DNA from: an uncultured Gammaproteobacteria bacterium
Lineage (GTDB): Bacteria > Patescibacteriota > Microgenomatia > UBA10105 > UBA927
DNA length: 64,000 nucleotides
NCBI GenBank assembly: GCA_964361785.1
Contig: CAYIBX010000002.1
Span: 21,160-85,159, forward strand
Direction of reading: 5' to 3'
Made by a program: the position numbers and the translations under genes
Notes under the pieces: model-generated
Told to the model about the DNA's origin: nothing
The model's input: the letters and a program-made list of their open reading frames with translations, nothing else
Databases searched by the model: none
Part shown: positions 1-64,000 of the stretch, in pieces
How positions within the stretch are numbered: position 1 is the first letter of the stretch
Layout of the letters: the number at the start of each line of letters is the position of its first letter

Positions 1-85
1 GGATAAGAACTAAGATGGATTCTTTTGGCTTTGCAGATTTCGCGCGTGTCACCTTTGATGATTTACGATGAAGTTTCTTTTTCAT
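1..85 (-). CDS. Possible 5' end (N-terminus) of a small basic protein on the minus strand, continuing beyond the window edge (MKKKLHRKSSKVTRAKSAKPKESILVLI...)
   Basis: Reverse-strand ATG at 83-85 followed by an open frame to position 2 with no stop. The translated N-terminus is rich in Lys/Arg. It is not in the ORF track because it is shorter than 60 aa and truncated. Confidence 0.22.
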   Translation of the reverse strand, partial: MKKKLHRKSSKVTRAKSAKPKESILVLI

Positions 86-137
86 ACTGTTAGTGTAGAC
101 GAAAAGAGGGAGTGTTTGTCAAGGGCCTAATTTGTTC

Positions 138-175
138 TTGACATAGTAAGCATATATTCATCATAGTAGTAATAA
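138..175 (+). promoter_or_regulatory. Candidate sigma70-like promoter region upstream of the giant ORF (TTGACA at 138-143, followed by AT-rich TATATT / TAGTAAT-like boxes)
   Basis: TTGACA hexamer followed by an AT-rich stretch containing TATATT (153-158) and TAGTAAT (165-171). Spacing to a canonical -10 box is not ideal (9 bp or about 21 bp), so the call is weak. Confidence 0.2.
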
Positions 176-209
176 GAGACCTGATATTAGATTTTTTTGG
201 GAATATCGG

Positions 210-3200
210 GTGTCGTACATATTCTTGATTAACACATTTCTAACTACACAAAAAACATATGATCAGAAAAACACAAAAGAAGCCTCAAAATCCTCCAGCC
301 TGATCCACTTCTTTATAGATTGTTACCTTCATTATTATAATAAAGCACAATACGGGTTTGCACCAATTTTGGCAATGATCACGATTGCCATCATCGCAAG
401 TAGTATTTTTATCACTGTGCGGGTGCTCCAGACTGGTGGGATTGCTGAGATTCGAAACTTTGCGGCACAAATAAACGATGGTGGAGGAGGGGGTACTGGA
501 AGCGGCGGGGGAGGAAATGCGCGAGGAGGCGGTGGTGCGGCAAAAGAAGATCCAGATGATCCATGTGCTGGCCTTCGGGGAGCTAAAAGAAAATTGTGTT
601 TGGAAGATATAGCCATTCCTGTGACGCCAAAGCCGGCATCAAGAATTGAGATAGATGCTGCAGATCGTGAAAGAGAGAGAATAGCACTAGAAGCTAAAGC
701 TGCAGCAGCAAAAATAAGCGAGTGTACCACAGCAAATGGCATGGTTGAGTACGCGGCTTGTGTAAAAGATAGAGAAGCAGCGGCAACGGAAAAACAAGAA
801 AGAGCGTCTGCTCCCGCAGTAGATGAGGGGAGATTTGGGTGGTGCTATACCTGTAATGGTGGCAAGGGTGCGCCAGCTGCAACTTCTGATTGGGGAAATG
901 CGAGTGTAGAAATAGCAGGTACGTATATCCAAAATGGAAAGCGATATGTGTTAAATATTGCCGATACACAAAAAGCAGCTGCAGAATATGCCGGAAATAA
1001 TCCGGGAATCTTAGATCAAACCATTGCAAACACCGAGTCGTTTGGTTTGAAAGATACCGTGTTGGAAAATCAGCAAAATGCCTACCTTGCTTGTAGAAAT
1101 GCAGGAAAAACTGATGCAGTTTGTTTGCAAGAGATAACAAAAGCACTCTTGGCAGGACAAACAAACGAACTGACGTCTGCTGCAGGCCAGGAGTGGATAA
1201 AAACAATAGAGATAGAACTTGCAAAAAATAAAGCAATTGATGAGTATGCAAGGATTCAAGCTGAACTCGAATCATGTTATGAAACAAATCAAAGCTCTGG
1301 ACCGTGTACAACTCTCGCAACGAAACTTGCGACGGTAAAGACGAATTTAGTTTCTAACTACGGTTTTACTCCGAAAGATGAAAAAGCATTGCAAGTGACT
1401 ATTGCAAAAAATGATGCGATACAAACATACACACAGACGCTCGCTTCGTATTATGAATGTTTAAATACGTGTTCTGATCTGGTAAAAGCTGGTTTAGCAA
1501 AAAAAGTGTCGGAGTTGAAAGCGAGTCTTAAAACAACGTACGATTACGTCCCCTCACTAGAACAAGAAAGGGCTGCACAGAATCAATTAGTGCTAAATGA
1601 TGCGGTTACTGCATATAACGATATAGTAAAAAAGGATGCGGAATGTAAATCTCAGTTGCCAGATTATGGGCGAGGGGTTGACCCAAAGGGTATTTGTACC
1701 CATTTTGCTGTCGAGTTATCAGCGCTTCTTGATAAATACCCGACATTAACTCAAGAAGAGAAAACACTAGTCTCAGATCAAGGATTTCAGCTTCGTGAAT
1801 ATTACAGACTTTCTTCAAAAAGTACGTTGGAGGTTTGTCAGAGTACTGGTTTGACACAACAAACAGTAGATGGTAAAGGGTGTGGAGAAGAAGTGGCGAC
1901 AAAACTTCTCACGAGTGACTTAAAACGCGCGGGGTATACAGAGAAAGAAGCAGAAAAAATAGTTACAATCGACCGTCCGAAGCAATTTGTTTCGATGGTT
2001 CTTAAAGGGAGTCCCGGAAGTCAGGAGTATGTGTGTGGACTGGCTTCTGAAACGTATGCCGATCGGCAGAAATGTTCGACTGATACTACTTTTGCGAATG
2101 AACAGTTTTTATCGTATGTACAAAAAAATGATCCAGCAAATCTTTCTCAAGCAAAGACTCGTTTATTACAGTTTGATATAGCAAATACATTGCTTTATGT
2201 CCCTCCTATTGAAGGCGTGCAGGGCGCTAAAGAAGCATACGTGAAGCAGTGTAAAGACGCGCAAACCCTGCAAACTGGTGCTCTTCGATATATCAATTGT
2301 GATAAAGCAAGCATCGACACGATTTATAGCGCGATGAAGCCAATGGTGCCCAAAGAGTTGAAGCCAGAAGTATTAGCCAAATATTTACCTGATCCATTGA
2401 TACCGCAAGCGTTACGTCCTGATCAACAAGATACTGCATACGGAAAAGGTTTTAAAGACTTTGCGGCCCTTCCAGAAAACAAAGGAAAGTCACAATTTGA
2501 ACTCGCTCAATTGTTTAGTTTTCAGCAGGACAATACGTTAGCTGATCTTTGCGCTGAGCTTGACAACAATGGCTTGTGTGAACAAACAAAAGCGGATTTA
2601 CAGGCTGGAACACTATTAGCCACAGATGTACAAGATGAGTTACACCCGTTAATTCAGGGAAAAGATGGCACGAAGACCCGTATGAATACTGTCGGGCTTA
2701 CCGCATTTTGGGAAAAGACGAAATCAACGCTCACTTCACGATTCGGATATTCAAAAAGTGCAGCAGAAAATAAAGCAATTGGTGTGGCTGCGGATGTGAC
2801 GGGCCCTGACAAGGATAAAATTATTGCAAGTCTTACACAGTTTTACGATAAAAAATCAAAGTTTGAGGCAGCAGGATATTTTCGTGCCAATGACCCCGAC
2901 AGTGAAGCGATTTTTGTAGAGAAACTTAAACGAGGTGAGTTTGATGCGACGATCGAATATAACAAAATCGATGCTGGGACGAAATTGCGGGCAGTTGTTT
3001 TTTCTGATCCAAATACGTGGCTTAGCCAACGGCTCGTGTCTCAAGAATCATTAGACGAAGCCGCAGCACGCGCTTCAAGCATCTATACCAGCGAGTATCG
3101 GCGTAATAATCCTGATTTATTTGCTACGTATGTCAGTGAAGTCGCAGGTGATGCCAACTTTACGAAATTCAAAAGAAATTTACAGGCGGGAACTTCGATA

Positions 3201-6200
3201 GATGATGCCGCAGAAAAATATCTGGAAGAGAATTTGGCCACTGCGTATCTTGAGACGGACAAGATGAACGCGGGAGTGGATTACAAAATAGAAAATAAAG
3301 ATGGGTTGCTGGCGTATGATCCGAAATGGCTGGAAACAGCAGCCCTCAATGGAAAAAATATTTCTACTCTTTCCGATGAATTATCAGTTTGGAATGAAAA
3401 ATATATCACGTTTGAGAATACATATAGCACTGTCGGAAAAGGAAGGGGAGGAGTATCAAAAGAAGTATTAGCAAAACAGCAAGCAGAGAAAGATGCGCTA
3501 TTAAACGAGCAGGCAACGATCATTGCTTCAGAATTTATAGATGCTAAAGGTATCACGGGAGAAGAAAAAACTTCTTTACTGCCTCAAGTTACTACACTCC
3601 TTCGAGATAACGATTTGCAATTCCTCATGAAATCTGGAGGCGTTGATATTACCTTTGACAAGGTGTTGGATGGTACTTATGATGCACACGCTGCATCGTT
3701 AGCCTTAGCTGATGCAAAAAAGAATAACCCACTGGTAGGAGCGGCACTAGCCCTTAATAAATTTGAAAATGGAGGATTTTTAAAGGGAGAATTATTAAAA
3801 CAAGAGTCACGGGCAACGTTATCAGAAAATAATTGTTCGTTTGGTGATCGATTTGCCGATACGACGTGTAGGCAAGCGCAATTAGATAACGCTCGTGCAT
3901 GGACCATGCAAGGAGCAAAGCCCGCTGCAACATTACTTTCTATAGCTATTCCGGGAGGTCAATTAATTCGTGCCATAGGAACAGGCATCGTTTCTTCCAC
4001 AGGTCTTTCTATTGCGGGAAATGCAATGGGGATATATATGACCGGAACGAGTGCGCAGGATACCGCTGAAGTGTGTACGGGAAGAACTGATGCGGATGGT
4101 TGGGCATGTGCGAGATCTATAGGGATGACCGCATTTTCTGGATGGTCATCGCTTGCCGGAATAAAAGGATTCACTGCGTTGAAAAATGTCGCTTTAGCAG
4201 AACAAGGTGGTGTATCTTCAGCTAAAATATTAACTGTCCTTGCTCCAGCAGATGATGCAGTGTTAAAACTTCGTACATTTGCGGATGCAGCGCCAGGTGC
4301 AGGGATGACGGCCCAAGAAATTGCAGCGTCTTCTGATGATGTAGTTCATGGTTTGATACAGAATGTATATAAGCCAGCAGTAGAAAGTGCAGCTGCGCAT
4401 ATTGGTCGTGACACACTGGGAACTTTGGTTTTTACAGCAAACGCTGCTGATACGTGCGGAAAAGCTGGAAGCTTGACGATTGATTGCGCGCTTTCTATTA
4501 GCATGGCTACAGTTATGGGTGCTCGAGCGATTACGGGACTTGCAAGCGTGATTCCAAAAGGATCTCCAATAATTTCACAGACTACAAATACAGCAATAGG
4601 TCGTTTGGATTTGGTTACCAATACAGGACAGGCAGCGGTTGCGTGTGCTGCGGCAGCAATGGGAGAAGTACCGTTTGAACAATGTGCAACGACGGTGATG
4701 ATGGCGGGATTATCAGCAGGGCAGCTGGCACTTACAGAATCCGTTGGGAAGCCAACGACGGTAGATAAGCCATTTATAGAACAAGCGCAGGCAATTGCGG
4801 ACAAAGCTGCACTTTCTAATTTTCAATCAGGGCAGGATTTGACGATAAATGGAGTAAAGGTGACTGACATAAATAGATCGACGATACAGTCTGAAGTGAA
4901 TAATCGTCTTGGGGTGACGACCAATGCAGTAGCTCGTGAGACGCAGCAGCTACTTGCGCTTTCAGAGCAGTTGGCAAAAGAAAAAGGAGTGCCAATTACA
5001 GCAGAGCGACAAAAGTTAATGGATAGTTTAGAAACACTTAAGCGATTTGTTGATGCAGACGGTGTAATAAAACGAACTATTCCTACGGGTGAAACTGAAA
5101 ATCAAGCAGGGTTGCTCGTGCCGGTTGAGCAAATGTTGGCAATACAAAAAGTTGAAGCCGCGCGACTGGCGGTGCGAGCGGCAGAGCAGAGTTACAATGC
5201 AGAAAAAGTAGCACTTAGTGCTCCTGATCGGTCGCTTCTTGATCGATTGACAGGGAGAGAAACCAAAGAACTCGCGGCGTATAGGTTGGCCGCAAAAGAA
5301 CTTTCAGATATAGCAAGTACGGAAGGCATCACGTCTTCTAAATATCTTGCAGCACTTCAGGCGACAGAATTAGCGAAAACAATTGCTACAGAGGCGCGCA
5401 TGACCCCAATTGAGCGGACGATCGCGCAATCTATTCGAGAATTGCAGTATGGTAAGAGTGGTACTGATGGACTTGTCGATTTACTAGCGAAACAAAAACA
5501 GATAGAAGTAGAGAATGAGGTATTAAATGACCCCACTCAATTTACAAAAGTTCGTGACACGTATGCAGAAGCGATAAAGAAAACTTTTGAATATGTCGCG
5601 GAATTAAAAGTCCGCCCCAATGCCCCAGAGTCTGTTATTGTCGAAACCGAGCGACTGTTAACTCGTACGCAAGAAGCGCTTGATTCACTCAATAAATTCG
5701 AAGCCGATGGACTCCTTACGGTCGGTCCAGCACAGAGAAATGCAGCGATCGCCAATAATAAAGTCAGTCAGGTAGAAGCGCTCGCACAAAGTGTCGCGCG
5801 TGTGAATGGAGAAATTGGCATAAAACAAACAGATCTCGCAAAAGCCGGATCGTTTCGAGGGAGAGTTGACTTGGCGACGAAACCAATTCGTGAAGCAATA
5901 AGCGATACCTTAACCGGAAAATCTATTCGTGAAGCGGCATATACATCACGCATTGAATACACCAACGCCTTACAGTTGGTGACCGACGCAAATAACAATA
6001 GACGTGCATTGGTAGAGAAGATCGGAGATGTTCCAACTGCTGAACAGATAAAAGAAATTGAATCATTTGATAAAGCAATTCAAGAATTGACGATAAAAGC
6101 AGATGAAGCGCTAGCAATCGCAAATGCAAAAGACAAATCCTATACATCGAGCTTGAGATATAAGTGGTTTGGACCAAAGGAAATATCGATTGCAAAGCAA

Positions 6201-9200
6201 GTTGCGGTAGCAGAAACGCTGGGTAAATTATCGGTTGTGGCAGATGCACTTACAAAAGAGGGGTTTCACATTGAGAGAAATGCTCAAAAACAATTAGAAC
6301 TGATTGATAATCAGATTAAGGAATCGGGAGTAGGTAGACCACCTTCAGAAGCGGCAAAACAAATGCTTGAAGAGGCGTCAAGCTTCTTGGGTAAAATCGA
6401 AGAAAATTTATCAAAAGCCACAGAAGGAAGAATTTCCGAAATGATAGGGCCAGATCATCCAACGCGCGTTGATCAATCAGAAATATTTATCAAAGCATTA
6501 TTTGACACGGAAATATCTGGTTCTGTAAAAGGAGTCTTATTCAACGGTCAGACAGGGTTAGGCAAGTCGGCATTTCTTCTTAATGCAATCGCTGATGCAA
6601 AAGTAAAGCTTACTGGTACAAAAGTAAACGTACTTGCCACCTCATGGGCTGATGTCTTGGGCATGATGAAAGATTATAGCCCACTAGTACATCACCAAAA
6701 TGGTGTAAAGGCAGTGTATTACAACCCATCAGGGGCCGAAATAATTTATGTCGACGAAGCAGGAGTACAACAGCGATTGTCAAATCATCAAAATGATGTA
6801 CTTGCCAAACAAATTCTTTCTGAAGCAGACGTTATTTATAGTCCGACGCTTGAAACTCCATATGAATTTCATGCATCCAGAAACAATGACCTTCTTACCC
6901 AAGGATTTCGGGAGGGGACAAAAGGCGCCATGCTTCTTATTGACGAGTTTGATGTGATTGCAAATAGCATGCAGTTTTCCTCCGGTGGCGATTCGCGACT
7001 GGCAGCTGATTACGATCCTATACGAACGCAAAAATATCGGGATGTTTTTGCCACAGGTCTTGCAAAAGATTTTATAGACAAAGCGATAACAGTGAAAAAT
7101 GGAGGATCTTTAGGAGAGGATCTTTTTGTACAAAAAGGGCAGAGTGTCGCTTTAGCCGATACAGATTTTGCAAAAGGGTTGTATAAAGAGTTGGTGCTTG
7201 AAGCCGCCAAACAAGCGTATGATAAAGTAAAAGCACAAGGGGAAACTCAAACAGCAGAAGAATTTTTACAAAAAAATAATATTACGCATGATGAGGCAGG
7301 TTTACCTCGTACAAATCCTCGAGATGTCCTTACCGCTCTTGAAAAATATCACCTAGGAAATGAGGCAACGAGTGAATTTAAGTTAGAATTTGGTGACAGG
7401 GCTGGAGTAGCAAACGCTATTGTGGAGACGGCGAGTAGGTCTACAAACGGATACGGATTTGATCCAAAAGGAATACTTGTGTATGGAGATGGTACTGGGA
7501 GACTTCAAAATACTCGTCCACAAGCGCTTTACGAAGCACTAGCGCTTGATACGGTTGGGCAAATGATAAAGAATTCAATACGGAACAAAACGTTTACCCA
7601 CGATCAGGCAATGGCCTTTATCGATAAAGTTACTGTTTCCCTTCAAGGAGAGTCCTCGTCGTGGAAACAGACACTTGGGATGGGTCATTATGCAGATAGA
7701 CTCTACGGATTTACCGGTACTCCAGAGAGTATTATTTTGGATGCACAACTATCTCTAGATATGCAGCTTGTGGTTCCTGGAGCAAAAAAACTTACGTCTA
7801 TTATTCAAATTTTTGGATCAGAGACGATAAAACCTATAAAGAATTCGGAATGGTTTGGGGCAAAAGATGTAGATAACGCGCCTATTACGTTGGGGAAAGA
7901 GGGTGTAGCTCGAATTGTCCTCGAGATGCCTGAATATACAAAAGATGTAACTTTAAAAAGCCTTCAAAAGAAGGTAAATGCATTAGGGGAAGACGTGGAG
8001 TTGATTGTAGTAAACAACGATACAAATATTGCTGAAAATGAAAAAGTAATTATTTACGATCAAGATCATACTATTAAGCGAACAATTGTTGGAGACAATG
8101 AAAAAACAGCAATACAACGATTTGAAGAAGAGTACGCCTATAAAAATAGAGGAACAAAGAGATTTGTTATGATTTTTGATCAAGGGTCTGGAAGAGGAAC
8201 TGATATTCAAGGTGTATTTACACCTACTGATGCGTCATACCTTTTTGGAAGTTCAAAAACGCTTACCCAAACATCCGCAGCCCAAGGCATTGGACGATTT
8301 CGAGAAATTCCAGATACAACCACTGTGTATTTATTTGATGGGCAAGCGGCAGATGGGTTGACAAGAATTCCTTTAGAAGACGCAACAGTTCGGCTTCTTA
8401 CCAACGAAACAGCGAGTACGCAAATCTCAATTACGAATAGTTTGATTCATGGTTATAGCGACATGGTCAAAAACACGATTGATTCGTTGGCGAGTATGGC
8501 AAAGCAGTATGGTGCGGATGATTTTACGATGACGTATGAAGGAAGAGAGATGTCTCTTTCTGATGGACTTAAATTACAATTTGATAAGGTGGGCGGGGTA
8601 AATGATGCACTCACAGAGTCTTCTCAAATAGGCACTGTGGCAATTCAAAAAGCTGCGACACGTGCTCGCGATTTTATAAATAGTATTCGTTCAACGCCTG
8701 AATTTGCTAAATTGCCGATTGAAGTTCGTGAGTATTACCTAAAAAATATTTATAACTATGAAGATGTCCCAATAGCGCTTCAAGCTGGATCACCCACAGA
8801 GTCTACGGTACGGCCAAGTTTGCAGGGAGCGACACGAATTACCGATAGAACAGCGCTTATCAATCAGGCGATATTTGAATCAGATATCGCAGCCACCATT
8901 GGTCGAGAGGGTCGCCAGACACCCACATCGTCCACGCGAGAACAACTTGCACAGATTGAGCGTGCAGCATCTTCAAGAAGCGAGGAAAGTGTAGCGGTTG
9001 CGACAAACGCAATTTCTGAAGCAAAATCAGTAATTGATAGACTTCTTACTGGCAAATCAATTACAAGCGAACAAAGACACATTGTAGCACTTGCCCAACA
9101 AGAACGAGCGAGGCTCGTAGTGCGACAACAGGCATTGGTAGTTCAGAAGTCTTCTGCGCCTCCAGATTCATCTGAATTAGAACAATTGAATACACAAATA

Positions 9201-12200
9201 GCTCAAATTGAAACAATTCTTGCTCCCATAGCAAATAGTACTGACGCGCAAATTATCGATGTGCTGAAAACGGACGCAATGAAACGTTTGAAAGCTTCAC
9301 TTACCAAATCAGGAATACAAAATGTCGATACGTTAAGTGAAGCACAATTAAATATTGCTGTAGCTGCTATGGTTACATATGAAAATGCTGTATCGCTTCG
9401 TACAGGACTTATAGCCACGAATGCACAAAGTGAACAGGCAAAAGTTGCTATCGAAGAACAAACAAAAACAGAAAGAGAAGCATTCACTAAAGCGCTTGAT
9501 GCAATACTTCTTTCATCTGGAGTGACAGCGAAGAATCTTACTTTTGAACGTGCACGATCTGACATGAGTGTCATCACGAATGCACGTGTATCGGAAACAG
9601 TCTTATTTACTGATGGACGACGAGTCCTTATTACTGATGAAGCACAGAAACAGGCGCTTATAAAAGAAAAGCAAGGCGTTATTACAGCGCCACTTTTTAG
9701 TAGTCTGGAAGATGCATCGTTTCAAAAAATTATTGCGTATCAGCAAGAGCGATTGTTGCAGGTATCCAAAGCAACACAGTCAAATAGAATACAAGTATTT
9801 GGACAGTTTGTTGTGAAAAATTGGCAATCGTTTCAGCAGGCATTTCTTCCGCGCTGGGCATCTGTCGTGAATCTATCCCAATTTGGACAAAATCAGACGA
9901 TAAATAATCTCGCTTCCGCAATAAATGCAAAAGATTATATGACTGCGTATGCAATGTTTAATACATTGCGAACAAATGCCAAGAAAAATCCTGATGTATT
10001 TGAAAATGCAGATAGTCTGATGCGCGCTGATGCCGCAGCTCGTTTGAGTATTGTGCTAAACGGCGCAGTAATAAGCCCAAGCGTGACAGAAGTTGAAAAT
10101 ATAGTGTTGTATGAAGCGAGTGCGATTGCGTTTGCACAAAAAGCTTTAAAGAACACCAAAGTGATTGATTATCAAACATTCTTTGAGGCTGCATTTGAGG
10201 ATGATTCTGTGCGTACATCACTTGTAGAAGCGGAAAAGGCATTTGACGCACTTTCTCTTCCACAAGGTATTACGCGGGATAGTTATAACAATGGGTTACG
10301 AGAGGCGATTGATCCAATCATGAATTCTGTATATGCAGTGTTAAAACTTGATGAAAAAATTGCAGCGCGAGATGGGAAGCGATCCACAGTGTCTCAATCT
10401 GGTTCTGTCGATATAAATGTGATTATCACCGGCATCTCTGCATCAGATTATTTAAACGCGTTTTTAGCAATCGACACGCTTGTGGCGGCTGGGGACACAA
10501 CTGGGCGCGACCGAATATCGCAAGCGATACGGGATGATATTAGGGAACGATTAGTGGCACAACAAGTCCCAAGTCCGTCTGAGGAATTAATCACTACCAT
10601 TTTTGATTACCAAAAAGCAGTAGCCAAGAGAGCGTCGGTATGGAAACAAAGCCCGCTTCCGAGTCCAGCGGCGGGGGCAGCGCCAAAAGATTTGTTTAGA
10701 GAGTTTGTAGAAAACGATCCAGAAGTGTTGGCTTCAAAAATAAAGGCTCTTGAGTTATTAAAGGTGGAATTTACTGAATCAAAAGCAGAAGCACTATTTT
10801 TGAGTATCACTGAACCAATTATCGCTTCTACCCGCATTGCAATGGAAAATCGACAACCAAATATTCAAAACGTGACAGGACAAGCTGTACAGCCTGTTCA
10901 ATCTTCCCATCAACCTCGTTTAGAGCCAAATGGGTGGGTGAAATTTGGAAATGTAATTAAGGCAATTATTGCACCGAATGTTTATGCAATTTATGCTAAA
11001 CGTTATTCAACACCTGAATTAACCTTTGCGATCGCAAGCATTATTCCACGATATGCAGCGCCGATAGTGTTTATGGGGCCTGCTGGTATACCGATTTCTC
11101 TTGGAATTGCAGTGTATGATATTGCGCGGACAGCGTTGGAATTACCTTTTTATATAATCGCACATTGGCCGAGAGTGCAGAGTTTCTTTTTGGGAGACAT
11201 ACATATTCTGGATGGATATCCACGTTTGAAAAAATTTGTCGATTGGGTGGTACCGAAAGATGCGCAACAACTAGTGGTAAACGTGTTGGCGGATAGTCGG
11301 GAAGGATATCTTGAGAGTTTAGTAAACGCGACGATGTTTGATGCAGGAAATCCACAGTGGACACCATTAACTTGGTTTACGAGCATATTTACACATACAA
11401 TCACAAGGATTCGCCGTCCCTATTTGTTAGGGTGGGATATATATAGAGCAGAGCGACGGTATGTAGAAGGGGTGACAGGGAAAACTGCAAAGCTTATAGA
11501 CGCCGGATATGAAAAGCCTGACTACTGGAACAGAGGTGGACGCATGTTTGGTCTAGCACCAAGGCGGTTGATCAATGCGACGCCGACGAATGATTCACTT
11601 ATTTGGTGGACAACTCGCGGGCCAGCGATAGTTCTTCTAATTGCCGGAATTGCGACGTGGTGGATACCAGGAGCACCGCTTGTTATTGGTTTAGCAGCGA
11701 CTATTTTAGGTCTGACAACGGGTCCATTTTGGCATTATGATGCACATCGATTCTTTTATGGCGATGGATGGAAAAGTTTGGGATACGCAGCTACATATAA
11801 TCCTCTCGATTGGAAATGGTTGCCACCTCCTGAAATTGCACCTGTTCAAGCACCTTCACAACCAATGCAACAGGTTGCTACTCCTGTCGTCCAACCAACA
11901 CCTGCTCGCGTTAGTTGGACTCGTCGAACGGATGGATTATTTCAGTTTATCAATGCTACACCACAGGGGAGTTGGAGGAAATATTTTGGATCGCGAGCAA
12001 TAGTGATACTTTCACCAGCACCGATACCATCATTGTCATTTTATACAACCAGCGTTATCGCTCGTGCAGCATTTGTAGGAGTATATGACGGATTCCGTTT
12101 GATTCGGTATGTATGGGAAAGTACAAGAAAACCAGTGCAACAGACATCCGTTATTGCTCCCACAGCCCAAGCTCCAGTTGCAGTGACACCGATAGATTTG

Positions 12201-15200
12201 AGTCTTTATGAGCTTTTAGGAACTGTATTTGAAAATCAAGTTATATATTTTGGGCTAGATGTATCTGGGGCATTGATACTAACTACAGTCCAGTCTGACT
12301 TACAGACGCAGTATGGCCACACCAACTGGAGAGATGATGGCACAATAGCGTCACTATTTTTCACTATAGATCGTTTTGGGATAAAGGATTCACAGGGATT
12401 TGATATTCCCACAAATTCTGAATTAGAAATTGTGCAAGATCAAATACAATTTCAGATAAATAACCAAAAAACGGTGTTTGCAAGAAATAGTGATAGCTCA
12501 TATTCTGTCTACAAAGAAAAGGTGAGCGTGCCAGCAACAGACGAGTTTGCTCGTAAAAAAAAGGAATCTCTTGATAGACTCAATGCACTTATCGAAAATG
12601 AATTAGACTATCGAGGGATCCCAGAATCCACGAGGCGTGAGGCTGACAAATATACAGATGCACTTATTGATCAACTCAAACAATTTGTGCAATACGGTCC
12701 AAATTGGAAACAGGAGCTCGCAAAACAATATCCGAGAACATTGGAGCTATTGGGAGCATTACGTTTGCGAAATGTCACGTGGATCGATCAGCCTGTATTA
12801 ACCAATGCTATTTTAGATCACGAAGCGATTCGTCCAGTGGTTGTTGGTGGATTGGCACGGCTGTTTAACGCAGTAGATCAGATACCAAGTGGCACGAAAG
12901 AAATAGCTGATCGATATAACCAACAAGTCATAGCGTTGGATAATACATACAACGTACAAGGATTAAGCGATGTTGAATTGGAGGAATTTGAAGCAGGGTC
13001 CTTACAAACTGTAGCAGAATTTGCGCCCGGTGCTGATGGAGTATTTCTTAGAAAATTTGAGCGAGCGTTGTTGGGAGTAAGCGAACAACCAAGTAAAGAG
13101 TGGATTGCACGGTTAAACCTTCATGAGAACATTCATAAAGGACAAGCAATAGGGCCAAGAGGGCAGCAATATAAAGAATTAGGGGCAATTTATGTAGAGT
13201 GGAAGTTGACCGGAAGCCACACATCTTATGGCGATTTGCGTTGGGAAAATAAACTTCAACGGCTCGATGCATTATTTGGCGAAGGAGTAATATGGCGGTT
13301 TGCCAGAACTGGAGATCCATCCGAATTGGTAAAAATTATATCGGAAAAACGATGGGGCACTCTTGCATCAGTTTTAAAGCAAGAAGGATTTTTAACTGAT
13401 AGAGAAATTGATCAACTTTATTATGGCGAAGCAGATCAAGCAGCAGCATCAGTACAACCGCGCGTGCCGATTGACCAAACGCAGCCAATTGTAGAACCTG
13501 TAGTGCCGCAACCAGCACCTGTATCAAGATATAACTATATAGAAGGGGCTACGAATATATCTCTTCAATTACCGGCTAATGGTCAGATTGGTGAGGGCGT
13601 AGAAGTGTTTGTGACCTATTCAATAGGAGGAAGTGAGCTTACAGAAATTGCAACAGTAATAAATAATGAGGGAGTTGAAGGTGTTCCAACAAGTTGGATA
13701 GTGAAGTTACAAAGTGAAGAAAAGTTTCTGAAAGTTTTAGCAGAAAATGTTGTGTTCCCTGCGACAGTAGCAGAGGTTTCATTAAAGAGTGTATATACAC
13801 AAGCGCGATCATTAGCTTCGTTTCTCGCATTTGCAGATGCTGATCCGTATCTGAATTCAACGCCTTTTGATCTTGTTGAGCAAGATGGATCTACACGAGT
13901 AGTTACGGCTTCACAGGCGTTACAGTTGTATGCGGAATATGAATTAGATGCGTCCACTGATCGTCAAAAGGAGCGGCCGATAAATTTGACAGAGTCAATA
14001 AGAACGATATTAAATCTTTATGACGGACGCGTAACGAATTGGTTTGGTACGCTCATGAGTCACGAGAGAAAACTTCAAAAAAGAGATGCTGAATCAGCAG
14101 AACAAAAACAAGAAATTCTGTCAGATCATCATTTTGCTATTACCAGATTCAGTGGTGATTCAGAACCATTACATGCGCTGATTGATACAGGAGATTATAG
14201 ACTTCTAGATACAAATTTTTCTGGTTGGATGTATGCAAAACAAAATACAGGATTACCGCAGGTAATTACAGAGTATGAAGATAAAACCTTTGATTATACG
14301 CATGACTTAGTATATAAGCTGCATGTTGCCTTAGACGAACGTGATTTCTCCACTGCTCTCCCTGAAATTACTCAATTCCTTCGGTCACAAAATTTCCAAC
14401 ATAAAGTAATGGCGAATAAAAGTGTTATTGATAAGGAAGGAAAGTCTATCACTATTATATTTTCTTCTGCGCAAGAGGCAAAATTGATCATAGAGTATTT
14501 CAAGAATTTGGCAAAAAGAAATGTTCAAGGTATTACACCAGTGTATGCAAAAGATAAAGGTATGATGTTGCAGTATGAATTACCGATTCCAGAAACGAAT
14601 AATCTTTTATACTATACGATCGAATCGGTGGCTGGAACATACTTAGGGTCTGGGCTTACTGAAGGGGTCATCGTTGATGGTCAAACATATAAAGGAGGAT
14701 ATACAGATCGGTTGATACTCATGCAGCGTTTTTGGGGGCATGGTCCGATAGATGATTTATGGCCACAGGATCCCTTCATTGATAGACAAGAGCCGGTATT
14801 AGTCGAGGTTAAGAAGCCTAGAATAGCAATTGATCAACCGCAAGGTCAGTCACAAGATGTCAAAGATCAAATTATTGAAATTAATTCGATTTTGATAAAA
14901 ATATTGGCGGCAGTTTCAGAAGTTGAACTTTCACATCTTCATGATTCAATGTCTCAGTCAAACGTTGAATTATTACTGTCACTATTTAAAGACTCGTTTG
15001 GTAAAGCAAATATCGAAGTATTCCCTGAAGCAACTTCACTGTATGGGTTATTGCAAGCGCTTAAATCTGACACGTTTCAAAAGGATGTCAGTGCAATTAC
15101 AGATCCAGTAGTGGCAACGAAATTAATTATAGAATTGAACGTTGTACTTTCGGGATTAGATAAGGTGAATGCACAAATAGCAAAAGAGCAAGGATCAATT

Positions 15201-18200
15201 CCATCACGAGTTACACAATTGGTAGATAAAGGGATAGAAGCTCTCCAGCAGCCACTTGAGAATAATGCACAAGTAATTGCATTGTTGCAGCAAGTATTAG
15301 ATGAGTTTAAAAAGTCTGGCGGAGTTGTTCCCGTTCAACCAATAAAGACGGTTGATCAGGCAGTGACTGCGTTATCTGATCCTGTAACATATGCAGGAAT
15401 GACAGGATATGTTGGAGATGTTTCTACATTGATGACAGTTGCAATTTCTGCAATGGAAAAAACTTCTCTACTGAAAAAAGAAGCAGCGCAGTTGAAAAAA
15501 GTAGTGCCACTTTTGGAAGCTGGATTTATGCCAGTCGCGCTGTTACCAGCTCACGCAACGCCTGTTTCTACAAAAACTACAACAGAGACTGCGTCAGACC
15601 AATTTGAACGTATTGCGAGAGAGGGTGAGCTAGAGCGCTTACAACTGCTTACAGATTTGCCATTGTTAGGTTTTCAAAAAGGAATTGGTTGTTCGGATTG
15701 CCAAAAATTCGTAGAGAAAATCACGGCATTATTTAAGCATGTTGAAAAATATTCAAGTGCAAAAAATTATAACCTTGTCTTCCGTATATTGGATATTATT
15801 CAAAAAAATATAGATGCAGAACACGACCTACAGCTTGATCCAGACAATCCGGTCATAAAGAATGAATTTGTCTTTACAGCGCTCAATATGTATGTGGCAG
15901 ACAGACGCGTGCAACTTTTGCGTGCGCAGGATGCTACTGCAAATGCGCAAGCGATAGCATTACAAGAATCATTACAAAAGAGATTTAAAAAGGCCTTATT
16001 TGACCGAATTACAGATGTACTTGATGTAAGTAAGACGCCTGATGCAGAGTATAGTAGGCTTACTCCTGATCGTTTGAAACTTAACGCTTTTCAGGCATAT
16101 ATGGACACAGTGGTGCGCGTTGGAATACCTACAGACATTCTATCGGTAGAACAATTTGTAGACACATCACCACCTGTAACCAAGCACGTGTGGCCAACTA
16201 TAGGTGAGTTTGATGGAAAGCAAATACTCGTGCTGACTGATACAGAAGACAATAACAGGCAGGTTGGCTTTCTTGCATTTTCAAGGGTGGGTGAAGACAT
16301 AGTGATCTCACATCTTTTTGTAGACATCGGGTATCGAATGGGAGCAACAAGCAGACTGCTTCAGATGGTACGCGCACTGAACGAAGATGCCAAAAGTATC
16401 CAGTTTGATCCACAAACATTTAGTGCGATAGGGGTAGAAGTAGGGAAAAATGGGGATGAAGATACAAAAGCGCTTATAAAACAGTTGGATGAGTTTGGAA
16501 TACAAAATACGCCAGTGGAGTCTTTGGATGCGCCTCTTATTGCTCCTGTGGTAGCCCAAGCTGCCATAGAAGAACTTCAGGTGGCGATTATGGATGGGAA
16601 ACTGGATCAGAAAGATCTTGATGCGCTTGGTGGGTTGGCGATAGAAGTCTGGAGTGAAGGGCTGAAGACAATAACAGATTATGTCAAAATCATAGTGGAA
16701 AAGCCATTTGTCTACACGGATCCAGATGGTGAAATTACATCGCTTCTTGCAGCCAAAAATGCGCCGAAGAAATCAAGCATGGACATTCAGGCGGATGCGG
16801 TTCGTGCCGCGTATCTGACCGAAGACGCAAAAGATCTCACGGCTTTCGGGACTCTAAAGAAATTATTTTCTATGGATACTGTATTTGCATCATGGGTAAG
16901 AGCGATAGAAGGGGGAGACACCTTTGCTCCAACGAGAACCCAAAAGGAACTTACAAATTTTGCATCGACACTTGTGGATATGTGGTTGGTTGAAGGCCGT
17001 AAGACTATTACGGATCTTAACGCGATAGATACACAAGCCCAAAAGGCTGCCAAGATCATAGTAAAAGACTTACGCGCTCTTATAGATCCAAAGGGCGATC
17101 TACCGATGAGTGAGACAAAATTGTTAGAGGTTCTTTCTACGCTGACTGGAAAGACTACTTTTGATACTCTTGAACAATTTGTTACCTACTTACTTATTGG
17201 AGATGAAAATTTGAAGGCAGATCTTGATTTGCGGTTATCAACTGCAGCTCAAATAGCAAGTAATGTGAGAAGTTCTTTGACTACGGGAATAATTGCTCAA
17301 ATGTTACCTACGATTTATAAGGTGCAACAAGATATACAGGCTGTACCTGTGGGAGCGACTGAAGCTGATTCAACGACAGCGTTATTGTTACAAACCATCA
17401 CAAACTATAACAAAATTGCACCAAAGAACTTTCGATATGTAGAGGCAGATCGGGTTATTCTCAATTCTATACAAGATCGTATCAATGCATTCGTTTTGTT
17501 TTTGAGAACAAATAACGTGTGGAATGGTGAAGAATCTATACCTGCTCCAGAAAATGTACAAAGTCTAAAAGTTCCTGGATTTTTTCGTTTAGCGTCGTTA
17601 GTGACGAGACCGTCAGTACTACTGCCATCGTTGGAAGAAATGGATAGTAGTCAGTCATTTAACGCAGCTATCAGACAAGCATTTTTTGCAGGAGTAGCGC
17701 CAGTAGTAAATCCAATAATTGAACTTGGAGCCGTACGATCTATGAGTATGTTGCGGAAATTAGACGCAATTGAAAATCTTTTTTTAGCTGCAAATGAAAT
17801 TGTGTCCGACCGACAACTTCGAGTGCTTGCTTTACAAGGCGCATCAGATATAGCGCTTGAGGAGCGAATATTCAATCTTCTCGATACAACATGGCAACTG
17901 ACTCCTGAAGAGTTTACAGATGCAGGGACGGATAGATCCTCGTGGATGACACAAGTAATTGCAGCCGTTCGCCAAACGTACGCCACAGAGCGATTGGCAC
18001 AGATAGAAAAAGAAGATCAGGAATTACAAGCAAAACTTGATACATTTTTTGCAACCTTAGACGTACAAGAACAAAAGCGTTTACAGATAATCGTAGATCA
18101 AGAGGAAAAATTGAGAGCTGCAGAAAAAAGATCTGTTCAGCGAGAGGAACTTCGACAACAAATAGCAGAACGTAGGGCACAAATATCACCACTCGTGCAA

Positions 18201-21200
18201 GGATTACAGTCTCTTGCTGACCGTATGGCTCTATTCCCATCATCAAACACCACTCGCATAGCAACGAGAGCGCTAAAAAGTGTACTCAATACAGCAGGGT
18301 TGTCGGTGACAAAAGAGACTCCATTAGCACTTTTAGAAGAGCTTGGGAAGCTACGTGGATTACCAAAGGATTTGGAAAAATTAGAAAAAATATCAGAGGC
18401 ACTACTCGCGTTTGAACAAGCGTTACAATCGCAGCGGCCTATATATGAGCGTCAGGTGACGAAAAAATTCAATGCTATTGTCGAGAAAGCAATACGAGAT
18501 GAGATTGCCACGCAAGTCGCTCGCAATACGCCACATCTTGCTATAGATAGGCAAATAGAAGAGTCTGAAAAAGAGACAGAGTTGTTGTTGGAGCTGGTTA
18601 GGTTGAGAGCAGAACAAGCGAGACTCGCTGATTTTCAAGGAATACTTGATGTGGAAGCGGAAAAATTAGCAGAGGCCGACAAATTAGTTCTCAATCCTAG
18701 CTTGATAGGGAAGGCTTTGGAGTCACCGAAAGATGATGATAACGTGAAAAGAATTGTTCTCAATGGAAGTGCTTCTCAATTACACTTACAAGTGCTTCGA
18801 AGAATAGGTGGAGGGGCAGAAGGAGTTGTTTATCTCGTGGAAGTGTTATCTGATTCGCAACGAAACGATGTCCCTCAATATATAGCCGCAAAAGTATTGC
18901 TAGATACCAATTCTATGGAGCCAATGTTGGCAGAAATGGTCTATGAAATAGTGGAAGCAAATGAAGATGCAGACTTGTTTGTTGATACAAATCATCACTA
19001 TGTCTATGCAAATTATTCCAATTTAGAAGATGGAGTGGTTCTTATGGAATATATTCCTGGGAAATCCATTTATGATTCACAGTTAAGTATTAAGGATATA
19101 GAAATAGCACTAGCAGAATATGTTCATTATTTATATTTATTATCTCAACAATCTATAGTGAATATGGATCCTAAAATGGAAGCGACGTATTGGGATGAAT
19201 CTGCAAAAATGATTCGAATATTAGATGTGGGTGGGATGCGATATGTTGAATTAACTACCGAAGAATATGCTGAAGTTTATAAAGAAGATAAACCAGATGC
19301 GGTTACGATTGCTAAAAAAATGAACAGCGCAATAATGGCAATCCCGAATATATTTGAAAGCCAATTGTTAGACGAGAGAGGAAATTATAATGGATATTTA
19401 TATGAAAAAGCTAAGTTGCGAAAAGCAATGGTGGATCAATTTATTACAATATTGTCTAATCGAGGTGCAGCGCTTACCAATGAACAAAAACAACAAATTA
19501 AGCAGTTAATAAACTCTGATCAGTTTAAAAATGAAACTAAATTTTATAAATATATATTTCTTAAATCATTTGGATTACTCGAGGAGAAAAATTCACGTTT
19601 TTCACCTGCATGGTATCGAGAGTTTCTTTTTGATATTCGTTCTCAAGCTTTAGATAAGAGTGTTTTGCCTCCATCGCTTCAGTTTACTTATACTGCTCAG
19701 GAGGGTGTCCAATCTCTTGAAAGAATAGATAAATATACCGTAATTAATTTGGATATAGACAAGTCAGATGATAAAAAAAGTTCAGTCTTGCAAACAGAAC
19801 AGATGAAAGCGATTGTGCAATCAGTCATCAAATCCTTTGCTACACGGTTTGGATTGGTTACTGGTCAAGAAAAGATTGTGGATGATGCAGTAAAGATTGT
19901 GAGTCAAGCAGGATTGGCGGCGACATTACCAAGCGTGAAGATGATTACAGATGTGCTGGATGCGAGTACAGAGTGGGAAGCGACACAACCATTAATTGCT
20001 AAACAATTTGATGGGATTACCAACCAAGCCCAACTTCTAGCTATTTACGTTCGTGTTGCATTAGCAGTTGATGTGAGCCATATCAAATTAGTTCCTACTG
20101 TACTAACTCAAACACAATTAGCCATCGAGGCGTTAGAGAAAAATACGAGTCTTCCAAAATTGAAACAAAAATATACGTCCTCTGATGCATTCCTCAAAGA
20201 TCCTCAAGTTACACAAATAATTCAAATCGCACTTTTTAACGCGCTTCTTGGCAAAGATGTTACAGAAAACGAACTCACAAATCTTGCCTTGATTGATACG
20301 AAATTTGGCATAAATAGTAAAGAATTTACCATTCTTATTAACTTTGTTGGGGAGTATGTTTTTAACCTACCCAAGAAGAATGGGGCGACACCACCAGAAG
20401 GAGATGGAGCGCGGGGTGGAGGCGTGAAGACTAGTGGAGAAGGAGGATTGACTGCATTAGAAATTGCTGCGGCAAAATTAGCAGAGAAAAACAAACTTCT
20501 CCTTCAACTTGAAGAAGAAATGATAGCATTTGAAAAATCGAATGTGGCAAAAGACAAAGCGAAGAGGGAAGCTATAACCTCTCTGGTTATCAAGATTCAG
20601 AAAGAGGAGAAGGCTCAGGAAGAACAATTTGCCAATTTTGCAAATGCTGATTTAGCCAATCGTATCGCAGAAACATTAACAGACAAGCGGCTTGCAGAGT
20701 TCCTTACTACACCATTGGGTCAACTCGTTACCCTTGACAGTAAGGCGGTCGATCAGAGCACGTTGACTGTGAATATTCGAGATGTCCATGCGCTTCTTGA
20801 GAACCTTTCTCAACAACAAAATGTCCAAGAAGCACAGCGATTTAAGTTAGCACTCTCTCGAATGGATGAAATGCTTCGTCTCCAAGATGAACGGATAAAA
20901 GAAGAACTTAGGTTTCAAAGGATAGCAGAAGAGAGCGCTGAAAAGACTGCATTTAACAATGGTATTGCTCAAATTTCTCAAGTAGTTCAGGTTCAACAAC
21001 AAAGGGTATTACAAGAGCTATTACGAAAGAACCAACGCACAGAAGAGTTACAAGCAAAAATTTTATCTGTATTAATTATGGCAACGGGAAATGAAAACGC
21101 CATAGCAAAAGCATATCGTGGAGGAGTGGGGATAGACAAATTGAGGCAAGAAATCAAGCGTTTATTGAATGCAAACAAGTTGACCGACAGACTGCTTACC

Positions 21201-24200
21201 CAGTATGAAACCGGCTCTACTCAGGATACGCTTATAGAAGAGATGCTTCTTGTTCTTGATGAACTGTATCAAGAATATCGTGATGTAGTGCTTACGAATC
21301 CGCAGTATCAATCAACGCTTTCGTTTAAAAAACAGGTTAAAAAGAATGTAGAAGAGGTGCTCTCTCTCACCTCAGGTCAGGCAATTCGCATAGCACAACA
21401 AGTGGAAAAAGATGCACAGTCGTTAGACTCAAAGTCCCAAAAGGATGACCTGAGGTCTTTTGCACAGGATTTGACAGTTCGCGCGAGGCTACAGGCTGTC
21501 GCAGCAGAAGTACTTGCAGATGAAAAAGTAGGAAATGCCTATATTGGGAATATTGATGATCTAACTGTTCGTTCACTTATTTTTGATGCCATTATGTCGC
21601 GATTAGGTGAAAATGCGGAAGAAATATTTGCGGACGCAGGGACAACACTTCAGGATATGAGTTTTGAAATCTTCGGTAACCTCGATGCAAAATACAGGGA
21701 AAGTAGAGCTTCCGTGAGAAAACGACAGGATGAGGCATGGAGACTGTCTATTTTTAATGTGCAAAAAACCACAGTGGTTGAGCGAGTTCAAACGCTCATG
21801 GGAGTCACACTTCCAGAAGCAGTAAATCTGGCTCCCATTGACGTTGCCTCGTTTATTTTAAGAATTTCTCGAGATAGAGGCACTATTGGACGATACAGGA
21901 AAAAATTAGAAAAACGATTGATGGTCGATAGTCGCATTCATGAGATGTTAGTTCAGGGAAACGGTATAAGTGAGGCTACTGAAGCGGTGAGAGATTTTAT
22001 ACATGAGACGTATCCTGAGTATCGCGCATTAGGGGTGGTTAATGATACATGGATTGATGACGTGGTAAAAACACTAAGAAAAAATACAGAAAAGGAGCGG
22101 CTTGTCTATTTGAGACAATTAGCAGCTCTTCGAAAAAAAGAGCAAGCGGAAAATGCGACAGCTGCTAAGCAGTCAGCAATAGAACGAACGAAAGAACAGC
22201 GGCTTAATGAGTTTAACGTCATGTTGGAGTCGATACAGAAAATTGGATGGATTGCATTTGAGAAAAACAATTATGAAGCAATTCCTGACATATTACGCAC
22301 CACCCTGTTTAGACCGGATGAGTATGATTCTCTTCGATTTCCAGAATTAGCTGTGTTAGACGATATCATTAGTCGGTTTGTATCGAATGCGATACAAAAT
22401 GGAAACGTTAATAATTTGCAATGGAATATAGCAGAAAATGAATTGTTTAAAAATTCTCTTTTTGTTGATCAATATGTGACAAGTGCTGAGCGAACAGCGG
22501 CTATAGAAATTATGAGATACCTTTTTGCCGTGCATGTACAGACTGAACTCAATGATCTTAAACGAACCTTAATACAAAAAAATCCTGTCAAGCAGTCTGG
22601 TGCAGTATATGCAGTGTTGGATTCCTTAAGGTTCGTCTCTTTTAAGCTCAATAGTATTAAGTCATCCAGAGACGGTTTGGTGTTTAACAGATTTGTTTCA
22701 AAAACTGATGTAGCTGCGATGTTTTTGTCAAAGTCTTTATTTGTAACGTTTGATCCGTATGTTCATCAAGAGGTAGGTAATGAGTCGATGATAGTGTATG
22801 TGGGACGAGAACGTGTGTCGATAAGAACAGATGAAAAACGAGATATTCGTTTACCTAACGGAAACATTGCCATAGTGAGCCTGAAACGCATGTTTTCGAA
22901 ATCGTATGAAGTATCTATTACAACAGGAAATAATACCGTCATGATTCCAATTCACTACGAAAAAGCACTTTCTTCTTATTTACCACAGCAGAAAAAAGCT
23001 CCTTGGGGAGCATATGTTTTTGCGGGCATTATGTTGGCAAGTGTCGTAGTTGGATTTCTAACTTTTGGAGGTTCTGTGCCGTTCACATTAGGTCTTCCGA
23101 TGATTGGTGGATTATTGATGACTGGCATCCTATACACGCCAAATCTATCAGCGTTTATTCATCCCACTGAGTGGTCTCAATTGCCTGATTCCTCAGCATA
23201 TACGACAGAAAAAATGCTCGCAGCAGCACCAGTAGTTCCTGTTACACAATCAAGTGTAGCAAATCAGACTGATCGATTAGCTACCGTTAAGATTCAAACG
23301 CAAGGGGTTGCACGGCCAGCAGGGGGCTCCAGTAGTGTTGTCACGGATACTGCACAAGTTGTATCAACTAACGTTAACGAACAACTAATGAAAAATCGTG
23401 ATCAACAAGTCACACTCATTCGATCATCAGCCCTATCATTTGCTACTACAATACAGTCAATAGCACAGGCGTATGTGGGCATTGAATTATCTGAATCTGA
23501 AGCAGATGACCTAGTGTTAGTTTCGCAGGATATCAATACTCTTTCTTCAGTAGATGCAATTGACGTCATAAAAATAACCGAACGAGTTAATTCGTTCATC
23601 GCAACGCCCCTTGGTCAAAAGACTATTGGTCTCATGCAACACGTAAGTCAAGCAGACTCTGTGCGGGCAAATAATTATTCCAATATGAATACTTCAATTG
23701 AGGCGATGAGTTCTGATATTTCTCAGCATTATTTTGGTGGTACTCAAGGAGTCGTGGAGATGAGTGTAGTGAATTTGGATACAGGCGAAACATTTGGGAC
23801 TCAACAACAAACAAAAGTTCAAATGAAATCTAATCTAAATATAGTACAAGTTTATGTGTTGATATCTTTGCTTGAGCAGCAAGGTCATACAGGTGCCGAA
23901 TTATTGTCATTTACACCAGAGGGAATAGGAGGCCTGACTGTTCAGCAAATTATAGACACGTTGTTAACAGAGCATCAAGATTTAGAAGGTAAGATAGCAG
24001 CAAAGCTGCGGATATATTTAAGTGACCCTTCTAGAGAAGAAGCTGTCACTGCTTCTTTATCAAAGACGGGACTTCTTAACACTGATTTAAAGACAAGTAC
24101 TTCAACTGTATCTGATATTTCTACATTTTGGGCATTTGTAAATACAAATGGATTTCCAGATGATGCAGCTTCAAAAGCTATTGTTCGTGCTCTTACTACT

Positions 24201-27200
24201 ATTAATAAGGAAGATGTGAAATCTCGAGCCTTTTCTTACTATAAACAGGATGGACAAGGGCTAGCACTTCCCCTGATGTATTACTCACGAGCGTTTGATC
24301 CCAATGATGCAGATTCAATGAAGCCGATGTTTAAAAATGGTCCGATAGAGACGCTTAATACAAAGGATCCGTTTGTGATAAATATGTTCTCATCAAATTC
24401 GGACTCATCCACAAATAAAGCGACTGTCAATAATAGCGGTATCGTGCAGCTACCAAATGGTCAAAGATATGTCATAGTAATGTCCTTGACCGGTACGATA
24501 TCAGAGCAATCAAACGGCTTTGGTTTTAACGTTTGGGATTTGGAAGATGAAACGACGCATCTGGCAAATATTGCGCATATGTCTTTTGATGCAGGCATGG
24601 CACAAACATATGCTGACAAGACGCAAACTAGCACTGCATATTTTGACGCTAAGGCTACAATAGGGTGGGGAAAGTTAAATAACGTTGCTGATACGGCAAG
24701 TAGAATTAATGGAACTATAATTGAACCAGGCAAGGCTGTAGATATCGCGGCCCTTGCATGGGGATACGATTCAGGTGGAAATCATCACATTAGTTATCAT
24801 GGTGAAATTGGTAGCGGCATGTGTGCAGATGCTTCTACATTAGGTGATGCCATAGATGGATACGGCAATCCTCAAGTGCGTGTATTGGAAGGGACGGCAC
24901 ATCATGATCCATCGATTCATGTTCCGTTTAACCCAGGGATGTATGGCAATATCGCTAATTATTCGTTTAGCCCTGGAAATTCTTATAATATTGCAAATGA
25001 GACTGATAAGCGGTTAAAAATAGTATACACGAGTAATTATTTTACTCTTGACGAGAGTAATCCTGAAAATGTTACGTTAAATTCATGGTTTGCACAGAAC
25101 GGATATGTTTTAGGAAATAATTCACCCAATGATCCACATAATGGGGATTATCCAAATGCACTAGATGTGCTGGGTGAAGATGCATTTACTGTGACTGCAT
25201 GGGTGCTTGAAGTGGATGAGCAGGGTAATCCGATTGCAAATGCGCCAGCCAATGCGTCATATTTTGCTTCAATAAATAAGGCTTCTACGCTTGTGGATGT
25301 AAACACAATCCAGAGCGTGAAAGATATAAATAATGCAATAGCAAGTCTTGATTTGATCAACCAACAATTACAAAAAAATCCAATAGAGACAGAAGGCACC
25401 ATTGAATCAAAACAACAAGTTGACTTAACCAATAATGAGGTGACGAAATATTCTCCTACAGAGCCGTATGATGCTATCATTCCTCAAATTGCAAACATGA
25501 GTATTGATATACCAGAGTCGTATGTACCTGAAGATATCGCAAATTTAGCAGATCGAGCGAATATATATTCGTCGTCTTCTGTGCAAAGTAAATCAATAAA
25601 GACCCCTAGTTTGAATCCAACACTATTGGCAACTATTGTCTCATCTGGTCCTATATTTATGACCCCGCTGGGAGAGAGGATTATTCAATATAATAACGCG
25701 TATTATAACGCAGATACGGGCGAGTTTATTACTAATAATCCTCAGGATATGTTTGTGCAAGTATCTAATGCAAGCATGTTTAATTTTTCGTTGAAAGCTC
25801 CTACAAAACCAAATACTATTGTGGATGAAAAAGATTTACAAAGTAAAGAGTGGAAGGGGCTCATAAATTCCATTGATGCAGAACTCTATGTGATTGGCGC
25901 AAAGGAGAATAAAGATTTTTCAAGAGAAACCATTATACAGATATTTAAGTCTGGTACGACTGAACAAAAAATAGACGCACTAAACGCAATTCATTTAGCT
26001 CTTGCGATTGTCAACCCATACACACAGGACGATAAGACCATGGTTTACGACAAGTACGGTTCATATCACCTCACTGATTTAATTGGAAAAGGGACTTGTA
26101 TGGAGCAAACTGTATTGGCACAGATATATTTATCGTCACTGCAGATATCTTCTGTTGCAACGGAGACTGTTACGACAGGATTTTCTGCAAATGAAGAAAA
26201 GAAAAGCACGTTTGCTCATGCATTCGTAACAGTGGTCATTGACGGTGTACGATATGCGATTGAGTTTTCAAGTGAAGCATACGTTCGTCCAGCAGATACA
26301 ACATCAAATATAGAATATCTGCGTCAAGCATATCCAAACTACACCATGGCGAGTCGAGAATATGCGCTTCGATCAAATACGAAAGATACAAAAACCGTAT
26401 ATAACGTTGTGACACTGCCACTCGATGTCTATTTGCGAAATATTTACTTGGATAATAAAAAAGACGCAGGAGTAACGGATATTCAACTAAAGATATTTGA
26501 ATACGGTGTCGGGAAGATGTTTGCACCAATTTCAGAAGTGGATACAGTAAAAATAGAGCAGTATAAACAAGCTATATCACAATTTGGTCACACAGAATTT
26601 ATTCGTTTTGTACTAGCTAACGAATGGCTACAAGGTCGTATTTTAAACGATATGAAGAGACAAATGGAGGCATTTCGTTCAGGATTCAGTTTAGCGACTC
26701 TCAAAACGCGAGCAACAACTATCTCTACACGTTTAAGAACGACTTTTTCTCGATCCGTTAGTTCCATAAGAATGCGTTTTACAGGATTATTTGTTCGATT
26801 AACTTCAGCCCAACGGCTTACTGTTTCAGATTCTATAGGAACGCATAATAGAGTAAATCAAGAAGTGGTCACTTACAGTGTGCGCGATCAGAGGAATATC
26901 ACAACACAGATTCAGGGTGAATTTGCTTCGGAGTTGTCCTTTGTGAAACAAGTTGAAAAGGAGCGTGTACAGGTGAAACAAGCAAATATTTCCGTATCAA
27001 GCTCTATAGCGAAAATTATCAATGATTTTTCGACATTATCTCCTGATGTTATTAATTCTGATTTGGAAGCATTATATGCGCGCGCCACAGTCGTGTTTGA
27101 ACGTGTATTATCGGATAAAAAAGGCATAAATTCATTTACCGACGCTCAGATCATAGCTATCGTCAGAGCGCTAATGCATGGTGGAAATATTGCGATAGAA

Positions 27201-30200
27201 TTACCAACAGGTACCGGCAAAACTTATGCTACAGCGTTTGTAGGACTTATGGAGTCGCTTCGGGGACGTCCAGTATTGGTTAGTTCTGCAAATGCTGACT
27301 TGGCAGAGCGAGATCTGAAAAATGTATCAGATTTGTTTACTGCATTTGGAGTGGTTTCGGGAGTAGCAGGCAAAGGACAATATTTAAATCTTCAAGTTCA
27401 AATCACCTATGGTAAATTATCTGATCTAGTTTCATCGTACTCACAGGCATTGCGGCAAGGGATAGACATTCCGATAGCTCAATATGTGTTGATACCTGAT
27501 GAGGGTGATAAGAGTTTACTTCAAGAAGCATTAACTCCCATTGTTATGTCTGAAAGTTTTGGAGATCAAGCAAAGATTACAGATGGAGAAGGGCGACTGC
27601 TCGTTTCTCTCGCCAGAAAAATGCGTAATTGGTCAGGTGATGAATTATATTTGGAAACGGAAATTTCTGATAAGCGGTTGTCTGCCTTGACCCCAAGGGC
27701 TATTGAAGAATTAGCCATGTTGAAGCCGGATTCGCTCAATCAAGATGAATTTAACAGGTATGTTGAATTTGCCAGACAGGCGACGCTTATGACAGAAGGT
27801 ATAGATTATCTTTATGATCCTTATACAGAGGAAATTACCCTTTTGGATAGCGAACAGATGTCTGACTTGGATAAAAAGTTTGAGTCGTCGCTTCAACATG
27901 CGTTGGAAGTCAAACATGGGAGAGCGCATAATTTTTCGGATGTTCATGATGTAGTTGTCGACAAACATACGACGATGGCATTTGTACGACAAGTTGGTAA
28001 AGTGATTGTGTTTACAGCGACAGCATTTGATGAAATAAAAGAATTGGACACATATTATGAACTAGACCTTGCATCAATACCAAGTCCACTTTTGATATCT
28101 CTTGCTAAACAGAACACAGAAGATTCACTTCGATTAGTGCAGTTTTTCCATGCTGAAAGTAACCAGTGGATCTACGCCATTGCACAACGGCAGAATAATA
28201 CATGGGTATTAATTGAAAAAAATCGTGTGGATTATGCACCGAGATTTTTTGTAACTGACGATGCAAAAAAAGAAGGAGTTCTACAAGATGTGAAAGACAT
28301 TCAAACAAATAATCAAGCGGTACTTATTGCAGCGAAAAACGAGGGGTATATGGAAACGCTTGCTGAGGCGATTCCTAATGCGTTAGTCATATCGGAACGT
28401 AATCAATCAAAAAAACAAGAAAGCATACTACAGGCATCAGGTAGTCGTTCAGTCGCTATTGGGACAGCAAACATTGGACGTGGTATTAACTTTCAACCAA
28501 GTCAGGCTTTGCAGGAAGCTGGTGGATTTTTTGGCATGATTACCAGCATTTTAAAGCCAAGCACCTTGTCACAAGTGCGTGGTCGTGTCGCTCGATTAAC
28601 AGTACCTCAGCTTGATTCTTTGTCGTTGCGCGCGTGGGGTGCAACGCGGCAATACCTTTCATTAACTGATCTAAAGGAAGTTCTTGGTAAAAACGACCCT
28701 CGGATATTACGGTTAGAGTATCCTTCTGGCGAAATATTGCCAACAGATAAACGATATAACACGCTTCTTTCATTGCTTACAGAAGCGGAACAAAAGCTTC
28801 AGCAGCAGGAAAAAGTTGCTCGTGATTCTCAGTTTCATCTTGACCATACGTCAGATCGTATTACGTCAACCAAGCGCGCTTTGGCACTCTCTGGATTTGG
28901 CGCTGCTCGTCAGACATACGATTGGATGTTGCGTCGGTTAGCTCAGTTACCAAATCAGAGTCAGGCAGCAGTATATCGAGAACAGATAGAAGCAGCATGG
29001 AAACAGTACTTGCTTGATCTTGAGTACTTGAAGACCACCGCATGGTTAGGAGTGATGGAGGAAAAAATTGAATTTGATGTGTTCTATCAGAAAGAGTCAG
29101 CGAGTTTGTTGCGTCAGATGATTACGACACTTTCTCAAGAAGTACCGGTAGAAGTCTTAACGCCGACTATAAGTATATTAGAAAACGATACTTGTGCAGG
29201 ATCACGTGGAAATTGTGTAGCTGAGGCTCTATTAACTGAGCGTGCTATCGATTCAATTCTTACCAGTAATCTTTCTGTGGTGGATAAAAGTAACTTGCTT
29301 GATGGGTATATCCCAAGTAAGGAAGCAATGCCAGCTCATCAATACGCACAGCATGTAGCTATGCTTGAGCTTGCAAAAACTCAAATTAATCCAAAGATGG
29401 GACAAAAGGCGTCTCAAATAGTGACCTCTGCGATGCAGTATATCAATGCAATACTCGATGGGAATATTACTGTTGCTGATAGGGATGTAACAACAGCTGT
29501 AAAGAAGCGAATGCAAAATATTATAAATGCATTGCAACTGAAGGTGGATTTTGAATCTAAAAATGCAAAAATACGAATAGTAATTACCACTGAGCAACCA
29601 CCTGATCGATTTGCAGCTATCCGTGCTTGGATGCCAGCGCCAGAGACAATTCTTCAAAATCCATTTTTGAAATGGGCGACGCCATTTTTTGCGAGACTTG
29701 GATTGGGTGTCGTACCTCCTTCAAGAGATAATAGTGAAGCTCGAATTGTGATTGATCAGCAGCAACTTTCATCAGGAGCTGATTCAAATACAATAGCACA
29801 ACTTAGTTTGGATGATTTTTTGAAACAGTTCTCTACTATTTCACAGTTGTCATTACAAGGAAAGCGTTTTGAACTTACTGGTCAAATAAGCGTAGAGTCA
29901 CTTATTCGTTTACACACAGAATTATCGTATGAAGCTACCGTATTACTTCTTAAAGACGGGAGACGCATATTGATTGTCGGTAACGAAGAATTTGCAGCTA
30001 AAGAGACGTCTGTAGATAGTTTACTTACAGAATTCGGTGAAGATCAGATAGTTTTGAAGCTTCATTCACATATCGATACAGATCATACACCTATATCTAT
30101 AGGAGATCTTGTCGCGTATGAAGAAATTTTTGGAACACATGTTGTTATCAATGATGATGGCATCATGACATACGCAGTTCCAAACGAGGCCAAGAACGAA

Positions 30201-33200
30201 GACATGAGAGATTATGCTATGGAATTAGTGCAACAAGCGCTTACCAAACAAGGAAGTGGGCTTACAGCATTTAATTTATTATTTGACGACACTTTAGAAT
30301 TTACGAGATTACTAATTATTGAATTACCTAGGGGTAGTTATCAAGAGGATAGTAACGCTGTTATTGAGTTATTTAATAGAAATACTCGAGGAATTAATGA
30401 GCAAAGTGGGGTAAATAAGGAGCAAATCCAATCCGCCGCAGAACAGGTCATGGATACGGTAGAAAAAGTTGCTGAAGTTACCGATCCAACCAAAGACAGT
30501 TGCACCAATTGTCTCAAATTTGCCCACGATTTGCGAGTGTTTCTGGAGAAAGCGTTAAACAAGGATACGCCCGCACGTGAGAAGAGAGAAGCTCTTCAGA
30601 GTGCAAAGAATCTTGTTGACCAACATAACAATGCCAAAAATAGAATTGTGTTAGAAACAGAAGATGCTCTGGCGGAGGTGACAGAGGGAGAGTTGGTTGG
30701 TACAAAAGAAGAATGGGAACAGGCGATTTCAGCAATTGATGAAGCGCTTTCAGAAATTACCAAAGGGTATGATGCGCAATCCGCAGAAGCAAAGGCGATG
30801 CTTACTGCGTTGAAGACGGATTTAGAAAAGTTATTGGGTGCTATCCGTTTTGCGATTATTGCCTCTCCAGCCCCAACTAACAAACTCAATAGTAATAACA
30901 TCAAAGCTCTGAAACTTTCCAATCCTATTTTGAGGTCTGATGGGGATTATCGACAAGCGGCAACTGTAATAGCAAAAGATATCGTAGCGTTTCTCTCTGA
31001 GCTCAAAATCAATTCAGTAGATACAAGTAATAGTCCAGACATTGCGACCTTCATCACTGAGAGGGTAACGCGAGCGGGTATTTCATCAACAGGCGTACAA
31101 TCAACATTTAACGATTTCTTAAGCGACGCCATTCTCGTTGAAGCTGCTAGGCAAGGACTAAATGTAGCGGTTGTTACTGATATACCCCATGAAAACAAAA
31201 AAATCAGAGCAAGAATATCTACTAAGTTCAAACCAAATCTCATAACAACAATCACGAGTGCTTTCAAGAAACTATTGTTAGGCCAGCAACCCACTGAATC
31301 CACTCCCTCATTCTTCCTTCAGCTTTCGTTTGGTTCTACGGGTTCCGAGACACAAGATTTTCAAAAGAATACTTGGTTTTATAACGAATTTTTACATCAG
31401 ATTAAAATTTTCAACCCAGAAAGCTCTCAGATTGAGTATTCCTATTATTCCGGTGAAGTCAATGAGCCAAATCTTGGAGCACCATTAGAGGGTATAGTTG
31501 CAGCTATTCGTAATTGGGCTACGTCATTTTTTGGGAGATTTGGATTGGGTGTTACATCTTCTTTAGAAGATACTGGCGTTCCTCGCATTGTTATTGATGC
31601 AGAGCAGGGGATAGTACTAGAATCACCAATAAAACCAAAAAATCTCCTTTCGGAGATTTTGGTACGCCTAGCAGGTTTGCGTATTGACTGGTCTGATAAC
31701 CTAACGAAAAGGTTACCATTTATCTCACCGTTTGTCAAGTTTTTGGGTGTGGACTCGCCGAGAGTTGAACTCGGTAGACTTGGGTTATCAGACCAGTCTA
31801 GCAAACCTGCCGAGCCCACACCAAAATTAAGTATAGCACAGCAATTCCTCAACGCCATTTTGCCCGCCAATGCACCATGGGCGCGGCCAATACGCGCCTT
31901 TCTTGGCAGGTTCTCACCAAGCTTTTTGACACCACCTCCTCCGGCTATACCGGAACCCACAGGCTTGTCTCCACCATTCTCAGAAAATGATTCGTTCCGT
32001 ATTCAGCAGCGGGAATCCGTGGCAGCGACTATTGTACAGGCATTTCTTACCTTTACCGGCAGGAGCCCTGCTGATCCGTTGGCAAACACATTCAAAACAC
32101 TTCTTTTGGGTGATCCTGCGGTTCTCACACTGTTTACCGAACATTTTTTTGATCCATTACATCAAAAGTCGTTGCCTCCGCTTACCCGCGATATGTTTGA
32201 CAAAAAAGCCTTAGCACAGTTGTCTGATCCCGATATTTGGTTAGCAGAGATGAATACAGCAGGACAAACGCCACAGATGACCTATCGATCTCAAGTATGG
32301 TTACTGTTGGAAGCACTCGGTTGGCGAGTGCTCAGGGTAGATGATGTCCAAGAACTTTATAACGCCAATAATACCGCCAAAAACGTACGAGATCAGCATA
32401 CGATAGGCGATCATCTTCTCAAAATGATTATGGGGATATTTGATAAAGCACGAGACACGATAGATGACGGATCCCGTCAGTATGCGTATCTTCGTGTCAC
32501 GGGGGACAAATATGCCATCATCGTACGGGATATAAACGCGGTAAAAAATGCATCCAACCCTTTGGCACAAGCGTTTGATACGTTGCTGTCTAATCAAAAG
32601 ATGTTGTATCAAAAGGATCGTATAGTATCACTCCCGATAGGACTTCATACATCATTTGAAGAAGAGCTTAGTCTAGAAGATCTGACTCGCATTGACAGGC
32701 AGAAATTTATGCAGGCAGCAAAAAATCAGAAACCGTATACAGGAGAGCAGCTTCAAAATTATCGAAAGACGCACCCTAGGCTCAATGCTATTTTAGACTC
32801 TATTGATACATTAGACACAAATGATGAAGGATTTAAAACGTTTTTGACACAGGTGGTGGCGACGCTGATGGTAGATGATCTGCTTGAGGATACAGCTAAC
32901 GATGTGCAGTCGGCATTGCAGAAAGAAAATCCCGATGAAACACTTCGTGTGTTTCCTGATGTCGCTAGTGTCATTGAGACGGTGCGTACAACCAAAGGCT
33001 ACGGGAATGCGGTGCGCATGTTGCGAGTCGGATTTGCGGGAGTCTTAAAGCATGTCAATACAGATTTTGAAAAAACTCTGGGAGATGCGGCTGGCGATGA
33101 GCTGATTAAGAACCAGTTTCGCCCTGTTGTCGAGTATGTGACGCGGGAGATCCTCCGAAAGACGGGGATCACGGCACAAATCGTATTTCATCCATCGGCT

Positions 33201-36200
33201 AATGATTTTATCATCATGCTGCCGCAAGGTACTCTGGTCGATATCGGAGTGCTCCGTACCGCGTTAGTAAACGCGCTCAATGATCTTTCTATTGGGGGTG
33301 TTTCGTATTATTCTCATCCTTCTTTGTCTATAACAGATGTAGTATTTACAGATGTGGGGTCGCCTTTGGAGCAAGAGGCGGAAAATTTTGTACGTATAGA
33401 TAACGCGTTTGCAGTGCTGGGGGAAGCATCTAATCAAGACGCGCTGAGTTCTATAGATACTCATTTCTATCTAAATGGATTGCCGCAGCAGGGTTTGCCC
33501 GTGCACCATTGGGACTGGCTGAGACGCTATCTTTCTACCAATGTCGTATTAGAAAAGCGCGGACCAATTCGATTGGCAGAATTAGGGGTTACGGAAAAGG
33601 AACGATTGAAACTAGTATCAATTGAGCCAGAAAATAAGTTTGAAAAAGACGAAGATGTGTTAGCCGCCGCAGCATGGCAGAAATCGATCGGTGGATTTGT
33701 AGAGAGGTATGCCAAAAAAGATTTGCCTTGGTGGCAGAGGGCGTTGAAGTGGGTGAGTGATCGCATACCAACTCGGGGTGCTCCAGCCACACCGATACCA
33801 GGTCAAGCGGTGGTGCAGTTATTAGCACCATTTGCAGGTGGTGATCATTTTATAGATTTGCCTCGTGTTCAATCAGCTATTTTTCATCCAACCAGTGCGT
33901 CGCAAGGCACATATGTTCTTGCTTTAGCATCAGGCGAAACTGCGACAGTGAACGGAGTTGCATTATCTTTAAGTGAGCGCATGGAGCTCAATGATCTTGA
34001 TGAAATCTTGATAACAAGAGGTGACTTGCGAGTTCGAGGTGTAATATTTTTCTTTGGACCGTTGGAACCATTGTTTATCCAAACCAGAATTCCAGTACTT
34101 GATGAGACCAAAGAGAAGCAGTTTCCAAGAGAGCAAATAGAGCAACAGTGGAAGCTCATAACTGAAGCAATAAAGAGAAGAATACCGGAAAATCCCCAAT
34201 TACAAAAAGTTATGTTAGCTTTTGAAGCTCGACCTGTAAGTGAAACCATGCCGCTCGAGATGATTCAGGCTGCTGCAAGCGTGGATCAATTAATCCAACA
34301 ACTGTACACGAGATATACGTCTACACTTGTTGCTTATTTATCATTATCGAAAGTACCGAGTGAGGTTATTGGTTTGGACTTACACAAAGCGCCAATTTTA
34401 GAAAACATGTCGTGGTATCGAGAAAAGGATACATGGTCGTACATACTCCATGAGGCAATAAAAATCGATCCTGAGCTCGCATCAGTATTTAAACCATCTC
34501 AATCATACGTTATCGCCAGTTGGTTTATGAATCCGACGAAATATTTGTTACCGACCGTTGATAACCCGAATATCGACGTTGAGCAGTTGTTGTTGGCAAA
34601 TGAGACAATTAAACGGGGGACGGCGTTATTTACCTCAGATACATGGAGGCAGTTACGGGATAGCATTGACTACCATGAAGCAACAACAAAATCAGAGGAG
34701 TTGATGGGATTGGATCCGTTTGAGTTTCATATGATAGCGCAGCGGTATCGCTTTGCTCGGGAAGTAAAATTATTAGCACTTTCTGCAGAATTAAACACTC
34801 AGGCCTCCGATATAGCTCCTGGAAAACCCACACGCCTTTTAAGCGGTGTTGAGGTTACTCTTATAGATGCTTTGCTTTCCAAATCAGTTGATTTTTTGAA
34901 TCCACAAGTATGGGAGGGAAAAACATTAATGAGTTCTAGCAACGATAGAATTTATCGGATTACCGTTGCAGGCCGAGAGTATTTGCTTAAGGAACAGCGT
35001 AGCGCAATGCATCAGAACAGGATTCTTCAGGGTCCGTTCATGGATCGCAATACCAGTCAAATAGAGTTTGAGACGGCTGAGTATATGCGCGAACATGCTG
35101 TAGGCGAGTATGGAGATATCCACGTTAATTGGGAGAGTCCTGTAGGGTTTGTGACATTCCCTGATGGGTACCAATTTGCGGTATTTTTGTATGAGAAAAA
35201 TTTGGAATCACCTGTTACCGATTTTGTCGGTATTCGCAATATGGAAAATAGTAGAGTAAGTGAAATCTATTTGAGAGAGGAAGATACCATTAAGAAATTG
35301 GGCGACGTAATTGTCGCACATCGTGAGCAATTTGAGGGTGAGTTTCAAGCAAGTATTGAGGGATTATCAGAGGAGATAACATTTGCAGACTTTGCAAAGT
35401 CAAAGGCACGATTGATGTACGAGGACGCTGTTCTTTTGATGGAGTTTCTTCCTATTTCTCAAGGGTATTACGTAGGCGATCTTGACGGGTATGATTTTCG
35501 TATCGTTACCAATCCGCGTGTAGCGCTCGAAGTGGTTGGATTTGATTTTGAGATATTTTATCGTTTTGATGGAGAGAAAATGCCAATTGGGTGGGATTAT
35601 CGTACTCAGGAATATATGTATGAGTCCAGAACACAGAAAGAATATTTACAATCATATCTGGATAATTTTGTGACATATAGAAACGGAAGAATATCTGCGG
35701 GGCTATCAAAGAATCTTGATGATGGTGGATCACGCGCTGTATACAAAGTGCTCGTGCAAAAGGATCAAACACAGATGGACATGATCTCTGAAGTGGAGCA
35801 GATGATTAAAGAGCAATCTACTCCTGCCCGTTCTGGTCCGCGACGATTTAGTATCACAGAAGAAAACAAATTACCAGAACTCATCGTCACAAATCCATCG
35901 AGAAATGCATGGTATGAGGAGGTCATGCAAAGAGTAAAAAAATGGTGGGGAGATCGGCAAATTTTATATCTCATACCACCACAACTACAGCCATTTGTTG
36001 GTTCATCTGATGATTCAAATAAGGGAAATGCTGCAAATATAAAGAAGCCTATCACAACAGGGATGCGTTCGGCTATATCTTTCATAGACCAATTATCCCA
36101 ACAACAGCAAGGGAAGGTACAGACAATTCTACAGAGTCGTGAATTTTTTGATTCAGTATTAGTAGGAAAGAGTAATGCTGGAGAATACCTTCAAAAGAAA

Positions 36201-39200
36201 ATTCAACTACTTGTGGGATCACAGCTTACTGTAGGAGAGATTGATGAAATCATTGCGTCCATCCTACAGGAGTATCAAATAGGATGGCGAGTACAACGAA
36301 GGATTCAGGAAGTCCAATCTGGATTGTACCAGCCATATTCACAAGTTGTTTTCAAACAAAAACCTTTTCGACTACTCATAACATACGATTCAAATAATAT
36401 AGATGAGATAAAAAACGGAACGACGCAACAGAAGGAATTTACGTTGCCAGAAGAGTTTATACGTACTGTTCGTCAACGAGGGTATAGTATAGCCTCGGCA
36501 ATGATGATACCGAAGAAAAATGGCGGACTCATGACGGACGTAAGTCAAATTATTGCTGGGATAGCAGCGGCATTGGATGATGCAGATAGTTCATTGGGGA
36601 ATGATCAACGAAGTGTATTAAATATATTGAGTGTAAATGGAGATAATGCTGGCGGGCAAGTATCTCCACTGGTGCAAGATTTTTTTCAAGCTGGGGGTCG
36701 CCCTGAAGATTTACCTCGTTTGTTTACACATCTTCTCGCACTTAACTACAGCCGATATGAAATGTATAAAGATTTTTGGGAACCCGTATTAGCAATGTAT
36801 AACAACACTATTTTACCCACGTTACGTACAAAGGTAGGGGATCAAGCGAAAGGGTTTGATGATGTAACACCGGATAGTATATTTTGGTCGGAATATGAAG
36901 ATCGTATAGGAGTGCTTGGGTCTTATGGCGTTTCATTTGATCTCAAAAATGCTGGTACGTCATATTTTTCGATTTCACCCCAACTTTCTCGTTTAGGAAG
37001 TAATATTGCTACAGTTAGTCATTTTGATAACTCCTCTCAATATCAAACGGTACGAGATGGGCGAATACCTTCTGCCGAAAGAAATATGGCGTTAGGCGTG
37101 TTGATGCATGAGCATATACACGAACAACGCCGACACGAACTAGGAACCATATCGATTCCAATTGGTGATGCGCAAGCTGTCGGTATTTTAGAAGCTCTTA
37201 CCGAGGATGAACAGGTGCGATTAACGGATGAGGTTTATGCTATACATCCAGAGATTTATGGTGCATATGCACGATCTTCCACATACGAAGATGAGCGTGC
37301 TATTAACTCAAAATTTACAGAACTATTTTATATACCAACATCCGTTCAGGAAACATATGCGCGTGCACAAGACCCTATAGGATATATCCAATATATGGAT
37401 CAGCGATTGCATAGCTTGACTCAAGAAGAATATAACAGCTTTATTACACGTCTCTATACTCGTATTCAGATAGGACCGCTACAACGAGATCTACTACTAC
37501 AAAAGCGTGCCGAATCTATCCTTGATATTCGCGAAATGGTAGTAGCTTGGCAAGGATCTTTTTTGCAAAATGTTCAAAATTTGCAAGATATGCAGGATAT
37601 ATCTGGCATTCCGATATCTATAGCAAAGACACAAGATGGTTTGTCACACTGGTGGGAACAAGAGCACTTAGAAGCGCTTATTGAAAACGGATATTTACCC
37701 CAGATTTATTATAGCCAAACATGGGCAGGAAAATACTTGATGAATTTCCAAAAATTAGAAGAGCAAGGACAAATATCTCCGCCTTGGTGGCAGCGGGTAT
37801 GGGGCAATGTGAAAAAATGGTGGGGAGATCAGCAGGTGTTATATCTTGTGCCTCCGCAGTTGCAACCGCTTGATGGTTCATCAAATAGTTTTAATCAGAG
37901 AGGTTCAAATACTATGACTACAATTGAACTCGCCGATGAAGCACCAGTAGCGCACATGCAGCAGTTGTTTCGTAACGACGCCAGTCGTGATTGGCGGGGA
38001 ATTACTGATTTTGATATTCGAAATATTACGGATGGGTCTTCCCGAGCGTATATTGCGAAAGATATGCAAAGTAATCCTGTGGGACTGGCAATTGTGAATG
38101 TTTCACTCGGAAATCCTGACGTACAAGGACAGGTTGCATTATCTGAACTAGCTGTACTTCCAACTGCGCAAGATACTGGGATTGGGACTCAGCTCGTTTT
38201 ACATATACAAACTATTTATCCGTCTATACGATTGCAAATAGGAGAAAATTTGGGTATTCCGAAAGATATTCAGGCGGTTGAAAACACTTCGCGTAATTAT
38301 TTGATACAACAAGCTGAACGGCTACGTTCGTTTTATGAAAATCTTGGTTTTCGAGAAGTTCCTAATTCAATAGGCGGTATGGTTTGGGATGCAACGCAAA
38401 AAACATGGCTCCAAACCCTCGTGACATCAGATTTTCTCGAGTCTTTGCGTCCTGCATTGGAGCAAAAATTAGATGGGAAACCAATCACCATAGATGATTG
38501 GGTAGCGGCAGTGGAGGGGACGAAGGAGTATCAGGCACTTCTTACCAATAGCCCTAATGTAGATGAAATTTCACTTCATGAATATCTTCTCCCCGTACTC
38601 AAAGAACGACAGGAAGTACTTTATGAAAATAATTCCAAAAAAATTCATCAAATTTCGAATGTAAATTCATTATCAGATATATTTGATCAGTTGAAGCTGA
38701 TGGTAGACAAAATTGTCGCAGTGTATGTATTCGAGATTTCAAATATAGCGACGTACGTGGTGGGTAAAGTTTTTGATGAAATAGGATCAGGTTATTTTCA
38801 GGCAATGGAAAACACGCCGCGTTTTGGGCAATTCATGGATTGGTATAGTGGTTGGTTGCACGGTATACCAAATTTCTTTATTCCTGGAATATTTTATTTT
38901 TGGTATCTTTCTAGTTTTGCAGGAGCATTATGGTTTTTGGCATTGGTGACGTTCATTCAAAGAGCTGTGAGAGGATTTGATATAAGAATTTTAACGATTC
39001 AAGAAAAAATATTTGAGAATGGTTTGTCAATACTAGCGATGCTTATTGGAGGTATGTATATTGAATGGCATTCGCATGGAGAAGTTATTGAAGGTATATT
39101 TTTAGATAAAAATGACTGGGGTCAATATATAGCGGCAATTCTTGTCTTTGTGGTAACTCCGTATATATATTCAATATTTCAATCAAAGGGATGGTCTATA

Positions 39201-40616
39201 AAAAATGGCCTTAAAGCGCTGTGGCGATGGGTGCGTAGCAAATGGCGGGGGATGACGATGCTTCTTTTGGCCGGCGTGCTGGCTGGAGCGGTGGCGATGC
39301 AGAGTATAGCTGTGCGAAAAACAAATGAACAGAATACTATAATGCCGTACCAAAATGTACAGGTCATTCATGTAAACCTCTTGGAGAAAACAGCCTATCC
39401 ATTTGCACAGAATATAGCGATTCATCTTAAAGATTTGTCAAACACTATGGAAAATCAGTGTCTAGTCGGGATACCAACGGGTCGTGTGTTTGCCGTAGAA
39501 TTAAACAGTGCTTCTGTTATGTCCGTTGGCGCTTTGTGTGGTATATCCCAAGCCTTGTCTCCTCAAGTGGCCGCTGCCGGATCATGGGTAGGCTCGTATG
39601 GATATTTTATGCCAAACCGTACAGCTGGTCTTTATGCGAACAATTTACTTCAGGGGTTAGATTGGGAATATGGTTATAAAACACTTCTCGGTTGGCTCCC
39701 AAATATTCCTCCACCGACACCTGATACAGCAGCAGCCACAGCATTTACTGAGGTATACTGTTCAGCTGACGGGGATTCAACATCAGTGTACCGAAAAGAA
39801 ATAGATTTGGATCGAAGTATTCGGGGGATAAAACCATCCGGCACAGTCAACGTTGAATTAGTGAAAACCTGTTCAAATGGATGCGCGCGCGGTGCCTGTT
39901 TAGAACCACCTGCAGGAAGCGCATGCAAAGAAGGAGAAGTCTACTTAAGGGCTGATTCGAAGTGTTTTGTCACATGCACAAACGGCGTTTTGGTTTCCGG
40001 AAGCACATGTGATCATGTCGATGTACTTTCGAGCAACAACATGCTCTTTGCTCAAACACATCAGGCGCTCTCGCAATTACCACCAGAGATGTTTGAAGGA
40101 ATAAGAGTGCCATATCTAATTAATTCTACGCGGTTTAATTCGTATGATCACGGTCAATATTCTTATAAGGACTGTATGGATCTTTTTATCGGTGATTTAC
40201 CATGTTATCCATATGCAGAAGTCCGACTTGGTCTCTCAAAAAGCCCATATGATCCCTATTGGAAATTTCGGTATGTTGCTGTTCATGAATTTTTTCATAT
40301 ATGGAGTGAATCACAATACCAAACAAATTATGCAGCGTTTGAACGGTATGTAAAAAAGACAGGATGTTCTAGGTCTTTGGACGACTCTTTTGTGTATGGG
40401 GAGGGGTTTGCGCCTGTAACTGGATATAATACGAATCCGATGCATATTCCTTGTGGGGAGGATTTTGCAGATACAGCAGCTTGGTATGTGGATTTATCCT
40501 GTGAATTGCGTAATCGTTCAGAAGAAGTAAATCAATCACAGGATCGATACGAATTTATGCGCGAGGAGGTGTTTGGCGGTAAAGAATATCTACCCCCTGA
40601 AGGGTGTTCAAAATAA
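210..40616 (+). CDS. Giant multidomain membrane-anchored protein (about 13,468 aa). It has an N-terminal signal-anchor helix, coiled-coil regions, two SecA-like / SF2 P-loop ATPase modules, a protein-kinase-like module, two GNAT-like modules, a transglutaminase-like module, several TM clusters and a C-terminal Cys-rich HExxH module
   Basis: A single open frame of 40,407 nt with no stop in roughly 40% GC DNA, which cannot plausibly arise by chance. The track start is GTG at 210, and an alternative in-frame ATG at 375 ([15 protein letters not shown]...) lies directly before the first hydrophobic helix. Codon usage appears uniform throughout. Recognisable motifs are listed in the findings. Confidence 0.85.
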   Translation: [13468 protein letters not shown]

Positions 40617-40626
40617 ATCTGAAAAT

Positions 40627-40656
40627 CTATGAATACTTTGAAAGAAGTATTCATAG
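40627..40656. terminator. Perfect 11-bp-stem hairpin (CTATGAATACT-ttgaaaga-AGTATTCATAG) between the convergent giant gene and the toxin gene. Candidate bidirectional terminator
   Basis: The inverted repeat read directly in the sequence at 40627-40637 and 40646-40656. It lies 10 nt after the giant-gene stop and about 40 nt after the toxin stop on the other strand. On the minus-strand side it is followed by a T-rich tract (reverse complement of 40610-40626). Confidence 0.4.
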
Positions 40657-40696
40657 AGAACGCAGAAGACGATAGATGGATTTACTGGTTGAGCGA

Positions 40697-40957
40697 TTAA
40701 TACGCCTCATCATGTGAGCCGATGTCGAGAAGATAGCATGTGTCTTTATCTCGGTGAAATACTATCCGAATGGATTGATCGATAGAAATCGCATGTTCAT
40801 TTTCTCGATTGGATAGTTTGTGAAGACGAAGTTGTGGATGAAACGGAGATTCTTGTAGAAGTTCGAGTCTACGAGTGATAAGAGAATAATAATCAGGACG
40901 GCTTTTTATAAATTTACCAAGCGCGCGAATATATCTAGGTGTCGCAACAATTTTCAT
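40697..40957 (-). CDS. Type II toxin of the RelE/ParE/YafQ superfamily (mRNA interferase-like)
   Basis: An 86-aa protein. Its C-terminal half, LHKLSNRENEHAISIDQSIRIVFHRDKDTCYLLDIGSHDEAY, matches the RelE/YafQ pattern (H.L.g...r.c.I..d.rliy......l.L...G.H...Y). It sits 3 nt downstream of a small RHH gene, the classic antitoxin-toxin order. Confidence 0.65.
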   Translation of the reverse strand: MKIVATPRYIRALGKFIKSRPDYYSLITRRLELLQESPFHPQLRLHKLSNRENEHAISIDQSIRIVFHRDKDTCYLLDIGSHDEAY

Positions 40958-40960
40958 GTG

Positions 40961-41203
40961 TCATTTTGGTTTGAATTGAGCCATGAATGTATGAATATCT
41001 TTTTTTGTACGTAATACTGTTCCTCGTCCCGCTTTATAATCTGCTTTTGCCTCAGCTACCATGCGATCGAGTTTGTGATCACGAAGAATCTGACGTAATG
41101 CAGTACGAGCTAGATCGCTAAACGACGCATAGTGCCCATCTGCAATAGCTGCATCAGCTTCTTTTTTGAGAACGTCTGGAAGAGAAATGTTTATAGTAGT
41201 CAT
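40961..41203 (-). CDS. Ribbon-helix-helix (ParD/CopG-like) antitoxin. The probable start is the internal Met (MTTINISLPDVL...); the track ORF extends to 41221
   Basis: A beta-strand followed by a helix, INISLPDVLKKEADAAIADGHYASFSDLARTALRQIL, typical of RHH antitoxins. It is an 80-86 aa protein immediately upstream (3 nt gap) of the RelE-like toxin. Confidence 0.55.
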   Translation of the reverse strand: MTTINISLPDVLKKEADAAIADGHYASFSDLARTALRQILRDHKLDRMVAEAKADYKAGRGTVLRTKKDIHTFMAQFKPK

Positions 41204-43436
41204 ATGTATGAATAATAGCAAAAGTCATACAAAGTGTCAAAGAGACGAAAAGAAGAAGTTTTTTAAGCATCGAAGGCTCGTAGGAAAAAACGATCTCTTG
41301 TGTGCCGGCTGATTCTAACTTTACTGCAGTGTAGAAAGGGAAAACGATAAGCGTTTCCGCGGATTTCCCATCAATCGTTGCCTTCCAAGACGGGTGATAG
41401 GTCTGGTGGAGAATGACGAGGCACTCGGAACAGCCTTCTTTAGCCTCGACAGTGGCGCGGAAGACCATATCGCTATCTTGCGACTGGGAGGTTATTTTCA
41501 TTAGGTCACCTAAGTTACCTAGGGGGCTTAGGTAAAGAGGGGGCTCAGAAAAAAGATTGTGCCGAGTACCATCAGGAATTTGATACGTCACCTCGTCTAT
41601 CATTCGAAAATTTGGGAGTCCAGTGTTTTTGGGATAGTCTTTATCAAAAGTGAGTTTTGGGTATAAGCCTTTGGTATGTGTGTCTGATTGGATCCATAGG
41701 CGGACGACGTTGGTAAAATTTTGTTTGGAGCTGGAGATGATGGCTGGACGAATGCCTGTGGAGATATACCCATACGATAGGTTACCTATGTTGCCTAGGT
41801 GACTTGGGTCGCCTACATCAACAGTGTAAAGACGCCACGTTTTTCCGGTCATCAGAGGCTTCCAGAAGGGTTGGATGTTATCTTTGGGTAAATCGATAGG
41901 TGTCACGACATATTTTATATTGTAGAGGCGATAGTGGGCAGCTACATCTTCAGAAAAATACTGTTCGGTATCTGAATTTGGAGACCACGTTTCTGGAAGC
42001 CATGTAAGCGTCGGGATGCCAAAGGTAGACATATAAAGATACATTGGTGTTTCTGCTACGCGAAAATCTTTGCCCCACCCACCACCGCGACCAAAGTAAA
42101 CACGACTGGGATTAGTTTGTAGTTTATCGTTGATGGTTGAGAGTAAGAGAGAAGTATCGGCGTCAACGTTGGTAAAATTGTCGTTGGCTTGTTTGATAAG
42201 CGTATCGTTGTAGCTGCTGTATCGCAATGTTTGGGGGTAGACCGAAAAGATAAGAGATAAGACCAACAAGACACATAGGACTGATAAGACCAATTTGTTT
42301 AGTAATGTTGTTTTTTCAAAAATCCAATCAATTCCTATTGGGATTAAGAATAGCCCTGTGATATGGAGGCCCACGATAAAACGGGAAAGATGAAACTCTT
42401 CCATGCTGGGGATAAGGTTTACCAGTCCCCCCCATGTCGTACGGCCAAAGTAGAAAAGAAGCCAGAAGACAAACAAAATGCCAAATGCAAAATGCTGAAT
42501 GCTAAATAATGCAACAAATATGCCGACGAATACGAGAAGTGTTAGAATGGGGAAGCGGCTGAAATCAAATAGGTCGCCGTTAAAAAGATTTTTAAGCACT
42601 TCCCGATAGCCGTAGGAGTCAAATTTCCATATCGGATCCCAGACTGATATGTTGTGATAGTTGCTCCCAAGAAGAATAGGGATAATCCAGTATCCCAGAA
42701 GCAGTAAGACGCCGCCGTAAATAATAGGAAGTTTTTTTAGATGTTTGAATCCGACGATAGCAATACTAAAAAACGCTATGATTCCGATTCCCAGATGTCC
42801 TGTTGTCGTGAGGGCAAGGGTGAGTATTGCAGGCTTTATTTTTCCACGAAATGCATACGCTATTGCCAAAGGCAACCAAATCATAGCAAAAAGTTGACTC
42901 GAGAGGCCATATCCACGCCACAGAAATGATGCAGGATCTAATCCATATAACCCATCTGTGGAAAGATGGGACGCGATGAGCGCGCCGATACCTGCAGAAA
43001 TCCAAGAGAGTCCGATGATACGAAGTGCAACAAAAAGAGATAAAGGGAAAAGACAAAGCAAGAGATAGATCACGTAGTGATAATATTGAAAGAGCGATCC
43101 AAAGTGAAAAATGCGCCATGATGCGACTATGGTTATTTGGGGAAGGTGTGAGTAATAGTAGGGGAGGTTATAACCTTGTGCCCAGTTGGGGACCCAGTGG
43201 TCTGTTAAGTAAGAGAGTGAACAGAAAATAGTAAATAGTGAATGTGGACAGGTTTTGTTTGCAAAGTCCCATATTTGGTTTGTCCTATAAACGAGAGCGT
43301 ATTGAAACGTATTGTCATTTGGATCTAGTTTGGCTGTGGGCTCCTGTCGATATGTCCATAGGTTAAACCCAATGGCAAAAAGAACCATAATAATGCCAAT
43401 AAGTCTCATTAGTTTTATGTGTCCAATAGGTCTCAT
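41154..43436 (-). CDS. Large polytopic membrane protein with a C-terminal extracytoplasmic domain (GT-C-type / YfhO-like putative glycosyltransferase). Possible starts are 43496, 43436 or 43409
   Basis: Many hydrophobic helices in the N-terminal 420 aa are followed by a roughly 350 aa soluble domain. The N-terminus, MRPIGHIKLMRLIGII, is itself built from the 9-bp repeat family. Starting at 43436 leaves a 4 nt gap to the upstream gene stop at 43441. Confidence 0.45.
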   Translation of the reverse strand: MRPIGHIKLMRLIGIIMVLFAIGFNLWTYRQEPTAKLDPNDNTFQYALVYRTNQIWDFANKTCPHSLFTIFCSLSYLTDHWVPNWAQGYNLPYYYSHLPQITIVASWRIFHFGSLFQYYHYVIYLLLCLFPLSLFVALRIIGLSWISAGIGALIASHLSTDGLYGLDPASFLWRGYGLSSQLFAMIWLPLAIAYAFRGKIKPAILTLALTTTGHLGIGIIAFFSIAIVGFKHLKKLPIIYGGVLLLLGYWIIPILLGSNYHNISVWDPIWKFDSYGYREVLKNLFNGDLFDFSRFPILTLLVFVGIFVALFSIQHFAFGILFVFWLLFYFGRTTWGGLVNLIPSMEEFHLSRFIVGLHITGLFLIPIGIDWIFEKTTLLNKLVLSVLCVLLVLSLIFSVYPQTLRYSSYNDTLIKQANDNFTNVDADTSLLLSTINDKLQTNPSRVYFGRGGGWGKDFRVAETPMYLYMSTFGIPTLTWLPETWSPNSDTEQYFSEDVAAHYRLYNIKYVVTPIDLPKDNIQPFWKPLMTGKTWRLYTVDVGDPSHLGNIGNLSYGYISTGIRPAIISSSKQNFTNVVRLWIQSDTHTKGLYPKLTFDKDYPKNTGLPNFRMIDEVTYQIPDGTRHNLFSEPPLYLSPLGNLGDLMKITSQSQDSDMVFRATVEAKEGCSECLVILHQTYHPSWKATIDGKSAETLIVFPFYTAVKLESAGTQEIVFSYEPSMLKKLLLFVSLTLCMTFAIIHTYDYYKHFSSRRSQKRS
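41501..41537. repeat. In-frame 9-bp-periodic repeat copy (TTAGGTCACC TAAGTTACC TAGGGGGC TTAGGTAAAG) inside CDS 41154..43436
   Basis: Tandem degenerate 9-mers of the TAGGTNNCC / TAAGTNNCC type, read directly from the sequence. They encode ...SPLGNLGDLMK... on the minus strand. Confidence 0.5.
41777..41816. repeat. In-frame 9-bp-periodic repeat copy (ATAGGTTACC TATGTTGCC TAGGTGACT TGGGTCGCC TAC) inside CDS 41154..43436
   Basis: Four consecutive 9-mers matching TAGGTNNCC. They encode ...HLGNIGNLSYG.... Confidence 0.5.
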
Positions 43437-43440
43437 ATGA
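43395..43440. repeat. Repeat-derived sequence (CCAATAAGTCTCAT ... CCAATAGGTCTCATATG) that forms the N-terminal codons of CDS 41154..43436 (MRPIGHIKLMRLIGI)
   Basis: Two direct copies of CCAATARGTCTCAT. The ATAAGTCT / ATAGGTCT cores match the family seen elsewhere in the window. Confidence 0.4.
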
Positions 43441-45276
43441 TTATGGAAACAGTTTTGGATTGAGCCAATCCGTATGGTCATCAGTATTGCCGTCACCAGC
43501 GTCGGTCGTTTTCAGGGTAAGATTGGTTATCCCCGACACGTTGACACTCGTATGTTTCGGCAAATCAAACCGTCCCATTTTTTTTGACTGAAAAAGAAGT
43601 TTGTCATCCCCATAAATTTCAAAAATTGCCGATGCTTTGGTGCCTGATTCAGTGTCTATGCCGAAATCCGTTTCAAAGCGGGTAAAATTTTTGTTGATAT
43701 TGTATGTATATTTTGAAGGAGCATGCGAGCCCAAACCAGTGTTATAAAATGCATATTGTACGGATAATCGCGTCCAGCTATTTGGTCCTCCAAACGAGCT
43801 TTGGACCGTGCGATTAGTTTGTCTGGTGCCGTAGCTTTGTTCACTTACATACGGCGTGAGTGAGTTTAACGAAATAGGTTTTTTTGTGAATAACGGCAGG
43901 TTAAGAAAGATTAGCCCTCCTGTTATTATACTAACTGATAACAGTAAACAGTTAACCGTTAACCGTGAAGATTTGATGAGTGTGAAAAGAAAGACTCCAA
44001 AGAGCCCAAGAAGAACAAACGATGTGGTGATCGTGAAAATTGGCCCAGTAAGAAGGGACAGAAAGGGAATACCATTATTGGGATAGTTGACCACAAGCGC
44101 GGTATGTAGGTTGTAGAAATACAATACGGTAAATATTGAATAAAAGATAATAAAAAGTTTTTTATTGCGTATAAATGGTGCCCAAAGGAGGAGAAAGACA
44201 GAGAGCGGGAACGCGTAGCGGTCGTGGGATTGCGTTTGGAAAAGAAAAAAGCTCGCGTTTATGATGATGATGCCTTCAAGAAAGGTTTTTAATAGGACTA
44301 ATTTGTCTAATTTGACTGATAAGGCTAATTGGCGTATTACCGCGAATAAATAGAAACAAGAAAATAGTAGGAGCCCGACGGTTTTCGCATTCACCATACC
44401 GATGACGCTTAATTTATCTGAAGTCGCCATGCCTTTGGCCCCTGTGACGATCCACCAGAGGTTATACGCGTTTAAACTCATCCACGGGAAGTAATCGTAA
44501 TTTTCGGTAAGGGATGCAAAAATACGATCAGCATTTTTGGTAAGAATAAATTCGATGTTTAATCCGACAAAGCTTGTGAGAGCGCCGGCAATTGTTTGAA
44601 TTAAAAATTTGAAACCGCCATATTGGAACGCAAAAAGAAAAAAGAGGGGCGCATAAATCATGTTTTGCAGTTTCGTCATCATAGAAAGCATGAAGATGAG
44701 ACCTGCGACAAAGGACCAACGTTTCAGTAACGCAAGGAACGCGAGTAAGAAAATAAAAAGTCCCACACTATCCACCTGTCCCCATACAGCTCCATCGATG
44801 ATTGAAATGGGGTTTAGTAAATATCCAATACTCAATACCCAATATCCAATGGAGGGCACGGTGGGAAACCCTAGTTCTTTTGTATTCTTTCCTATATAGA
44901 GAATAATCCCTGCGATACCTATGTCAGCGAGTATGGGAAAGAGTTTGCTAATGGTAAGAAACAGAAGATTGGTATTTTTCCAGAAATCATTAAATATGTG
45001 GGGATCTTTAAAGAAGCTGTATAGTTTGACCATCGCTCCTAAGCTATACGCAAACGGCGTAGGGTAGTTATTATTCGTTGCCTTCATGCCCTCCACAATC
45101 CCTTTGTCGTATGTGGCTAGCCCCCATGATTTCCAAAACGAAATATCCGCTTCAAAGCCAGGGTTGGGGATGAGGGCTAAGCGAATGATTATCGCGAGAA
45201 CAAAGAGTAAACTGTAAATTGTTAACTGTTTCTTATCGCGCATGATTCTATCATACGAAATATGGTGCGCCTCCAC
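43441..45276 (-). CDS. GT-C fold membrane glycosyltransferase-like protein (PMT/ArnT-like) with a C-terminal NPCBM-like carbohydrate-binding domain
   Basis: A polytopic N-terminal region carries a first-loop acidic motif (PGFEADISFWKSWG). The C-terminal approximately 110 aa (FEIYGDDKLLFQ...VSGITNLTLKTTDAGDGNTDDHTDWLNPKLF) resembles NPCBM / F5-8-type lectin modules (D..DW.nP.L). Confidence 0.45.
   Translation of the reverse strand: MEAHHISYDRIMRDKKQLTIYSLLFVLAIIIRLALIPNPGFEADISFWKSWGLATYDKGIVEGMKATNNNYPTPFAYSLGAMVKLYSFFKDPHIFNDFWKNTNLLFLTISKLFPILADIGIAGIILYIGKNTKELGFPTVPSIGYWVLSIGYLLNPISIIDGAVWGQVDSVGLFIFLLAFLALLKRWSFVAGLIFMLSMMTKLQNMIYAPLFFLFAFQYGGFKFLIQTIAGALTSFVGLNIEFILTKNADRIFASLTENYDYFPWMSLNAYNLWWIVTGAKGMATSDKLSVIGMVNAKTVGLLLFSCFYLFAVIRQLALSVKLDKLVLLKTFLEGIIIINASFFLFQTQSHDRYAFPLSVFLLLWAPFIRNKKLFIIFYSIFTVLYFYNLHTALVVNYPNNGIPFLSLLTGPIFTITTSFVLLGLFGVFLFTLIKSSRLTVNCLLLSVSIITGGLIFLNLPLFTKKPISLNSLTPYVSEQSYGTRQTNRTVQSSFGGPNSWTRLSVQYAFYNTGLGSHAPSKYTYNINKNFTRFETDFGIDTESGTKASAIFEIYGDDKLLFQSKKMGRFDLPKHTSVNVSGITNLTLKTTDAGDGNTDDHTDWLNPKLFP
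44821..44850. repeat. Unrelated in-frame short direct repeat (ATATCCAATACTCAATACCCAATATCCAATGG) inside CDS 43441..45276, encoding SIGYWVLSIGYLLN
   Basis: Direct CCAATAYYCAATA repeats seen in the sequence. The peptide repeat SIGY(W/L)(V/L)L is visible in the translation. Confidence 0.4.
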
Positions 45277-45284
45277 TAGTGTCG

Positions 45285-46079
45285 TTATGCAGGTTTTTTG
45301 GCGTATGGTGATATGCCTAAATCACGCAATTGCTTTAAGTCATGTACTCGATTGACGAGCAAATTATCAATTCCTGATAATATATGAAACGTCGAATGTA
45401 ACTGTTCGTTTGTTGGTTCTCTTATGTATGGTGATCCATCTGGATTTTTGGCAGATTCTAGAAATGACGCAAGAATTTGATCTTCTATTTGATGATTTTT
45501 TTGGCTTTTTCCTTGCCCAAAGCGATAATTGTATTTAAGTATCGTAATAGTGAGGAGTTTATCAAGAGGAATACCCAGTGCACTGGCTATTTCTTCCATG
45601 TATTGGGTGTAGGCCAAAGGCGCTAATTTATCAAGTGAGGTGAGATTTGCCAAACAATAGATGACGTCACTTATCTCGTTTATAGGTCCAATTTTGGATG
45701 GTGCGGGCAGATTGCGCTCATGGTTATCAGCATAGGTTTCAAACCAGCTGCTGATTGAGCTAAATGCTTCCGGTATTTCTCCTAATTTGGGTGAGGGATC
45801 TTTGGGTTTGGTGATGTAGCGGGTGTGTATCGGAAGGCCGTCAAAGTCTACGGCTTTGGTCACATCTTTTAGCTTGCCGCCCGTCAGAAATTGGATTTTT
45901 CCTTCCGGTGCAATTTGGGGAAGCCCATGAATTTCTCGAAGATATTTGTGTTCTAACGATAACGCATGATTTGCGAGCCAATCGAGCTTATCTTCCTTGC
46001 TTATTGAGAGGACATCGAGGTTAAACCGAAGCTGTTCGTAGGGCACGTGTACAGGTGTAATTTCAGGCATACTCATCAA
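45285..46079 (-). CDS. Hypothetical soluble protein of 264 aa
   Basis: A long ORF packed inside a same-strand operon with 8 nt and 31 nt gaps. I recognise no motif. Confidence 0.5.
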   Translation of the reverse strand: MMSMPEITPVHVPYEQLRFNLDVLSISKEDKLDWLANHALSLEHKYLREIHGLPQIAPEGKIQFLTGGKLKDVTKAVDFDGLPIHTRYITKPKDPSPKLGEIPEAFSSISSWFETYADNHERNLPAPSKIGPINEISDVIYCLANLTSLDKLAPLAYTQYMEEIASALGIPLDKLLTITILKYNYRFGQGKSQKNHQIEDQILASFLESAKNPDGSPYIREPTNEQLHSTFHILSGIDNLLVNRVHDLKQLRDLGISPYAKKPA

Positions 46080-46110
46080 GTATAAAGTGTAACAGATTTA
46101 CTATAGGTTT

Positions 46111-47637
46111 TCAAGGATATAATTCTACTTTGTACACTATTAAATAGTCTGTTTCTTTGACTGGCTCAAGGTATGATATCTGTTTGAGATTCGTTTGCCA
46201 AGAGTAGGCGATGATGTAGCGGATAGTATTGTTGATCAAGAATTCCTTTTGTTGTGCACTCGTCATCGTTTGATCGAAATACGCTTGCGCGTTGACATCT
46301 TTTTCTGAAGGGTGGATGGTGAGAAGTGGGTGTCCATTATAGCTTCTTTGACCCGTAAGGGCAGGAATTATGCTGTTATACGGCCAGAGTACAAGAAACG
46401 TATCAGATGGATTGCCTATGGTTGTCAGTGATGTCAAAAATTTTACGTCATCTTTTGAGAGGTACTCGTACGCATTAGCTGGGTTGAACTCAGTGGCAAG
46501 GAGGAGAGTTTGCATGTGATTAGGAAGTAAAAGAGTGGTGAGAAAGAGAGTAAGTGCAAAAAATAGAATGCGAGGAAAGCGGCGTTGTATTGCGTACAAT
46601 CCTTCTGTGGCGATACATGAAATACAGAGAATAGTAAGGGTAGACATAAAGCGAATATTGGTGAGATGAAGCATTTGCGGAATTGGCGACATAAGAAAAG
46701 TTAGAGACAAGAGAGCGAAAATGAAAATAATGAGCCGTTCATACGTGCGTTTCGAAAGAAAGATGTACAGACTAAGGAGTGCGATGATAAAGATGGGCCC
46801 CATAGCAAGGAAAAAACCTGTGATCTGTAAAGGTACTTGCTGACTTGCTTCCCAAATTTTTAATTGAGAAAAAGGAAGTGTGGAAAATATTTTATTCAGG
46901 TAGATTGCCGCAGGAAGGCCGGAGAGCATGAGAATAAGAGTGGGAAAGATTGATCGACGTTTGATAAGAGAAACGATTCCACAAGAGGCTGTGACAAGAA
47001 GCCATAAAACAGGCTGCAGGCTTGCTAATAAGAATGCAGATAGCGCCATAAGCAGCCGTTTTTTTTGTAGGAGAAGTGAGAGTGTAAAGACTGAGAGAGT
47101 ATTGAGGAGTAATTGGTGTGGTACGCCGCCAAACCTTACACGAGGAACAGAAAAATTGTTCCAGTAGTCAGCGTACGTCCAGTGATTGTCGCGAAAGATT
47201 GGAAAGGCATGATAAAGGACAAAGAGAACAAGGGAGAGGAGTGCCTTGTGTTTGTCTTTCAAAATAAGGAGAGCTAATTTGTATGCGGAAAGACACAAAA
47301 GAAAGGTCCATATGGCGATGCTTATCTGATAGGCAGGAATGGCAGGTATACTTAAGAGCCAAAAAAGGTGGCCGGTGAGCACATTTGACCAACCCACAAA
47401 GGTGTCAGGCGTTATTTCTGACGTATAAAGGTTTGTCGTGGTAAGCCATCGAGTCGCACCCTGTGTAAATTGTGATAGGTAGTAGAAGTAGTCATTGGGG
47501 TGGTGCACAGTGCCTAAAAAGACTGCATTGGCAGGAGTTTGTTGAAAGCCCATGATACTTGGAAGTATATTTTCAAGGGTTGCCACAAGAGAGATGATGA
47601 TGACAAGAAAAAGGTGCATACAATCACATTGTCGCAC
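46111..47637 (-). CDS. Polytopic membrane protein, member of a three-paralog family in this window (with 49025..50662 and 56446..58056). Putative GT-C-type glycosyltransferase
   Basis: About 12 predicted hydrophobic helices. The three paralogs share an N-terminal motif H(H/Y)xxDYxFYLSxIxxGxxGxWxxxxxYTSE (here VHHPNDYFYYLSQFTQGATRWLTTTNLYTSE). The true start may be the internal Met at 47619. Confidence 0.5.
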   Translation of the reverse strand: MRQCDCMHLFLVIIISLVATLENILPSIMGFQQTPANAVFLGTVHHPNDYFYYLSQFTQGATRWLTTTNLYTSEITPDTFVGWSNVLTGHLFWLLSIPAIPAYQISIAIWTFLLCLSAYKLALLILKDKHKALLSLVLFVLYHAFPIFRDNHWTYADYWNNFSVPRVRFGGVPHQLLLNTLSVFTLSLLLQKKRLLMALSAFLLASLQPVLWLLVTASCGIVSLIKRRSIFPTLILMLSGLPAAIYLNKIFSTLPFSQLKIWEASQQVPLQITGFFLAMGPIFIIALLSLYIFLSKRTYERLIIFIFALLSLTFLMSPIPQMLHLTNIRFMSTLTILCISCIATEGLYAIQRRFPRILFFALTLFLTTLLLPNHMQTLLLATEFNPANAYEYLSKDDVKFLTSLTTIGNPSDTFLVLWPYNSIIPALTGQRSYNGHPLLTIHPSEKDVNAQAYFDQTMTSAQQKEFLINNTIRYIIAYSWQTNLKQISYLEPVKETDYLIVYKVELYP

Positions 47638-47680
47638 GTGAGTTTAGTCTTCACAATTATTTGAACGTATATCTGAATGG

Positions 47681-47724
47681 CTGCTACAAAATTTATACGC
47701 TATAGCGTAGAGATTTTGTAGCAG
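47681..47724. terminator. Nested hairpin. Outer 12-bp arms CTGCTACAAAAT / ATTTTGTAGCAG enclose an inner palindrome TACGCTATAGCGTA. It lies downstream (minus sense) of gene 47748..48419
   Basis: Both inverted repeats are read directly from the sequence. The element lies in the 110-bp intergenic gap between two minus-strand genes. No clear U-tract follows, so it could be a terminator, an RNA-processing site or a protein-binding site. Confidence 0.3.
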
Positions 47725-47747
47725 AAGATAGTGTCTTGAGTTCGAAA

Positions 47748-48419
47748 TTATTTCCAACTAACTGAATCAACGAGTTTATCAAATATACTCGGTTCAAAGA
47801 GTTTGCCACTGATCCAGATAATAAGATTACTATCCGTGGGCACTTCAAAAAAGACGTGGTCGTATGGAGTTTTTCCATTTTCATCAAGATACTTGGCTCG
47901 GTAGCCTTTTAGCCCCTGACTATTGGTAAAAGCTGTGACAGATGAAACGCCCGACCATCGGTAGTCTTTGTACCAGTTTTGGGCGTACTCCATGGGTTTT
48001 CCAATGTATTCTTTTTTGTTTATGGTCGTGAGATTTTCGACTCTGAAAAATAAATTTTCTTGCGGACTCGTATTGCCATAAAAGATTGTGACCCCATCAA
48101 ATGGATCATCGGTGAATACACCAAGGGAGAATGTTTTGGGATAAGAGAACGAGTAGGGAAATTGTTTGCCTTCATTGGTGGCCCACACGTCATCAGCGGG
48201 CACAGGGATAATGCGTGCTTCTAACCCTGAAAAGCGGATATCCGGCTTTCCTGCCGTAGGTGTAGGACCCAAGTATGTGCCGCCAGCCGGAAGGACAATG
48301 TTTCCTTGATTTTTCGTCGCATTTAAAAAAGAAAGAAAAACACCTGCGATAAGAATGACACTAATGATCAGGGCTGTTCCAATCGTTTTTGTATTCGGAG
48401 ATTCTTCCATATCATACAC
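47748..48419 (-). CDS. Hypothetical membrane-anchored protein (single N-terminal TM helix followed by a soluble domain)
   Basis: The hydrophobic segment IGTALIISVILIAGVFLSFL is followed by about 180 aa of mixed, aromatic-rich sequence. Its start abuts the stop of the upstream RmlC-like gene (48419/48420). Confidence 0.5.
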   Translation of the reverse strand: MYDMEESPNTKTIGTALIISVILIAGVFLSFLNATKNQGNIVLPAGGTYLGPTPTAGKPDIRFSGLEARIIPVPADDVWATNEGKQFPYSFSYPKTFSLGVFTDDPFDGVTIFYGNTSPQENLFFRVENLTTINKKEYIGKPMEYAQNWYKDYRWSGVSSVTAFTNSQGLKGYRAKYLDENGKTPYDHVFFEVPTDSNLIIWISGKLFEPSIFDKLVDSVSWK

Positions 48420-48980
48420 TTATTCTTTTGGTGCTTCCCAGAACTTTTTTCCTGCCGCGTCCCATGGTAATCGGTGCTCGTCAGGCTGAGCCTGATTAAA
48501 TTGATTGTTCACAAAGTAATACACATTTGCTTTTTTACCAGAGAAATTTGTTGCCCCATGCGCTACGCCGCGGGGGATATAAACAGCTATTGAATTGCCC
48601 CCGCCTAACGGAATTTTTTGAAGAACACCTTTTGTGAGAGAACCTTCGCGTACGTCCCAGAGACCCAACAGGAGATGTTCATCAGGAGGTACGTACCAGA
48701 TTTCGTCTTGTTTGTAATGAAGATGCCATGCTTTGACGGCTTTGTTGTATTGTTTACTTCTATTGATTTGGCGTACATGAAACCCTTTGATAAGTTCGGA
48801 TTCTCCCGATTCAGTTAATCGTAAGAGTTCAGAAAAGTCGCCATTCTCGCCGATGTAGTTGCGGATTTTTAACATTTGGACACCATTAATTGTCGGTTTT
48901 GGTGAATAATCCTGCTCGTATATGTTCTCTTTAAGATTTGTATCTATTGCATCGTTTGAGAGAATGCTCATGTAAAGCAT
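48420..48980 (-). CDS. rfbC: dTDP-4-dehydrorhamnose 3,5-epimerase-like cupin (RmlC/RfbC family)
   Basis: Catalytic-region motifs HLHYKQDEIWYV...LWDVREGSLTKG...IPRGVAHGATNF...YYFVNNQFN...DEHRLPWD match the RmlC pattern (His-dyad, IP.G.AHGF, Y..d..Y..e.E....dD). Confidence 0.65.
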   Translation of the reverse strand: MLYMSILSNDAIDTNLKENIYEQDYSPKPTINGVQMLKIRNYIGENGDFSELLRLTESGESELIKGFHVRQINRSKQYNKAVKAWHLHYKQDEIWYVPPDEHLLLGLWDVREGSLTKGVLQKIPLGGGNSIAVYIPRGVAHGATNFSGKKANVYYFVNNQFNQAQPDEHRLPWDAAGKKFWEAPKE

Positions 48981-49024
48981 TATCCCAATTGCGCACCTTT
49001 AAAGTCAACTCCCATACAGATAGA

Positions 49025-50662
49025 ATGAGAACTATGGTAAGAACATACATATGGAGTGTGTTGATTGTAGGGTTTTTGTTTTTTTCTCTGTCGTCGACGT
49101 TTTATGAATTGAAGCGATCAGGGGATTTGCAGCCGGATCGTCAGTTTGAACTCGTACATAATTTCCCAACGGATTATAATTTTTATCTTTCGCGCATTCG
49201 TGAAGGGTTAGAAGGCAACTGGACGAGTGTAGAGCGCTATACTTCAGAGTCCCACAGCGGGTCGTTTATTCACGAAATGTATATTCTGATGGGTCACGTG
49301 GGGACGTGGGTAAGGGTGCCGTGGCATAGGGCTGGGGATATTTATCATGTGGCACGGGTGGTTCTTTCCTTTACCTTGTTGGCGCTTATTGCAGAGTTTT
49401 GTAAGGAAAGTTTGGGAGGTAAGAGATATTGGGGCGTTTTGGGATTTATGTTGGCAGTGACTGCCTCATCATGGTCAAAGCTTGTATATGTAGACGGGGT
49501 AGCCAGATTTGGTGGCTACATGCCGTGGTGGTCTGTCATGGATAGTTTGCAGCGAATTACCTTTATCCCACATCTTTTGGCAGGACAGGCGCTTATCGTT
49601 TTTCTTATTATGACGCTTGCGACCAACAAGTTACTAAGATCCGGCAATAGTATCTTTTTGGGAATTTTGGCGTTTGTATTAGGGTTAGTGTTTCCGCCCG
49701 GACTTCTCTTTGTATATTGTGTGATGGGAGTGTATGCATTATTTCAAGGCAAGGGTATGTGGAAATTAGTCACACCATATATACTTGTTTTTCTTATTAG
49801 TGTGCCCTCTCTTGTGTATTTAGGGCTTATGACTCAGGTTTATCCGTGGAAGCGGTTAGTGGAGGTAGATACTATACGGCCGTTGCCTTTTGACTATATA
49901 GAATACGCAAAAGCTATAGGGCCTATGGGCCCCATAGGACTCATAGGACTTATATGGGCGCTTTTTCGGAAAGAAAAAGCTATGTATCCGGTAGTCGCGT
50001 GGGTGATTTCGTGGATAAGCCTCCTTTTCGTATTTAAGTTTGTCCCTGCGCAGAGTCCTTTGCGATTTTCTGAAATGATCCCGCATATTCCTCTAGGGAT
50101 TTTGAGTGCGTATTTATGTTATCAGATAGGTCACTTAGGTCGCCTAAGCTACCTAAGTAGCTTAATGAAGACAATGCCGATGGTCCTAATAGCTTTTGGG
50201 CTTTTCCATATGTATTCTTCGTTTCTTTGGCAGAAAGACTTCATAGATCATAAAATACGCGCTACGACTCCTCTGGTGCCTACAGGAAGTTATGTGATGT
50301 ACCCTTTAAAAGATTTCATCGCGGCCATAGTATTTATCCAAGATTCGACTTTAAGAGATGCTATCATTCTTTCAGAATCAACTGCAGGAAATTATATTCC
50401 TGTGTATAGCGGCAATCGTGTTTATTTGGGGCATGATAATACGGTCCGCTTTGAGTCAAAAAAAGAAGAAGCGAAGCAATTTTTTTCAGGTATTATGTCA
50501 GTCTCACAAGCGAAAGTCTGGCTTAACGAAAAGGGGATTTCGCGTGTATATTATGGCCCGCAAGAACAAGAAGATGCAGGGTTTAAAGACCTGAGCACTA
50601 AATACCCATTTTTAATCAATCGATACACTAATCCTCATGTGACGGTCTATTCTATGGAATAA
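49025..50662 (+). CDS. Polytopic membrane protein, paralog of 46111..47637 and 56446..58056 (putative GT-C-type glycosyltransferase). The track ORF starts at 48938 but overlaps the divergent rfbC-like gene
   Basis: The shared N-terminal motif is present (VHNFPTDYNFYLSRIREGLEGNWTSVERYTSE), along with many hydrophobic helices. It contains two in-frame copies of the 9-bp-periodic repeat (49922-49954 and 50126-50167). Confidence 0.5.
   Translation: MRTMVRTYIWSVLIVGFLFFSLSSTFYELKRSGDLQPDRQFELVHNFPTDYNFYLSRIREGLEGNWTSVERYTSESHSGSFIHEMYILMGHVGTWVRVPWHRAGDIYHVARVVLSFTLLALIAEFCKESLGGKRYWGVLGFMLAVTASSWSKLVYVDGVARFGGYMPWWSVMDSLQRITFIPHLLAGQALIVFLIMTLATNKLLRSGNSIFLGILAFVLGLVFPPGLLFVYCVMGVYALFQGKGMWKLVTPYILVFLISVPSLVYLGLMTQVYPWKRLVEVDTIRPLPFDYIEYAKAIGPMGPIGLIGLIWALFRKEKAMYPVVAWVISWISLLFVFKFVPAQSPLRFSEMIPHIPLGILSAYLCYQIGHLGRLSYLSSLMKTMPMVLIAFGLFHMYSSFLWQKDFIDHKIRATTPLVPTGSYVMYPLKDFIAAIVFIQDSTLRDAIILSESTAGNYIPVYSGNRVYLGHDNTVRFESKKEEAKQFFSGIMSVSQAKVWLNEKGISRVYYGPQEQEDAGFKDLSTKYPFLINRYTNPHVTVYSME
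49922..49954. repeat. In-frame palindromic repeat copy (CCTATGG-gcc-CCATAGG ACTCATAGGACTTATA) inside CDS 49025..50662, encoding IGPMGPIGLIGLI
   Basis: A 7-bp inverted repeat plus ATAGGACTY direct units, read directly from the sequence. Confidence 0.5.
50126..50167. repeat. In-frame 9-bp-periodic repeat copy (ATAGGTCAC TTAGGTCGCC TAAGCTACC TAAGTAGC TTAATG) inside CDS 49025..50662, encoding IGHLGRLSYLSSLM
   Basis: Consecutive 9-mers of TAGGTNNCC / TAAGNNNCC type. It contains the inner palindrome AAGCTAC-ctaa-GTAGCTT. Confidence 0.5.
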
Positions 50663-50664
50663 CT

Positions 50665-51417
50665 ATGTCACACACGTATCCATCATCTCTGTACACAACG
50701 ATTGCTTCTATAGAAGATGATCATTTTTGGTTTACGTCAAGAAACCGAATGATTGCTTCACTTATTCGTGCAAATATTAGAGAACCGTACACGACAAAGT
50801 CGTTTTTAGAGATAGGGTGTGGGACGGGTATAGTAATGGCCGTACTTGAAGGGCTAGGGTTTATCGCAACTGGACTTGATGTAAATACAAAAGCGCTATC
50901 ATATGCGGTCAAAAGAACGAAGGGCAAGCTGATTCGACAATCGATATTTGGATTTAAACCAAAGAAGTATTATGACATCGTTGGAGCGTTTGATGTGCTT
51001 GAGCATATACAAGATGATATGGGCTTTTTGCGCGCAAGTTATCATTTACTTTCTCCTGACGGTTATTTATTACTTACCGTTCCTGCAGGGATGCACTTGT
51101 GGTCGCCCGTTGATGTCGCTTCGGGTCATGTGCGACGGTATGCATATGAGGAACTTTCAACAAAGCTAAAAGAAGCAGGGTTTACGATACAAACCATACA
51201 GTATTGGAATTCGTTATTGCTGCCGGTATATAAACTATGGCATCAGAAGACGGGAGACAAAAAAGATGTCGTCGCGTCCCACCTTCAAAAAATGCCATAC
51301 GCCATAAACATGGTATTGAAGTGGATTTTTTTGGGAGAACTTTTTCTATCGCGATTCATACAATTCCCTAGAGGGGCAACCCTCGTTGTGTGTGCACGGA
51401 AAGGCAACGTGAAATGA
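50665..51417 (+). CDS. Class I SAM-dependent methyltransferase
   Basis: Motif I LEIGCGTGIV and a post-I acidic residue (GLDVN). Motif II/III region YDIVGAFDVLEHIQDD. About 250 aa. Confidence 0.75.
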   Translation: MSHTYPSSLYTTIASIEDDHFWFTSRNRMIASLIRANIREPYTTKSFLEIGCGTGIVMAVLEGLGFIATGLDVNTKALSYAVKRTKGKLIRQSIFGFKPKKYYDIVGAFDVLEHIQDDMGFLRASYHLLSPDGYLLLTVPAGMHLWSPVDVASGHVRRYAYEELSTKLKEAGFTIQTIQYWNSLLLPVYKLWHQKTGDKKDVVASHLQKMPYAINMVLKWIFLGELFLSRFIQFPRGATLVVCARKGNVK

Positions 51418-53435
51418 TAAAACACCGCGTTTTTATACTGGCAATCGTTGGATACTGTATCCTTGTTGGTCTTGTATTTGGCCGAGCGCTCACTCCATCT
51501 TACGGCATGATGATTTTTGGCGATGACATACACAGGCAATATTATTTTTACCGAGAGTTTTTTAATCATTGGATTTCACAGGGCGTCTTTCCATGGTGGA
51601 ATCCGTATCTATTCGGCGGAGAGCCATTCATCGCAAATCCTGTGGTAAATATATGGTATCCGCCGAATTGGTTGTTTTCTCTGTTGCCTCTAAACGTTGC
51701 ATATTCGTGGCATGTAGCACTTCACGTGTTTTGGGCGTGCCTTGGAATGTATCTCTTATTAATTCAAATTGGTCCGATAGGTCTTATACGGCCAATAAGA
51801 CCTATAAGCGCATTTGTAGGAGGATGTATTTTTGGATTGTCTGGATTTTTTATGGCGAGGACGTTTGCAGGACACGTGGATGTGATTGCTGCCGCAAGTT
51901 TTATGCCGTGGGTTGTGGGAGCGTTTTGGAGGCTTATTTCATTACCATTGATCAAATTACAGCGGCCGCAGAGTTTTGGTCAAGAGGGTGTGATAGCTAC
52001 ACTAGTATTTGCATTACAGCTTTTGGCAGGGTATCAGACGATGGCGTTTTTTACGGTCATAGCAGTTGGAATCATTGCGCTGATTTATGCAATACAGATA
52101 AAGAGTCTTATTCCTTTATTACGAGCGTGTCTGGCTGGTGCGTTGGGTGTCGCTCTTTCCGCTATACAAATTCTTCCGGCAGCAGAGTTTTTTGGGCGTA
52201 GTATCCGTACCTTTGAGTTTCCCTACAGTTGGCATTCGTATGGGTCGCTTGAGTGGAAAAGTTTATTACAATTTATTAATCCTTTTCAGTTTGGCAATCA
52301 GTATACGTACACTGGCCCGCCGCCAAATTTTATAGAACACAGTGCATTTTTGGGAGTAGGGGGGTTGATGCTGGCGATGATAGGAATCATAAGTCTGATA
52401 AGACATATGAGACCGATAAGGGGAGTATTTTTTGTGATTGCTTTTTTTGGTCTCTGGGTTTCGTTAGGACCAAACGCACCGATTGATTTACAGAAAATTC
52501 TTTGGCAATTTGTGCCGATGTATCACTATCTTCGGATTCCTCCTCGGCATCTTATTCTGGTCGTGTTTGGATTGGCTGGACTTGCGGGGATTGGATTTGA
52601 TAGGTTGCCTAAGTCACCTAGGGTACTTAGGTCACTTATAGTAGGAGTGATTGTGGCGGAAATGGTGGTGTTTGCACGAAATTTTATTGAACTTAAACCT
52701 ATTCCGGAAACGCGTCATGACAAAGAACTTATCGCATTGTTAAAAAAAGACACGCAGCCATATCGATTGCTGCAAAATTTTGGCGCATGGCTTCCTCAGC
52801 GTGACGGTTTAGATTTTGACGGTGTTATGGCGTATGGCATACATTCAGCGACAGGTTATGATCCGTCGATACTTCGGACTTATTACGAATTTATAGCTCT
52901 TGCTTCCGGCAAAAGTGGAGAGACAGCGGTACTTAATGCTGATGTTCAGGTGCCATATCTTTCCGCAAGTTCTGCAAGTGCTATTGATATGTTAAATATT
53001 AAATACCTTATGGTGCCCATTGCCTACGATCCATTCGCAAATAACAGTCGATACATACTGCGACGTGAAGACAAAAAACAAGAGTATCGACTTTACGAAA
53101 ATACGACCGTTTTTCCACGCTTTTATTACGCCCAAAAAGAGTGCGGCACGGCAAACGTGACCTCATATACACCCAATAGAATTGAATTAACCGTCGCATC
53201 TACGTGTGACGATACACTGCTTAGTTCTGAAAACTGGTATCTCGGATGGCACGCGACTATAGATGGGGAAGAAGTCACTATTGGTAAGCTGAATAATACT
53301 TTTCGAACACTTTTTGTTTTGAAAGGAAGGCATACAATTATTTTTGAATATAAGCCGATTATTTTTCTGTGGGGCGCTCTGATAAGTAGTATTGCGATAC
53401 TGTCGCTTGTATTTTTTTCACTCCGTAGACTGTGA
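51414..53435 (+). CDS. YfhO-like polytopic membrane protein (putative GT-C glycosyltransferase)
   Basis: N-terminal signature FGDDIHRQYYFYREFFNHWISQGVFPWWNPYLFGGEPFIANP is typical of the YfhO family. About 14 hydrophobic helices are followed by a C-terminal soluble domain and a final TM. The start ATG at 51414 overlaps the upstream stop in an ATGA arrangement (51414-51417), suggesting translational coupling. It contains three in-frame repeat copies. Confidence 0.55.
   Translation: MIKHRVFILAIVGYCILVGLVFGRALTPSYGMMIFGDDIHRQYYFYREFFNHWISQGVFPWWNPYLFGGEPFIANPVVNIWYPPNWLFSLLPLNVAYSWHVALHVFWACLGMYLLLIQIGPIGLIRPIRPISAFVGGCIFGLSGFFMARTFAGHVDVIAAASFMPWVVGAFWRLISLPLIKLQRPQSFGQEGVIATLVFALQLLAGYQTMAFFTVIAVGIIALIYAIQIKSLIPLLRACLAGALGVALSAIQILPAAEFFGRSIRTFEFPYSWHSYGSLEWKSLLQFINPFQFGNQYTYTGPPPNFIEHSAFLGVGGLMLAMIGIISLIRHMRPIRGVFFVIAFFGLWVSLGPNAPIDLQKILWQFVPMYHYLRIPPRHLILVVFGLAGLAGIGFDRLPKSPRVLRSLIVGVIVAEMVVFARNFIELKPIPETRHDKELIALLKKDTQPYRLLQNFGAWLPQRDGLDFDGVMAYGIHSATGYDPSILRTYYEFIALASGKSGETAVLNADVQVPYLSASSASAIDMLNIKYLMVPIAYDPFANNSRYILRREDKKQEYRLYENTTVFPRFYYAQKECGTANVTSYTPNRIELTVASTCDDTLLSSENWYLGWHATIDGEEVTIGKLNNTFRTLFVLKGRHTIIFEYKPIIFLWGALISSIAILSLVFFSLRRL
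51775..51807. repeat. In-frame palindromic repeat copy (ATAGGTCTTAT-acggcca-ATAAGACCTAT) inside CDS 51414..53435, encoding IGPIGLIRPIRPI
   Basis: A perfect 11-bp inverted repeat with a 7-bp spacer, total 33 bp (a multiple of 3), with no stop in the frame used. Confidence 0.55.
52380..52421. repeat. Degenerate in-frame repeat copy (ATAGGAATC ATAAGTCTG ATAAGACAT ATGAGACCG ATAAGG) inside CDS 51414..53435, encoding IGIISLIRHMRPIRG
   Basis: Five consecutive ATARGNNNN 9-mers sharing the ATAAGAC / ATAGG cores of the family. Confidence 0.45.
52599..52641. repeat. In-frame 9-bp-periodic repeat copy (GATAGGTTGCC TAAGTCACC TAGGGTAC TTAGGTCAC TTATAG) inside CDS 51414..53435, encoding DRLPKSPRVLRSLI
   Basis: TAAGTCACC / TTAGGTCAC units identical to those in the 41501 and 61721 copies. 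Confidence 0.5.
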
Positions 53436-54771
53436 TGATAATCATGAGAGGGTAATATGGAATAAGATACCGGGATTCCGTCATGGAAAGATAGGAAATT
53501 GGGACAAGATTTATAAGATACATGATGCTATAGAATCGAACGCGAGAGCGCTTATCTATAAGTGTAATGATTAGTGATGGCAAAAATAAGAATAGAAAAA
53601 TAGACGGCATGAACGTATCATAAAGCGTTCGGGATATTGATACATACGCATTCCATAGAGGATATGACGCGGTAGTTTTTATGATCGGCTGACAAAAGGT
53701 AATTGTCCCTAACGAATCACAATACAACGGTTGGACAGGATCAACAGCACCGAATGTTTGTACATTCTGCCACCACGGAGCGCGATGGGTGAGAGTTTTG
53801 ACAAAAATACGGATGCCGTTGAATACGTATTCCGCTGGGTGTGTTTTTATAGCTGCTAACCCTACGTTTCCCAATGCTGTATCTACTGCTTGCCAGTCTC
53901 TCTTTGTGTAGGGCAAGATATAATCTTGCAGGTCCCAATACTCTGCATATTTATCGGTAGAGTTGGGGACAAATCGGCGAAGTGCTATGACGGATGGATC
54001 GGATTTATTGGGATAGTAGTGGCCATCCCATACAAAATTTGTGTAAAATGGCATTTTTTTCGTATCAGAAAGCCCCCAGACTCCGGTGATTGCATGATTG
54101 GTAACAATCCAGAAAACGATAATGATGAGGCCGGTAATTACTGAGAATACTAATGGTTTTTTTGGGCTCGTATGCTTATAGAGTTGCCATAGCGCTATAA
54201 CGCCTGTCATAAGAAAAAGAATACTGAATTGATACTTAAGAAGTGTCATAATGGCAGAAAGAAGCAGTGCGTATGATAGTAGTGTGTTATCGCGGGTTTT
54301 GAAAAATTTAGTCATGAAAAATATGTAGGTAGCGACAGTAGTCTGGGCGGGTATTTCGGTCATCATAGAACTGGTATAGATAACGTTTGTTGGGAATATA
54401 AGAAAAAGAAAACTTAATAAAGCCGCAGTCTTTTCTGATACCACATCTTTTAGCAGGGCAAAAAGAAGAAGTGTTGTAGTCGCCATGAGAGTTAACTGGA
54501 TTATATGAAGAAGGATATCGCCACGCGCTAACGATCCGACAATCGATAAGAATACTCCATAGAGAGGAGGTGAAATAGTAGTGGGTTTACTATACACAAA
54601 CGGCGCGATAAAAGGATAGATACCGGTTTTGAAATATTGGCCAATGGCCCAGTAGAAATAGCCATCGATATTGGTATATATCCACAAAAACAGCATATGA
54701 AAAAGAAGATAAAAAATGCCAAGTGCCGCAAAGATTTTTATGAATTGGTGTGAAGATAAAGTGTGTTTCAT
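53359..54771 (-). CDS. GT39/GT83-like (ArnT/PMT family) membrane glycosyltransferase
   Basis: A polytopic protein with YSKPTTISPPLYG (KPPL-like motif of the ArnT/PMT family) and an N-terminal DGYFYWAIGQYF loop. There is a 4-nt gap to the upstream gene. Confidence 0.5.
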   Translation of the reverse strand: MKHTLSSHQFIKIFAALGIFYLLFHMLFLWIYTNIDGYFYWAIGQYFKTGIYPFIAPFVYSKPTTISPPLYGVFLSIVGSLARGDILLHIIQLTLMATTTLLLFALLKDVVSEKTAALLSFLFLIFPTNVIYTSSMMTEIPAQTTVATYIFFMTKFFKTRDNTLLSYALLLSAIMTLLKYQFSILFLMTGVIALWQLYKHTSPKKPLVFSVITGLIIIVFWIVTNHAITGVWGLSDTKKMPFYTNFVWDGHYYPNKSDPSVIALRRFVPNSTDKYAEYWDLQDYILPYTKRDWQAVDTALGNVGLAAIKTHPAEYVFNGIRIFVKTLTHRAPWWQNVQTFGAVDPVQPLYCDSLGTITFCQPIIKTTASYPLWNAYVSISRTLYDTFMPSIFLFLFLPSLIITLIDKRSRVRFYSIMYLINLVPISYLSMTESRYLIPYYPLMIIITVYGVKKIQATVSQYYLSERPTEK

Positions 54772-54775
54772 AGGA

Positions 54776-56404
54776 TTACCAATATTTTATAATGCAGGGG
54801 TCCTCACCCTTCCACCACGGCGTTTGGCGAGGTGTTTTATTATCCGTTCGGTTATCAAAGATCCAAACAAGTGGCGCGTTTTGTACTGTGATTGTTTTTG
54901 TCGGTGTGTGATGTAACAGGTATTCGTATGCATACGCAAAACGATAAAAGAATGATTGACGATTAAGAAGGATGACATAGTCTGAATCGTCGTACCCATA
55001 CGTATTGAGATTAGTCAGTAAATCTGGTCGCAAATATCGAGCGGCTACATCTGCTGCCATGACAATGTGTACTGTTGCGTTTATTGGGGCGTGATCGTTT
55101 ATCCATTCGACTGCATGTTTTTGTGATCCGCCCCAATAGTCGAGATCATACTTGCCAAAAGCCCCCTTGACGCCACCGACGAGCTCATTAAAGTAGGTAA
55201 TTTGAAATGGGTGATAAGAGTAAAGAGTAAAGAGAAAAGAGAAAAGAGTAGAAAAAATAAGAATAGGACCAATAAGACGAATTGGTCTTATATGATGTAT
55301 TTGTCGTATGACAACATCAAATCCTATTGCGGCGATTGCTGAAAGCGGGAAAAGCACTTCTTCAAAATGTCTGATGCCGTCAATAACCCCGATGTGGGGC
55401 AATAGATAGCGGGAAAGAGGGAGGAAGAGCCAGAGAAACAAAAGAATACCAATAGGTCTTATATGTCTTATAAGACCAATAAGTCCTATAAGGAATAATA
55501 ATAAAATTGGAATCGGCGTGGTGATACCTAAATACCAAAATGGGTAATACCATGGAACATTTGTTCCTGAGCAGTACCAAGTGCCGTTGAGAAGCACTTC
55601 TATGTTATTGGTGCCTATGGCAAACGTGCGGTAGGCGTGATCTAGCTGTGCGATAGGATTAGGCCAGAAAAACCACCAGAGAAGAAAAGCGGCAACGGGA
55701 GAGAGAAAGAAGTACCATAGCAAAGGCGTAGAGAAGCGTAGTAGGTTTCGTAGTTTAGTAAAAGAAAAATTTAAAAACAAGAGCCACGCTGCAAAAATTA
55801 CAGGGATAAAAATACTGTTAATTTTGACATTGAACGCCACGGCAAACCCCAGTGCCGCTAAAAGGAGGTCAGAGAGTCGTTTATATCTTACAAGTCGCCA
55901 TAATAGCCATATGTTGATCGCAAAAATAGCAGCTGAAGGCACATCTTTCATATTGTTATGCAGGTCGCTAAAAAATCGAGGCATGACACTTAAAAAGAAT
56001 GCAGCAAAGAGAGCGACACGTTTGTTTATCGCTTTCTTTAACAATCCATATAACGCGAGTATTCCTCCAATTCCCCAAAGAATGATGGGAAGATGGTATG
56101 CGCTATCTTGCGGGAGTATTTGTAAGAATTTATAGAGAAAAAGATAAGAGGCGACCGGAGGGATAGACATAAGCGGACCGTATGGCAAGCTCCACGCGTT
56201 TCTAGGATCCGGCTCAACGTACGGCAATATTCTTGGTTCTAGTTGTTGCCAAGAAAGCCCTAAGAGTTTTCCACCGCCGAAAAGGTGAAAGTGGAAGTCC
56301 CACGTGAGGCCATAGTCATTGATGATAAAAATGTGAACAGCAATAAGAACTGTAAAAATAACGAGAGCAGTATGCTTAGATATCCAGCGAGTAATTATAT
56401 TCAT
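54776..56404 (-). CDS. GT-C fold polytopic membrane protein (ArnT/PMT-like)
   Basis: The first-loop acidic/aromatic motif DYGLTWDFHFHLFGG is followed by more than 10 hydrophobic helices. It carries two in-frame repeat copies (55262-55295 and 55450-55491) and a purine-rich low-complexity stretch at 55200-55260. Confidence 0.5.
   Translation of the reverse strand: MNIITRWISKHTALVIFTVLIAVHIFIINDYGLTWDFHFHLFGGGKLLGLSWQQLEPRILPYVEPDPRNAWSLPYGPLMSIPPVASYLFLYKFLQILPQDSAYHLPIILWGIGGILALYGLLKKAINKRVALFAAFFLSVMPRFFSDLHNNMKDVPSAAIFAINIWLLWRLVRYKRLSDLLLAALGFAVAFNVKINSIFIPVIFAAWLLFLNFSFTKLRNLLRFSTPLLWYFFLSPVAAFLLWWFFWPNPIAQLDHAYRTFAIGTNNIEVLLNGTWYCSGTNVPWYYPFWYLGITTPIPILLLFLIGLIGLIRHIRPIGILLFLWLFLPLSRYLLPHIGVIDGIRHFEEVLFPLSAIAAIGFDVVIRQIHHIRPIRLIGPILIFSTLFSFLFTLYSYHPFQITYFNELVGGVKGAFGKYDLDYWGGSQKHAVEWINDHAPINATVHIVMAADVAARYLRPDLLTNLNTYGYDDSDYVILLNRQSFFYRFAYAYEYLLHHTPTKTITVQNAPLVWIFDNRTDNKTPRQTPWWKGEDPCIIKYW
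55262..55295. repeat. In-frame palindromic repeat copy (AATAGGACC AATAAGAC-gaattg-GTCTTATATG) inside CDS 54776..56404
   Basis: A 7-bp inverted repeat ATAAGAC / GTCTTAT flanked by an ATAGGACC unit. Confidence 0.45.
55450..55491. repeat. In-frame palindromic repeat copy (ATAGGTCTTAT ATGTCTTATAAGACC AATAAGTCCTATAAGG) inside CDS 54776..56404, encoding LIGLIRHIRPIGI on the minus strand
   Basis: Contains the 12-bp perfect palindrome GTCTTATAAGAC, the ATAGGTCTTAT arm and the ATAAGTCCTAT arm. Confidence 0.55.
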
Positions 56405-56445
56405 ATGTATGAATGTATTAGCATGTTACCATGCTAATACGTGTG

Positions 56446-58056
<1,611 letters not shown>

Positions 58057-58105
58057 AGGGACATTGTATGCAATTTTTTTGTATCATGACAGTATGGGAG
58101 AACAG

Positions 58106-59611
58106 ATGAGAACAAAGTTTCTTGAAAGGGTGGCCATGTTTGTTAGCCTTTTGGTTCTTGGTGCGTTGTTGTGGTATACGCTCCAGTTGGGATTAGTGCG
58201 ATACTTTGACGCGGATGAATTGGCATATCTTCACTGGGCGCACAACGTATTTATAGGAGAGCGGCCGTATTATGACTTTTTTTCTTACGTGCCCAGTGGT
58301 TTTATGTATGTTTTGGCTCCACTTTTTTTGTTTGTCAAAGGTGCAGAAATTTTGACTCTAGCACGATGGTTTGCATTTTTGGTAGAGCTTGGGATGGTTA
58401 TATGTCTTATAGTGATCTATAAAAATTGGCGCGGATCCTTTTTTGGGATAGTAGCCGCGATAGTTTTTTTGTTTCTCCCAATTCCTCAAGACAAATTGAT
58501 AGAAGTACGACCTGATAATCTGGCGATGCTTATTGGGCTTATGGGGCTTATAAGTCAAATAAGACTTATAGAATTTCAAAAACAACGGAGTGCGTTTTGG
58601 GCGGGATTGTTTTATGGATTGTCCCTTATTATTCTTCCAAAGACCTTGCCGCACGTTGTCTTTGCGGCAGCCATAACATTGTTGTGGTGGCGTGAGGATT
58701 GGAAAAATCGCTGGGTGTATGTACGTGAGTTTATTGTGGGCGGTATAACGCCGGTTGTTGTATTTGTGCTGTTTCAACTGGTCACTGCAAAAAGTATGGC
58801 CGAGCTTAGTACGCTTCTTTATTCACTGACAAAGCTCCCCTTTGAAGTAAATAGAATTGCAGAACAGTTTTTCATGCAACCAGATTTATTTTTTTATCCT
58901 AATAGTATCTATTATGGCGTAGGGGGCGTACATGCAGGGCTTATCGCAAATCATGCTCTTTGGCTTCTGGGACTCCTGTTTGGCGTGTATAGATTGTTTA
59001 CCCCATTTGTGCCCAATGGGAAAAAGGGGATGTTTACAGAACTTCTTCTCTCCGGATCATTCTTTATTTACGTGGCAACGTTTATACTCTGGTATCCTAT
59101 GCGGCACGCGCAGTACCTTATCCCCATTGCGCTTTTTGTGTCCCTCTACGTTGCGGACGGGATAGAACAGGCATGGAAAAAAGCGAAAACGCATACAGTA
59201 TACAAAGGAGTTTTTTGGGCATTCAGTGTTGTGAGCATAGTGTTTGGTTGGCAAATTTACCTCACGGTAACCATGCCAAAAATGGCCATGACAAACAGAG
59301 AAGACATGCGTGTCATTTACCAGAGTCAACACATGATACCAAAGGAAAGTTATGTGTTGGATTTTGTAGGATCAACGATATATTTTCGTGATCCGTATTA
59401 TGTCAGTGCGCTTCCGTTTGGACAGTACCCTTCATATCTTTCGCGACCATTGCCAACACTAAGCCGTATTCTTTCTCACACAAATACCCCGTATATCTAT
59501 GAAGGGAGATTGGATCGTATGCAGACGTTGTCCATAGAGGACCAAGTGTATATTCGTATGCATTATATTCCTTTAGAAGCTACACACTTTTGGAAAGCGA
59601 AAGGATTATAG
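58106..59611 (+). CDS. GT39/GT83-like (ArnT/PMT family) membrane glycosyltransferase. The track ORF begins at 58064, but the start at 58106 is supported by a Shine-Dalgarno-like sequence
   Basis: The DE-loop motif FDADELAYLHWAHNV is typical of PMT/ArnT-type GT-C enzymes. GGGAG at 58096-58100 sits 5 nt upstream of the ATG at 58106. A start at 58064 would lie only 7 nt from the divergent gene start at 58056. It contains an in-frame repeat at 58529-58571. Confidence 0.55.
   Translation: MRTKFLERVAMFVSLLVLGALLWYTLQLGLVRYFDADELAYLHWAHNVFIGERPYYDFFSYVPSGFMYVLAPLFLFVKGAEILTLARWFAFLVELGMVICLIVIYKNWRGSFFGIVAAIVFLFLPIPQDKLIEVRPDNLAMLIGLMGLISQIRLIEFQKQRSAFWAGLFYGLSLIILPKTLPHVVFAAAITLLWWREDWKNRWVYVREFIVGGITPVVVFVLFQLVTAKSMAELSTLLYSLTKLPFEVNRIAEQFFMQPDLFFYPNSIYYGVGGVHAGLIANHALWLLGLLFGVYRLFTPFVPNGKKGMFTELLLSGSFFIYVATFILWYPMRHAQYLIPIALFVSLYVADGIEQAWKKAKTHTVYKGVFWAFSVVSIVFGWQIYLTVTMPKMAMTNREDMRVIYQSQHMIPKESYVLDFVGSTIYFRDPYYVSALPFGQYPSYLSRPLPTLSRILSHTNTPYIYEGRLDRMQTLSIEDQVYIRMHYIPLEATHFWKAKGL
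58529..58571. repeat. In-frame repeat copy (CTTATTGGGCTTATGGGGCTTATAAGTC-aaat-AAGACTTATAG) inside CDS 58106..59611, encoding LIGLMGLISQIRLI
   Basis: Direct GGGCTTATG units plus the inverted repeat ATAAGTC / GACTTAT. Confidence 0.5.
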
Positions 59612-59654
59612 ATTCAATTGTCTAAATGGAGAAAACGTCGTATCATACCGTGTA

Positions 59655-60371
59655 ATGACTACTCAACCGATTGCATTCTCTCTTATACTTCCCTGCTATA
59701 ACGAACAGAGGCTGATTAAGGAGAGTACAGAGAGAATTATGAGCGCACTAGATGCCGGCGCGTTTACATACGAGATTATTTTCGTGGATGATAAAAGTTT
59801 TGACAAAACAGCACAGTACATAAAAAAAATCTGTAAACGATATTCGTTTTGTCGCGCTGTATTTCACGAGACGAATATGGGACGCGGGAGATCGGTCATG
59901 GATGGGATCGCGAAAGCACGGGCCGAAATAGTAGGGTATATAGATATAGATTGTGAAGTGTCTCCTGTGTATTTGCCATTTATGGTCTCTCTCGTTACAG
60001 AAAAAAAGAGCGATGTGGTTATCGGAAAGCGTTTTTATCGTTCTACCTTAGGATCAATAATGAGGGAAGTGTTTAGTCGCGGGTATCGCTGGCTAGCAGA
60101 CACCATGGTAGAGACGGGAGGAGTAGATACAGAGTCAGGATTTAAGGTGTTTCGAAAGAAAAAAATTGTACCCATTTTTGAATCTATAGAGCATCAGGGA
60201 TGGTTTTGGGATACAGAAATTATGGTGTATGCCAAACGGGCGGGATTAAAAATATCAGAAGTGCCGGTACTTTTCCTTCGCCGGTTTGATAAACATTCAT
60301 CCGTCAATATAGTCAAAGATACAGTAGAATATCTTATACAGCTTATTCGGTTTTCTAGGTCGCTTAAGTAA
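59655..60371 (+). CDS. GT2 polyprenol-phosphate glycosyltransferase (DPM1/GtrB/ArnC-like)
   Basis: FSLILPCYNE, EIIFVDDKSFDKT, GRGRSVMDGIAKA and GYIDIDCEV correspond to the GT-A DxD and acceptor-loop motifs of Dpm1/GtrB-type enzymes. Such enzymes make the lipid-linked sugar donors used by GT-C enzymes. Confidence 0.75.
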   Translation: MTTQPIAFSLILPCYNEQRLIKESTERIMSALDAGAFTYEIIFVDDKSFDKTAQYIKKICKRYSFCRAVFHETNMGRGRSVMDGIAKARAEIVGYIDIDCEVSPVYLPFMVSLVTEKKSDVVIGKRFYRSTLGSIMREVFSRGYRWLADTMVETGGVDTESGFKVFRKKKIVPIFESIEHQGWFWDTEIMVYAKRAGLKISEVPVLFLRRFDKHSSVNIVKDTVEYLIQLIRFSRSLK

Positions 60372-60395
60372 CCTAGGTAGCCTAAGCGACCTATA
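60356..60395. repeat. Palindromic repeat copy spanning the stop codon of the GT2 gene and the whole intergenic spacer up to the start of the acetyltransferase gene (CTAGGTCGCTTAAG-taacctaggtagc-CTAAGCGACCTAT)
   Basis: A 12-bp inverted repeat AGGTCGCTTAAG / CTAAGCGACCT with one mismatch, and an inner CCTAGG palindrome. The TAA stop at 60369-60371 lies inside the element. The last six codons of the GT2 protein (RFSRSLK) are element-encoded. Confidence 0.55.
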
Positions 60396-60928
60396 TGAAA
60401 GCATTACAAACAATAGGTATTTGGCAGGCTTTGCGTTTTGTATGGTTTCAGTGGTATGGATTTCTCATCCACGTTTCTTTGCCGCCAGTACGTGTGTGGC
60501 TATTGCGATGGGCAGGAGCGACGGTGGGGAAGGATACTGTGATTATGGATGTACGGTTTGTCAATATCCATCAACACGGGTTTTCTCGACTTTCTATTGG
60601 GAACAGATGTTTTATAGGAGATGAGGCGATGCTTGATGTGAGAGGCGGTATACGCCTAGAGGATGATGTAACTATTTCAAATAGAGCGTCTATCGTGACG
60701 CATATAAACGTGGGGTTTCCTGACCATCCGTTGCAAAAAATGTATCCGATGAAGGAATCACATGTTTTGGTAAAAAAAGGTGCGTATGTAGCAACCGGAG
60801 TGATTGTATTGCCAAATGTTTCGATAGGGAAAGAGAGTGTGGTGGCAGCAGGGGCCGTCGTCACAAAATCAGTTTCTGATCATGTATTGGTAGCTGGTGT
60901 GCCGGCGGTGGTGAAGAAAAAGTTATAA
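60395..60928 (+). CDS. Left-handed beta-helix (hexapeptide repeat) acyl/acetyltransferase
   Basis: The C-terminal hexapeptide repeats VTISNRASIVTH...GAYVATGVIVLPNVSIGKESVVAAGAVVTKSV...LVAGVPAVV are typical of sugar O- or N-acetyltransferases (WbbJ/PglD/NeuD-like). Confidence 0.7.
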   Translation: MKALQTIGIWQALRFVWFQWYGFLIHVSLPPVRVWLLRWAGATVGKDTVIMDVRFVNIHQHGFSRLSIGNRCFIGDEAMLDVRGGIRLEDDVTISNRASIVTHINVGFPDHPLQKMYPMKESHVLVKKGAYVATGVIVLPNVSIGKESVVAAGAVVTKSVSDHVLVAGVPAVVKKKL

Positions 60929-60967
60929 TAGCATTATTCCTTCCAAAACTGCCTCATAAAAAATGCC

Positions 60968-61924
60968 ATGAAACCATATTTGTCTGTCATTATTCCCTAT
61001 TATAATTCTCCAGAAAAGTTGGAGAGACTTCTTCTATCAATTGCGAAAAGTAAAAAGGCGCTGCCATATGAAATTATTATTGTCGATGACGGCTCAATAG
61101 AAAAATTTAAAACAAAACTAAAAATTATTCGACTTCCTCATAATAAAGGTCCGGCAATTGCAAGAAATAGAGGGGTAGAAGCGGCAAAGGGAGAGTTTGT
61201 CGTGTTTTTGGATGGTGATGTAGAGGTGTTTGCCGATACCCTTTGTGAGATCGGCAAAGTATTTACTGATGACCCTGATGTGGTGGCTCTAACCGGCGTA
61301 TGGGTGAAGGAGCAACAGTCCAAAGATTTTTTCCCCAACTTTAAAGCGCTTCGGGATTGGAGTTACTGGATAAACGAGCGGGATAAAAGTGGGTATTATT
61401 TTCTTTTCTCTACGCGCATTGCAGCGATTAAAAAGGCGGTGTTTTTGCGTTTGGGTGGGTTTGATGAGACGTATCCAGCTCCACTAGTAGAAGATATAGA
61501 GCTCACGTATAGAATTGCGCGTCGATACGCAATAATTTTTGCGCCACAAGTGCGGGTTCGGCATGAATTCGAGAGTTTCTGGCCGATAGCAAAGAAATAT
61601 TTCTTACGAGCATACTACTGGACTAAGCTGTATACGAAGCGTAAAAAATTTGATCCGGTCGCTACCACGCTTGCTGAGGCCTTAACGACTCTATCTGGTG
61701 TAGGGGTAGTCCTTGTGTTTATAGGTTATCTAAGTCACCTAAGATACCTAGGTTACCTATGGGCGGTAGTGTTGGTGTTCCACATCCTCCTCGTGCGGAA
61801 ATTTTTGGTCTTTGTCTATCACGAAAAAGGATTGGTATTTATGCTCAAAAGTTTTGTGATCGGACTTTTTCTTTACTGTTTTATCTTTTCAGGCGTTTTG
61901 ATGGGGAAAATCAAGAGCCGTTAG
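60968..61924 (+). CDS. GT2 family glycosyltransferase with a C-terminal membrane segment
   Basis: LSVIIPYYNSPEKLERLLLSI, YEIIIVDDGS, LPHNKGPAIARNRGVEAAKGEFVVFLDGDV. Two hydrophobic helices at the C-terminus contain a 9-bp-periodic repeat copy (61721-61762). Confidence 0.75.
   Translation: MKPYLSVIIPYYNSPEKLERLLLSIAKSKKALPYEIIIVDDGSIEKFKTKLKIIRLPHNKGPAIARNRGVEAAKGEFVVFLDGDVEVFADTLCEIGKVFTDDPDVVALTGVWVKEQQSKDFFPNFKALRDWSYWINERDKSGYYFLFSTRIAAIKKAVFLRLGGFDETYPAPLVEDIELTYRIARRYAIIFAPQVRVRHEFESFWPIAKKYFLRAYYWTKLYTKRKKFDPVATTLAEALTTLSGVGVVLVFIGYLSHLRYLGYLWAVVLVFHILLVRKFLVFVYHEKGLVFMLKSFVIGLFLYCFIFSGVLMGKIKSR
61721..61762. repeat. In-frame 9-bp-periodic repeat copy (ATAGGTTATC TAAGTCACC TAAGATACC TAGGTTACC TATGG) inside CDS 60968..61924, encoding IGYLSHLRYLGYLW
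   Basis: Four consecutive TARGNNACC 9-mers. The outer ATAGGTTA ... TTACCTAT arms are near-inverted. Confidence 0.5.
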
Positions 61925-63849
61925 CGTAAGGCGCTTTTTGGCGTGGGAGTGGGCTTAGGTACTTTGGATTTGATGGTTTCTAGCTCAGTTTTGATGCGAG
62001 GGAGATCTGGGTCTGTGTCTTTTAAGAGACTCACCACTTTTTGCATAGTACGTGCTGCATTTTCGTATTCACCGACAGATTCGAGTAATTTGGAGAGATT
62101 GTAATACGCTGCCGGATAATCAGGTTTCATCTGGATAGCGGTTTGGAATTCAGCGACTGCACGATTTACATACGCTGATTGTGCTTCTTTATCTTTCGAG
62201 TTTGTGGCAAGTTGCACTAGTACAGAACCAAATTCGGTTCGTAACGTTGGGTTACTTCTGTCTAGAGCGATAGCTTGTAGATATGCATTGAGTGCCATTT
62301 GATCAGCGTCTTTGGTAATAGAAAGAAGATTAGCATAGACGTTAGCAAGATATTGCCACGTGCGCGCATCATGCGGACGAAGTGTAGTAGCAGTGTTGCC
62401 TTCAGAGATAGCGAGTGAGACGAGTTGGTTTATTTGTTGTTTTTCAATATCCGTAAGGTCGGATTTTTGTAAGAGGTTTGTAGCCAACGAGAGATTGACC
62501 TGAGAAAAAGATATGTGATAGTTGGTCATGGTGGGAACCAGTTGTACGGCTTTGAGACTGTATTTATAGACGTTGGTAGCATCTTTTTCTGATAGAGCAT
62601 TTTGGGCCTTCTGCATAGCATATTCTGCGCGGACATATTGTGTAAGGTAATATCCACAGTAACCGATAGCAACAAGAAGGATAAGAGAGAGTATGTAGCT
62701 TGTATTTTTTGGGATTTCGGTAGGTTTATTTCCTTGTGCCGTCAGAAGGCCGAGCGACACAAAGAAAAGTAGATACATAGGTACAGACCCTGATGAAAAA
62801 AAGAAGGTGAGTATCGAAAGTATAAAAACGACATTTATCGGTGTAAATTTAGATTTACTTATACTCATTTGTTTAAATCCTATGGCGAAAAGATAAAAAA
62901 ATGTTGCTGTACCGAGTAACCCCATAGTGGTAATCCACTGAAAGATTTCAGTAGTAGCTGAACTAGGAAGCACATTCCAAAATGGTGTGGCGTTTAAAAA
63001 CATCGGTTTTGCTGCTGTGTAGAGTGTGGAGAAGTTGGCTATCCCGACGCCAAAAAAGACGTTGTGAGCGCTTTTTAGTGCGTCAAGTGTTATATTCCAA
63101 GAGGCGCTAAAGGGAAGAATTGTCGTAGAGATAAAACCTTCAGTCGTTAAAAGATACACATGGATCATTGCCGTACCTAGCGTGAGAACGCTACAGGCAA
63201 ACGTGAGATACTTAAAAAGAGAAGATTTTTGATCCTTTGCTTTTATGAAAGCAACGATACTTGCGATAGTCAGTATACTCACGGTGATAAGTGGACTGCC
63301 GGTTGGGGTAAAGCCTTTGTTTTGCATGAAGCTTGGTAGCATAGTTAAACGGTAAAGAACAGCGAGCTGCAACATGCCGTGGATAGAAAGAAGGACGGAC
63401 GAGGCTATGATAGCAGTGATACAGCGTGATACGAGTTTTGTGGATTGGGGAAGTAAACTTAGGCAAAAACTGAGCACAGACAGTGCAATCAAAAGCGAGC
63501 CTAAGCCGATGATACTTTCAGTTCTTCCTTCAGGATTGAGCGAGAGATTCGTGATGATTGCTCCTCCAAAAAGGACGAGAGGAAGGCGAAGCGGTGATAC
63601 GCTTACAGGGACCGTTTGGTGTAACAGCATATCAAGAGTAAGTCCCACGAGGAGTATGAGGGAAATGGCGATGATAAATAGTTGCTTTGGTGTACCAAAA
63701 AAGTTTGTAAAAACAGGGAGAAAAAGAAGGGGAGTAATAAAAAGGGTGAGGGGAGTAAGGAATTCAACCAGCGTAACGGTAATAGATTTATTTTGCATGC
63801 CTGTTTTATCGTACAGAGAATACGAAAAAAACACAACATCTTTATCCAC
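61921..63849 (-). CDS. O-antigen ligase / Wzy-like polytopic membrane protein with a C-terminal TPR repeat domain
   Basis: The N-terminal roughly 400 aa contain about 10-12 hydrophobic helices. The C-terminal roughly 200 aa carry TPR-like repeats (e.g. AYLQAIALDRSNPTLRTEFGSVL..., AEFQTAIQMKPDYPAAYYNLSKLLESVGEYENA). Confidence 0.55.
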   Translation of the reverse strand: MDKDVVFFSYSLYDKTGMQNKSITVTLVEFLTPLTLFITPLLFLPVFTNFFGTPKQLFIIAISLILLVGLTLDMLLHQTVPVSVSPLRLPLVLFGGAIITNLSLNPEGRTESIIGLGSLLIALSVLSFCLSLLPQSTKLVSRCITAIIASSVLLSIHGMLQLAVLYRLTMLPSFMQNKGFTPTGSPLITVSILTIASIVAFIKAKDQKSSLFKYLTFACSVLTLGTAMIHVYLLTTEGFISTTILPFSASWNITLDALKSAHNVFFGVGIANFSTLYTAAKPMFLNATPFWNVLPSSATTEIFQWITTMGLLGTATFFYLFAIGFKQMSISKSKFTPINVVFILSILTFFFSSGSVPMYLLFFVSLGLLTAQGNKPTEIPKNTSYILSLILLVAIGYCGYYLTQYVRAEYAMQKAQNALSEKDATNVYKYSLKAVQLVPTMTNYHISFSQVNLSLATNLLQKSDLTDIEKQQINQLVSLAISEGNTATTLRPHDARTWQYLANVYANLLSITKDADQMALNAYLQAIALDRSNPTLRTEFGSVLVQLATNSKDKEAQSAYVNRAVAEFQTAIQMKPDYPAAYYNLSKLLESVGEYENAARTMQKVVSLLKDTDPDLPRIKTELETIKSKVPKPTPTPKSALR

Positions 63850-63933
63850 CCCGTCAACGATTCAGCTTTTTGGTCGTAAACTGGTACTATGTTTGAACGA
63901 AATATTGAAAAATCCTTAAAACATAAACGTTAA

Positions 63934-63959
63934 ATTGTAGGTCTTATTGTAGGTCATAT
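63934..63959. repeat. Intergenic direct-repeat copy of the family core (ATTGTAGGTCTTAT TGTAGGTCATAT)
   Basis: Two tandem TGTAGGTCWTAT units lie in the non-coding region after the last gene. They show the element family exists outside coding frames. Confidence 0.4.
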
Positions 63960-64000
63960 AAATCAGCTTGTTCGTATATCGTCGGGAATGAAGCTTAATT

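Follow-up and report, generated by a model that had tools for sequence, protein, structure and literature searches.

The 64-kb stretch of DNA analysed here (the window) holds one reading frame that stays open for more than 40 kb, which raises two questions: whether so long a frame is one genuine gene, and what kind of protein it would encode.

The giant gene, its boundaries and its host

The earlier note had described an uninterrupted ORF of 40.4 kb, and translation bears this out, as the frame runs stop-free to a single terminal TAA in a window that contains no N. The stop frequency estimated from base composition is ~0.067 per codon, and 13,468 open codons would arise by chance with p ~e^-900, so that chance is excluded. 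The proposal that the sequence is under selection as a coding frame is further upheld by codon usage: a model trained on the neighbouring genes favours the ORF frame, with host-like usage, in all 26 of the 1.5-kb segments along the giant ORF, and GC content is uniform. The ambiguity between the two starts, GTG 210 and ATG 375, is real. Public gene calls take ATG 375, which gives a product of 13,413 aa as compared with 13,468 codons from GTG 210, and this ATG is probably the true start; ATG begins 17 of the 18 neighbouring genes, and a Shine-Dalgarno motif was found at none of the 18. If translation does start at ATG 375, the predicted signal-anchor sits at the very beginning of the protein. 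Searches for tRNAs and Rfam families found none within the window.

Might the frame nevertheless be an assembly chimera, or a foreign insertion from a phage or plasmid? The assembly is a short-read metagenome assembly of ~9x coverage, and two others, L013 and L014, break within the giant gene. Against a chimera, contigs of separate assemblies from Hainich groundwater match the window with 100% identity, and in two of them the gene is uninterrupted. The ENA contig Hain_H43_02um_R3_53 (89,160 bp) is 100% identical and its called product has 13,413 aa; the Logan contig ERR3858135_52043 is likewise 100% identical, and no stop interrupts its frame before the contig ends, a length of at least 13,288 aa. 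Separate assemblies and assemblers thus agree, with 0 SNP in the shared gene portions, TRF detected no DNA tandem repeats in the ORF, and collinear giant homologues are known from elsewhere; the check for misassembly that had been called for reveals no artefact. A foreign insertion is opposed by the uniform GC content and host codon usage, and by searches of mobile DNA: tblastn against phages and plasmids returned nothing beyond SecA-level matches, and a scan of viral contigs for relatives of the giant protein was empty, on which grounds cargo of a mobile element was rejected. We regard a chimera or foreign insertion as extremely improbable. The giant ORF is one genuine, selected, single coding frame and a chromosomal gene.

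The named homologues of a neighbouring GT2 protein belong to Patescibacteria/Gottesmanbacteria (65–74% identity), and by these affinities the host is a groundwater member of the Patescibacteria (CPR), Microgenomatia/Gottesmanbacteria-like. The suspicion of an uncultivated, symbiotic type of lineage is therefore supported, the host being CPR and probably symbiotic. A glycosylation island had also been placed beside the gene, and the region at 41–64 kb is indeed rich in such genes, encoding an NPCBM protein, a dTDP-sugar epimerase-like protein, a methyltransferase, YfhO, two PMT_2 and two GT2 proteins and a hexapeptide transferase. These genes are convergent with the giant gene or lie on the other strand, and are not co-oriented with it; adjacency is what suggests a possible link between the giant protein and glycosylation.

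Architecture of the giant protein

About 95% of the giant protein is without a family match. The earlier reading of kilobases of coiled-coil-like, A/E/K/Q-rich sequence does not hold, as these four residues average just 27% of the chain, reach 30–36% in the first 2,000 aa and exceed 40% in only one 250-aa segment (6,751–7,000). Self-BLAST returned only three short pairs, among them residues 331–450, which resemble 392–513. The bulk of the protein is neither coiled-coil nor low-complexity, nor repetitive. By comparison, the description of a membrane-anchored giant with interspersed enzyme-like modules fits a product of ~13,400–13,470 aa whose features are collected in Table 1.

Table 1. Features of the giant gene and its product, with window coordinates and supporting evidence
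Feature	Coordinates	Strand	Evidence
Giant ORF, 13,468 codons from GTG 210, TAA 40614-40616	210..40616	+	Frame listing and translation
Promoter-like TTTATA-18-TATAAT, 34 nt 5' of ATG 375	312..341	+	Consensus match only
N-terminal signal-anchor TM helix, aa 50-72	357..425	+	KD 2.43, Hessa dG -0.6; also in P0145
Gly-rich linker, aa 89-111	474..542	+	Sequence
Strict Cys pairs (15x C-x2-16-C), helix-loop-helix modules, initial period ~61 aa	564..4685	+	Sequence
Probable second, highly divergent SecA/SF2-like ATPase, aa ~2,100-2,740	6507..8429	+	Motifs, hhalign
Hydrophobic cluster 2, aa 3,604-3,838, two to four TM segments	11019..11723	+	Hydropathy
Protein-kinase-like module (weak), aa 6,184-6,357	18759..19280	+	NCBIfam PrkT, E 2.4e-5, 23.5 bits, far below cutoff
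Conserved family core, aa 6,768-9,835, ~3,000 aa	20511..29714	+	47-51% identical in P0142, L018 and L017
Conserved TM hairpin, aa 7,596-7,650	22995..23159	+	Hydropathy; conserved in P0142
VanW-like stretch (weak), aa 8,155-8,239	24672..24926	+	Pfam, E 0.008-0.06 (both family members scanned), below gathering score
Invariant Cys8630/His8670/Asp8678	26097..26243	+	Alignment columns C973, H1013, D1021
SecA-like translocation motor, aa ~8,880-9,720	26847..29369	+	Pfam, PDB, AF2, Foldseek
Two degenerate GGDEF/nucleotidyl-cyclase-like modules, aa ~10,690-11,020	32277..33269	+	Alignment to P0142
GNAT acetyltransferase-like module, aa 12,612-12,716	38043..38357	+	Acetyltransf_7, E 3e-5, 24.7 bits against GA 27
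C-terminal TM cluster, aa 12,889-13,037, three to four helices	38874..39320	+	Hydropathy
C-terminal Cys-rich domain (16 Cys), HEFFH at aa 13,359	39327..40613	+	Presumed exported
13-bp perfect inverted repeat directly 3' of the stop codon, terminator-like hairpin common to the convergent genes	40626..40657	.	Sequence

The hydrophobic N-terminal anchor noted earlier (MITIAIIASSIFITV) is present, with its hydropathy peak at aa 56–70, the Gly-rich linker follows it, and the three further TM clusters are all recovered by hydropathy. Two hydropathy scales together indicate five hydrophobic clusters with about 7–10 helices, the counts per cluster being uncertain. The strongly basic loop at aa 12,994–13,011 in the C-terminal TM cluster is presumed to be cytoplasmic. 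In addition, weakly hydrophobic, A/G/S/T-rich segments occur at aa 1,230–1,510, and the relative P0145 is clearly hydrophobic at the homologous place.

The strictly paired cysteines are confined to the two ends. Of 55 cysteines in total, 30 are strictly paired at aa 119–1,492 and 16 fall at aa 13,084–13,466, with only 8 in the intervening 11,500 aa, and the same end-confined pattern occurs in P0145 and P0142. The N-terminal Cys-paired region is presumed to be exported and disulfide-stapled. The last ~250 aa of the C-terminal domain are conserved in P0142 (26–30% identity), which has an HEVMH motif nearby, although the HExxH columns of the two proteins do not match in the MAFFT alignment; a profile of this domain found no match in Pfam or PDB. 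The idea of a giant cell-surface protein accordingly stands in part: exported sequence seems limited to the first ~1,500 aa, with their paired cysteines, and to the Cys-rich last ~400 aa, whereas the presence of modules that use ATP or acetyl-CoA implies a cytoplasmic location for much of the protein.

These features bear on a reading of the protein as a giant repetitive adhesin of the classical kind, or a surface protein of the S-layer type, moved by dedicated export and glycosylated by the neighbouring island. The N-terminal anchor, the helical repeats with paired cysteines in the first ~1,500 aa and the adjoining glycosylation cluster with its NPCBM protein would suit it, and CPR epibionts typically have large surface proteins (PMC13059738). 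However, internal repeats are essentially lacking past the N-terminus, Pfam returned no Ig, cadherin, RTX or other adhesin match, the protein contains internal TM clusters and several modules that depend on ATP or CoA, and the orientation of the glycosylation genes also speaks against it. We consider an adhesin of this kind very unlikely, and its repetitive RTX, Bap or Ig-repeat form is largely refuted by self-BLAST, TRF and Pfam.

The SecA-like motor, further modules and relatives

By sequence and predicted structure, the giant protein carries a near-complete SecA-type module with intact ATPase motifs. NBD1, a PPXD-sized insert and NBD2 are all present, as are a long scaffold helix and a pair of helices resembling a two-helix finger. 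The AF2 model shows a wing domain that is reduced or missing altogether, and in the relative L018 a weak SecA_SW remnant is detected. Pfam SecA_DEAD matches the motor above its gathering score (E 2e-14 to 4e-15), and the Walker A/B, DExD, GRG and QxxGRxxR motifs are invariant in a 69-sequence alignment of the motor and 68 others. The AF2 model reaches pLDDT 82.9 and pTM 0.83, its SecA-like shape being partly imposed because the alignment is dominated by canonical SecA. In Foldseek, its best match is 6itc_A, a substrate-engaged SecA–SecY structure (TM 0.67/0.73, 854 columns). The PPXD-sized insert carries SLQHALEVKHG, comparable to GLHQAIEAKEG, and the scaffold-end motif W..YL... is kept.

The motor shares the NBD1–PPXD–NBD2–helical scaffold architecture and the catalytic motifs with canonical SecA/SecA2. 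It differs from them in that identity is ~17–24%, with scores below one-tenth of the NCBIfam cutoffs, in that little or nothing remains of the wing domain and C-terminal tail, and in that it is built into a membrane protein of 13.4 kaa at residue ~8,900, whereas canonical SecA/SecA2 are soluble proteins of ~800–900 aa. NCBIfam SecA models score 57–71 bits on the motor against cutoffs of 725–1,100, below the level that marks an orthologous translocase. These scores, the weak Pfam DEAD, Helicase_C and ResIII matches on the motor stretch and the reduced or absent wing domain would fit generic SF2 ATPases (helicases or remodelling motors) within a mostly cytoplasmic, membrane-tethered enzyme scaffold. 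By comparison, SecA/SecA2 proteins take all the best matches by sequence and by fold, and helicases trail far behind (E 1e-28 versus 1e-8), the insert and scaffold-end motifs are retained, and the motor is conserved beside a TM hairpin, ~1,250 aa C-terminal of it and inside the ~3,000-aa core common to the relatives. A generic SF2 identity is in our judgement improbable.

A second SecA/SF2-like ATPase is probable at aa 2,100–2,740, where the motifs read Walker A GQTGLGKS at 2116, Walker B LLIDEFD at ~2243 and GRGTDI at ~2615. Pfam, PDB and phmmer searches gave no match for this region, and sequence-to-sequence comparisons with SecA and with P0145 were negative; it was profile comparison that brought out the relation, hhalign against the 69-sequence SecA profile giving a probability of 65.6% (E 5.8e-5) over the NBD2 part only. 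A cytoplasmic location of this ATPase presupposes a hypothetical membrane crossing near aa 1,230–1,510.

Further modules are fainter, the kinase-like, VanW-like, GNAT and GGDEF-like matches in the giant itself all falling under curated thresholds. The kinase-like stretch carries a G-loop (IGGGAEGVVY), AAK, DPK and DVG; the GGDEF motif reads TGDKY in the giant and GGDEY in the aligned modules of P0142. In L018, Pfam GGDEF scores 24.4 bits (GA 23.8) and GNAT is likewise above GA. A beta-lactamase-like stretch is a candidate only (E 0.67). Cys8630, His8670 and Asp8678 form a possible papain/transglutaminase-like triad, for which profile and homologue searches found no family match. An NRPS/PKS megasynthase was rejected, as neither Pfam nor NCBIfam detected condensation, adenylation, KS, AT or carrier domains.

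The comparison with giant genes of related genomes that had been suggested does yield collinear giant homologues. The searches yielded just four relatives, of which two are demonstrably Patescibacteria or lie on contigs of CPR size: P0142, P0145 and P0181/L017 alone stood out among 1.84 billion cluster representatives, and L018 was added from metagenomes. Matches outside the family reached 78 bits at most, with no difference between long and canonical proteins and hence no sign of a special affinity of the motor to other giant proteins. P0142 derives from a record named 'Patescibacteria group bacterium', and the L018 frame is open over all 23.4 kb examined on a contig of 1.17 Mb. Two scans of GTDB species representatives recovered no relative, so the genomes of the window and of its relatives are absent from that set. 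A homologue search with an 801-aa SecA-like query returned canonical SecA only and missed both the giant itself and P0142, seemingly being blind to very long proteins, so that negative results from searches of this type carry little weight. Beyond SecA, the core profile found nothing significant in PDB or Pfam, and an AF2 model of core residues 7,658–8,790 from a two-sequence alignment gave no usable fold (pLDDT 31.7).

Modules beyond the core vary among the relatives. The P0145 record stops directly after its SecA-like module, and P0181 stops 2,251 aa past its module with a different tail. Such variation would suit a polyprotein or fused operon, in which a precursor or internal starts, together with embedded proteases, would release many independent proteins and no single chain would be at work. 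The non-repetitive sequence and heterogeneous modules point the same way, as do three HExxH motifs, against an estimate of ~0.1 expected from composition, the invariant Cys/His/Asp, and short W-rich linker-like motifs that recur at module borders; processing has likewise been proposed for the Omnitrophota giants (bioRxiv 10.1101/2023.11.21.568195). However, Pfam and PDB profile searches found neither cleavage sites nor a protease family, the apparent split of L017 is explained by a gap of 10 N in the scaffold, and the fact that the frame has stayed open over 40 kb speaks for the importance of translation in one piece. We hold the polyprotein reading to be unlikely, though not negligible; it is compatible with the explanation we prefer and does not exclude it, and the giant protein may conceivably be processed.

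Proposed self-export and relation to known giant proteins

Our preferred explanation, held with a confidence a little above even, is a non-repetitive, multi-pass membrane mega-protein of ~13,400 aa in CPR, whose own SecA-type motor exports its exposed ends. The N-terminal signal anchor would place the protein in the cytoplasmic membrane. Export would take in the N-terminal helical repeats (~aa 73–1,500), stapled by disulfides, and the Cys-rich C-terminal HExxH domain (~aa 13,040–13,468), and the middle, with the two ATPases and the kinase-like, GGDEF-like and GNAT modules, would be mostly cytoplasmic, with re-entrant TM hairpins at intervals. The SecA-like motor, being tethered, may dock on SecYEG and drive the export in cis of the very large exposed segments of the protein itself, or else of partners, with the kinase-like, GGDEF-like and GNAT modules regulating or modifying export; export in cis by the embedded motor is something that we purely infer. 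The exposed ends might then attach to, or attack, a host cell, and a role in host interaction, argued solely from the CPR lifestyle, is probable.

Export in cis by embedded SecA domains has been proposed for the giant proteins of Omnitrophota (bioRxiv 10.1101/2023.11.21.568195). Giant or 'large' multi-TM proteins with SecA_DEAD have been described in Omnitrophota (Archaeovorin-type and Dockerin-type) and Actinobacteriota, and CPR is not among the phyla listed with proteins >10,000 aa (bioRxiv 10.1101/2023.11.21.568195; Nielsen & Lui, bioRxiv 10.64898/2026.06.07.730766). Our protein resembles these in exceeding 10,000 aa, in being mostly dark to Pfam, in its several TM clusters, in a very divergent embedded SecA DEAD and preprotein-binding region with GNAT and GGDEF-type modules, and in an ultra-small, host-dependent organism with a small genome, for which the same self-export logic is proposed. 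At 13,413–13,468 aa it is 'large' (at least 10,000 aa) and below 'giant' (at least 30,000 aa) by the definition of West-Roberts (bioRxiv 10.1101/2023.11.21.568195).

The differences from the Omnitrophota and Actinobacteriota giants lie in the host, which belongs to Patescibacteria and not to Omnitrophota or PVC, and in the lack of sequence relation past the SecA domain, only three family members having outscored canonical SecA. In addition, the CPR protein appears to keep the SecA scaffold and two-helix finger, whereas those giants are reportedly without scaffold and wing, and it has, unlike them, a probable second motor. Its neighbours are glycosylation genes, as compared with type II secretion or carbohydrate import genes for the Omnitrophota type; no type II secretion Pfam match and no dockerin or TSP3 content were found within the window. 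SPEARE-type giant proteins exist in DPANN nanohaloarchaea. These and the large surface proteins of CPR epibionts are, like the present protein, oversized membrane or surface proteins of ultra-small episymbionts with presumed host contact, but they are several-fold smaller, have recognisable adhesion domains and are not reported to carry SecA-like motors. An example from the CPR epibionts is Absconditicoccaceae, with proteins >1,500 aa (PMC13059738).

The protein thus extends to CPR the giant SecA-bearing proteins described in 2023, which are known mainly from Omnitrophota and also from Actinobacteriota; the largest CPR proteins mentioned in the literature covered have ~1,500–2,200 aa. Public annotation overlooks such giant genes, a 7,694-aa homologue being labelled only 'GNAT family N-acetyltransferase'. 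If the genome is ~1 Mb, as the L018 contig suggests, the gene takes up ~4% of it, and such expenditure under extreme genome reduction points to a strong selective benefit. With its SecA-like module near complete and the motifs intact, this compact, non-repetitive and fully assembled case makes the cis-export hypothesis testable. More tentatively, it is possible, if somewhat doubtful, that CPR genomes of ~1 Mb carry an unrecognised, very rare family of mega-proteins (8 to >13 kaa) with one or two near-complete, membrane-tethered SecA motors, and that this family arose independently of the Omnitrophota giants. Were such an independent origin true, self-exporting surface machines with SecA in cis would be convergent in unrelated ultra-small episymbionts.

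Integrity, host and neighbourhood of the giant gene

A single ORF occupies positions 210..40616 of the + strand (13,468 aa from a GTG start), and its translation contains one stop only, the terminal TAA, in a window with zero N. Because stops are expected at ~0.067 per codon from the base composition of the window, 13,468 open codons are not a chance outcome. A codon-usage model trained on 16 neighbouring genes ranks the ORF frame first of the six in every one of 26 consecutive 1.5-kb windows, consistent with the earlier note, which had read one uninterrupted 40.4-kb selected ORF and had named a chimera or frameshift as what would refute it. The neighbouring proteins exactly match proteins of groundwater metagenome contigs from Hainich (Germany). 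The ENA contig Hain_H43_02um_R3_53_length_89160 is 100% identical to the window over 21.8 kb (window 1 = contig 22,973), and a 49,442-bp Logan contig from a separate run is likewise identical; on it the giant gene has no stop over ≥ 13,288 aa, up to the contig end. Some other assemblies are interrupted inside the gene, with zero SNP in its shared portions; four further similar places on other contigs were returned by the look-up of the gene, beyond those described here. GC content is uniform (~0.41), and no sequence feature favours misassembly, since Tandem Repeats Finder yields one trivial 41-nt array as the sole tandem repeat in 41 kb. Given this identical recovery from separate assemblies with no SNP in shared portions, the sequences make a chimera or frameshift very unlikely.

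The start, which had been left ambiguous between GTG 210 and ATG 375, is more likely ATG 375, the start of the 13,413-aa product called on the 89-kb ENA contig, because ATG is used in all but one of 18 neighbouring genes, Shine-Dalgarno motifs are absent from all 18–19 neighbouring gene starts examined (41154-63849), and a –35/–10-like pair lies at 312-341. At several of the neighbouring starts (e.g., 45243, 48971, 49034, 58056 and 41203) a TATAAT-like box is found 5–12 nt 5' of the ATG, which, together with the missing Shine-Dalgarno motifs, suggests that the mRNAs of these genes are leaderless or have very short leaders.

The host is a CPR bacterium, probably of the Microgenomatia, as judged by the homology of neighbours rather than by marker genes. 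Homologues of a neighbouring GT2 protein number in the hundreds at 60–87% identity, and the named ones are all 'Patescibacteria group bacterium' or 'Candidatus Gottesmanbacteria'; the nearest named homologue of the giant protein is likewise 'Patescibacteria group bacterium'. Every 2-kb stretch of 1-64000 has a positive GC skew (0.03–0.26; cumulative 4.4) regardless of gene strand, and pronounced whole-chromosome strand asymmetry of GC skew is reported for Microgenomates genomes (PMC7143001). The region at 41–64 kb carries many GT-C/PMT_2, YfhO, GT2 and sugar-modifying genes. Among the ORFs convergent to the giant gene, the 760-aa ORF, whose start differs between assemblies, has its end overlapped by the 80-aa ORF. 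Just past the window end, the source contig record L001 encodes a 401-aa Fic-domain protein (5996-6957), after a TPR protein and downstream of the glycosylation cluster.

Domains, topology and the SecA-like motor

The giant protein is non-repetitive: its only self-matches in BLAST are two short pairs of W-rich motifs and, close to the N-terminus, a degenerate repeat of ~61 aa. Its composition is ordinary (A+E+K+Q = 27%), so the kilobases of coiled-coil-like, Ala/Glu/Lys/Gln-rich sequence described in the earlier note are not borne out. The interspersed enzymatic modules of that note were recovered when the whole length was scanned against Pfam, NCBIfam and PDB sequences, as SecA_DEAD and, at weak scores, GNAT and a kinase-like stretch, among very few matches in all. 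In the relative L018, the GNAT match exceeds its gathering score, and GGDEF reaches 24.4 bits against a gathering score of 23.8. In addition, three HExxH motifs occur (aa 4,305, 12,300 and 13,359), compared with an estimated ~0.1 expected by composition.

Features of the giant protein and the adjoining convergent ORFs (aa counted from GTG 210)
Feature	aa	Window (nt)	Basis or remark
N-terminal anchor	50-72		Two hydropathy scales agree
Hydrophobic cluster	3,604-3,838		Two hydropathy scales agree
DUF922, weak Pfam match	5,893-6,001	17886-18212	E 0.008, 16.7 bits vs GA 27; surroundings without family
Ser/Thr-kinase-like stretch	6,184-6,357		E 2.4e-5; G-loop, AAK, DVG recognisable
Hairpin	7,596-7,650		Two hydropathy scales agree
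VanW, weak hint	8,155-8,239		
SecA_DEAD	8,937-9,278		E 2e-14
SecA P-loop	9,338-9,428		Same database scans
W-rich motif IR.W......F(F)(A/G)R.GLGV	9,800-9,844; 10,426-10,470	29607-29741; 31485-31619	
Two degenerate GGDEF-like modules	~10,690-11,020		Alignment with relative; motif reads TGDKY
W-rich motif ..W(W/Y)..V...VKKWWGD.Q.LYL.PPQLQP	11,896-11,955; 12,521-12,580	35895-36074; 37770-37949	
GNAT domain	12,612-12,716		E 3e-5, slightly under gathering score
Three to four helices	12,889-13,037		Two hydropathy scales agree
Two small ORFs (86, 80 aa) and 751-760-aa ORF		40697-41203; 41154-43436	– strand, convergent to giant gene 3' end; 751-760-aa ORF without Pfam match

Both hydropathy scales also reproduce the N-terminal anchor and the three further transmembrane clusters noted before. 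Cysteines are concentrated at both ends: aa 119-1,492 hold 30, in strict C-x(2-16)-C pairs, and aa 13,084-13,466 hold 16, with only eight across the intervening 11,500 residues; the relatives have a matching distribution. This pattern fits N- and C-terminal regions that are disulfide-bonded and exported, with a largely cytoplasmic middle holding the ATP- and acetyl-CoA-dependent modules. Such a topology, for which hydropathy gives only an approximate number of crossings, would need one still putative crossing near aa 1,230-1,510, the place at which the relative P0145 has clearly hydrophobic segments.

The Walker A (G-GK), DExD box, GRG and QxxGRxxR motifs of the SecA-like motor are invariant in a 69-sequence alignment of canonical SecA/SecA2 and relatives. 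AlphaFold2 modelled aa 8,880-9,720 from this alignment with pLDDT 82.9 and pTM 0.83, a model biased towards the SecA shape by the mostly true SecA sequences behind it. The best Foldseek matches in the PDB are all SecA or SecA2, led by substrate-engaged SecA–SecY (6itc_A; TM 0.67/0.73, 854 columns), and helicases rank ~20 orders of magnitude behind. The predicted model and the sequence reveal an NBD1 split into two halves by a PPXD-sized insert, an NBD2 and a long scaffold helix, with the wing domain reduced or absent. A helix pair ends in 'AAWKQYLLDLEYLKTT...FYQKES'; in the MAFFT alignment this ending falls on W..HL, a conserved motif of the SecA scaffold, and L018 gives a weak SecA_SW Pfam match here (E 0.007). 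Furthermore, a second set of motifs with SecA-like spacing comprises Walker A GQTGLGKS (aa 2,116), LLIDEFD (~2,243) and GRGTDI (~2,615). Profile comparison by hhalign against SecA supports its NBD2 part (probability 65.6%, E 5.8e-5); the second SecA-like motor is nonetheless only tentative, because sequence-level tests of this ATPase gave no match. We consider it highly probable that the gene is a real, single, native ORF whose product crosses the membrane several times and carries an embedded SecA-type ATPase.

A rare family with a common core

A full HMMER search with aa 8,701-9,900 against 1.84 billion cluster representatives returned one strong match and two further family members, all other matches being SecA-level (≤ 78 bits). 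The comparison with related genomes that the earlier note had proposed yields a core, aa 6,768-9,835, common to P0142, L018 and L017 at 47–51% identity. P0142 (7,694 aa, MCL4200211.1, on a 26.7-kb contig) is 47.5% identical over the core, and its C-terminal ~260 aa match the C-terminus of the giant protein. L018, from a JGI/ENA metagenome scan (1,172,001-bp contig), is 47.6% identical to the core and has a single frame open across the full 23,372 nt retrieved (≥ 7,790 codons). P0181/L017 (GCA_964422945.1) matches aa 7,658-9,561 at 50.7% identity; its split into two genes is only apparent, a 10-N scaffold gap being responsible. P0145 (7,844 aa, 701.7-kb contig) shares the giant-like N-terminal anchor and Cys-pair pattern, with a SecA-like module at its end. 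No relative was found among 185,579 GTDB species representatives or the viral contigs scanned, and phage and plasmid collections gave SecA-level matches only. The family is therefore rare in public data, with a conserved core of ~3,000 aa (a transmembrane hairpin, ~1,250 aa without domain assignment and the SecA-like motor) and variable N- and C-terminal modules.

On L017, a second very large ORF (12778-18072, at least 1,765 aa) with an N-terminal transmembrane helix begins 120 nt past the end of the giant-gene homologue, with a hairpin between, and runs off the contig end, which points to tandem giant genes. The homologous fragment P0142 is labelled 'GNAT family N-acetyltransferase' at NCBI from a ~90-aa domain, showing how such giant genes escape notice.

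Proposed role and comparison with known giant proteins

Giant genes are commonest in Omnitrophota and are also found in Actinobacteriota; their products have many transmembrane regions and divergent SecA DEAD and preprotein-binding domains without scaffold or wing, by which the giant protein is itself proposed to be exported (West-Roberts et al., bioRxiv 10.1101/2023.11.21.568195). Nielsen & Lui catalogued 916 such Omnitrophota proteins, among them a PF07517 architecture cluster (bioRxiv 10.64898/2026.06.07.730766). By analogy, the present gene may work like them: the motor would export the protein's own Cys-paired ends via SecYEG, the middle would be cytoplasmic and regulatory, and the exposed parts would act on the host. 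Resting on analogy and indirect sequence features, these three steps are conceivable but somewhat doubtful, while the combined statement of a real embedded-SecA membrane protein plus a proposed export, regulation and host role is narrowly favoured. The main rival, compatible with export, is that the product is processed into many proteins. The two W-rich motif pairs may mark the borders of modules or sites of processing; IR.W......F(F)(A/G)R.GLGV is kept in relatives, with a weak copy at the true C-terminus of P0181.

The differences from these giants are also clear. The present gene belongs to the Patescibacteria, which are not among the phyla in those surveys, shares only the SecA fold with no further detectable sequence, and has no T2SS neighbours within the window. 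Its SecA-like motor retains the scaffold and finger part, and the protein probably has two motors. Because the largest proteins given in CPR papers such as PMC13059738 and PMC7143001 are ~1,500–2,200 aa, and given these differences, what is new is a SecA-bearing giant protein of known type in the CPR, with differences of its own.

Follow-up and report, generated by a model that had tools for sequence, protein, structure and literature searches.

A conserved ATPase module in a Patescibacteria giant membrane protein, probably a divergent motor on the SecA plan

Few gene products of uncultivated bacteria are as poorly understood as their giant proteins, and the insertion and export of a multi-pass protein of 13,000 residues is an open question. 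The locus studied here raises this question together with a more specific one: what kind of ATPase is it that lies inside such a protein? The window (the whole stretch of 64,000 nucleotides that was analysed) carries on its forward strand a giant open reading frame of 13,468 aa (210..40616; the length is that of the open reading frame, and the start codon is uncertain); in L001, L002, L008 and L009, which are related loci, the frame is open as well. The Patescibacteria (CPR) membrane protein that it encodes has a conserved ATPase module, called here module 1. As a whole conserved block, module 1 covers aa 2046-2905 (6345..8924, as all features below on the forward strand), and the giant protein has just one other block in common with P0008, a relative of 7,512 aa; in BLASTP these residues align with residues 1648-2513 of P0008 (E=9e-16), and phmmer with the module 1 block recovers P0008 at E=1.1e-6 across the whole library. 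The initial annotation had described at this place a SecA-like/SF2 two-lobe motor, and the positions that it gave for the motifs turn out to be exact or 1-12 nt off, with all of them present, in order, in the frame of this single 13,468-aa reading frame.

Reading module 1 from its N-terminal side, a Q-motif-like RVDQSEIF (6465..6488, the Q being residue 2089, 24 residues upstream of the P-loop) stands before motif I, the Walker A sequence GQTGLGKS (aa 2113-2120, 6546..6569), whose GxGK[ST] does not vary between clades. The columns Q10 and D20 are invariant in alignment A3, P0008 included, and RVDQSEIF may be equated with the Q-motif of SF2 enzymes and SecA. There follow a motif Ia-like strand and helix, KVNVLATSWADVLG (6621..6662), which hhalign places against GVHVVTVNDYLA of the SecA profile, and a motif Ib-like segment, ADVIYSPTLETPYEFH (6825..6872), which it aligns with SecA ADITYGTNNEYGFDYL and whose D128 is invariant in A3. 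Between the two stands EIIYVDEAG (6738..6764), a pseudo-Walker B which resembles LLVIDEIGVQ of DnaC and is not conserved; the motif Ia-like segment also belongs to the portion of module 1 that resembles DnaC. Motif II (Walker B), MLLIDEFD (aa 2241-2248, 6930..6953), is placed 126 residues after K2119, and every clade keeps its DE pair unchanged.

Motifs II and III are separated by an insert of about 220-250 aa (6996..7664), mostly predicted to be helical and large in all clades (here 251 residues separate D2248 and Y2499), the C-terminal part of which, GILVYGDGTGRLQNTRP..ALALDTVG (nt 7470-7559), is weakly PPXD-like. Within the family, conservation is highest in the motif III region, KQTL..HYADRLYGFTGTPES...QLVVP (7665..7799); it contains YGFTGTPES (aa 2499-2507, nt 7704-7730) and QLVVP (nt 7764-7778), and its G-F-T-G-[TS] and P are invariant in alignment A4. 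A second lobe with an alpha/beta pattern (7887..8345) holds motif V, GSGRGTDIQG (8184-8213), and motif VI, QGIGRFRE (8280-8306; AQGIGRFREI, nt 8280-8309), in which there is one residue, not two, between the arginines; TTVYLFD lies at nt 8319-8339. The block ends with an extension (8346..8924, with IPLEDATVRLL, GYSDMVKNTIDSL and PEFAKLP..REYY) that is conserved in P0006 and P0008. With loose spacing, the ordered pattern Walker A, hhhhDE, [ST][GA]T, [GA]RG.D, Q..GR occurs once in the real protein (aa 2113-2696) and in 0 of 3000 residue shuffles, a figure to be read in the light of the post-hoc choice of the pattern, which was picked after the sequence had been seen.

The family to which module 1 belongs is small. 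An exhaustive search of 1.84 billion representative proteins returned 8 relatives, a word-index search returned close fragments only, and scans of genomes and metagenomes added two more loci each, the 55%-identical L009 among them. Between module 1 and its 87%-identical orthologue L001 there are 237 synonymous-only and 88 non-synonymous codon differences, which points to strong purifying selection. GxGK[ST], the DE of Walker B, GFTG[TS] and Q..GR.R are retained in relatives as distant as 21-25% identity, and the Q-motif, motifs I, II and III and Q..GR.R are kept throughout the family; motif II reads LLVDEFD in L009 and LLADEAQ in P0008, the most canonical homologue (TGSGKT and DEAQ). The motifs of module 1 are real and selected, and this part of the initial annotation, a conserved P-loop ATPase, is supported. 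We propose that module 1 and the Cys-rich C-terminal domain of the giant protein, which bears HEFFH (HExxH), form the conserved core of a small Patescibacteria family of giant envelope proteins.

To what larger group this ATPase belongs is a question on which standard libraries say little. Searches of Pfam, NCBIfam and PADLOC by hmmscan gave no significant SF2 or SecA match to module 1. The models by which the initial annotation expected its claim to be checked performed poorly: SecA_DEAD, Helicase_C and SNF2 give nothing at E<=10, and ResIII gives E=0.15-0.32 (the SecA models of Pfam are PF07517 SecA_DEAD, PF01043 SecA_PP_bind, PF21090 and PF07516). Nothing at E<=10 is found with SecA_DEAD or P-loop_SecA in any member of the family, P0008 included. 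Searches of the PDB with phmmer and hmmsearch, using the whole of module 1 and each lobe, gave matches at E>0.2 only (Vasa, p97, dynein and unrelated proteins). AlphaFold2 models of module 1 had mean pLDDT of 39.9 and 41.8 (shallow alignment; P0006 and P0008 added), with values of 56-75 for part of the second lobe only, and Foldseek searches of the PDB with both of these low-pLDDT models returned noise (TIM barrels, ribosomal proteins, HIV reverse transcriptase).

Profile-profile comparison goes further, and needs more care. Against a SecA profile of 38 sequences, hhalign aligns the module 1 family over 469 collinear columns with every motif in register (P=1.5e-4; score of 44.6 vs a column-shuffle null of 18.6+-2.9). 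We have rejected this full-length match as specific evidence and regard it as largely a generic P-loop effect, because DnaC (8e-5), UvrB, DeaD and FtsH, used as single-sequence controls, reach equally good scores by way of the P-loop; the single sequence of E. coli SecA has P=0.11, and the FtsH control can give P=0.005 on a non-cognate alignment. More generally, the P-loop can dominate the profile-profile P-values of P-loop proteins, so that P-loop-free controls are needed. A self-built SecA HMM finds weak matches at cognate positions in the family (conditional E 0.001-0.5). With the P-loop removed from the N-lobe, the shuffle P against the SecA HMM is 0.022 for module 1, 0.006 for L009 and 0.03 for L001, and in hhalign the motif III region meets the SecA profile at the cognate GMTGTA position (P=0.0024).

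The second lobe lends itself to tests that do not depend on the P-loop. Against an HMM of SecA NBD2, module 1 scores 11.0 bits (null maximum 8.3) and beats 1000/1000 shuffles, none of which reaches its score; L009 beats 996/1000 (4/1000 reaching the real score) and P0006 beats 986/1000 (14/1000), so that the signal is found in three clades, and it is absent from the C-lobe of P0008 (353/1000 shuffles reach the score). By hhalign the C-lobe matches the SecA profile at the cognate motif V (P=5e-4). Among single-sequence controls, RhlE (0.012) and SecA (0.03) align at cognate positions; the non-SF2 controls McrB, DnaC, ABC and FtsH lie below them (P>=0.15), and the other SF2 controls DeaD, UvrB, HsdR and RapA are no better (P=0.25-0.53). 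In phmmer shuffle tests the best matches of the C-lobe are UvrB (3/500, for module 1) and RhlE (0/500, for L009). These comparisons favour an SF2-type second lobe, as the initial annotation had it, and the match of P0008 to ResIII from Walker A to Walker B, just under the threshold and described below, likewise speaks for an SF2 ATPase. A large insert stands at the position of the SecA preprotein cross-linking domain (PPXD), which also accords with a SecA-like motor.

The PPXD-like signal of this insert is weak. Shuffles reaching the score of the real insert against a SecA PPXD HMM number 0-1/1000 for P0008, 1/1000 for L009, 50/1000 for module 1 and 133/1000 for P0006, and hhalign of the insert with PPXD is not significant (P=0.26-0.6); when P0008 is compared with the SecA HMM, the match runs from the PPXD motif 'DYVV.D..V..D..GR' via 'NY.R' to GFTGT. 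Together, the 251-aa insert, GRGTDI and the weak PPXD-like signal suggest a SecA-type layout. The same does not extend to the segment after the second lobe, for which a homology with the SecA scaffold helix ('GYSDMV' vs 'YDDV') was considered and found unsupported: models of the SecA scaffold (HSD) give a shuffle P of 0.05-0.56 there, and an hhalign alignment extended past the second lobe gains no score.

The setting of the module within the giant protein also has to be taken into account. Cysteines are concentrated at the two ends, with 31 paired Cys from residue 119 to 1492, 16 from residue 13084 to 13466 and almost none between, a distribution (Cys-rich ends, Cys-free middle) that fits a cytoplasmic location of the centre of the protein. 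There is no strong hydrophobic segment between the N-terminal anchor (aa 50-68) and module 1, and because only weak ones (aa 1239-1270 and 1419-1448) part the two, a cytoplasmic module 1 remains a presumption. Further along the same polypeptide lies a second ATPase, module 2 (aa about 8940-9470, nt 27027-28619), which matches SecA_DEAD (5e-16), P-loop_SecA and structures of SecA/SecA2 (6.6e-14), the PPXD span included; this one is a true SecA-like module. We count its presence in the same protein in favour of a SecA plan for module 1, and likewise the divergent SecA_DEAD domains of giant proteins elsewhere. On the other side, neither BLASTP nor hhalign detects similarity between modules 1 and 2.

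We therefore lean, without great assurance, towards reading module 1 (aa about 2046-2905) as a catalytically competent and extremely divergent SF2-type ATPase on the SecA plan. Its first RecA-like lobe would comprise the Q-motif, motif I (K2119), motifs Ia and Ib and motif II (D2245/E2246); the insert of about 250 aa would take the position of the PPXD; and motif III (GFTGTP) would follow the insert and lead to a second RecA-like lobe with GRGTDI (R2662 being the putative counterpart of the arginine finger of SecA) and Q..GR.R. In the presumably cytoplasmic, Cys-free central part of the protein, binding and hydrolysis of ATP in the cleft between the lobes would move the lobes and the insert, and this work may serve to transport polypeptide through the membrane, the likeliest candidates being the Cys-rich N- and C-terminal parts of the giant protein itself, which is the role suggested for the SecA-like domains that Omnitrophota giant proteins carry. 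In this scheme the motifs, their conservation, the purifying selection and the SF2-like similarity of the second lobe are observed, and what we infer is a fold of two lobes, a relationship to SecA, a location in the cytoplasm and the nature of the substrate. [quoted passage not shown]

Module 1 could instead be a generic SF2 helicase or translocase (ResIII/DEAD/DinG-like) that works on nucleic acid and has nothing of SecA, its insert being an unrelated, lineage-specific accessory domain. We think this unlikely, even if several results speak for it. The best Pfam matches of the family are the ResIII and DEAD N-lobes (PF04851, PF00270) and not SecA_DEAD: the module of P0008 matches ResIII at positions 22-134, from Walker A to DEAQ, with E=0.001 (3e-4 without the insert), and DEAD with E=0.0025-0.013. 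These scores stay under the gathering thresholds (19.4-21 bits for ResIII, where the Pfam cut-off is 22.5). PADLOC gives weak DinG/Csf4 matches to the P0008 module, the top PDB profile match of module 1 is the DEAD-box protein Vasa (E=0.26), in single-sequence tests RhlE and UvrB match the C-lobe no worse than E. coli SecA does, and module 1 is without similarity to module 2. GFTGTP is the form of motif III typical of HsdR, ResIII and SNF2 enzymes, vs GMTGTA in SecA, and module 1 has the former (TGTP, as in the ResIII/DEAD group). Against all this stand the insert, which follows motif II and precedes motif III precisely as that of SecA does and has its weak PPXD-like signal (to our knowledge, ResIII and DEAD families have no 250-aa insert between these motifs), a GRGTDI identical to motif V of SecA, an Ib-like segment resembling SecA ITYGTNNE.GFDYL, and a host that is a giant membrane protein already equipped with a SecA-like module; and no nucleic-acid-binding or nuclease domain is recognisable near module 1. 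A different way to account for so divergent a sequence, which library models fail to match and which has so few relatives among so many representative proteins, is that it is a degenerate pseudo-ATPase, derived from an SF2 domain and now only a structural or interaction scaffold in the giant protein. The decayed motif V of P0008 (GAHYGVD) and the atypical spacing of the arginines in motif VI could be read in this way, but the catalytic residues (Lys of motif I, D-E of motif II, T-G-T of motif III, Q..GR.R of motif VI) are invariant at 21-25% identity and purifying selection appears strong, which makes such decay improbable.

The only library-significant matches of module 1 are of yet another kind, to DnaC-like AAA+ families, and the initial annotation had named a best hit to an unrelated P-loop family as something that would speak against a SecA-like motor. 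PHROG 3277 ('DnaC-like helicase loader') matches aa 2105-2205 with E=2.2e-5 (three members matched, best 1.8e-6), locally, over profile positions 9-106 of 168; DnaC, DnaI and IstB of NCBIfam (among them PRK07952) match at 7e-5 to 0.014 (DnaC at 7.3e-5 for one member); hhalign with E. coli DnaC gives P=8e-5 over 81 columns; and there are the weak PDB matches to the AAA modules of p97 and dynein. The N-terminal part would then be DnaC/IstB-like, its Walker A being the one at aa 2113, its Walker B IIYVDEAG (aa 2178) and its sensor-1 strand DVIYSPT, and the helicase motifs downstream would be coincidental. What is shared is a local run of P-loop strand, helix 1, strand 2 and helix 2 (..LTG.KV.VL....AD.L..MKD..) and the VDEAGVQ segment. 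The signal, however, is not conserved in the family. A Walker B (hhhhDE) about 55-60 residues past the P-loop lysine is not kept: the position reads YADAEG even in 87%-identical orthologues (L001), FFDTTS in L009, FFDAGG in P0005 and ILDGTN in P0008, while LL[IVA]DE is invariant 63 residues beyond the pseudo-Walker B. When DnaC is compared with the N-lobe minus its P-loop, 0/1000 shuffles reach the score of module 1, against 39/1000 for L001, where the signal is weak, and 213/1000 for P0008 and 447/1000 for the 55%-identical L009, where it is gone. Module 1 is also without the lid domain and arginine-finger region of the loaders, the invariant GFTGT and Q..GR.R and the SF2-like alpha/beta C-lobe would be left unexplained, and the canonical homologue P0008 matches SF2 models over a stretch in which Walker B comes about 120 aa after Walker A. 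The DnaC-like signal is lineage-specific and rests on a non-conserved pseudo-Walker B; on these grounds of conservation we have rejected the AAA+ reading, which seems to us very improbable.

If, as we prefer, module 1 is SecA-derived, the association of a giant membrane protein with a built-in SecA-like ATPase reaches the CPR/Patescibacteria, and standard annotation undercounts such motors, since sequence searches of Pfam, NCBIfam and PDB miss module 1. The module is a compact construct of 860 aa with clear catalytic residues, which can be expressed and tested.

Compared with canonical SecA (NBD1-PPXD-NBD2-HSD/HWD; PDB 1M6N, 2FSF, 4UAQ), module 1 arranges Q-motif, I, Ia, Ib, II, insert, III, V and VI in the same order and at roughly the same distances, and shares a DExD-type Walker B (DEFD vs DEVD in SecA), the identical GRGTDI, a G[MF]TGT followed by VVP about 18 residues later, and an LED motif after the last strand. 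It differs in the absence of a significant sequence match, in an insert of about 250 aa instead of about 150 aa that is not demonstrably PPXD, in GFTGTP as motif III and GR.R instead of GR..R in motif VI, in an extra beta-hairpin segment in lobe 1, in being without helical scaffold, wing domain and C-terminal tail, and in being covalently part of a membrane protein. With module 2 it shares the P-loop, the DExD box, an insert before motif III and the polypeptide itself, whereas module 2 matches SecA_DEAD, P-loop_SecA and SecA/SecA2 structures and module 1 none of these.

The nearest parallel is provided by the giant proteins of other phyla. Divergent SecA_DEAD domains have been reported in most Omnitrophota giant proteins and in some of the giants of Actinobacteriota (West-Roberts et al., bioRxiv 10.1101/2023.11.21.568195), the SecA-like giants of Omnitrophota being of the 'Archaeovorin' and 'Dockerin' types, for which self-export was proposed; an ATP-driven motor in a giant membrane protein, which the initial annotation had called unusual, was thus already on record in 2023. 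There as here, a SecA/SF2-type ATPase of highly divergent sequence, scaffold and wing domains absent, sits inside a protein of several thousand residues with several membrane segments, which is otherwise mostly unannotated apart from scattered enzyme domains such as acetyltransferase. The domains of those giants are recognised by Pfam SecA_DEAD and SecA_PP_bind and module 1 is not; those proteins exceed 30 k aa, while this one, from a Patescibacteria (CPR) MAG, has 13.5 k aa; and here there are two motors, a recognisable module 2 and a cryptic module 1, of which it is the cryptic one that is conserved in the 7.5 k-aa P0008. Module 1 is most likely a divergent SecA-like two-lobe motor of the kind already known from the giants of these other phyla.

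The giant gene (13,468 codons at 210..40616 on the + strand, the sole such ORF of the window) is real, since four related loci also keep its reading frame open and since, within the candidate ATPase block called here module 1, the codon differences from an 87%-identical orthologue (locus L001) are 237 synonymous-only and 88 non-synonymous. Its start is uncertain (window 210-420): the GTG at 210 is just the first start codon past a stop; of the hydrophobic segments near the N-terminus only aa 50-68 is strong, and it contains a Met at aa 56; and in L001 the nearest upstream stop puts the start near the window's aa 14. The host is a Patescibacteria (CPR) MAG, the nearest genome record being JBBTUH010000028, "Patescibacteria group bacterium". 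One related locus (CAYIXE010000002.1), with 88% identity between its giant gene and the window's module, bears the label "uncultured Gammaproteobacteria bacterium". Since its closest named relative is a MAG of Patescibacteria, the public record probably contains a binning or taxonomy error here. The giant gene is followed downstream by a cluster for glycosylation of the cell envelope (window 41154-63849), which comprises two PMT_2 (ArnT-like) mannosyltransferase-like proteins, a YfhO-like membrane protein, two GT2 glycosyltransferases, a hexapeptide acyltransferase, a SAM methyltransferase, a dTDP-sugar epimerase-like protein, an NPCBM-domain protein and a TPR protein. Outside its ATPase modules the giant protein is nearly without annotation, apart from a GNAT acetyltransferase domain near aa 12,650 (Acetyltransf_7, E=5.6e-6; window 38043-38357, aa ~12612-12716). 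A segment that contains a glycine-rich loop, GGGAEGVVY...AAK (window 18795-19283, aa ~6196-6358), weakly matches the bacterial Ser/Thr kinase YabT (PDB 6G4J, E=0.0027); the designed "Bagel" beta-propeller repeat proteins that scored higher in the same search look like repeat artefacts.

All the motifs quoted in the initial annotation lie in the giant ORF, at or within a few bases of where it had placed them: GQTGLGKS (aa 2113), MLLIDEFD (aa 2241), YGFTGTPES (aa 2499), QLVVP (aa 2519), GSGRGTDIQG (aa 2659), AQGIGRFREI (aa 2691) and TTVYLFD (aa 2704), all in frame. The five core motifs, written as an ordered regular expression (a pattern picked post hoc), match once in the protein and in 0 of 3000 shuffles. 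Pfam gave module 1 only a match to ResIII at E=0.32, and none to the other models (SecA_DEAD, Helicase_C, SNF2) that the initial annotation had proposed to search; NCBIfam gave local P-loop matches, and a sequence search of the PDB no match. By contrast, a second ATPase module of the same ORF (window 27027-28619, aa ~8940-9470) matches SecA_DEAD at 5e-16 and the SecA2 structure 4UAQ at 6.6e-14, in an alignment extending through the preprotein cross-linking domain (PPXD), with weak matches to P-loop_SecA and Helicase_C. All 38 of its 38 database matches are canonical SecA proteins (21-30% identity, most 22-25%), and by sequence module 2 is unambiguously a true SecA-like motor. No similarity between the two modules is detectable.

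Among 1.84 billion representative proteins, searched exhaustively, there were only eight relatives, several of them orthologue fragments. P0004 and P0005 represent one lineage (49-55% identical), with an intact version in locus L009; P0006 shows 34% identity, and P0008, itself a giant protein of 7,512 aa, 21-25% across the module. P0008 and the window protein have two blocks in common, module 1 (aa 2046-2905, E=9e-16) and a C-terminal Cys-rich domain with HEFFH (BLASTP E=6e-35). As P0008 shares only these, module 1, and not module 2, is the conserved putative motor of the family. Its motifs take textbook forms in P0008 (TGSGKT, LLADEAQ, YGFTGTPD, QAAGRDRG), and invariant in all clades are a Q ~24 residues upstream of the P-loop, GxGK[ST], the D-E of LL.DE, G-F-T-G-[TS] and Q..GR.R. 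The Cys-rich domain (window 39714-40610, aa 13169-13467), the best-conserved block common with P0008, carries the HExxH motif VAVHEFFHIW. Sequence searches of Pfam and the PDB gave no match to this domain, which may be of the zincin-like protease type. P0008 (L010 232-22770, Logan SRR21285575) also contains a LytR_cpsA_psr domain (cell-wall glycopolymer ligase family), and after its gene come two genes of the sulfatase/phosphodiesterase family; this domain and these neighbours tie the giant-protein family to cell-envelope functions.

We think that module 1 is quite probably an SF2-type two-lobe ATPase. The mean pLDDT of the two AlphaFold2 models was 39.9 and 41.8, and fold searches with them gave noise. 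The family aligned by hhalign with a profile of 38 canonical SecA proteins (P=1.5e-4, 469 collinear columns, all motifs in register; score 44.6 against 18.6+-2.9 for column-shuffled profiles). However, among the E. coli proteins used as controls, DnaC (8e-5), UvrB, DeaD and FtsH scored equal to or above SecA via the P-loop region, and E. coli SecA as a single sequence reached P=0.11, so that this match loses most of its weight as SecA-specific evidence and we rely on tests without the P-loop. The SecA HMM for the second RecA-like lobe (NBD2) scored module 1's second lobe (aa ~2530-2702) above 1000/1000 shuffles; the real score was reached by 4/1000 shuffles for L009, 14/1000 for P0006 and 353/1000 for P0008. 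By hhalign this lobe falls on SecA motif V (P=5e-4), with RhlE (0.012) and SecA (0.03) as runners-up, both at cognate positions, and AAA+ and ABC controls at 0.15 or above; in phmmer shuffle tests its top matches were UvrB and RhlE. The first lobe without its P-loop gave a modest but consistent signal with the SecA HMM (shuffle P 0.022 for module 1, 0.006 for L009, 0.03 for L001), and the motif III region matches the cognate SecA GMTGTA position (P=0.0024). Finally, the N-lobe of P0008 matches Pfam ResIII from Walker A to DEAQ (HMM positions 22-134; E=0.001, and 3e-4 once the insert is deleted), a match slightly below the gathering score. It is these tests combined, the last being transitive, that argue for the SF2-type reading.

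The initial annotation had regarded best matches to AAA+ proteins as a threat to its proposal, and the only library-significant matches of module 1 are indeed to DnaC-like helicase loaders (PHROG 3277, E=2e-5; NCBIfam DnaC, 7e-5). The matched region includes EIIYVDEAGVQ (window 6738-6764), which resembles the DnaC Walker B LLVIDEIGVQ, and without the P-loop the DnaC signal of the window sequence was reached by 0/1000 shuffles. This signal is nevertheless not kept across the family (39/1000 shuffles for L001, 213/1000 for P0008, 447/1000 for L009), and the pseudo-Walker B reads YADAEG in the 87%-identical orthologue and FFDTTS, FFDAGG or ILDGTN elsewhere. We therefore reject AAA+ as the family identity; the DnaC likeness is a local, lineage-specific one within the shared ASCE core. 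That EIIYVDEAGVQ lies behind statistically significant PHROGs and NCBIfam matches calls for caution in automated annotation.

Whether the SF2-type module is specifically related to SecA is a closer call, which we lean slightly towards answering positively. A 251-residue insert sits between motifs II and III, exactly where SecA has its PPXD; GRGTDI agrees with SecA motif V at every residue, ADVIYSPTLETPYEFH is similar to SecA ADITYGTNNE.GFDYL, and the spacing from G[MF]TGT to VVP is nearly equal in both. The insert's last 110 residues give a weak signal with the PPXD HMM (reached by 0/1000 shuffles for P0008, 1/1000 for L009 and 50/1000 for module 1), and the SecA HMM aligned P0008 from "DYVV.D..V..D..GR" via "NY.R" to GFTGT. 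On the other hand, none of the SecA models matched significantly, nor did the insert alone by hhalign, the SecA scaffold and wing domains are absent, and motif III takes the TGTP form that characterises ResIII, HsdR and SNF2 enzymes. Module 1 may instead be a nucleic-acid-dependent helicase or translocase.

The most likely function would be that of a membrane-tethered SecA-like motor that helps to export parts of its own giant protein, a role already suggested for the SecA-like domains that giant proteins of Omnitrophota contain (bioRxiv 10.1101/2023.11.21.568195). Residues 119-1492 (window 564-4685) hold 31 Cys in regularly spaced pairs (i, i+3 to i+17), at intervals of ~50-70 residues as far as aa 790 and then four wider-spaced pairs at aa 1209-1492; the last 385 residues (aa 13084-13466, window 39459-40607) hold 16, and the 11,600 residues between these ends only 8, with CxxC pairs at aa 5161/5164 and 10098/10101. 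This distribution suggests that the ends are extracytoplasmic and disulfide-bonded and that the centre, with module 1, is cytoplasmic. By hydropathy, strong membrane segments lie at aa 50-68, 3604-3645, 3797-3837, 7601-7650 and 12898-13035; the stretch from the N-terminal anchor to module 1 has none but weak ones (aa 1239-1270 and 1419-1448), so that the cytoplasmic placing of module 1 stays tentative.

A motor embedded in a giant membrane protein, which the initial annotation called unusual, can no longer be so described, because SecA-like DEAD domains without scaffold and wing have been reported in most Omnitrophota giant proteins and in some Actinobacteriota giants (bioRxiv 10.1101/2023.11.21.568195). 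Our literature search found no report of such domains in CPR giant proteins. What is new with respect to these systems is that the module 1 family is located in Patescibacteria, that it is too divergent for curated libraries, and that module 1 shares its protein with a recognisable SecA-like module, yet is itself the one conserved in the family.

Follow-up and report, generated by a model that had tools for sequence, protein, structure and literature searches.

The window, by which we mean the whole 64,000-nt stretch of DNA analysed, carries a single giant open reading frame (ORF) whose product is almost blank to Pfam along all 13,468 residues and to NCBIfam over residues 1–9000. Only three recognisable domains were found in the entire protein: a SecA-DEAD ATPase, a GNAT acetyltransferase-like domain and a kinase-like module that lies mid-protein, at about residue 6200 (Table 1). 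The SecA DEAD-like domain has its Walker A motif, PTGTGKT, at nt 27204–27224 and is followed downstream by a weak SecA P-loop match. The score of the GNAT-like domain against PF13508 (E = 3.2e-5, 24.6 bits) is just under the cut-off of 27. A P-loop region around aa 2113 had no PDB match. Neither a second copy of the kinase-like domain nor internal repeats were found within the giant protein, and a second kinase-looking stretch at aa 11580–11781 was discarded: Pfam did not support it, and it did not resemble the N-terminus of P0002, one of the two relatives described below. At least seven hydrophobic segments are present, the nearest of them more than 1000 residues away from the kinase-like module, and the membrane topology was ambiguous in a crude Kyte-Doolittle hydropathy scan. 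The genes neighbouring the giant ORF concern glycans; no tRNAs were found in the window.

Giant SecA_DEAD multi-domain proteins are described from ultra-small groundwater bacteria in West-Roberts et al. 2023 (bioRxiv 10.1101/2023.11.21.568195) and Nielsen & Lui 2026 (bioRxiv 10.64898/2026.06.07.730766). The class is characterised by a very long ORF, transmembrane segments, a divergent SecA DEAD domain and often a GNAT domain (bioRxiv 10.1101/2023.11.21.568195), and for other giant proteins of groundwater bacteria that combine several enzymes, a membrane anchor and a largely cytoplasmic bulk are described (bioRxiv 10.64898/2026.06.07.730766). The protein in the window has the 13,468-aa ORF, hydrophobic segments, SecA_DEAD and GNAT of that class, and it also resembles the class in its hydrophobic anchors, in a SecA DEAD domain without scaffold and wing domains and in a length that is mostly unannotatable, although it is shorter than the proteins of at least 30,000 aa that those papers emphasise, and its source may be a CPR bacterium instead of one of the Omnitrophota. 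Histidine-kinase ATPase, PPDK, ROK kinase and Ser/Thr phosphatase domains are mentioned in the accessible portions of the two papers, and a Hanks-type kinase domain is not (bioRxiv 10.1101/2023.11.21.568195, 10.64898/2026.06.07.730766).

Table 1. Coordinates of the giant ORF, its recognisable domains and the motifs of the kinase-like module
Feature	Position (nt)	Strand	Description
Giant ORF	210..40616	+	13,468 aa; carries the kinase-like module
Full family-conserved module	18705..19841	+	aa 6166-6544, ~380 aa; region alignable to relatives P0001 and P0002
Core matching known protein kinases	18759..19280	+	aa 6184-6357; G-loop to DVG and start of activation segment
Gly-rich loop	18807..18824	+	G6200-G-G-A-E-G6205 (GxGxxG), then VVY; three Gly invariant in 3/3 family members
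Beta3 lysine	18891..18893	+	K6228 in IAAKV; aligned with YabT K55 in VALKV
Hinge	19044..19052	+	M6279-E6280-Y6281; Glu invariant in family; MEY at same place in YabT
Catalytic loop	19161..19184	+	N6318-M-D6320-P-K6322-M-E6324-A6325; Asp, Lys, Glu kept; Asn replaced by Ala
DFG equivalent	19224..19235	+	D6339-V-G-G; identical to YabT D167-V-G-G; Asp invariant in family
SecA DEAD-like ATPase domain	27021..28046	+	same giant protein, ~aa 8938-9279; Pfam PF07517 E = 2.7e-16, exceeds cut-off
GNAT acetyltransferase-like domain	38043..38357	+	same giant protein, ~aa 12612-12716; Pfam PF13508

Motifs of the kinase-like module

The full module of ~380 aa has the size of an N-lobe plus a C-lobe. Its smaller core was delimited by the NCBIfam PrkT profile, residues 31–186 of YabT (6g4j) and the kinases PKA, RSK, ROCK and Akt, all of which align in register. 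Six motifs had been named in a preliminary description of this DNA, and each was found once, in the frame of the single giant ORF and with kinase order and spacing: the Gly-rich motif IGGGAEGVVYLV (aa 6199–6210, nt 18804–18839), IAAKVL (aa 6225–6230, nt 18882–18899), EPMLAEMVYE (aa 6237–6246, nt 18918–18947), the hinge VVLMEYIPGKS (aa 6276–6286, nt 19035–19067), VNMDPKMEA (aa 6317–6325, nt 19158–19184) and ILDVGG (aa 6337–6342, nt 19218–19235). The coordinates given there led to the right sites and needed correction by at most 1–8 nt. Also upheld was its proposal that the order and spacing of subdomains I–VII are those of a kinase: the distances from G6205 to K6228, from there to the hinge E6280, on to D6320 and finally to D6339 are 23, 52, 40 and 19 residues, against 17, 49, 45 and 18 in PKA numbering. 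The pattern G.G..G.[VIL] occurs a single time in the 13,468 residues, at the Gly-rich loop, as does the pattern D[FLV]G[GLFI]. A composite ordered regular expression, chosen post hoc, matched at aa 6200–6341 only, and when the whole protein was shuffled 3000 times it never matched.

In the two relatives the beta3 lysine stands in the contexts IVIKY and YAAKV. The alphaC segment holds several glutamates (E6237, E6242, E6246 and E6249), among which the alignments fix no single equivalent residue; R-[YF]-A-E is common to the relatives in this segment. The catalytic loop was correctly described as retaining Asp and Lys without the Asn. The three family sequences all share its N-x-D-x-K, which aligns to GDLK of YabT and RDLK of PKA, whereas the D+5 position, where the Asn that is the second Mg2+ ligand is expected, is Ala6325 (codon gcg). 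The 10 residues that follow Asp6320 include no Asn (gat cct aaa atg gaa gcg acg tat tgg), and the window copy has a one-residue insertion in this loop (E-A-T-Y versus E-N-Y). Since the His and Arg of HRD are replaced by Asn and Met, the module would be a non-RD kinase, like YabT. An insertion of ~13 residues after DVGG (MRYVELTTEEYAEV) is present in the window copy and absent from both relatives. The kinase alignments end ~15–20 residues past DVG; beyond them, no known kinase could be aligned with the C-lobe, and no APE motif, alphaF DxWxxG-type motif or subdomain XI Arg was recognisable in the C-lobe of the three family sequences. The kinase-like segment is not the coiled coil considered as an alternative; the coiled-coil-like sequence (~aa 5960–6165) lies upstream of it.

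Evidence for a kinase fold

An unbiased NCBIfam scan of residues 1–9000 returned one match only, to the Ser/Thr kinase PrkT/YabT model at aa 6184–6357 (E 1.9e-5). On the domain alone, this model gave E = 1.8e-6 over profile positions 14–179 of 322, with a score of 27.2 bits that is far under the model cut-off of 280. In a single-sequence PDB search the only non-artefactual match was to the sequence of the YabT crystal structure (6G4J, E = 0.003), with which the GxGxxG, AxK, MEY, DxK and DVGG of the module align column for column. A profile of the domain and its two relatives matched 195 PDB sequences at E ≤ 1, the best 60 of which are all eukaryotic-type protein kinases aligned in register from G-loop to DFG (PKA with E = 1.4e-4, then RSK, ROCK and Akt), and the reversed-profile control gave no PDB matches. 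In addition, hhalign aligned the module with PknB from hinge through DFG (P = 0.0014). The family-invariant columns are catalytic positions, namely the three glycines of the G-loop, the hinge Glu, N-x-D-x-K-x-E and the DFG Asp, although the conservation statistics are weak because the family comprises only three sequences. The in-register PrkT/YabT match sustains the original view of the segment as a eukaryotic-type protein kinase (ePK) module with a non-canonical catalytic loop inside a giant protein. The module passed the profile search proposed at that stage as a check through its NCBIfam match, with the caveat that Pfam Pkinase (PF00069) had no match along the 13,468 residues of the giant protein, nor at E ≤ 1 in the window domain, P0001 or P0002, and the sole Pfam signal on the domain was to ABC1 (PF03109; E = 0.022, 14.3 bits versus a cut-off of 22.9), from hinge through DFG and at profile positions 135–228 only.

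That ABC1 signal, which is in register across the hinge, catalytic loop and DFG, could point to the small-molecule or lipid kinase branch of the protein-kinase-like superfamily (ABC1/UbiB-like, aminoglycoside/choline-kinase-like or Kdo/RIO-like), as could a C-lobe without APE and other protein-substrate-binding motifs and the glycan-related neighbouring genes. However, the match is under its cut-off and spans no more than the stretch that every kinase-like fold shares, and all significant matches, in the PDB search among the best 60 of 195, are Ser/Thr protein kinases. In small-molecule and atypical kinases the motif is D-x-x-x-x-N and the D+2 Lys is missing, and ABC1 proteins are marked by an Ala-rich loop, HADPHPGN and an N-terminal KxGQ motif; the module, in contrast, has a classical GxGxxG loop and D-x-K, and no KxGQ motif. 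We therefore consider membership of that branch very improbable.

Structure prediction gave low-confidence AlphaFold2 models of the domain (pLDDT 33.9 for the single sequence and 35.8 for the three-sequence alignment). A Foldseek search of the low-pLDDT model against the PDB had no match at E ≤ 0.001, and the 50 matches listed are noise (nitrophorins, spliceosome parts) and include no kinase. Because models with pLDDT 34–36 are unusable, the fold is inferred from sequence only. These models and the silence of Pfam Pkinase are what might be expected if the motifs were a chance resemblance in a very long protein of unrelated fold, such as a PQQ-like beta-propeller blade, and the best E-values of the single-sequence PDB search (2.8e-9) indeed belong to designed ‘Bagel’ propellers. 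That score, however, is produced by one 64-residue query segment counted over 4–8 identical designed repeats; each Bagel stretch alone has an i-Evalue of 2.7–20, and the HYLY-type residues responsible are not conserved in the relatives. A Bagel beta-propeller identity was accordingly rejected as a repeat-summed artefact. Given independent, in-register evidence for a kinase, an empty reversed-profile control and a motif order not reproduced by shuffling, coincidence appears extremely improbable.

Residues ~6166–6544 are thus very probably a kinase-fold homologue, and they appear to constitute a genuine, extremely divergent Hanks-type (eukaryotic-like) Ser/Thr kinase-type domain. Relative to canonical ePKs (PF00069; the AGC kinases PKA, RSK, ROCK and Akt; PknB), subdomains I–VII follow the same order and spacing, and the module can be aligned with them at the G-loop, beta3 Lys, hinge, D-x-K-x-E-(N) and D-x-G. 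The differences are N-M-D for HRD, DVG for DFG, the missing Asn and the unalignable C-lobe. Among the defining ePK features, the Gly-rich loop, beta3 Lys, catalytic Asp with its D+2 Lys and DFG Asp are present; the D+5 Asn and the APE, alphaF Asp and subdomain XI Arg are lacking, and the scores stay below the thresholds of the curated models (Pfam PF00069, NCBIfam).

Relatives of the module and comparison with YabT

A phmmer search of 1.84 billion representative proteins found only two relatives. P0001 (1162 aa, GCA_964492255.1) is a complete, free-standing protein adjoining RNase J and FtsK, whereas P0002 (MBI4035173.1) is a partial sequence from Candidatus Chisholmbacteria (CPR), named ‘serine/threonine protein kinase’ by NCBI. 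In blastp comparisons, residues 649–904 of P0001 aligned with residues 6190–6466 of the giant protein (E = 4.4e-12) and residues 863–1216 of P0002 with residues 6166–6544 (E = 4.9e-10), at 24–31% identity over about 280–380 aa. Both relatives keep the G-loop, beta3 Lys, a full N-x-D-x-K-x-E-N catalytic loop (NLDIKGEN and NIDSKTEN) and D-[VI]-x, and a C-lobe motif, I-x-Q-L-[IV]-[NS]-S-[DE]-x-F-[KR]-[NE], is conserved between them and the window module. The missing Asn is therefore peculiar to the window copy and not a trait of the family. Other regions of P0001 or P0002 showed no resemblance to the giant protein. Unlike the giant protein, P0001 is soluble, and the lack of any hydrophobic segment in it indicates a cytoplasmic site of action for the family, at least for this member.

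Scans of genome contigs, metagenome contigs, viral contigs and phage records added no relatives. Neither did word-index homology searches with the single sequence and with the alignment (the latter at E ≤ 0.001 and at E ≤ 10), a method that is blind to this family because it also missed P0001 and P0002, both present in the collection. PADLOC defence models had no match to the window domain or P0001; a mad6 match of P0002 was discounted (E = 0.0061, weak, with no stretch passing alone). On these comparisons, the module appears to be part of a very small orphan family, in which only two relatives could be detected, including one from a CPR genome.

The nearest characterised relative of the module appears to be Bacillus subtilis YabT/PrkT (PDB 6G4J; NCBIfam NF058632), its best single-family match. 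The two have in common GxGxxGxVYL, AxKV, MEYIxG, a catalytic loop of the non-RD type that contains D-x-K, and a degenerate DVGG where DFG would be expected. YabT and the giant protein are also both membrane-anchored, without a recognisable extracellular sensor domain beside the kinase. YabT is a kinase of the 315-aa class with a C-terminal transmembrane helix and a basic, DNA-binding juxtamembrane segment (PMC6333020, PMC3708118), whereas the module sits within a 13,468-aa protein, between unrelated flanks. Only its N-lobe through DVG aligns with YabT, which in addition keeps the catalytic-loop Asn (GDLKPDN) where the window copy has Ala. Given the internal position and the partial profile match under cut-off, the module does not qualify as a full-length YabT/PrkT equivalog (NF058632).

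Catalytic state and possible roles of the module

The altered HRD and DFG had been taken in the preliminary description as signs of an atypical kinase or pseudokinase. As an argument for a pseudokinase, the altered DFG has to be withdrawn, since YabT, which has the same DVG(G), is active as a kinase (PMC6333020), and DVGG is thus not evidence for a dead enzyme. With the beta3 Lys, HRD Asp and DFG Asp all kept, the domain would be scored as active by the usual three-residue criterion. The D+2 Lys of the catalytic loop (HRDLK) is a mark of Ser/Thr-specific kinases. ATP would bind between the lobes, beneath the GGGAEG loop, held by Lys6228; Asp6320 would act as the catalytic base, Lys6322, as the D+2 lysine, would contact the gamma-phosphate and Asp6339 of DVG would bind Mg2+. 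As the second metal ligand is replaced by Ala6325, a weakened or atypical metal dependence is to be expected rather than certain death, and the module is predicted to be either catalytically weakened or metal-atypical. We rate the chance that some phosphotransfer activity is retained as even.

A pseudokinase would have the same fold and might bind nucleotide, with phosphotransfer abolished by the Asn-to-Ala replacement, the one-residue insertion and the non-canonical C-lobe, and could serve as a scaffold or conformational switch in the giant protein. Ala6325 does replace the second Mg-binding Asn, which both relatives and YabT keep, and the insertion after DVGG is likewise unique to the window copy. 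Furthermore, in known pseudokinases such as EphA10, EphB6 and the TRIBs loss of this Asn accompanies lost metal binding (PMC7586955). The conservation of the beta3 Lys, HRD Asp, DFG Asp, D+2 Lys and an intact G-loop argues against this reading, as a dead domain would hardly be expected to preserve this many of them, even if purifying selection cannot be demonstrated with three sequences. Moreover, kinases without the Asn can be active, CASK being one that works without Mg2+. Complete loss of phosphotransfer is therefore possible but, in our judgement, doubtful. We lean, by a little, towards the overall view that the module has a kinase fold and still functions with ATP, in phosphotransfer or in regulation.

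Such a kinase-type module would most likely be cytoplasmic, alongside the modules of the giant protein that also depend on a cofactor (ATP, acetyl-CoA), the SecA-DEAD ATPase and the GNAT. Its role there would be regulatory, through autophosphorylation, for which the TT/Y-containing insertion that follows DVGG may be a site, or through phosphorylation of partners of the giant protein or of other regions within it. A more far-reaching proposal is that a new kinase family restricted to ultra-small (CPR-type) bacteria is represented here. Within the giant protein the module might be a metal-atypical, CASK-like Mg-independent kinase or a nucleotide-gated pseudokinase switch, in either case controlling the SecA-like ATPase and with it the export, processing or deployment of the giant protein; or it might be an effector kinase that an episymbiont delivers into its host cell. 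We regard this as speculative and improbable.

Ultra-small groundwater bacteria have giant proteins that currently pose a puzzle, as most of their length matches nothing, and the module represents a rare functional handle on one that is otherwise almost unannotatable. A kinase-type module at about residue 6200 suggests that the giant protein is regulated by phosphorylation or carries it out, and at ~380 aa it is an experimentally tractable fragment. The family also constitutes a natural experiment, with two relatives that have a complete catalytic loop and a window copy that lost only the metal-binding Asn, so that their comparison offers a direct test of how far a bacterial Hanks-type kinase can dispense with this Asn. 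Since kinase domains so divergent escape Pfam, the numbers of kinases counted in CPR and other uncultured lineages may be underestimates.

Kinase motifs and family matches

Read in the frame of the giant ORF, the interval flagged as kinase-like in the preliminary description translates as ...LQVLRRIGGGAEGVVYLVEVLSDSQRNDVPQYIAAKVLLDTNSMEPMLAEMVYEIVEANEDADLFVDTNHHYVYANYSNLEDGVVLMEYIPGKSIYDSQLSIKDIEIALAEYVHYLYLLSQQSIVNMDPKMEATYWDESAKMIRILDVGGMRYVELTTEEYAEVYK..., and each motif named there was found exactly once, within 1–8 nt of where it had been placed. The spacings are 23 residues from G-loop to Lys, 52 from Lys to hinge Glu, 40 from hinge Glu to catalytic Asp and 19 from catalytic Asp to the DVG Asp, compared with 17, 49, 45 and 18 in PKA. 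Both GxGxxGx[VIL] and D[FLV]G[GLFI] occur only once in the entire giant protein, at the kinase-like site. The sole match to an ordered composite motif pattern was at residues 6200–6341, with none in 3000 shuffles of the giant protein, a result that is indicative only as the pattern was picked post hoc.

An exhaustive phmmer search of 1.84 billion representative proteins identified only two relatives of the domain. Homology to them covers residues 6166–6544 of the giant protein, a full kinase-sized module, outside which they have no other resemblance to it. P0001 (1162 residues, E = 9.4e-7) is encoded by a complete gene of GCA_964492255.1, flanked by RNase J and FtsK genes, while P0002 (MBI4035173.1, 1456 residues, partial, E = 2.2e-4) is from a Candidatus Chisholmbacteria MAG and is named 'serine/threonine protein kinase' by NCBI. 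The relatives have the G-loops LGGGFEG and LGRGAEG, beta3 Lys motifs IVIK and YAAK, hinges LLEY and MMEL, catalytic loops N-L-D-I-K-G-E-N and N-I-D-S-K-T-E-N, and DFG equivalents VIDIS and VSDVG. Word-index protein searches and contig scans gave no further relatives, and therefore the family alignment has three rows only. The word-index search also missed P0001 and P0002, both representatives in that collection, which the exhaustive HMMER scan alone found, so that a 'no homologs' result from the fast search is unreliable for this family. Residues 1–260 of P0002 form an extra N-terminal region (...VAAVVKPYKG ... NKGHNVFYVTGG ... VVLFDHESYE) that is vaguely kinase- or PI-kinase-like by eye and had no family match.

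The HMM search proposed as a check on the kinase assignment did match a kinase family, through NCBIfam; Pfam returned no Pkinase match to the domain. The NCBIfam model for the Ser/Thr kinase PrkT aligned in register (E = 1.8e-6, profile positions 14–179 of 322), and in a blind scan of residues 1–9000, run as two 4500-residue pieces, PrkT at residues 6184–6357 was the sole match at E ≤ 0.01, nearly coinciding with the flagged interval. When the single domain was searched against PDB sequences, YabT, the PrkT kinase of Bacillus subtilis (6G4J), matched at E = 0.003, with the aligned pairs (YabT/domain) GKGANGIVYL/GGGAEGVVYL, VALKV/IAAKV, MEYIKG/MEYIPG, GDLKPDN/MDPKMEA and IRCIDVGG/IRILDVGG. An hhalign comparison with the PknB kinase domain aligned hinge to DFG (P = 0.0014). 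The Pfam ABC1 model also aligned in register from hinge to DFG, at E = 0.022 and under its cut-off. At E ≤ 1, a profile of the three family sequences matched 195 distinct PDB sequences, and every one of the 60 listed is a protein kinase of eukaryotic type (PKA at 1.4e-4, then RSK, ROCK and Akt), aligned from G-loop through DFG; that the domain instead belongs to another PKL branch and acts on a small molecule appears improbable. As a control for composition, the three sequences in reverse had no PDB match at E ≤ 1, and chance resemblance is very improbable. Taken together, the PrkT, YabT, family-profile, reversed-control and hhalign results make it highly likely that the domain is homologous to the Hanks/ePK kinase superfamily, YabT/PrkT appearing to be its nearest Hanks-type kinase.

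Two AlphaFold2 runs on the domain reached pLDDT values of only 33.9 and 35.8, and Foldseek with the low-pLDDT model returned noise only; the kinase fold is therefore one that we infer from sequence alone. The top PDB phmmer matches to window positions 18957–19148 (residues 6250–6313) were designed 'Bagel' PQQ-like propellers, numerically ahead of YabT (E down to 2.8e-9). We rejected this identity, as one 64-residue query stretch was summed over 4–8 identical designed blades; the individual stretches have i-Evalues of 2.7–20, and the residues behind the match are not conserved in P0001 or P0002. Such a repeat-summing artefact is a trap for automated annotation.

Active site of the domain

The altered HRD and DFG motifs had been taken to suggest an atypical kinase or pseudokinase. 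The DFG part of that argument falls away, since the DVG(G) of the domain is exactly the variant of YabT, an active kinase in which Asp167 makes contact with Lys55 and Val168 is packed against helix alphaC (PMC6333020), so the motif does not count against activity. The HRD variant is a feature common to the entire family: N-x-D (here N-M-D) replaces H-R-D and, like the F-G-D of YabT, marks a non-RD kinase. Rather than either variant, the true anomaly of the giant-protein copy is the catalytic-loop Asn, a second Mg2+ ligand (PMC7586955) that is kept in YabT and in both relatives. Where the relatives have D-x-K-x-E-N-Y, this copy has D-P-K-M-E-A-T-Y (gat cct aaa atg gaa gcg acg tat), with Ala replacing Asn plus one extra residue, bearing out the preliminary description, which had noted the missing Asn beside retained Asp and Lys.

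The beta3 Lys, catalytic Asp, Ser/Thr-specific Lys at D+2 and DFG Asp are all kept, and the customary three-residue test would class the domain as a kinase, not a pseudokinase. Columns invariant in all three family sequences include the three G-loop glycines, hinge Glu, N-x-D-x-K-x-E and DFG Asp, the pattern that selection for catalysis would be expected to leave in a family. Set between these retained residues and the lost Asn, the main rival reading, a nucleotide-binding pseudokinase switch, is possible but rather unlikely. Loss of this Asn can go with Mg-independent activity, as in CASK. The TRIB and Eph pseudokinases have the opposite outcome (PMC7586955), and because these outcomes differ, the chance that the domain, given a kinase fold, keeps residual activity is about even.

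Directly after DVGG is an insertion of ~13 residues (MRYVELTTEEYAEV), unique to this copy, that holds Thr-Thr and Tyr. In YabT, autophosphorylation falls on Thr171 and Thr172, immediately past its own DVGG (PMC6333020), and by analogy the insertion is, speculatively, a candidate autophosphorylation segment. We found no recognisable APE or alphaF-Asp motif in the domain, whose C-lobe is conserved within the family only, one such stretch being I-x-Q-L-[IV]-[NS]-S-[DE]-x-F-[KR]-[NE].

We favor the reading that the domain would be a cytoplasmic Ser/Thr-kinase-type regulatory module. Its GGGAEG loop and Lys6228 would hold ATP, phosphotransfer would proceed via Asp6320 and Lys6322, and one canonical metal site would be left at Asp6339, the second being weakened by Ala6325. 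Its putative substrate could be the insertion in its own activation segment, or else a target elsewhere in the giant protein or among that protein's partners, the SecA-like ATPase for instance. Compared with Hanks-type kinases, the domain is probably homologous and predicted to work alike, although it fails curated score thresholds and lacks the catalytic Asn and C-lobe motifs; it would be a very divergent form of a known kind, not a new principle.

The giant protein and its setting

Only three domains are recognisable in the giant protein: the kinase-like module, SecA_DEAD and GNAT.

Features of the giant protein and its downstream neighbourhood
Feature	Window position	Residues	Strand	Remarks
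Giant ORF	210..40616		+	13,468 aa, single frame
SecA DEAD-like ATPase, divergent	27021-28046	~8938-9279	+	E = 2.7e-16; followed by weak SecA P-loop match
GNAT-like domain	38043-38357	~12612-12716	+	same ORF
Hydrophobic segments		near 50, 3617, 3808, 7601-7641, 12889-13035		hydropathy scan of giant protein
Membrane glycosyltransferase-type cluster (locus L006)	41154-63849			downstream of giant gene; PMT_2 x2, YfhO, NPCBM-domain protein, GT2 x2
Other genes of the same stretch	41154-63849			methyltransferase, hexapeptide transferase, dTDP-sugar epimerase-like gene

Self-BLAST detected no internal repeats in the giant protein, and ~200 residues of charged, heptad-like sequence lie just N-terminal of the kinase-like module. 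P0001 has no hydrophobic segment, so the family is cytoplasmic in at least that case. For the giant protein the hydropathy scan alone is ambiguous; the simplest topology in which the modules that depend on ATP and acetyl-CoA are intracellular would make residues 3827–7600, including the kinase module, cytoplasmic.

Several other features were observed. A poly-Gly tract (GGGGGTGSGGGGNARGGGG) follows the first hydrophobic segment. At window positions 6546–6953 (residues 2113–2248) a Walker-A-like GQTGLGKS is followed ~130 residues on by LLIDEFD (DEAD-like Walker B); this region, which matched nothing in Pfam, NCBIfam or PDB sequence searches, lies in the N-terminal quarter and may represent another helicase or ATPase module. 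HExxH motifs occur at 13122–13136 (LHENIH), 37107–37121 (MHEHIH) and 40284–40298 (VHEFFH), the last in a Cys-rich C-terminal tail beyond the final hydrophobic cluster that may be an extracellular metalloprotease-like end. A RIO/Kdo-type atypical kinase look, by eye, at positions 34947–35552 (residues 11580–11781; RIYRITVAGREYLLKE ... YYVGDLDGYDF ... VVGFDFE) was unsupported, as the stretch had no Pfam match and did not resemble the N-terminus of P0002.

In the portions of two preprints used here, ultra-small bacteria are described as having giant proteins that are membrane-associated and carry a divergent SecA-DEAD domain, in many cases together with GNAT (bioRxiv 10.1101/2023.11.21.568195; 10.64898/2026.06.07.730766), the architecture occurring in Omnitrophota and some other phyla (10.1101/2023.11.21.568195). 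Our giant protein fits the class so described, having hydrophobic segments, divergent SecA-DEAD and GNAT in one ORF; those portions name no Hanks-type kinase among the domains of the class. The genes of the window recur on contigs up to ~120 kb from Hainich groundwater well H43, in 0.1 µm and 0.2 µm filter fractions, an origin that fits an ultra-small bacterium (CPR or Omnitrophota). Past the glycosyltransferase cluster, a longer contig carries Fic, AbiEii and three AAA_14/DUF4143 genes.

On sequence evidence, the kinase-like domain and its relatives appear to be a three-member orphan family, with one member from a CPR genome, embedded here in a giant multi-enzyme protein. Kinase domains this divergent escape Pfam. 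The domain is one of few functional handles on a 13,468-residue protein, and its copy here offers a natural Asn-loss variant for testing.

What the first reader, a model, noticed from the sequence alone, without database searches (positions are those of the whole stretch)
27090..28650. Second, better-conserved SecA-like DEAD-motor ATPase module about 7,000 residues downstream of the first
Motif I LPTGTGKTYA lies at 27201-27230. It is followed by VLVSSANADLAERDLKNVSDLFTAFGVVSGV, which parallels SecA [30 protein letters not shown]. Motif II VLIPDEGDKSLLQEALTPIVMSE at 27487-27556 parallels SecA [35 protein letters not shown] at 27889-27933 parallels SecA LHQAVEAKEGVQIQNE. VIVFTATAF parallels GMTGTA. 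Motif V VAIGTANIGRGINFQ at 28452-28497 parallels IATNMAGRGTDI. Motif VI QVRGRVAR is at 28565-28598. The collinear match to several SecA-specific segments, beyond generic helicase motifs, is striking. Two such motors in one polypeptide suggest an ancient internal duplication or a self-contained translocation or remodelling function.
Basis: partly seen in the sequence, partly recalled or inferred. Interest (0 to 1): 0.75.

Follow-up and report, generated by a model that had tools for sequence, protein, structure and literature searches.

The report
SecA-like motor inside giant protein
A 13,468-residue membrane protein of an uncultured groundwater bacterium (candidate phyla radiation) carries, deep in its interior, a divergent but apparently working copy of SecA, the motor that pushes proteins across the bacterial membrane; such motors have already been reported in giant proteins of other phyla, so this is a new example of a known oddity.

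Summary
Window 27009-29201 (residues 8934-9664 of one 13,468-aa ORF, window 210-40616) is a true SecA homologue, not a generic helicase. Pfam SecA_DEAD scores 55 bits against a cut-off of 24.6. The best 24 hits among solved structures are all SecA or SecA2. A profile-profile alignment covers SecA residues 43-788 (E 3e-64).

The preprotein-crosslinking domain is detectable on its own (Prob 95.5), and so is the two-helix-finger part of the scaffold (Prob 83). All ATPase motifs are intact and conserved in relatives. The wing domain, the N-terminal helix and the C-terminal zinc tail are absent.

The host is a Gottesmanbacteria-like bacterium from groundwater. A syntenic orthologue of 7,844 aa carries the same module.

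The upstream "first motor" (window 6546-8309) has collinear SecA-flavoured motifs but no significant similarity to module 2, so an internal duplication is not supported.

SecA-like domains in giant bacterial proteins are already described for Omnitrophota and Actinobacteria and are predicted to aid secretion. This is a new member of that kind, in a new phylum. The most likely function, which is inferred and not shown, is a membrane-tethered polypeptide-translocation ATPase.

The parts
210..40616 (+). Giant ORF, 13,468 aa, non-repetitive, almost entirely without recognisable domains. It carries everything listed below.
   Evidence: ORF list. Pfam finds only SecA_DEAD/P-loop_SecA and GNAT. No tandem repeats and no internal protein repeats.
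27009..29201 (+). Complete SecA-like module (giant residues 8934-9664), aligned to SecA residues 43-788 of 836.
   Evidence: hhalign of 4 giant-type modules against 38 SecAs: Prob 100, E 3.1e-64, 649 columns. The boundaries coincide with drops in identity to orthologue P0039, which is 21% on both sides of the module.
27138..27560 (+). NBD1 first half. Holds Walker A GTGKT (27210-27224), the SecA-specific SSANADLAERD segment, Walker B DEGD (27498-27509) and LLQEALTPIV.
   Evidence: invariant columns G72 G74 K75 T76 N99 L102 A103 R105 D106 D168 E169 D171 E177 A178 T180 P181; coordinates.
27561..27890 (+). Preprotein-crosslinking-domain (PPXD)-like insertion within NBD1, residues 9118-9227. It is somewhat shorter than in SecA.
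   Evidence: hhalign of the segment with flanks: Prob 99.2, E 2.7e-19 against SecA 217-362. Core without flanks: Prob 95.5, E 1.6e-8 against SecA 243-318. The AF2 model is of low confidence here, pLDDT 36-54. Pfam SecA_PP_bind is not detected.
27891..28088 (+). NBD1 second half: [10 protein letters not shown] (SecA GLHQAIEAKEG) and motif III FTATA (SecA MTGTA).
   Evidence: T340 and T342 invariant. 69% identical to P0039.
28089..28220 (+). Insertion of about 44 aa between NBD1 and NBD2 (residues 9294-9337). It is absent from canonical SecA but shared by the giant-protein modules P0039, P0042 and P0094.
   Evidence: Gap opposite SecA in hhalign. Alignment of the four modules shows a common ...LV.V....W... 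block.
28221..28619 (+). NBD2 (IRA2): R.D entry motif, motif V GTANIGRGINF (28452-28496), motif VI QVRGRVAR (28572-28595).
   Evidence: Own SecA HMM, domain at 9338-9428, E 1.8e-7. Pfam P-loop_SecA is weak. Invariant R495 G496 Q526 G529 R530 R533. AF2 pLDDT 70-89.
28953..29162 (+). Helical-scaffold remnant corresponding to the SecA two-helix finger (residues 9582-9651; AWKQYLLDLEYLKTT...FYQKES). The fingertip Tyr is replaced by Met.
   Evidence: Own SecA HMM i-E 1.2e-4. The same region in P0042 gives 1.9e-6. hhalign of the C-terminal segment alone: Prob 83, E 9e-6 against SecA 709-777. Pfam SecA_SW is the top but non-significant hit, E 0.11. W668 is invariant.
6546..8309 (+). Upstream 'module 1' (residues 2113-2700), a P-loop motor with collinear SF2/SecA-flavoured motifs: GQTGLGKS, LLIDEFD, GFTGTP, GSGRGTDI, QGIGRFRE.
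   Evidence: Sequence reading. No hit in Pfam, NCBIfam, PADLOC or PDB. AF2 failed, pLDDT 32. Smith-Waterman against SecA z 4.4; against module 2 z -0.3.
23010..23132 (+). Nearest predicted transmembrane hairpin upstream of the module (residues 7601-7641), conserved in P0039. No hydrophobic segment follows until about residue 12889.
   Evidence: Kyte-Doolittle scans; P0039 sequence.
38043..38357 (+). GNAT acetyltransferase domain (residues 12612-12716), on the same membrane side as the SecA-like module.
   Evidence: Pfam Acetyltransf_7 E 6e-6, 27 bits, exactly at the cut-off.
38874..39314 (+). C-terminal cluster of 3-4 hydrophobic segments (residues 12889-13035).
39315..40613 (+). C-terminal Cys-rich domain with an HEFFH (HExxH) motif at residue 13359; probably extracytoplasmic. 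The final roughly 250 residues (13215-13466) are similar to the C-terminus of P0039 (26% identity, E 1.3e-15).
   Evidence: Cys density and motif. BLASTP 13215-13466 against P0039 7429-7692.

Best explanation
SHOWN. Residues 8934-9664 of the giant protein are a divergent homologue of the SecA preprotein-translocase ATPase. The module keeps the SecA domain order:
- NBD1 with a PPXD inserted in it;
- NBD2;
- a remnant of the helical scaffold that corresponds to the two-helix finger.

All nucleotide-binding and hydrolysis motifs are intact: Walker A GTGKT, Walker B DEGD, motif III TAT, motif V GRG and motif VI Q..GR..R. The module lacks the SecA N-terminal helix, the helical wing domain and the C-terminal zinc/SecB-binding tail. 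It carries a family-specific insertion of about 44 aa between the two NBDs. It is one of the best-conserved stretches of a rapidly evolving giant gene. That gene sits in a conserved neighbourhood (Rho, LysM/M23 peptidase, GIANT, YfhO, NPCBM, methyltransferase) in Gottesmanbacteria-like CPR bacteria.

INFERRED.
- The module lies on the cytoplasmic face. It needs ATP, it shares an uninterrupted hydrophilic stretch of about 5,200 aa with a GNAT domain, and it is bounded by transmembrane segments.
- Cys-rich segments at the N-terminus and at the extreme C-terminus (with HExxH) are outside the cell.
- Because the polypeptide clamp element (PPXD) and the finger region are retained, the module most likely still works as an ATP-driven polypeptide-translocation motor. 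The giant protein's own transmembrane segments would hold it at the membrane, replacing SecA's lipid- and SecB-binding ends.
- It would feed polypeptide through a channel, most simply SecYEG. The substrate could be segments of the giant protein itself, further copies of it, or partner proteins.

This is the function already proposed in the literature for SecA-like domains of giant proteins.
For: Homology: (E 3e-64 over SecA 43-788).
PPXD.
Finger region.
Catalytic motifs invariant across giant, P0039 (54% identical), P0042 and P0094 (23-24% identical).
Conservation: identity to P0039 peaks at 67-69% in NBD1 and falls to 21% just outside the module.
Rarity: an exhaustive search of 1.84e9 representatives finds one close relative. 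The other hits are true SecAs, three further long carriers (P0042, P0094, P0177) and several unexamined proteins of 1,000-1,400 aa.
Synteny with P0042, which carries the module at its C-terminus:.
Topology indicators.
Fold search: the top 36 hits are all SecA, E 1e-27 to 1e-16, and the next hits are DinG/DEAD at 6e-10. This is partly circular, because the AF2 alignment consisted of SecAs.
Literature: West-Roberts et al. 2023 (bioRxiv 10.1101/2023.11.21.568195) and Kaur et al. 2021 (PMC8195603) predict a secretion role for such domains.
Against: - No experiment exists for any giant-protein SecA-like domain.
- Elements that canonical SecA uses at the membrane are missing: the N-terminal amphipathic helix, the wing domain and the C-terminal tail.
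- The fingertip Tyr is Met here and Gln in P0039 and P0042.
- The long scaffold helix is not detectable by sequence.
- The module is about 1,300 aa from the nearest upstream transmembrane segment.
- In orthologue P0042 the protein ends with the module, so export of a downstream C-terminal domain cannot be its general role.
- The module is translated long after the N-terminal exported region, which makes export of that region in cis awkward.
- The topology rests on hydropathy and Cys distribution only.
- The AF2 model is of moderate quality (pLDDT 62) and poor in the PPXD.
Confidence: 0.6

Rival explanations
1. Repurposed motor. The SecA-derived ATPase no longer moves polypeptides across a membrane. 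Instead it acts in the cytoplasm as an unfoldase or remodeller for the giant protein or its partners, or as a nucleic-acid-dependent SF2 enzyme.
For: The wing domain, N-terminal helix and C-terminal tail are lost, and the fingertip Tyr is not conserved. There are very long branches and no closer affinity to any SecA subgroup. The module lies about 1,300 aa from the nearest transmembrane segment. SecA belongs to helicase superfamily 2 (established knowledge), and there is weak P-loop similarity to DinG.
Against: The PPXD and the two-helix-finger region serve no known purpose outside polypeptide translocation, yet both are retained and conserved across 23-54% identical relatives. The carrier protein is membrane-anchored with probable exported ends. 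No nucleic-acid-binding domain was found.
Confidence: 0.22
2. Both motors descend from one ancestral SecA-like module by an ancient internal duplication, so that the protein carries a tandem motor pair.
For: Module 1 has the same motif order and spacing, with SecA-like GFTGTP and an exact GRGTDI. Smith-Waterman against a canonical SecA gives z 4.4, p about 0.002. Orthologue P0042 also has an N-terminal P-loop module plus the C-terminal SecA-like module.
Against: Module 1 against module 2: z -0.3, best BLAST E 1.2, hhalign Prob 1%. No internal similarity in self-BLAST. Module 1 matches no Pfam, NCBIfam, PADLOC or PDB entry. Its structure could not be modelled. The module 1 regions of the giant protein and of P0042 are not detectably similar to each other.
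Confidence: 0.12
3. Inactive relic. The module is a decaying remnant of a captured secA gene and has only a structural role.
For: Only about 23% identical to SecAs. Scores are far below the full-length SecA cut-offs (82 against 862 bits). Several SecA domains are lost.
Against: Every catalytic motif is intact and invariant in relatives that have otherwise diverged to 23-54% identity. The module is among the most conserved parts of the protein.
Confidence: 0.04
4. A generic SF2 helicase or restriction-type motor whose likeness to SecA is superficial.
For: Walker A/B and motifs III, V and VI are shared by all SF2 enzymes. There is a PADLOC DinG hit over residues 51-141.
Against: SecA_DEAD is above its cut-off while DEAD is below its own. 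The top 24 PDB hits are all SecA/SecA2 and nothing else has E<0.3. The alignment is collinear through the PPXD and the finger.
Confidence: 0.02

Closest known systems
SecA-like (Pfam SecA_DEAD plus preprotein-binding) domains embedded in giant bacterial proteins of Omnitrophota and Actinobacteria (West-Roberts et al. 2023, bioRxiv 10.1101/2023.11.21.568195; Kaur et al. 2021, eLife, PMC8195603; a 20-protein PF07517 architecture cluster in 10.64898/2026.06.07.730766)
   Same: A divergent, long-branch SecA_DEAD module with a PPXD, inside a multi-thousand-residue protein that has transmembrane segments. No wing domain. It co-occurs with GNAT and peptidase-type motifs. A role in secretion is predicted.
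   Different: The host is a CPR/Patescibacteria (Gottesmanbacteria-like) bacterium, a phylum not treated in those papers. Those papers state that the scaffold is absent, whereas here a two-helix-finger remnant is detectable. There is a shared 44-aa NBD1-NBD2 insertion and a second, more divergent P-loop motor upstream. I could not compare sequences with the Omnitrophota modules, so common descent is untested.
Canonical SecA preprotein translocase ATPase (e.g. B. subtilis 1M6N/1TF5, E. coli 2FSF)
   Same: Domain order NBD1 (with PPXD inserted), NBD2, helical scaffold with two-helix finger. SecA-specific segments NDYLA.[37 protein letters not shown] and QLRGR.GR all have counterparts.
   Different: About 23% identity. 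Embedded at residue 8934 of a 13,468-aa protein. Lacks the first 40 or so residues, the wing domain and the C-terminal tail. The fingertip Tyr is Met. There is an extra 44-aa insertion. Scores are far below the curated full-length cut-offs.
SecA2 accessory translocases (M. tuberculosis 4UAQ, C. difficile 6SXH/6T4H)
   Same: These are the best single PDB sequence hits (E 7.8e-14 and 2.7e-12). Like SecA2, this would be a second, specialised SecA paralogue with reduced C-terminal parts. That the host also has a canonical SecA is expected but was not tested.
   Different: NCBIfam SecA2 models score lower than the SecA models (60-72 against 78-82 bits), and all are far below their cut-offs. It is not a stand-alone protein. 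No accessory-Sec genes are present in the neighbourhood.
SF2 DEAD-box and DinG/XPD helicases
   Same: Two RecA-like domains with Walker A/B and motifs III, V and VI.
   Different: Pfam DEAD is below its cut-off. Fold-search E-values are at least six orders of magnitude weaker than for SecA. These helicases have no PPXD or finger.

Membership tests
Pfam PF07517 SecA_DEAD (SecA motor domain superfamily member) | Score above the curated gathering threshold | tested here: met
   55.3 bits against a cut-off of 24.6, E 7.9e-15, profile positions 39-288 of 290.
Canonical SecA | NBD1 with Walker A/B and the SecA-specific inter-motif segments | tested here: met
   Invariant columns shared with 31 SecAs; HMM alignments.
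Canonical SecA | PPXD inserted into NBD1 | tested here: met
   hhalign of the PPXD core alone: Prob 95.5, E 1.6e-8 against SecA 243-318. With flanks: Prob 99.2. The fold itself is not confirmed, because AF2 pLDDT is 36-54 there.
Canonical SecA | NBD2/IRA2 with motif V (GRGTDI) and motif VI arginines | tested here: met
   GRGINF and QVRGRVAR are present. Domain hit E 1.8e-7. R495 G496 Q526 G529 R530 R533 are invariant.
Canonical SecA | Helical scaffold domain including the two-helix finger with a fingertip Tyr | tested here: inconclusive
   The finger region is detectable (Prob 83, E 9e-6; i-E 1.2e-4), but the Tyr is replaced by Met (Gln in relatives). The long scaffold helix is not detectable by sequence. 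Pfam SecA_SW gives E 0.11.
Canonical SecA | Helical wing domain | tested here: not met
   SecA positions of about 620-705 face gaps or unaligned short sequence in hhalign. There is no SecA_SW hit above threshold.
Canonical SecA | N-terminal membrane-binding helix and C-terminal zinc/SecB-binding tail | tested here: not met
   The alignment starts at SecA residue 43 and ends at 788 of 836. No CPCGSGKKYK-type motif follows. The flanks are unconserved.
Canonical SecA | Stand-alone protein of about 750-1,100 aa that reaches the curated equivalog cut-offs | tested here: not met
   Embedded in a 13,468-aa ORF. The best NCBIfam score is 82 bits against a cut-off of 862.
Canonical SecA | Binds SecYEG and drives preprotein translocation | not testable with these tools
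   Requires biochemistry.
SecA2 (accessory Sec) | Reaches the SecA2 equivalog cut-offs, and accessory-Sec or substrate genes lie nearby | tested here: not met
   60-72 bits against cut-offs of 725-1100. The neighbours are envelope glycosylation genes.
Giant-protein SecA-like domain class (West-Roberts 2023) | Divergent SecA_DEAD plus preprotein-binding region inside a giant (>10,000 aa) protein with transmembrane segments, without a wing domain | tested here: met
   description of the class. Common ancestry with the Omnitrophota modules was not tested, as no sequences were at hand.
DEAD-box / restriction-type SF2 helicases | Best match to helicase families, with no SecA-specific inserts | tested here: not met
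   DEAD scores 21.3 bits, below its cut-off of 26. PDB helicase hits have E>=0.47. The PADLOC DinG hit covers the P-loop only.

The most novel reading that the evidence does not exclude
The giant protein is a self-contained, dual-motor export device peculiar to CPR episymbionts. Its own transmembrane segments would form or recruit a conduit. The two ATPase modules (one clearly SecA-derived, one perhaps so) would thread polypeptide through it independently of the housekeeping SecA. The threaded polypeptide could be the Cys-rich metallopeptidase-like C-terminus or separate effectors, delivered to the cell surface or into a host cell. That would amount to a new kind of secretion system built from a fused SecA.
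Probability: 0.08. Interest if true: 0.85.

Novelty: new member of a known kind. Interest (0 to 1): 0.4.

Why it matters
How bacteria insert and export proteins of more than 10,000 residues is unknown. A recurring clue is that such proteins, in unrelated phyla, carry their own SecA-derived motor.

This case adds three things:
- It extends the pattern to the candidate phyla radiation, that is, ultra-small and probably host-dependent bacteria.
- It shows that the module keeps the two substrate-handling elements of SecA (the PPXD clamp and the finger region) while losing the ends that normally tether SecA to the membrane and to SecB. That fits a motor tethered by the giant protein itself.
- It identifies a compact module of about 730 aa with clear boundaries that could be expressed and tested for SecYEG- or preprotein-stimulated ATPase activity.

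It does not change any established concept.

Tried and rejected
1. The word-indexed homology search with module 2 returned only canonical SecAs at about 23% identity. It missed the 54% relative that the exhaustive search later found, so it gave no help on family distribution.
2. AF2 of module 2 with a SecA alignment gave pLDDT 62 and a poor PPXD. The SecA-only fold hits are partly circular, so I did not use them as independent proof.
3. AF2 of module 1 with six near-identical sequences gave pLDDT 32, which is unusable. No fold search was run on it.
4. Module 1 against Pfam, NCBIfam, PADLOC and PDB gave nothing beyond a 33-residue P-loop match.
5. Neighbour-joining on 161 SecA-type motor regions left all giant-protein modules as long branches with canonical SecAs as nearest neighbours at distance 0.76-0.84. 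No clade was resolved, so the tree says nothing about origin or about SecA against SecA2.
6. Internal duplication was rejected for lack of any signal.
7. The idea that the module exports the downstream C-terminal Cys-rich domain in cis was weakened, because orthologue P0042 ends with the module.
8. The weak VanW-like hit (E 0.07) and DUF922 hit (E 0.008) are both below their cut-offs and were not relied on.
9. Rfam, tRNA and tandem-repeat scans of the window found nothing.

Full report
OBSERVATION

The flagged stretch lies in a single open reading frame of 13,468 codons (window 210-40616, + strand). The Walker A motif GTGKT is at residues 9001-5 (window 27210-27224) and Walker B DEGD at 9097-9100 (27498-27509). 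An upstream P-loop module exists as claimed: GQTGLGKS at residue 2113 is 6,885 residues earlier.

IS IT SecA-LIKE OR ONLY A GENERIC HELICASE?

It is SecA-like.
- Pfam gives SecA_DEAD at 55.3 bits (cut-off 24.6, E 7.9e-15), while the generic DEAD family stays below its cut-off (21.3 against 26).
- NCBIfam ranks eight SecA/SecA2 models first (E 2e-23 to 2e-11). The first non-SecA model, YoaA, has E 0.004.
- Against all PDB sequences, the 24 best hits are SecA or SecA2 (best: M. tuberculosis SecA2 4UAQ, E 7.8e-14). Nothing else has E below 0.3.
- In an alignment with 31 SecAs, the residues that distinguish SecA from other SF2 enzymes are invariant columns: N..LA.RD after motif I, L..EA.TP after motif II, and the motif V/VI residues.
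- PADLOC gives only a P-loop-limited match to a type IV DinG.

EXTENT AND ANATOMY

I built a profile of four giant-protein modules: this one, P0039, P0042 and P0094. Aligned to a profile of 38 SecAs, it gives Prob 100, E 3e-64 over 649 columns. Module residues 4-734 pair with SecA residues 43-788 of 836. The module is therefore residues 8934-9664 (window 27009-29201), about 550 bases longer than the finding.

I also tested sub-regions on their own.
- The PPXD-position insert with flanks gives Prob 99.2, E 2.7e-19.
- Its core without any NBD1 flank gives Prob 95.5, E 1.6e-8 against SecA 243-318.
- The C-terminal segment alone matches SecA 709-777 (Prob 83, E 9e-6). I identify this, from knowledge of the SecA sequence, as the two-helix-finger part of the scaffold (W.eHL..md.Lr.gi.lRaYaqkdP..eYk.E).
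- My SecA HMM finds the same region here (i-E 1.2e-4) and in P0042 (1.9e-6). Pfam SecA_SW is the top hit but is not significant (E 0.11).
- The fingertip Tyr is Met here and Gln in P0039 and P0042.
- The long scaffold helix is not detectable by sequence.
- The wing domain, the first 40 or so residues and the C-terminal zinc tail have no counterpart.
- An insertion of about 44 aa between NBD1 and NBD2 (residues 9294-9337) is absent from SecA but shared by all four giant-protein modules.

An AF2 model built on a SecA alignment has confident NBDs (pLDDT 70-89), a poor PPXD (36-54) and a moderate helical C-terminus. Its 36 best PDB fold matches are all SecA (E 1e-27 to 1e-16; the next hits are DinG/DEAD at 6e-10). 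Because the alignment consisted of SecAs, I count this as consistency, not proof.

RELATIVES AND ORGANISM

An exhaustive HMMER pass over 1.84 billion representatives found one close relative: P0039, 7,694 aa, 54% identical, E 7.8e-217. It is MCL4200211.1, labelled 'GNAT family N-acetyltransferase [Patescibacteria group bacterium]' and truncated at its N-terminus by the contig end. After it come true SecAs from E 7e-18 downward. Three further long carriers appear among the top hits: P0042 (7,844 aa), P0094 (2,176 aa, named SecA by JGI) and P0177 (2,970 aa).

A GTDB genome scan returned Candidatus Gottesmanbacteria bacterium UBA5942 (54% identity). A metagenome scan returned one more 54% relative on a 1.17-Mb contig. 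A neighbouring gene of the window is found verbatim on Hainich groundwater 0.2-um-fraction contigs.

P0042 sits in the same gene neighbourhood as the window's giant gene on the downstream side: GIANT, YfhO-like, NPCBM, then a methyltransferase (one search compared). The Rho and LysM/M23 peptidase genes upstream of it recur upstream of the giant-gene region in the close relative L002. The window itself starts too close to the gene to show its own upstream neighbours. P0042 is therefore a positional orthologue, even though the module is only about 24% identical and lies at the very C-terminus there.

Against P0039, identity peaks at 67-69% in the two halves of NBD1 and falls to 21% immediately outside the module on both sides. 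All catalytic motifs are invariant across the four modules. This pattern indicates a functional ATPase under purifying selection within a fast-evolving protein.

REST OF THE PROTEIN AND TOPOLOGY

Pfam recognises only the SecA-like module and a GNAT domain (residues 12612-12716, exactly at the cut-off) in 13,468 residues. There are no tandem or internal repeats.

Strong hydrophobic segments lie at residues 50, about 3604-3635, about 3797-3826, 7601-7641 and 12889-13035. None lies between 7650 and 12889 except three weak, charged segments that I do not take for transmembrane helices: 11001-11019 and 12830-12854 (mean hydropathy 1.33-1.34, two or three charged residues each).

Only 55 Cys occur. 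They are concentrated in residues 1-800 and in the last roughly 270 residues, which also hold an HEFFH motif.

From this I infer that the stretch 7642-12888, carrying the SecA-like module and the GNAT domain, is cytoplasmic and that the two ends are outside. This remains unproven.

THE FIRST MOTOR AND THE DUPLICATION IDEA

Module 1 (residues 2113-2700) shows GQTGLGKS, LLIDEFD, GFTGTP, GSGRGTDI and QGIGRFRE in the SF2/SecA order.
- It matches nothing in Pfam, NCBIfam, PADLOC or PDB, and it could not be modelled (pLDDT 32).
- Smith-Waterman with shuffling gives z 4.4 (p about 0.002) against a SecA, but z -0.3 against module 2. A control region reaches z 2.3.
- hhalign gives Prob 1%. Self-BLAST finds no internal similarity.

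A SecA-like origin of module 1 is possible. A duplication that gave rise to both modules is not supported.

MECHANISM

Shown: a SecA homologue with intact ATPase motifs, a PPXD and a finger remnant.

Inferred (confidence about 0.45 for this step): it still moves polypeptide, tethered to the membrane by the giant protein's own transmembrane segments instead of by SecA's missing termini, and it probably works on SecYEG.

The substrate is unknown. Cis-export of a downstream domain cannot be general, because P0042 ends with the module. Action on other copies or on partner proteins is equally possible.

The main rival (0.22) is a motor repurposed for cytoplasmic remodelling. An inactive relic (0.04) and a generic helicase (0.02) are unlikely.

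COMPARISON WITH WHAT IS KNOWN

West-Roberts et al. (2023) reported that most giant bacterial genes, mainly in Omnitrophota and also in Actinobacteria, encode divergent, long-branch SecA_DEAD plus preprotein-binding domains lacking the scaffold and wing. They proposed a role in export of the giant protein. Kaur et al. (2021) noted SecA-like ATPase domains in giant actinobacterial toxins 'predicted to facilitate their secretion'. A 2026 Omnitrophota preprint lists a 20-protein PF07517 architecture cluster.

None of the papers I could search treats CPR/Patescibacteria.

The present case is thus a new member of a known kind. Its modest additions are the new phylum, the detectable finger remnant, the shared insertion, the conserved synteny and the second candidate motor.

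It fails membership in canonical SecA or SecA2: it is not stand-alone, it scores far below the curated cut-offs, and it lacks the wing domain and both termini. It meets the definition of the SecA_DEAD superfamily and of the giant-protein SecA-like class.

VERDICT

The SecA-like reading is supported, the duplication is not supported, and the function is plausible but untested. Interest 0.4.

Noticed in passing
window 210-40616: The 13,468-aa ORF is almost entirely 'dark'. Pfam recognises only the SecA-like module and one GNAT domain. Unlike most giant adhesins, it has no tandem or internal repeats.
   Followed up: partly
window 6546-8309: An upstream P-loop module has SF2/SecA-ordered motifs, including an exact GRGTDI, yet matches no family or structure library. 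Close relatives (79-90% identical fragments P0189-P0191) exist in ENA and Logan data.
   Followed up: yes
window 39315-40613: The C-terminal region of about 430 aa follows a cluster of hydrophobic segments. It is Cys-rich (10 Cys in 200 aa, against 0.4% overall) and has an HEFFH zinc-peptidase-like motif. Its last roughly 250 residues resemble the C-terminus of P0039 (26% identity, E 1.3e-15). It may be an exported metallopeptidase-like domain.
   Followed up: partly
window 345-420 (residues about 46-70): The N-terminal signal anchor reads ...NKAQYG-FAPILAMITIAII. The orthologue P0042 reads ...NKG-FVQLAPLVFLAIL. This G-F-hydrophobic layout recalls a type IV prepilin (class III) signal, but the Glu at +5 is missing. 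The true start codon is also uncertain (GTG at 210).
   Followed up: no
window 41154-63849; L003 1-35535: The giant gene has a conserved neighbourhood. In the window and in L003 it is followed by YfhO-like, NPCBM and methyltransferase genes. In the window, PMT_2 and GT2 glycosyltransferases, a hexapeptide transferase and an RmlC-like epimerase come next. Rho and a LysM/M23 peptidase lie upstream of the giant gene in L002 and L003. This looks like a cell-envelope glycosylation locus.
   Followed up: partly
L002 5674-19955 (ENA ERZ1286166 contig_3783): In a close relative, the region homologous to window 4029-12520 is broken into 14 consecutive same-strand ORFs. The DNA alignment has many gaps, and FHA-domain genes follow. 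This could be long-read indel errors, a pseudogene, or a shorter gene that lacks the SecA-like module.
   Followed up: partly
window 24660-25560 (residues about 8150-8450): This is the block most conserved with P0039 (62-73% identity). It gives a weak VanW-like Pfam hit (E 0.07). By eye, beta-lactamase-like and transglutaminase-like motifs lie nearby in P0039. All of this sits on the presumed cytoplasmic side, just upstream of the SecA-like module.
   Followed up: no
P0177 residues 1530-2121: A 2,970-aa protein with a K/Q/L-rich composition, which reminded me of intracellular-bacterium effectors, also carries a SecA-like motor. Its Walker A is NTGQGKS, and it also has motifs GTPGTS, GRGIDF and QIAGRCARNG. 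SecA-derived motors in long proteins may therefore be wider spread than Omnitrophota, Actinobacteria and CPR.
   Followed up: no
window 1-64000: GC skew is positive in every 2-kb window (0.03-0.26), whichever strand the genes are on. No tRNA or Rfam family was found in 64 kb.
   Followed up: no
tool behaviour: The word-indexed protein search did not return P0039, which is 54% identical and is in the collection. The exhaustive search found it at E 7.8e-217. Giant proteins may be under-recovered by the indexed search.
   Followed up: no
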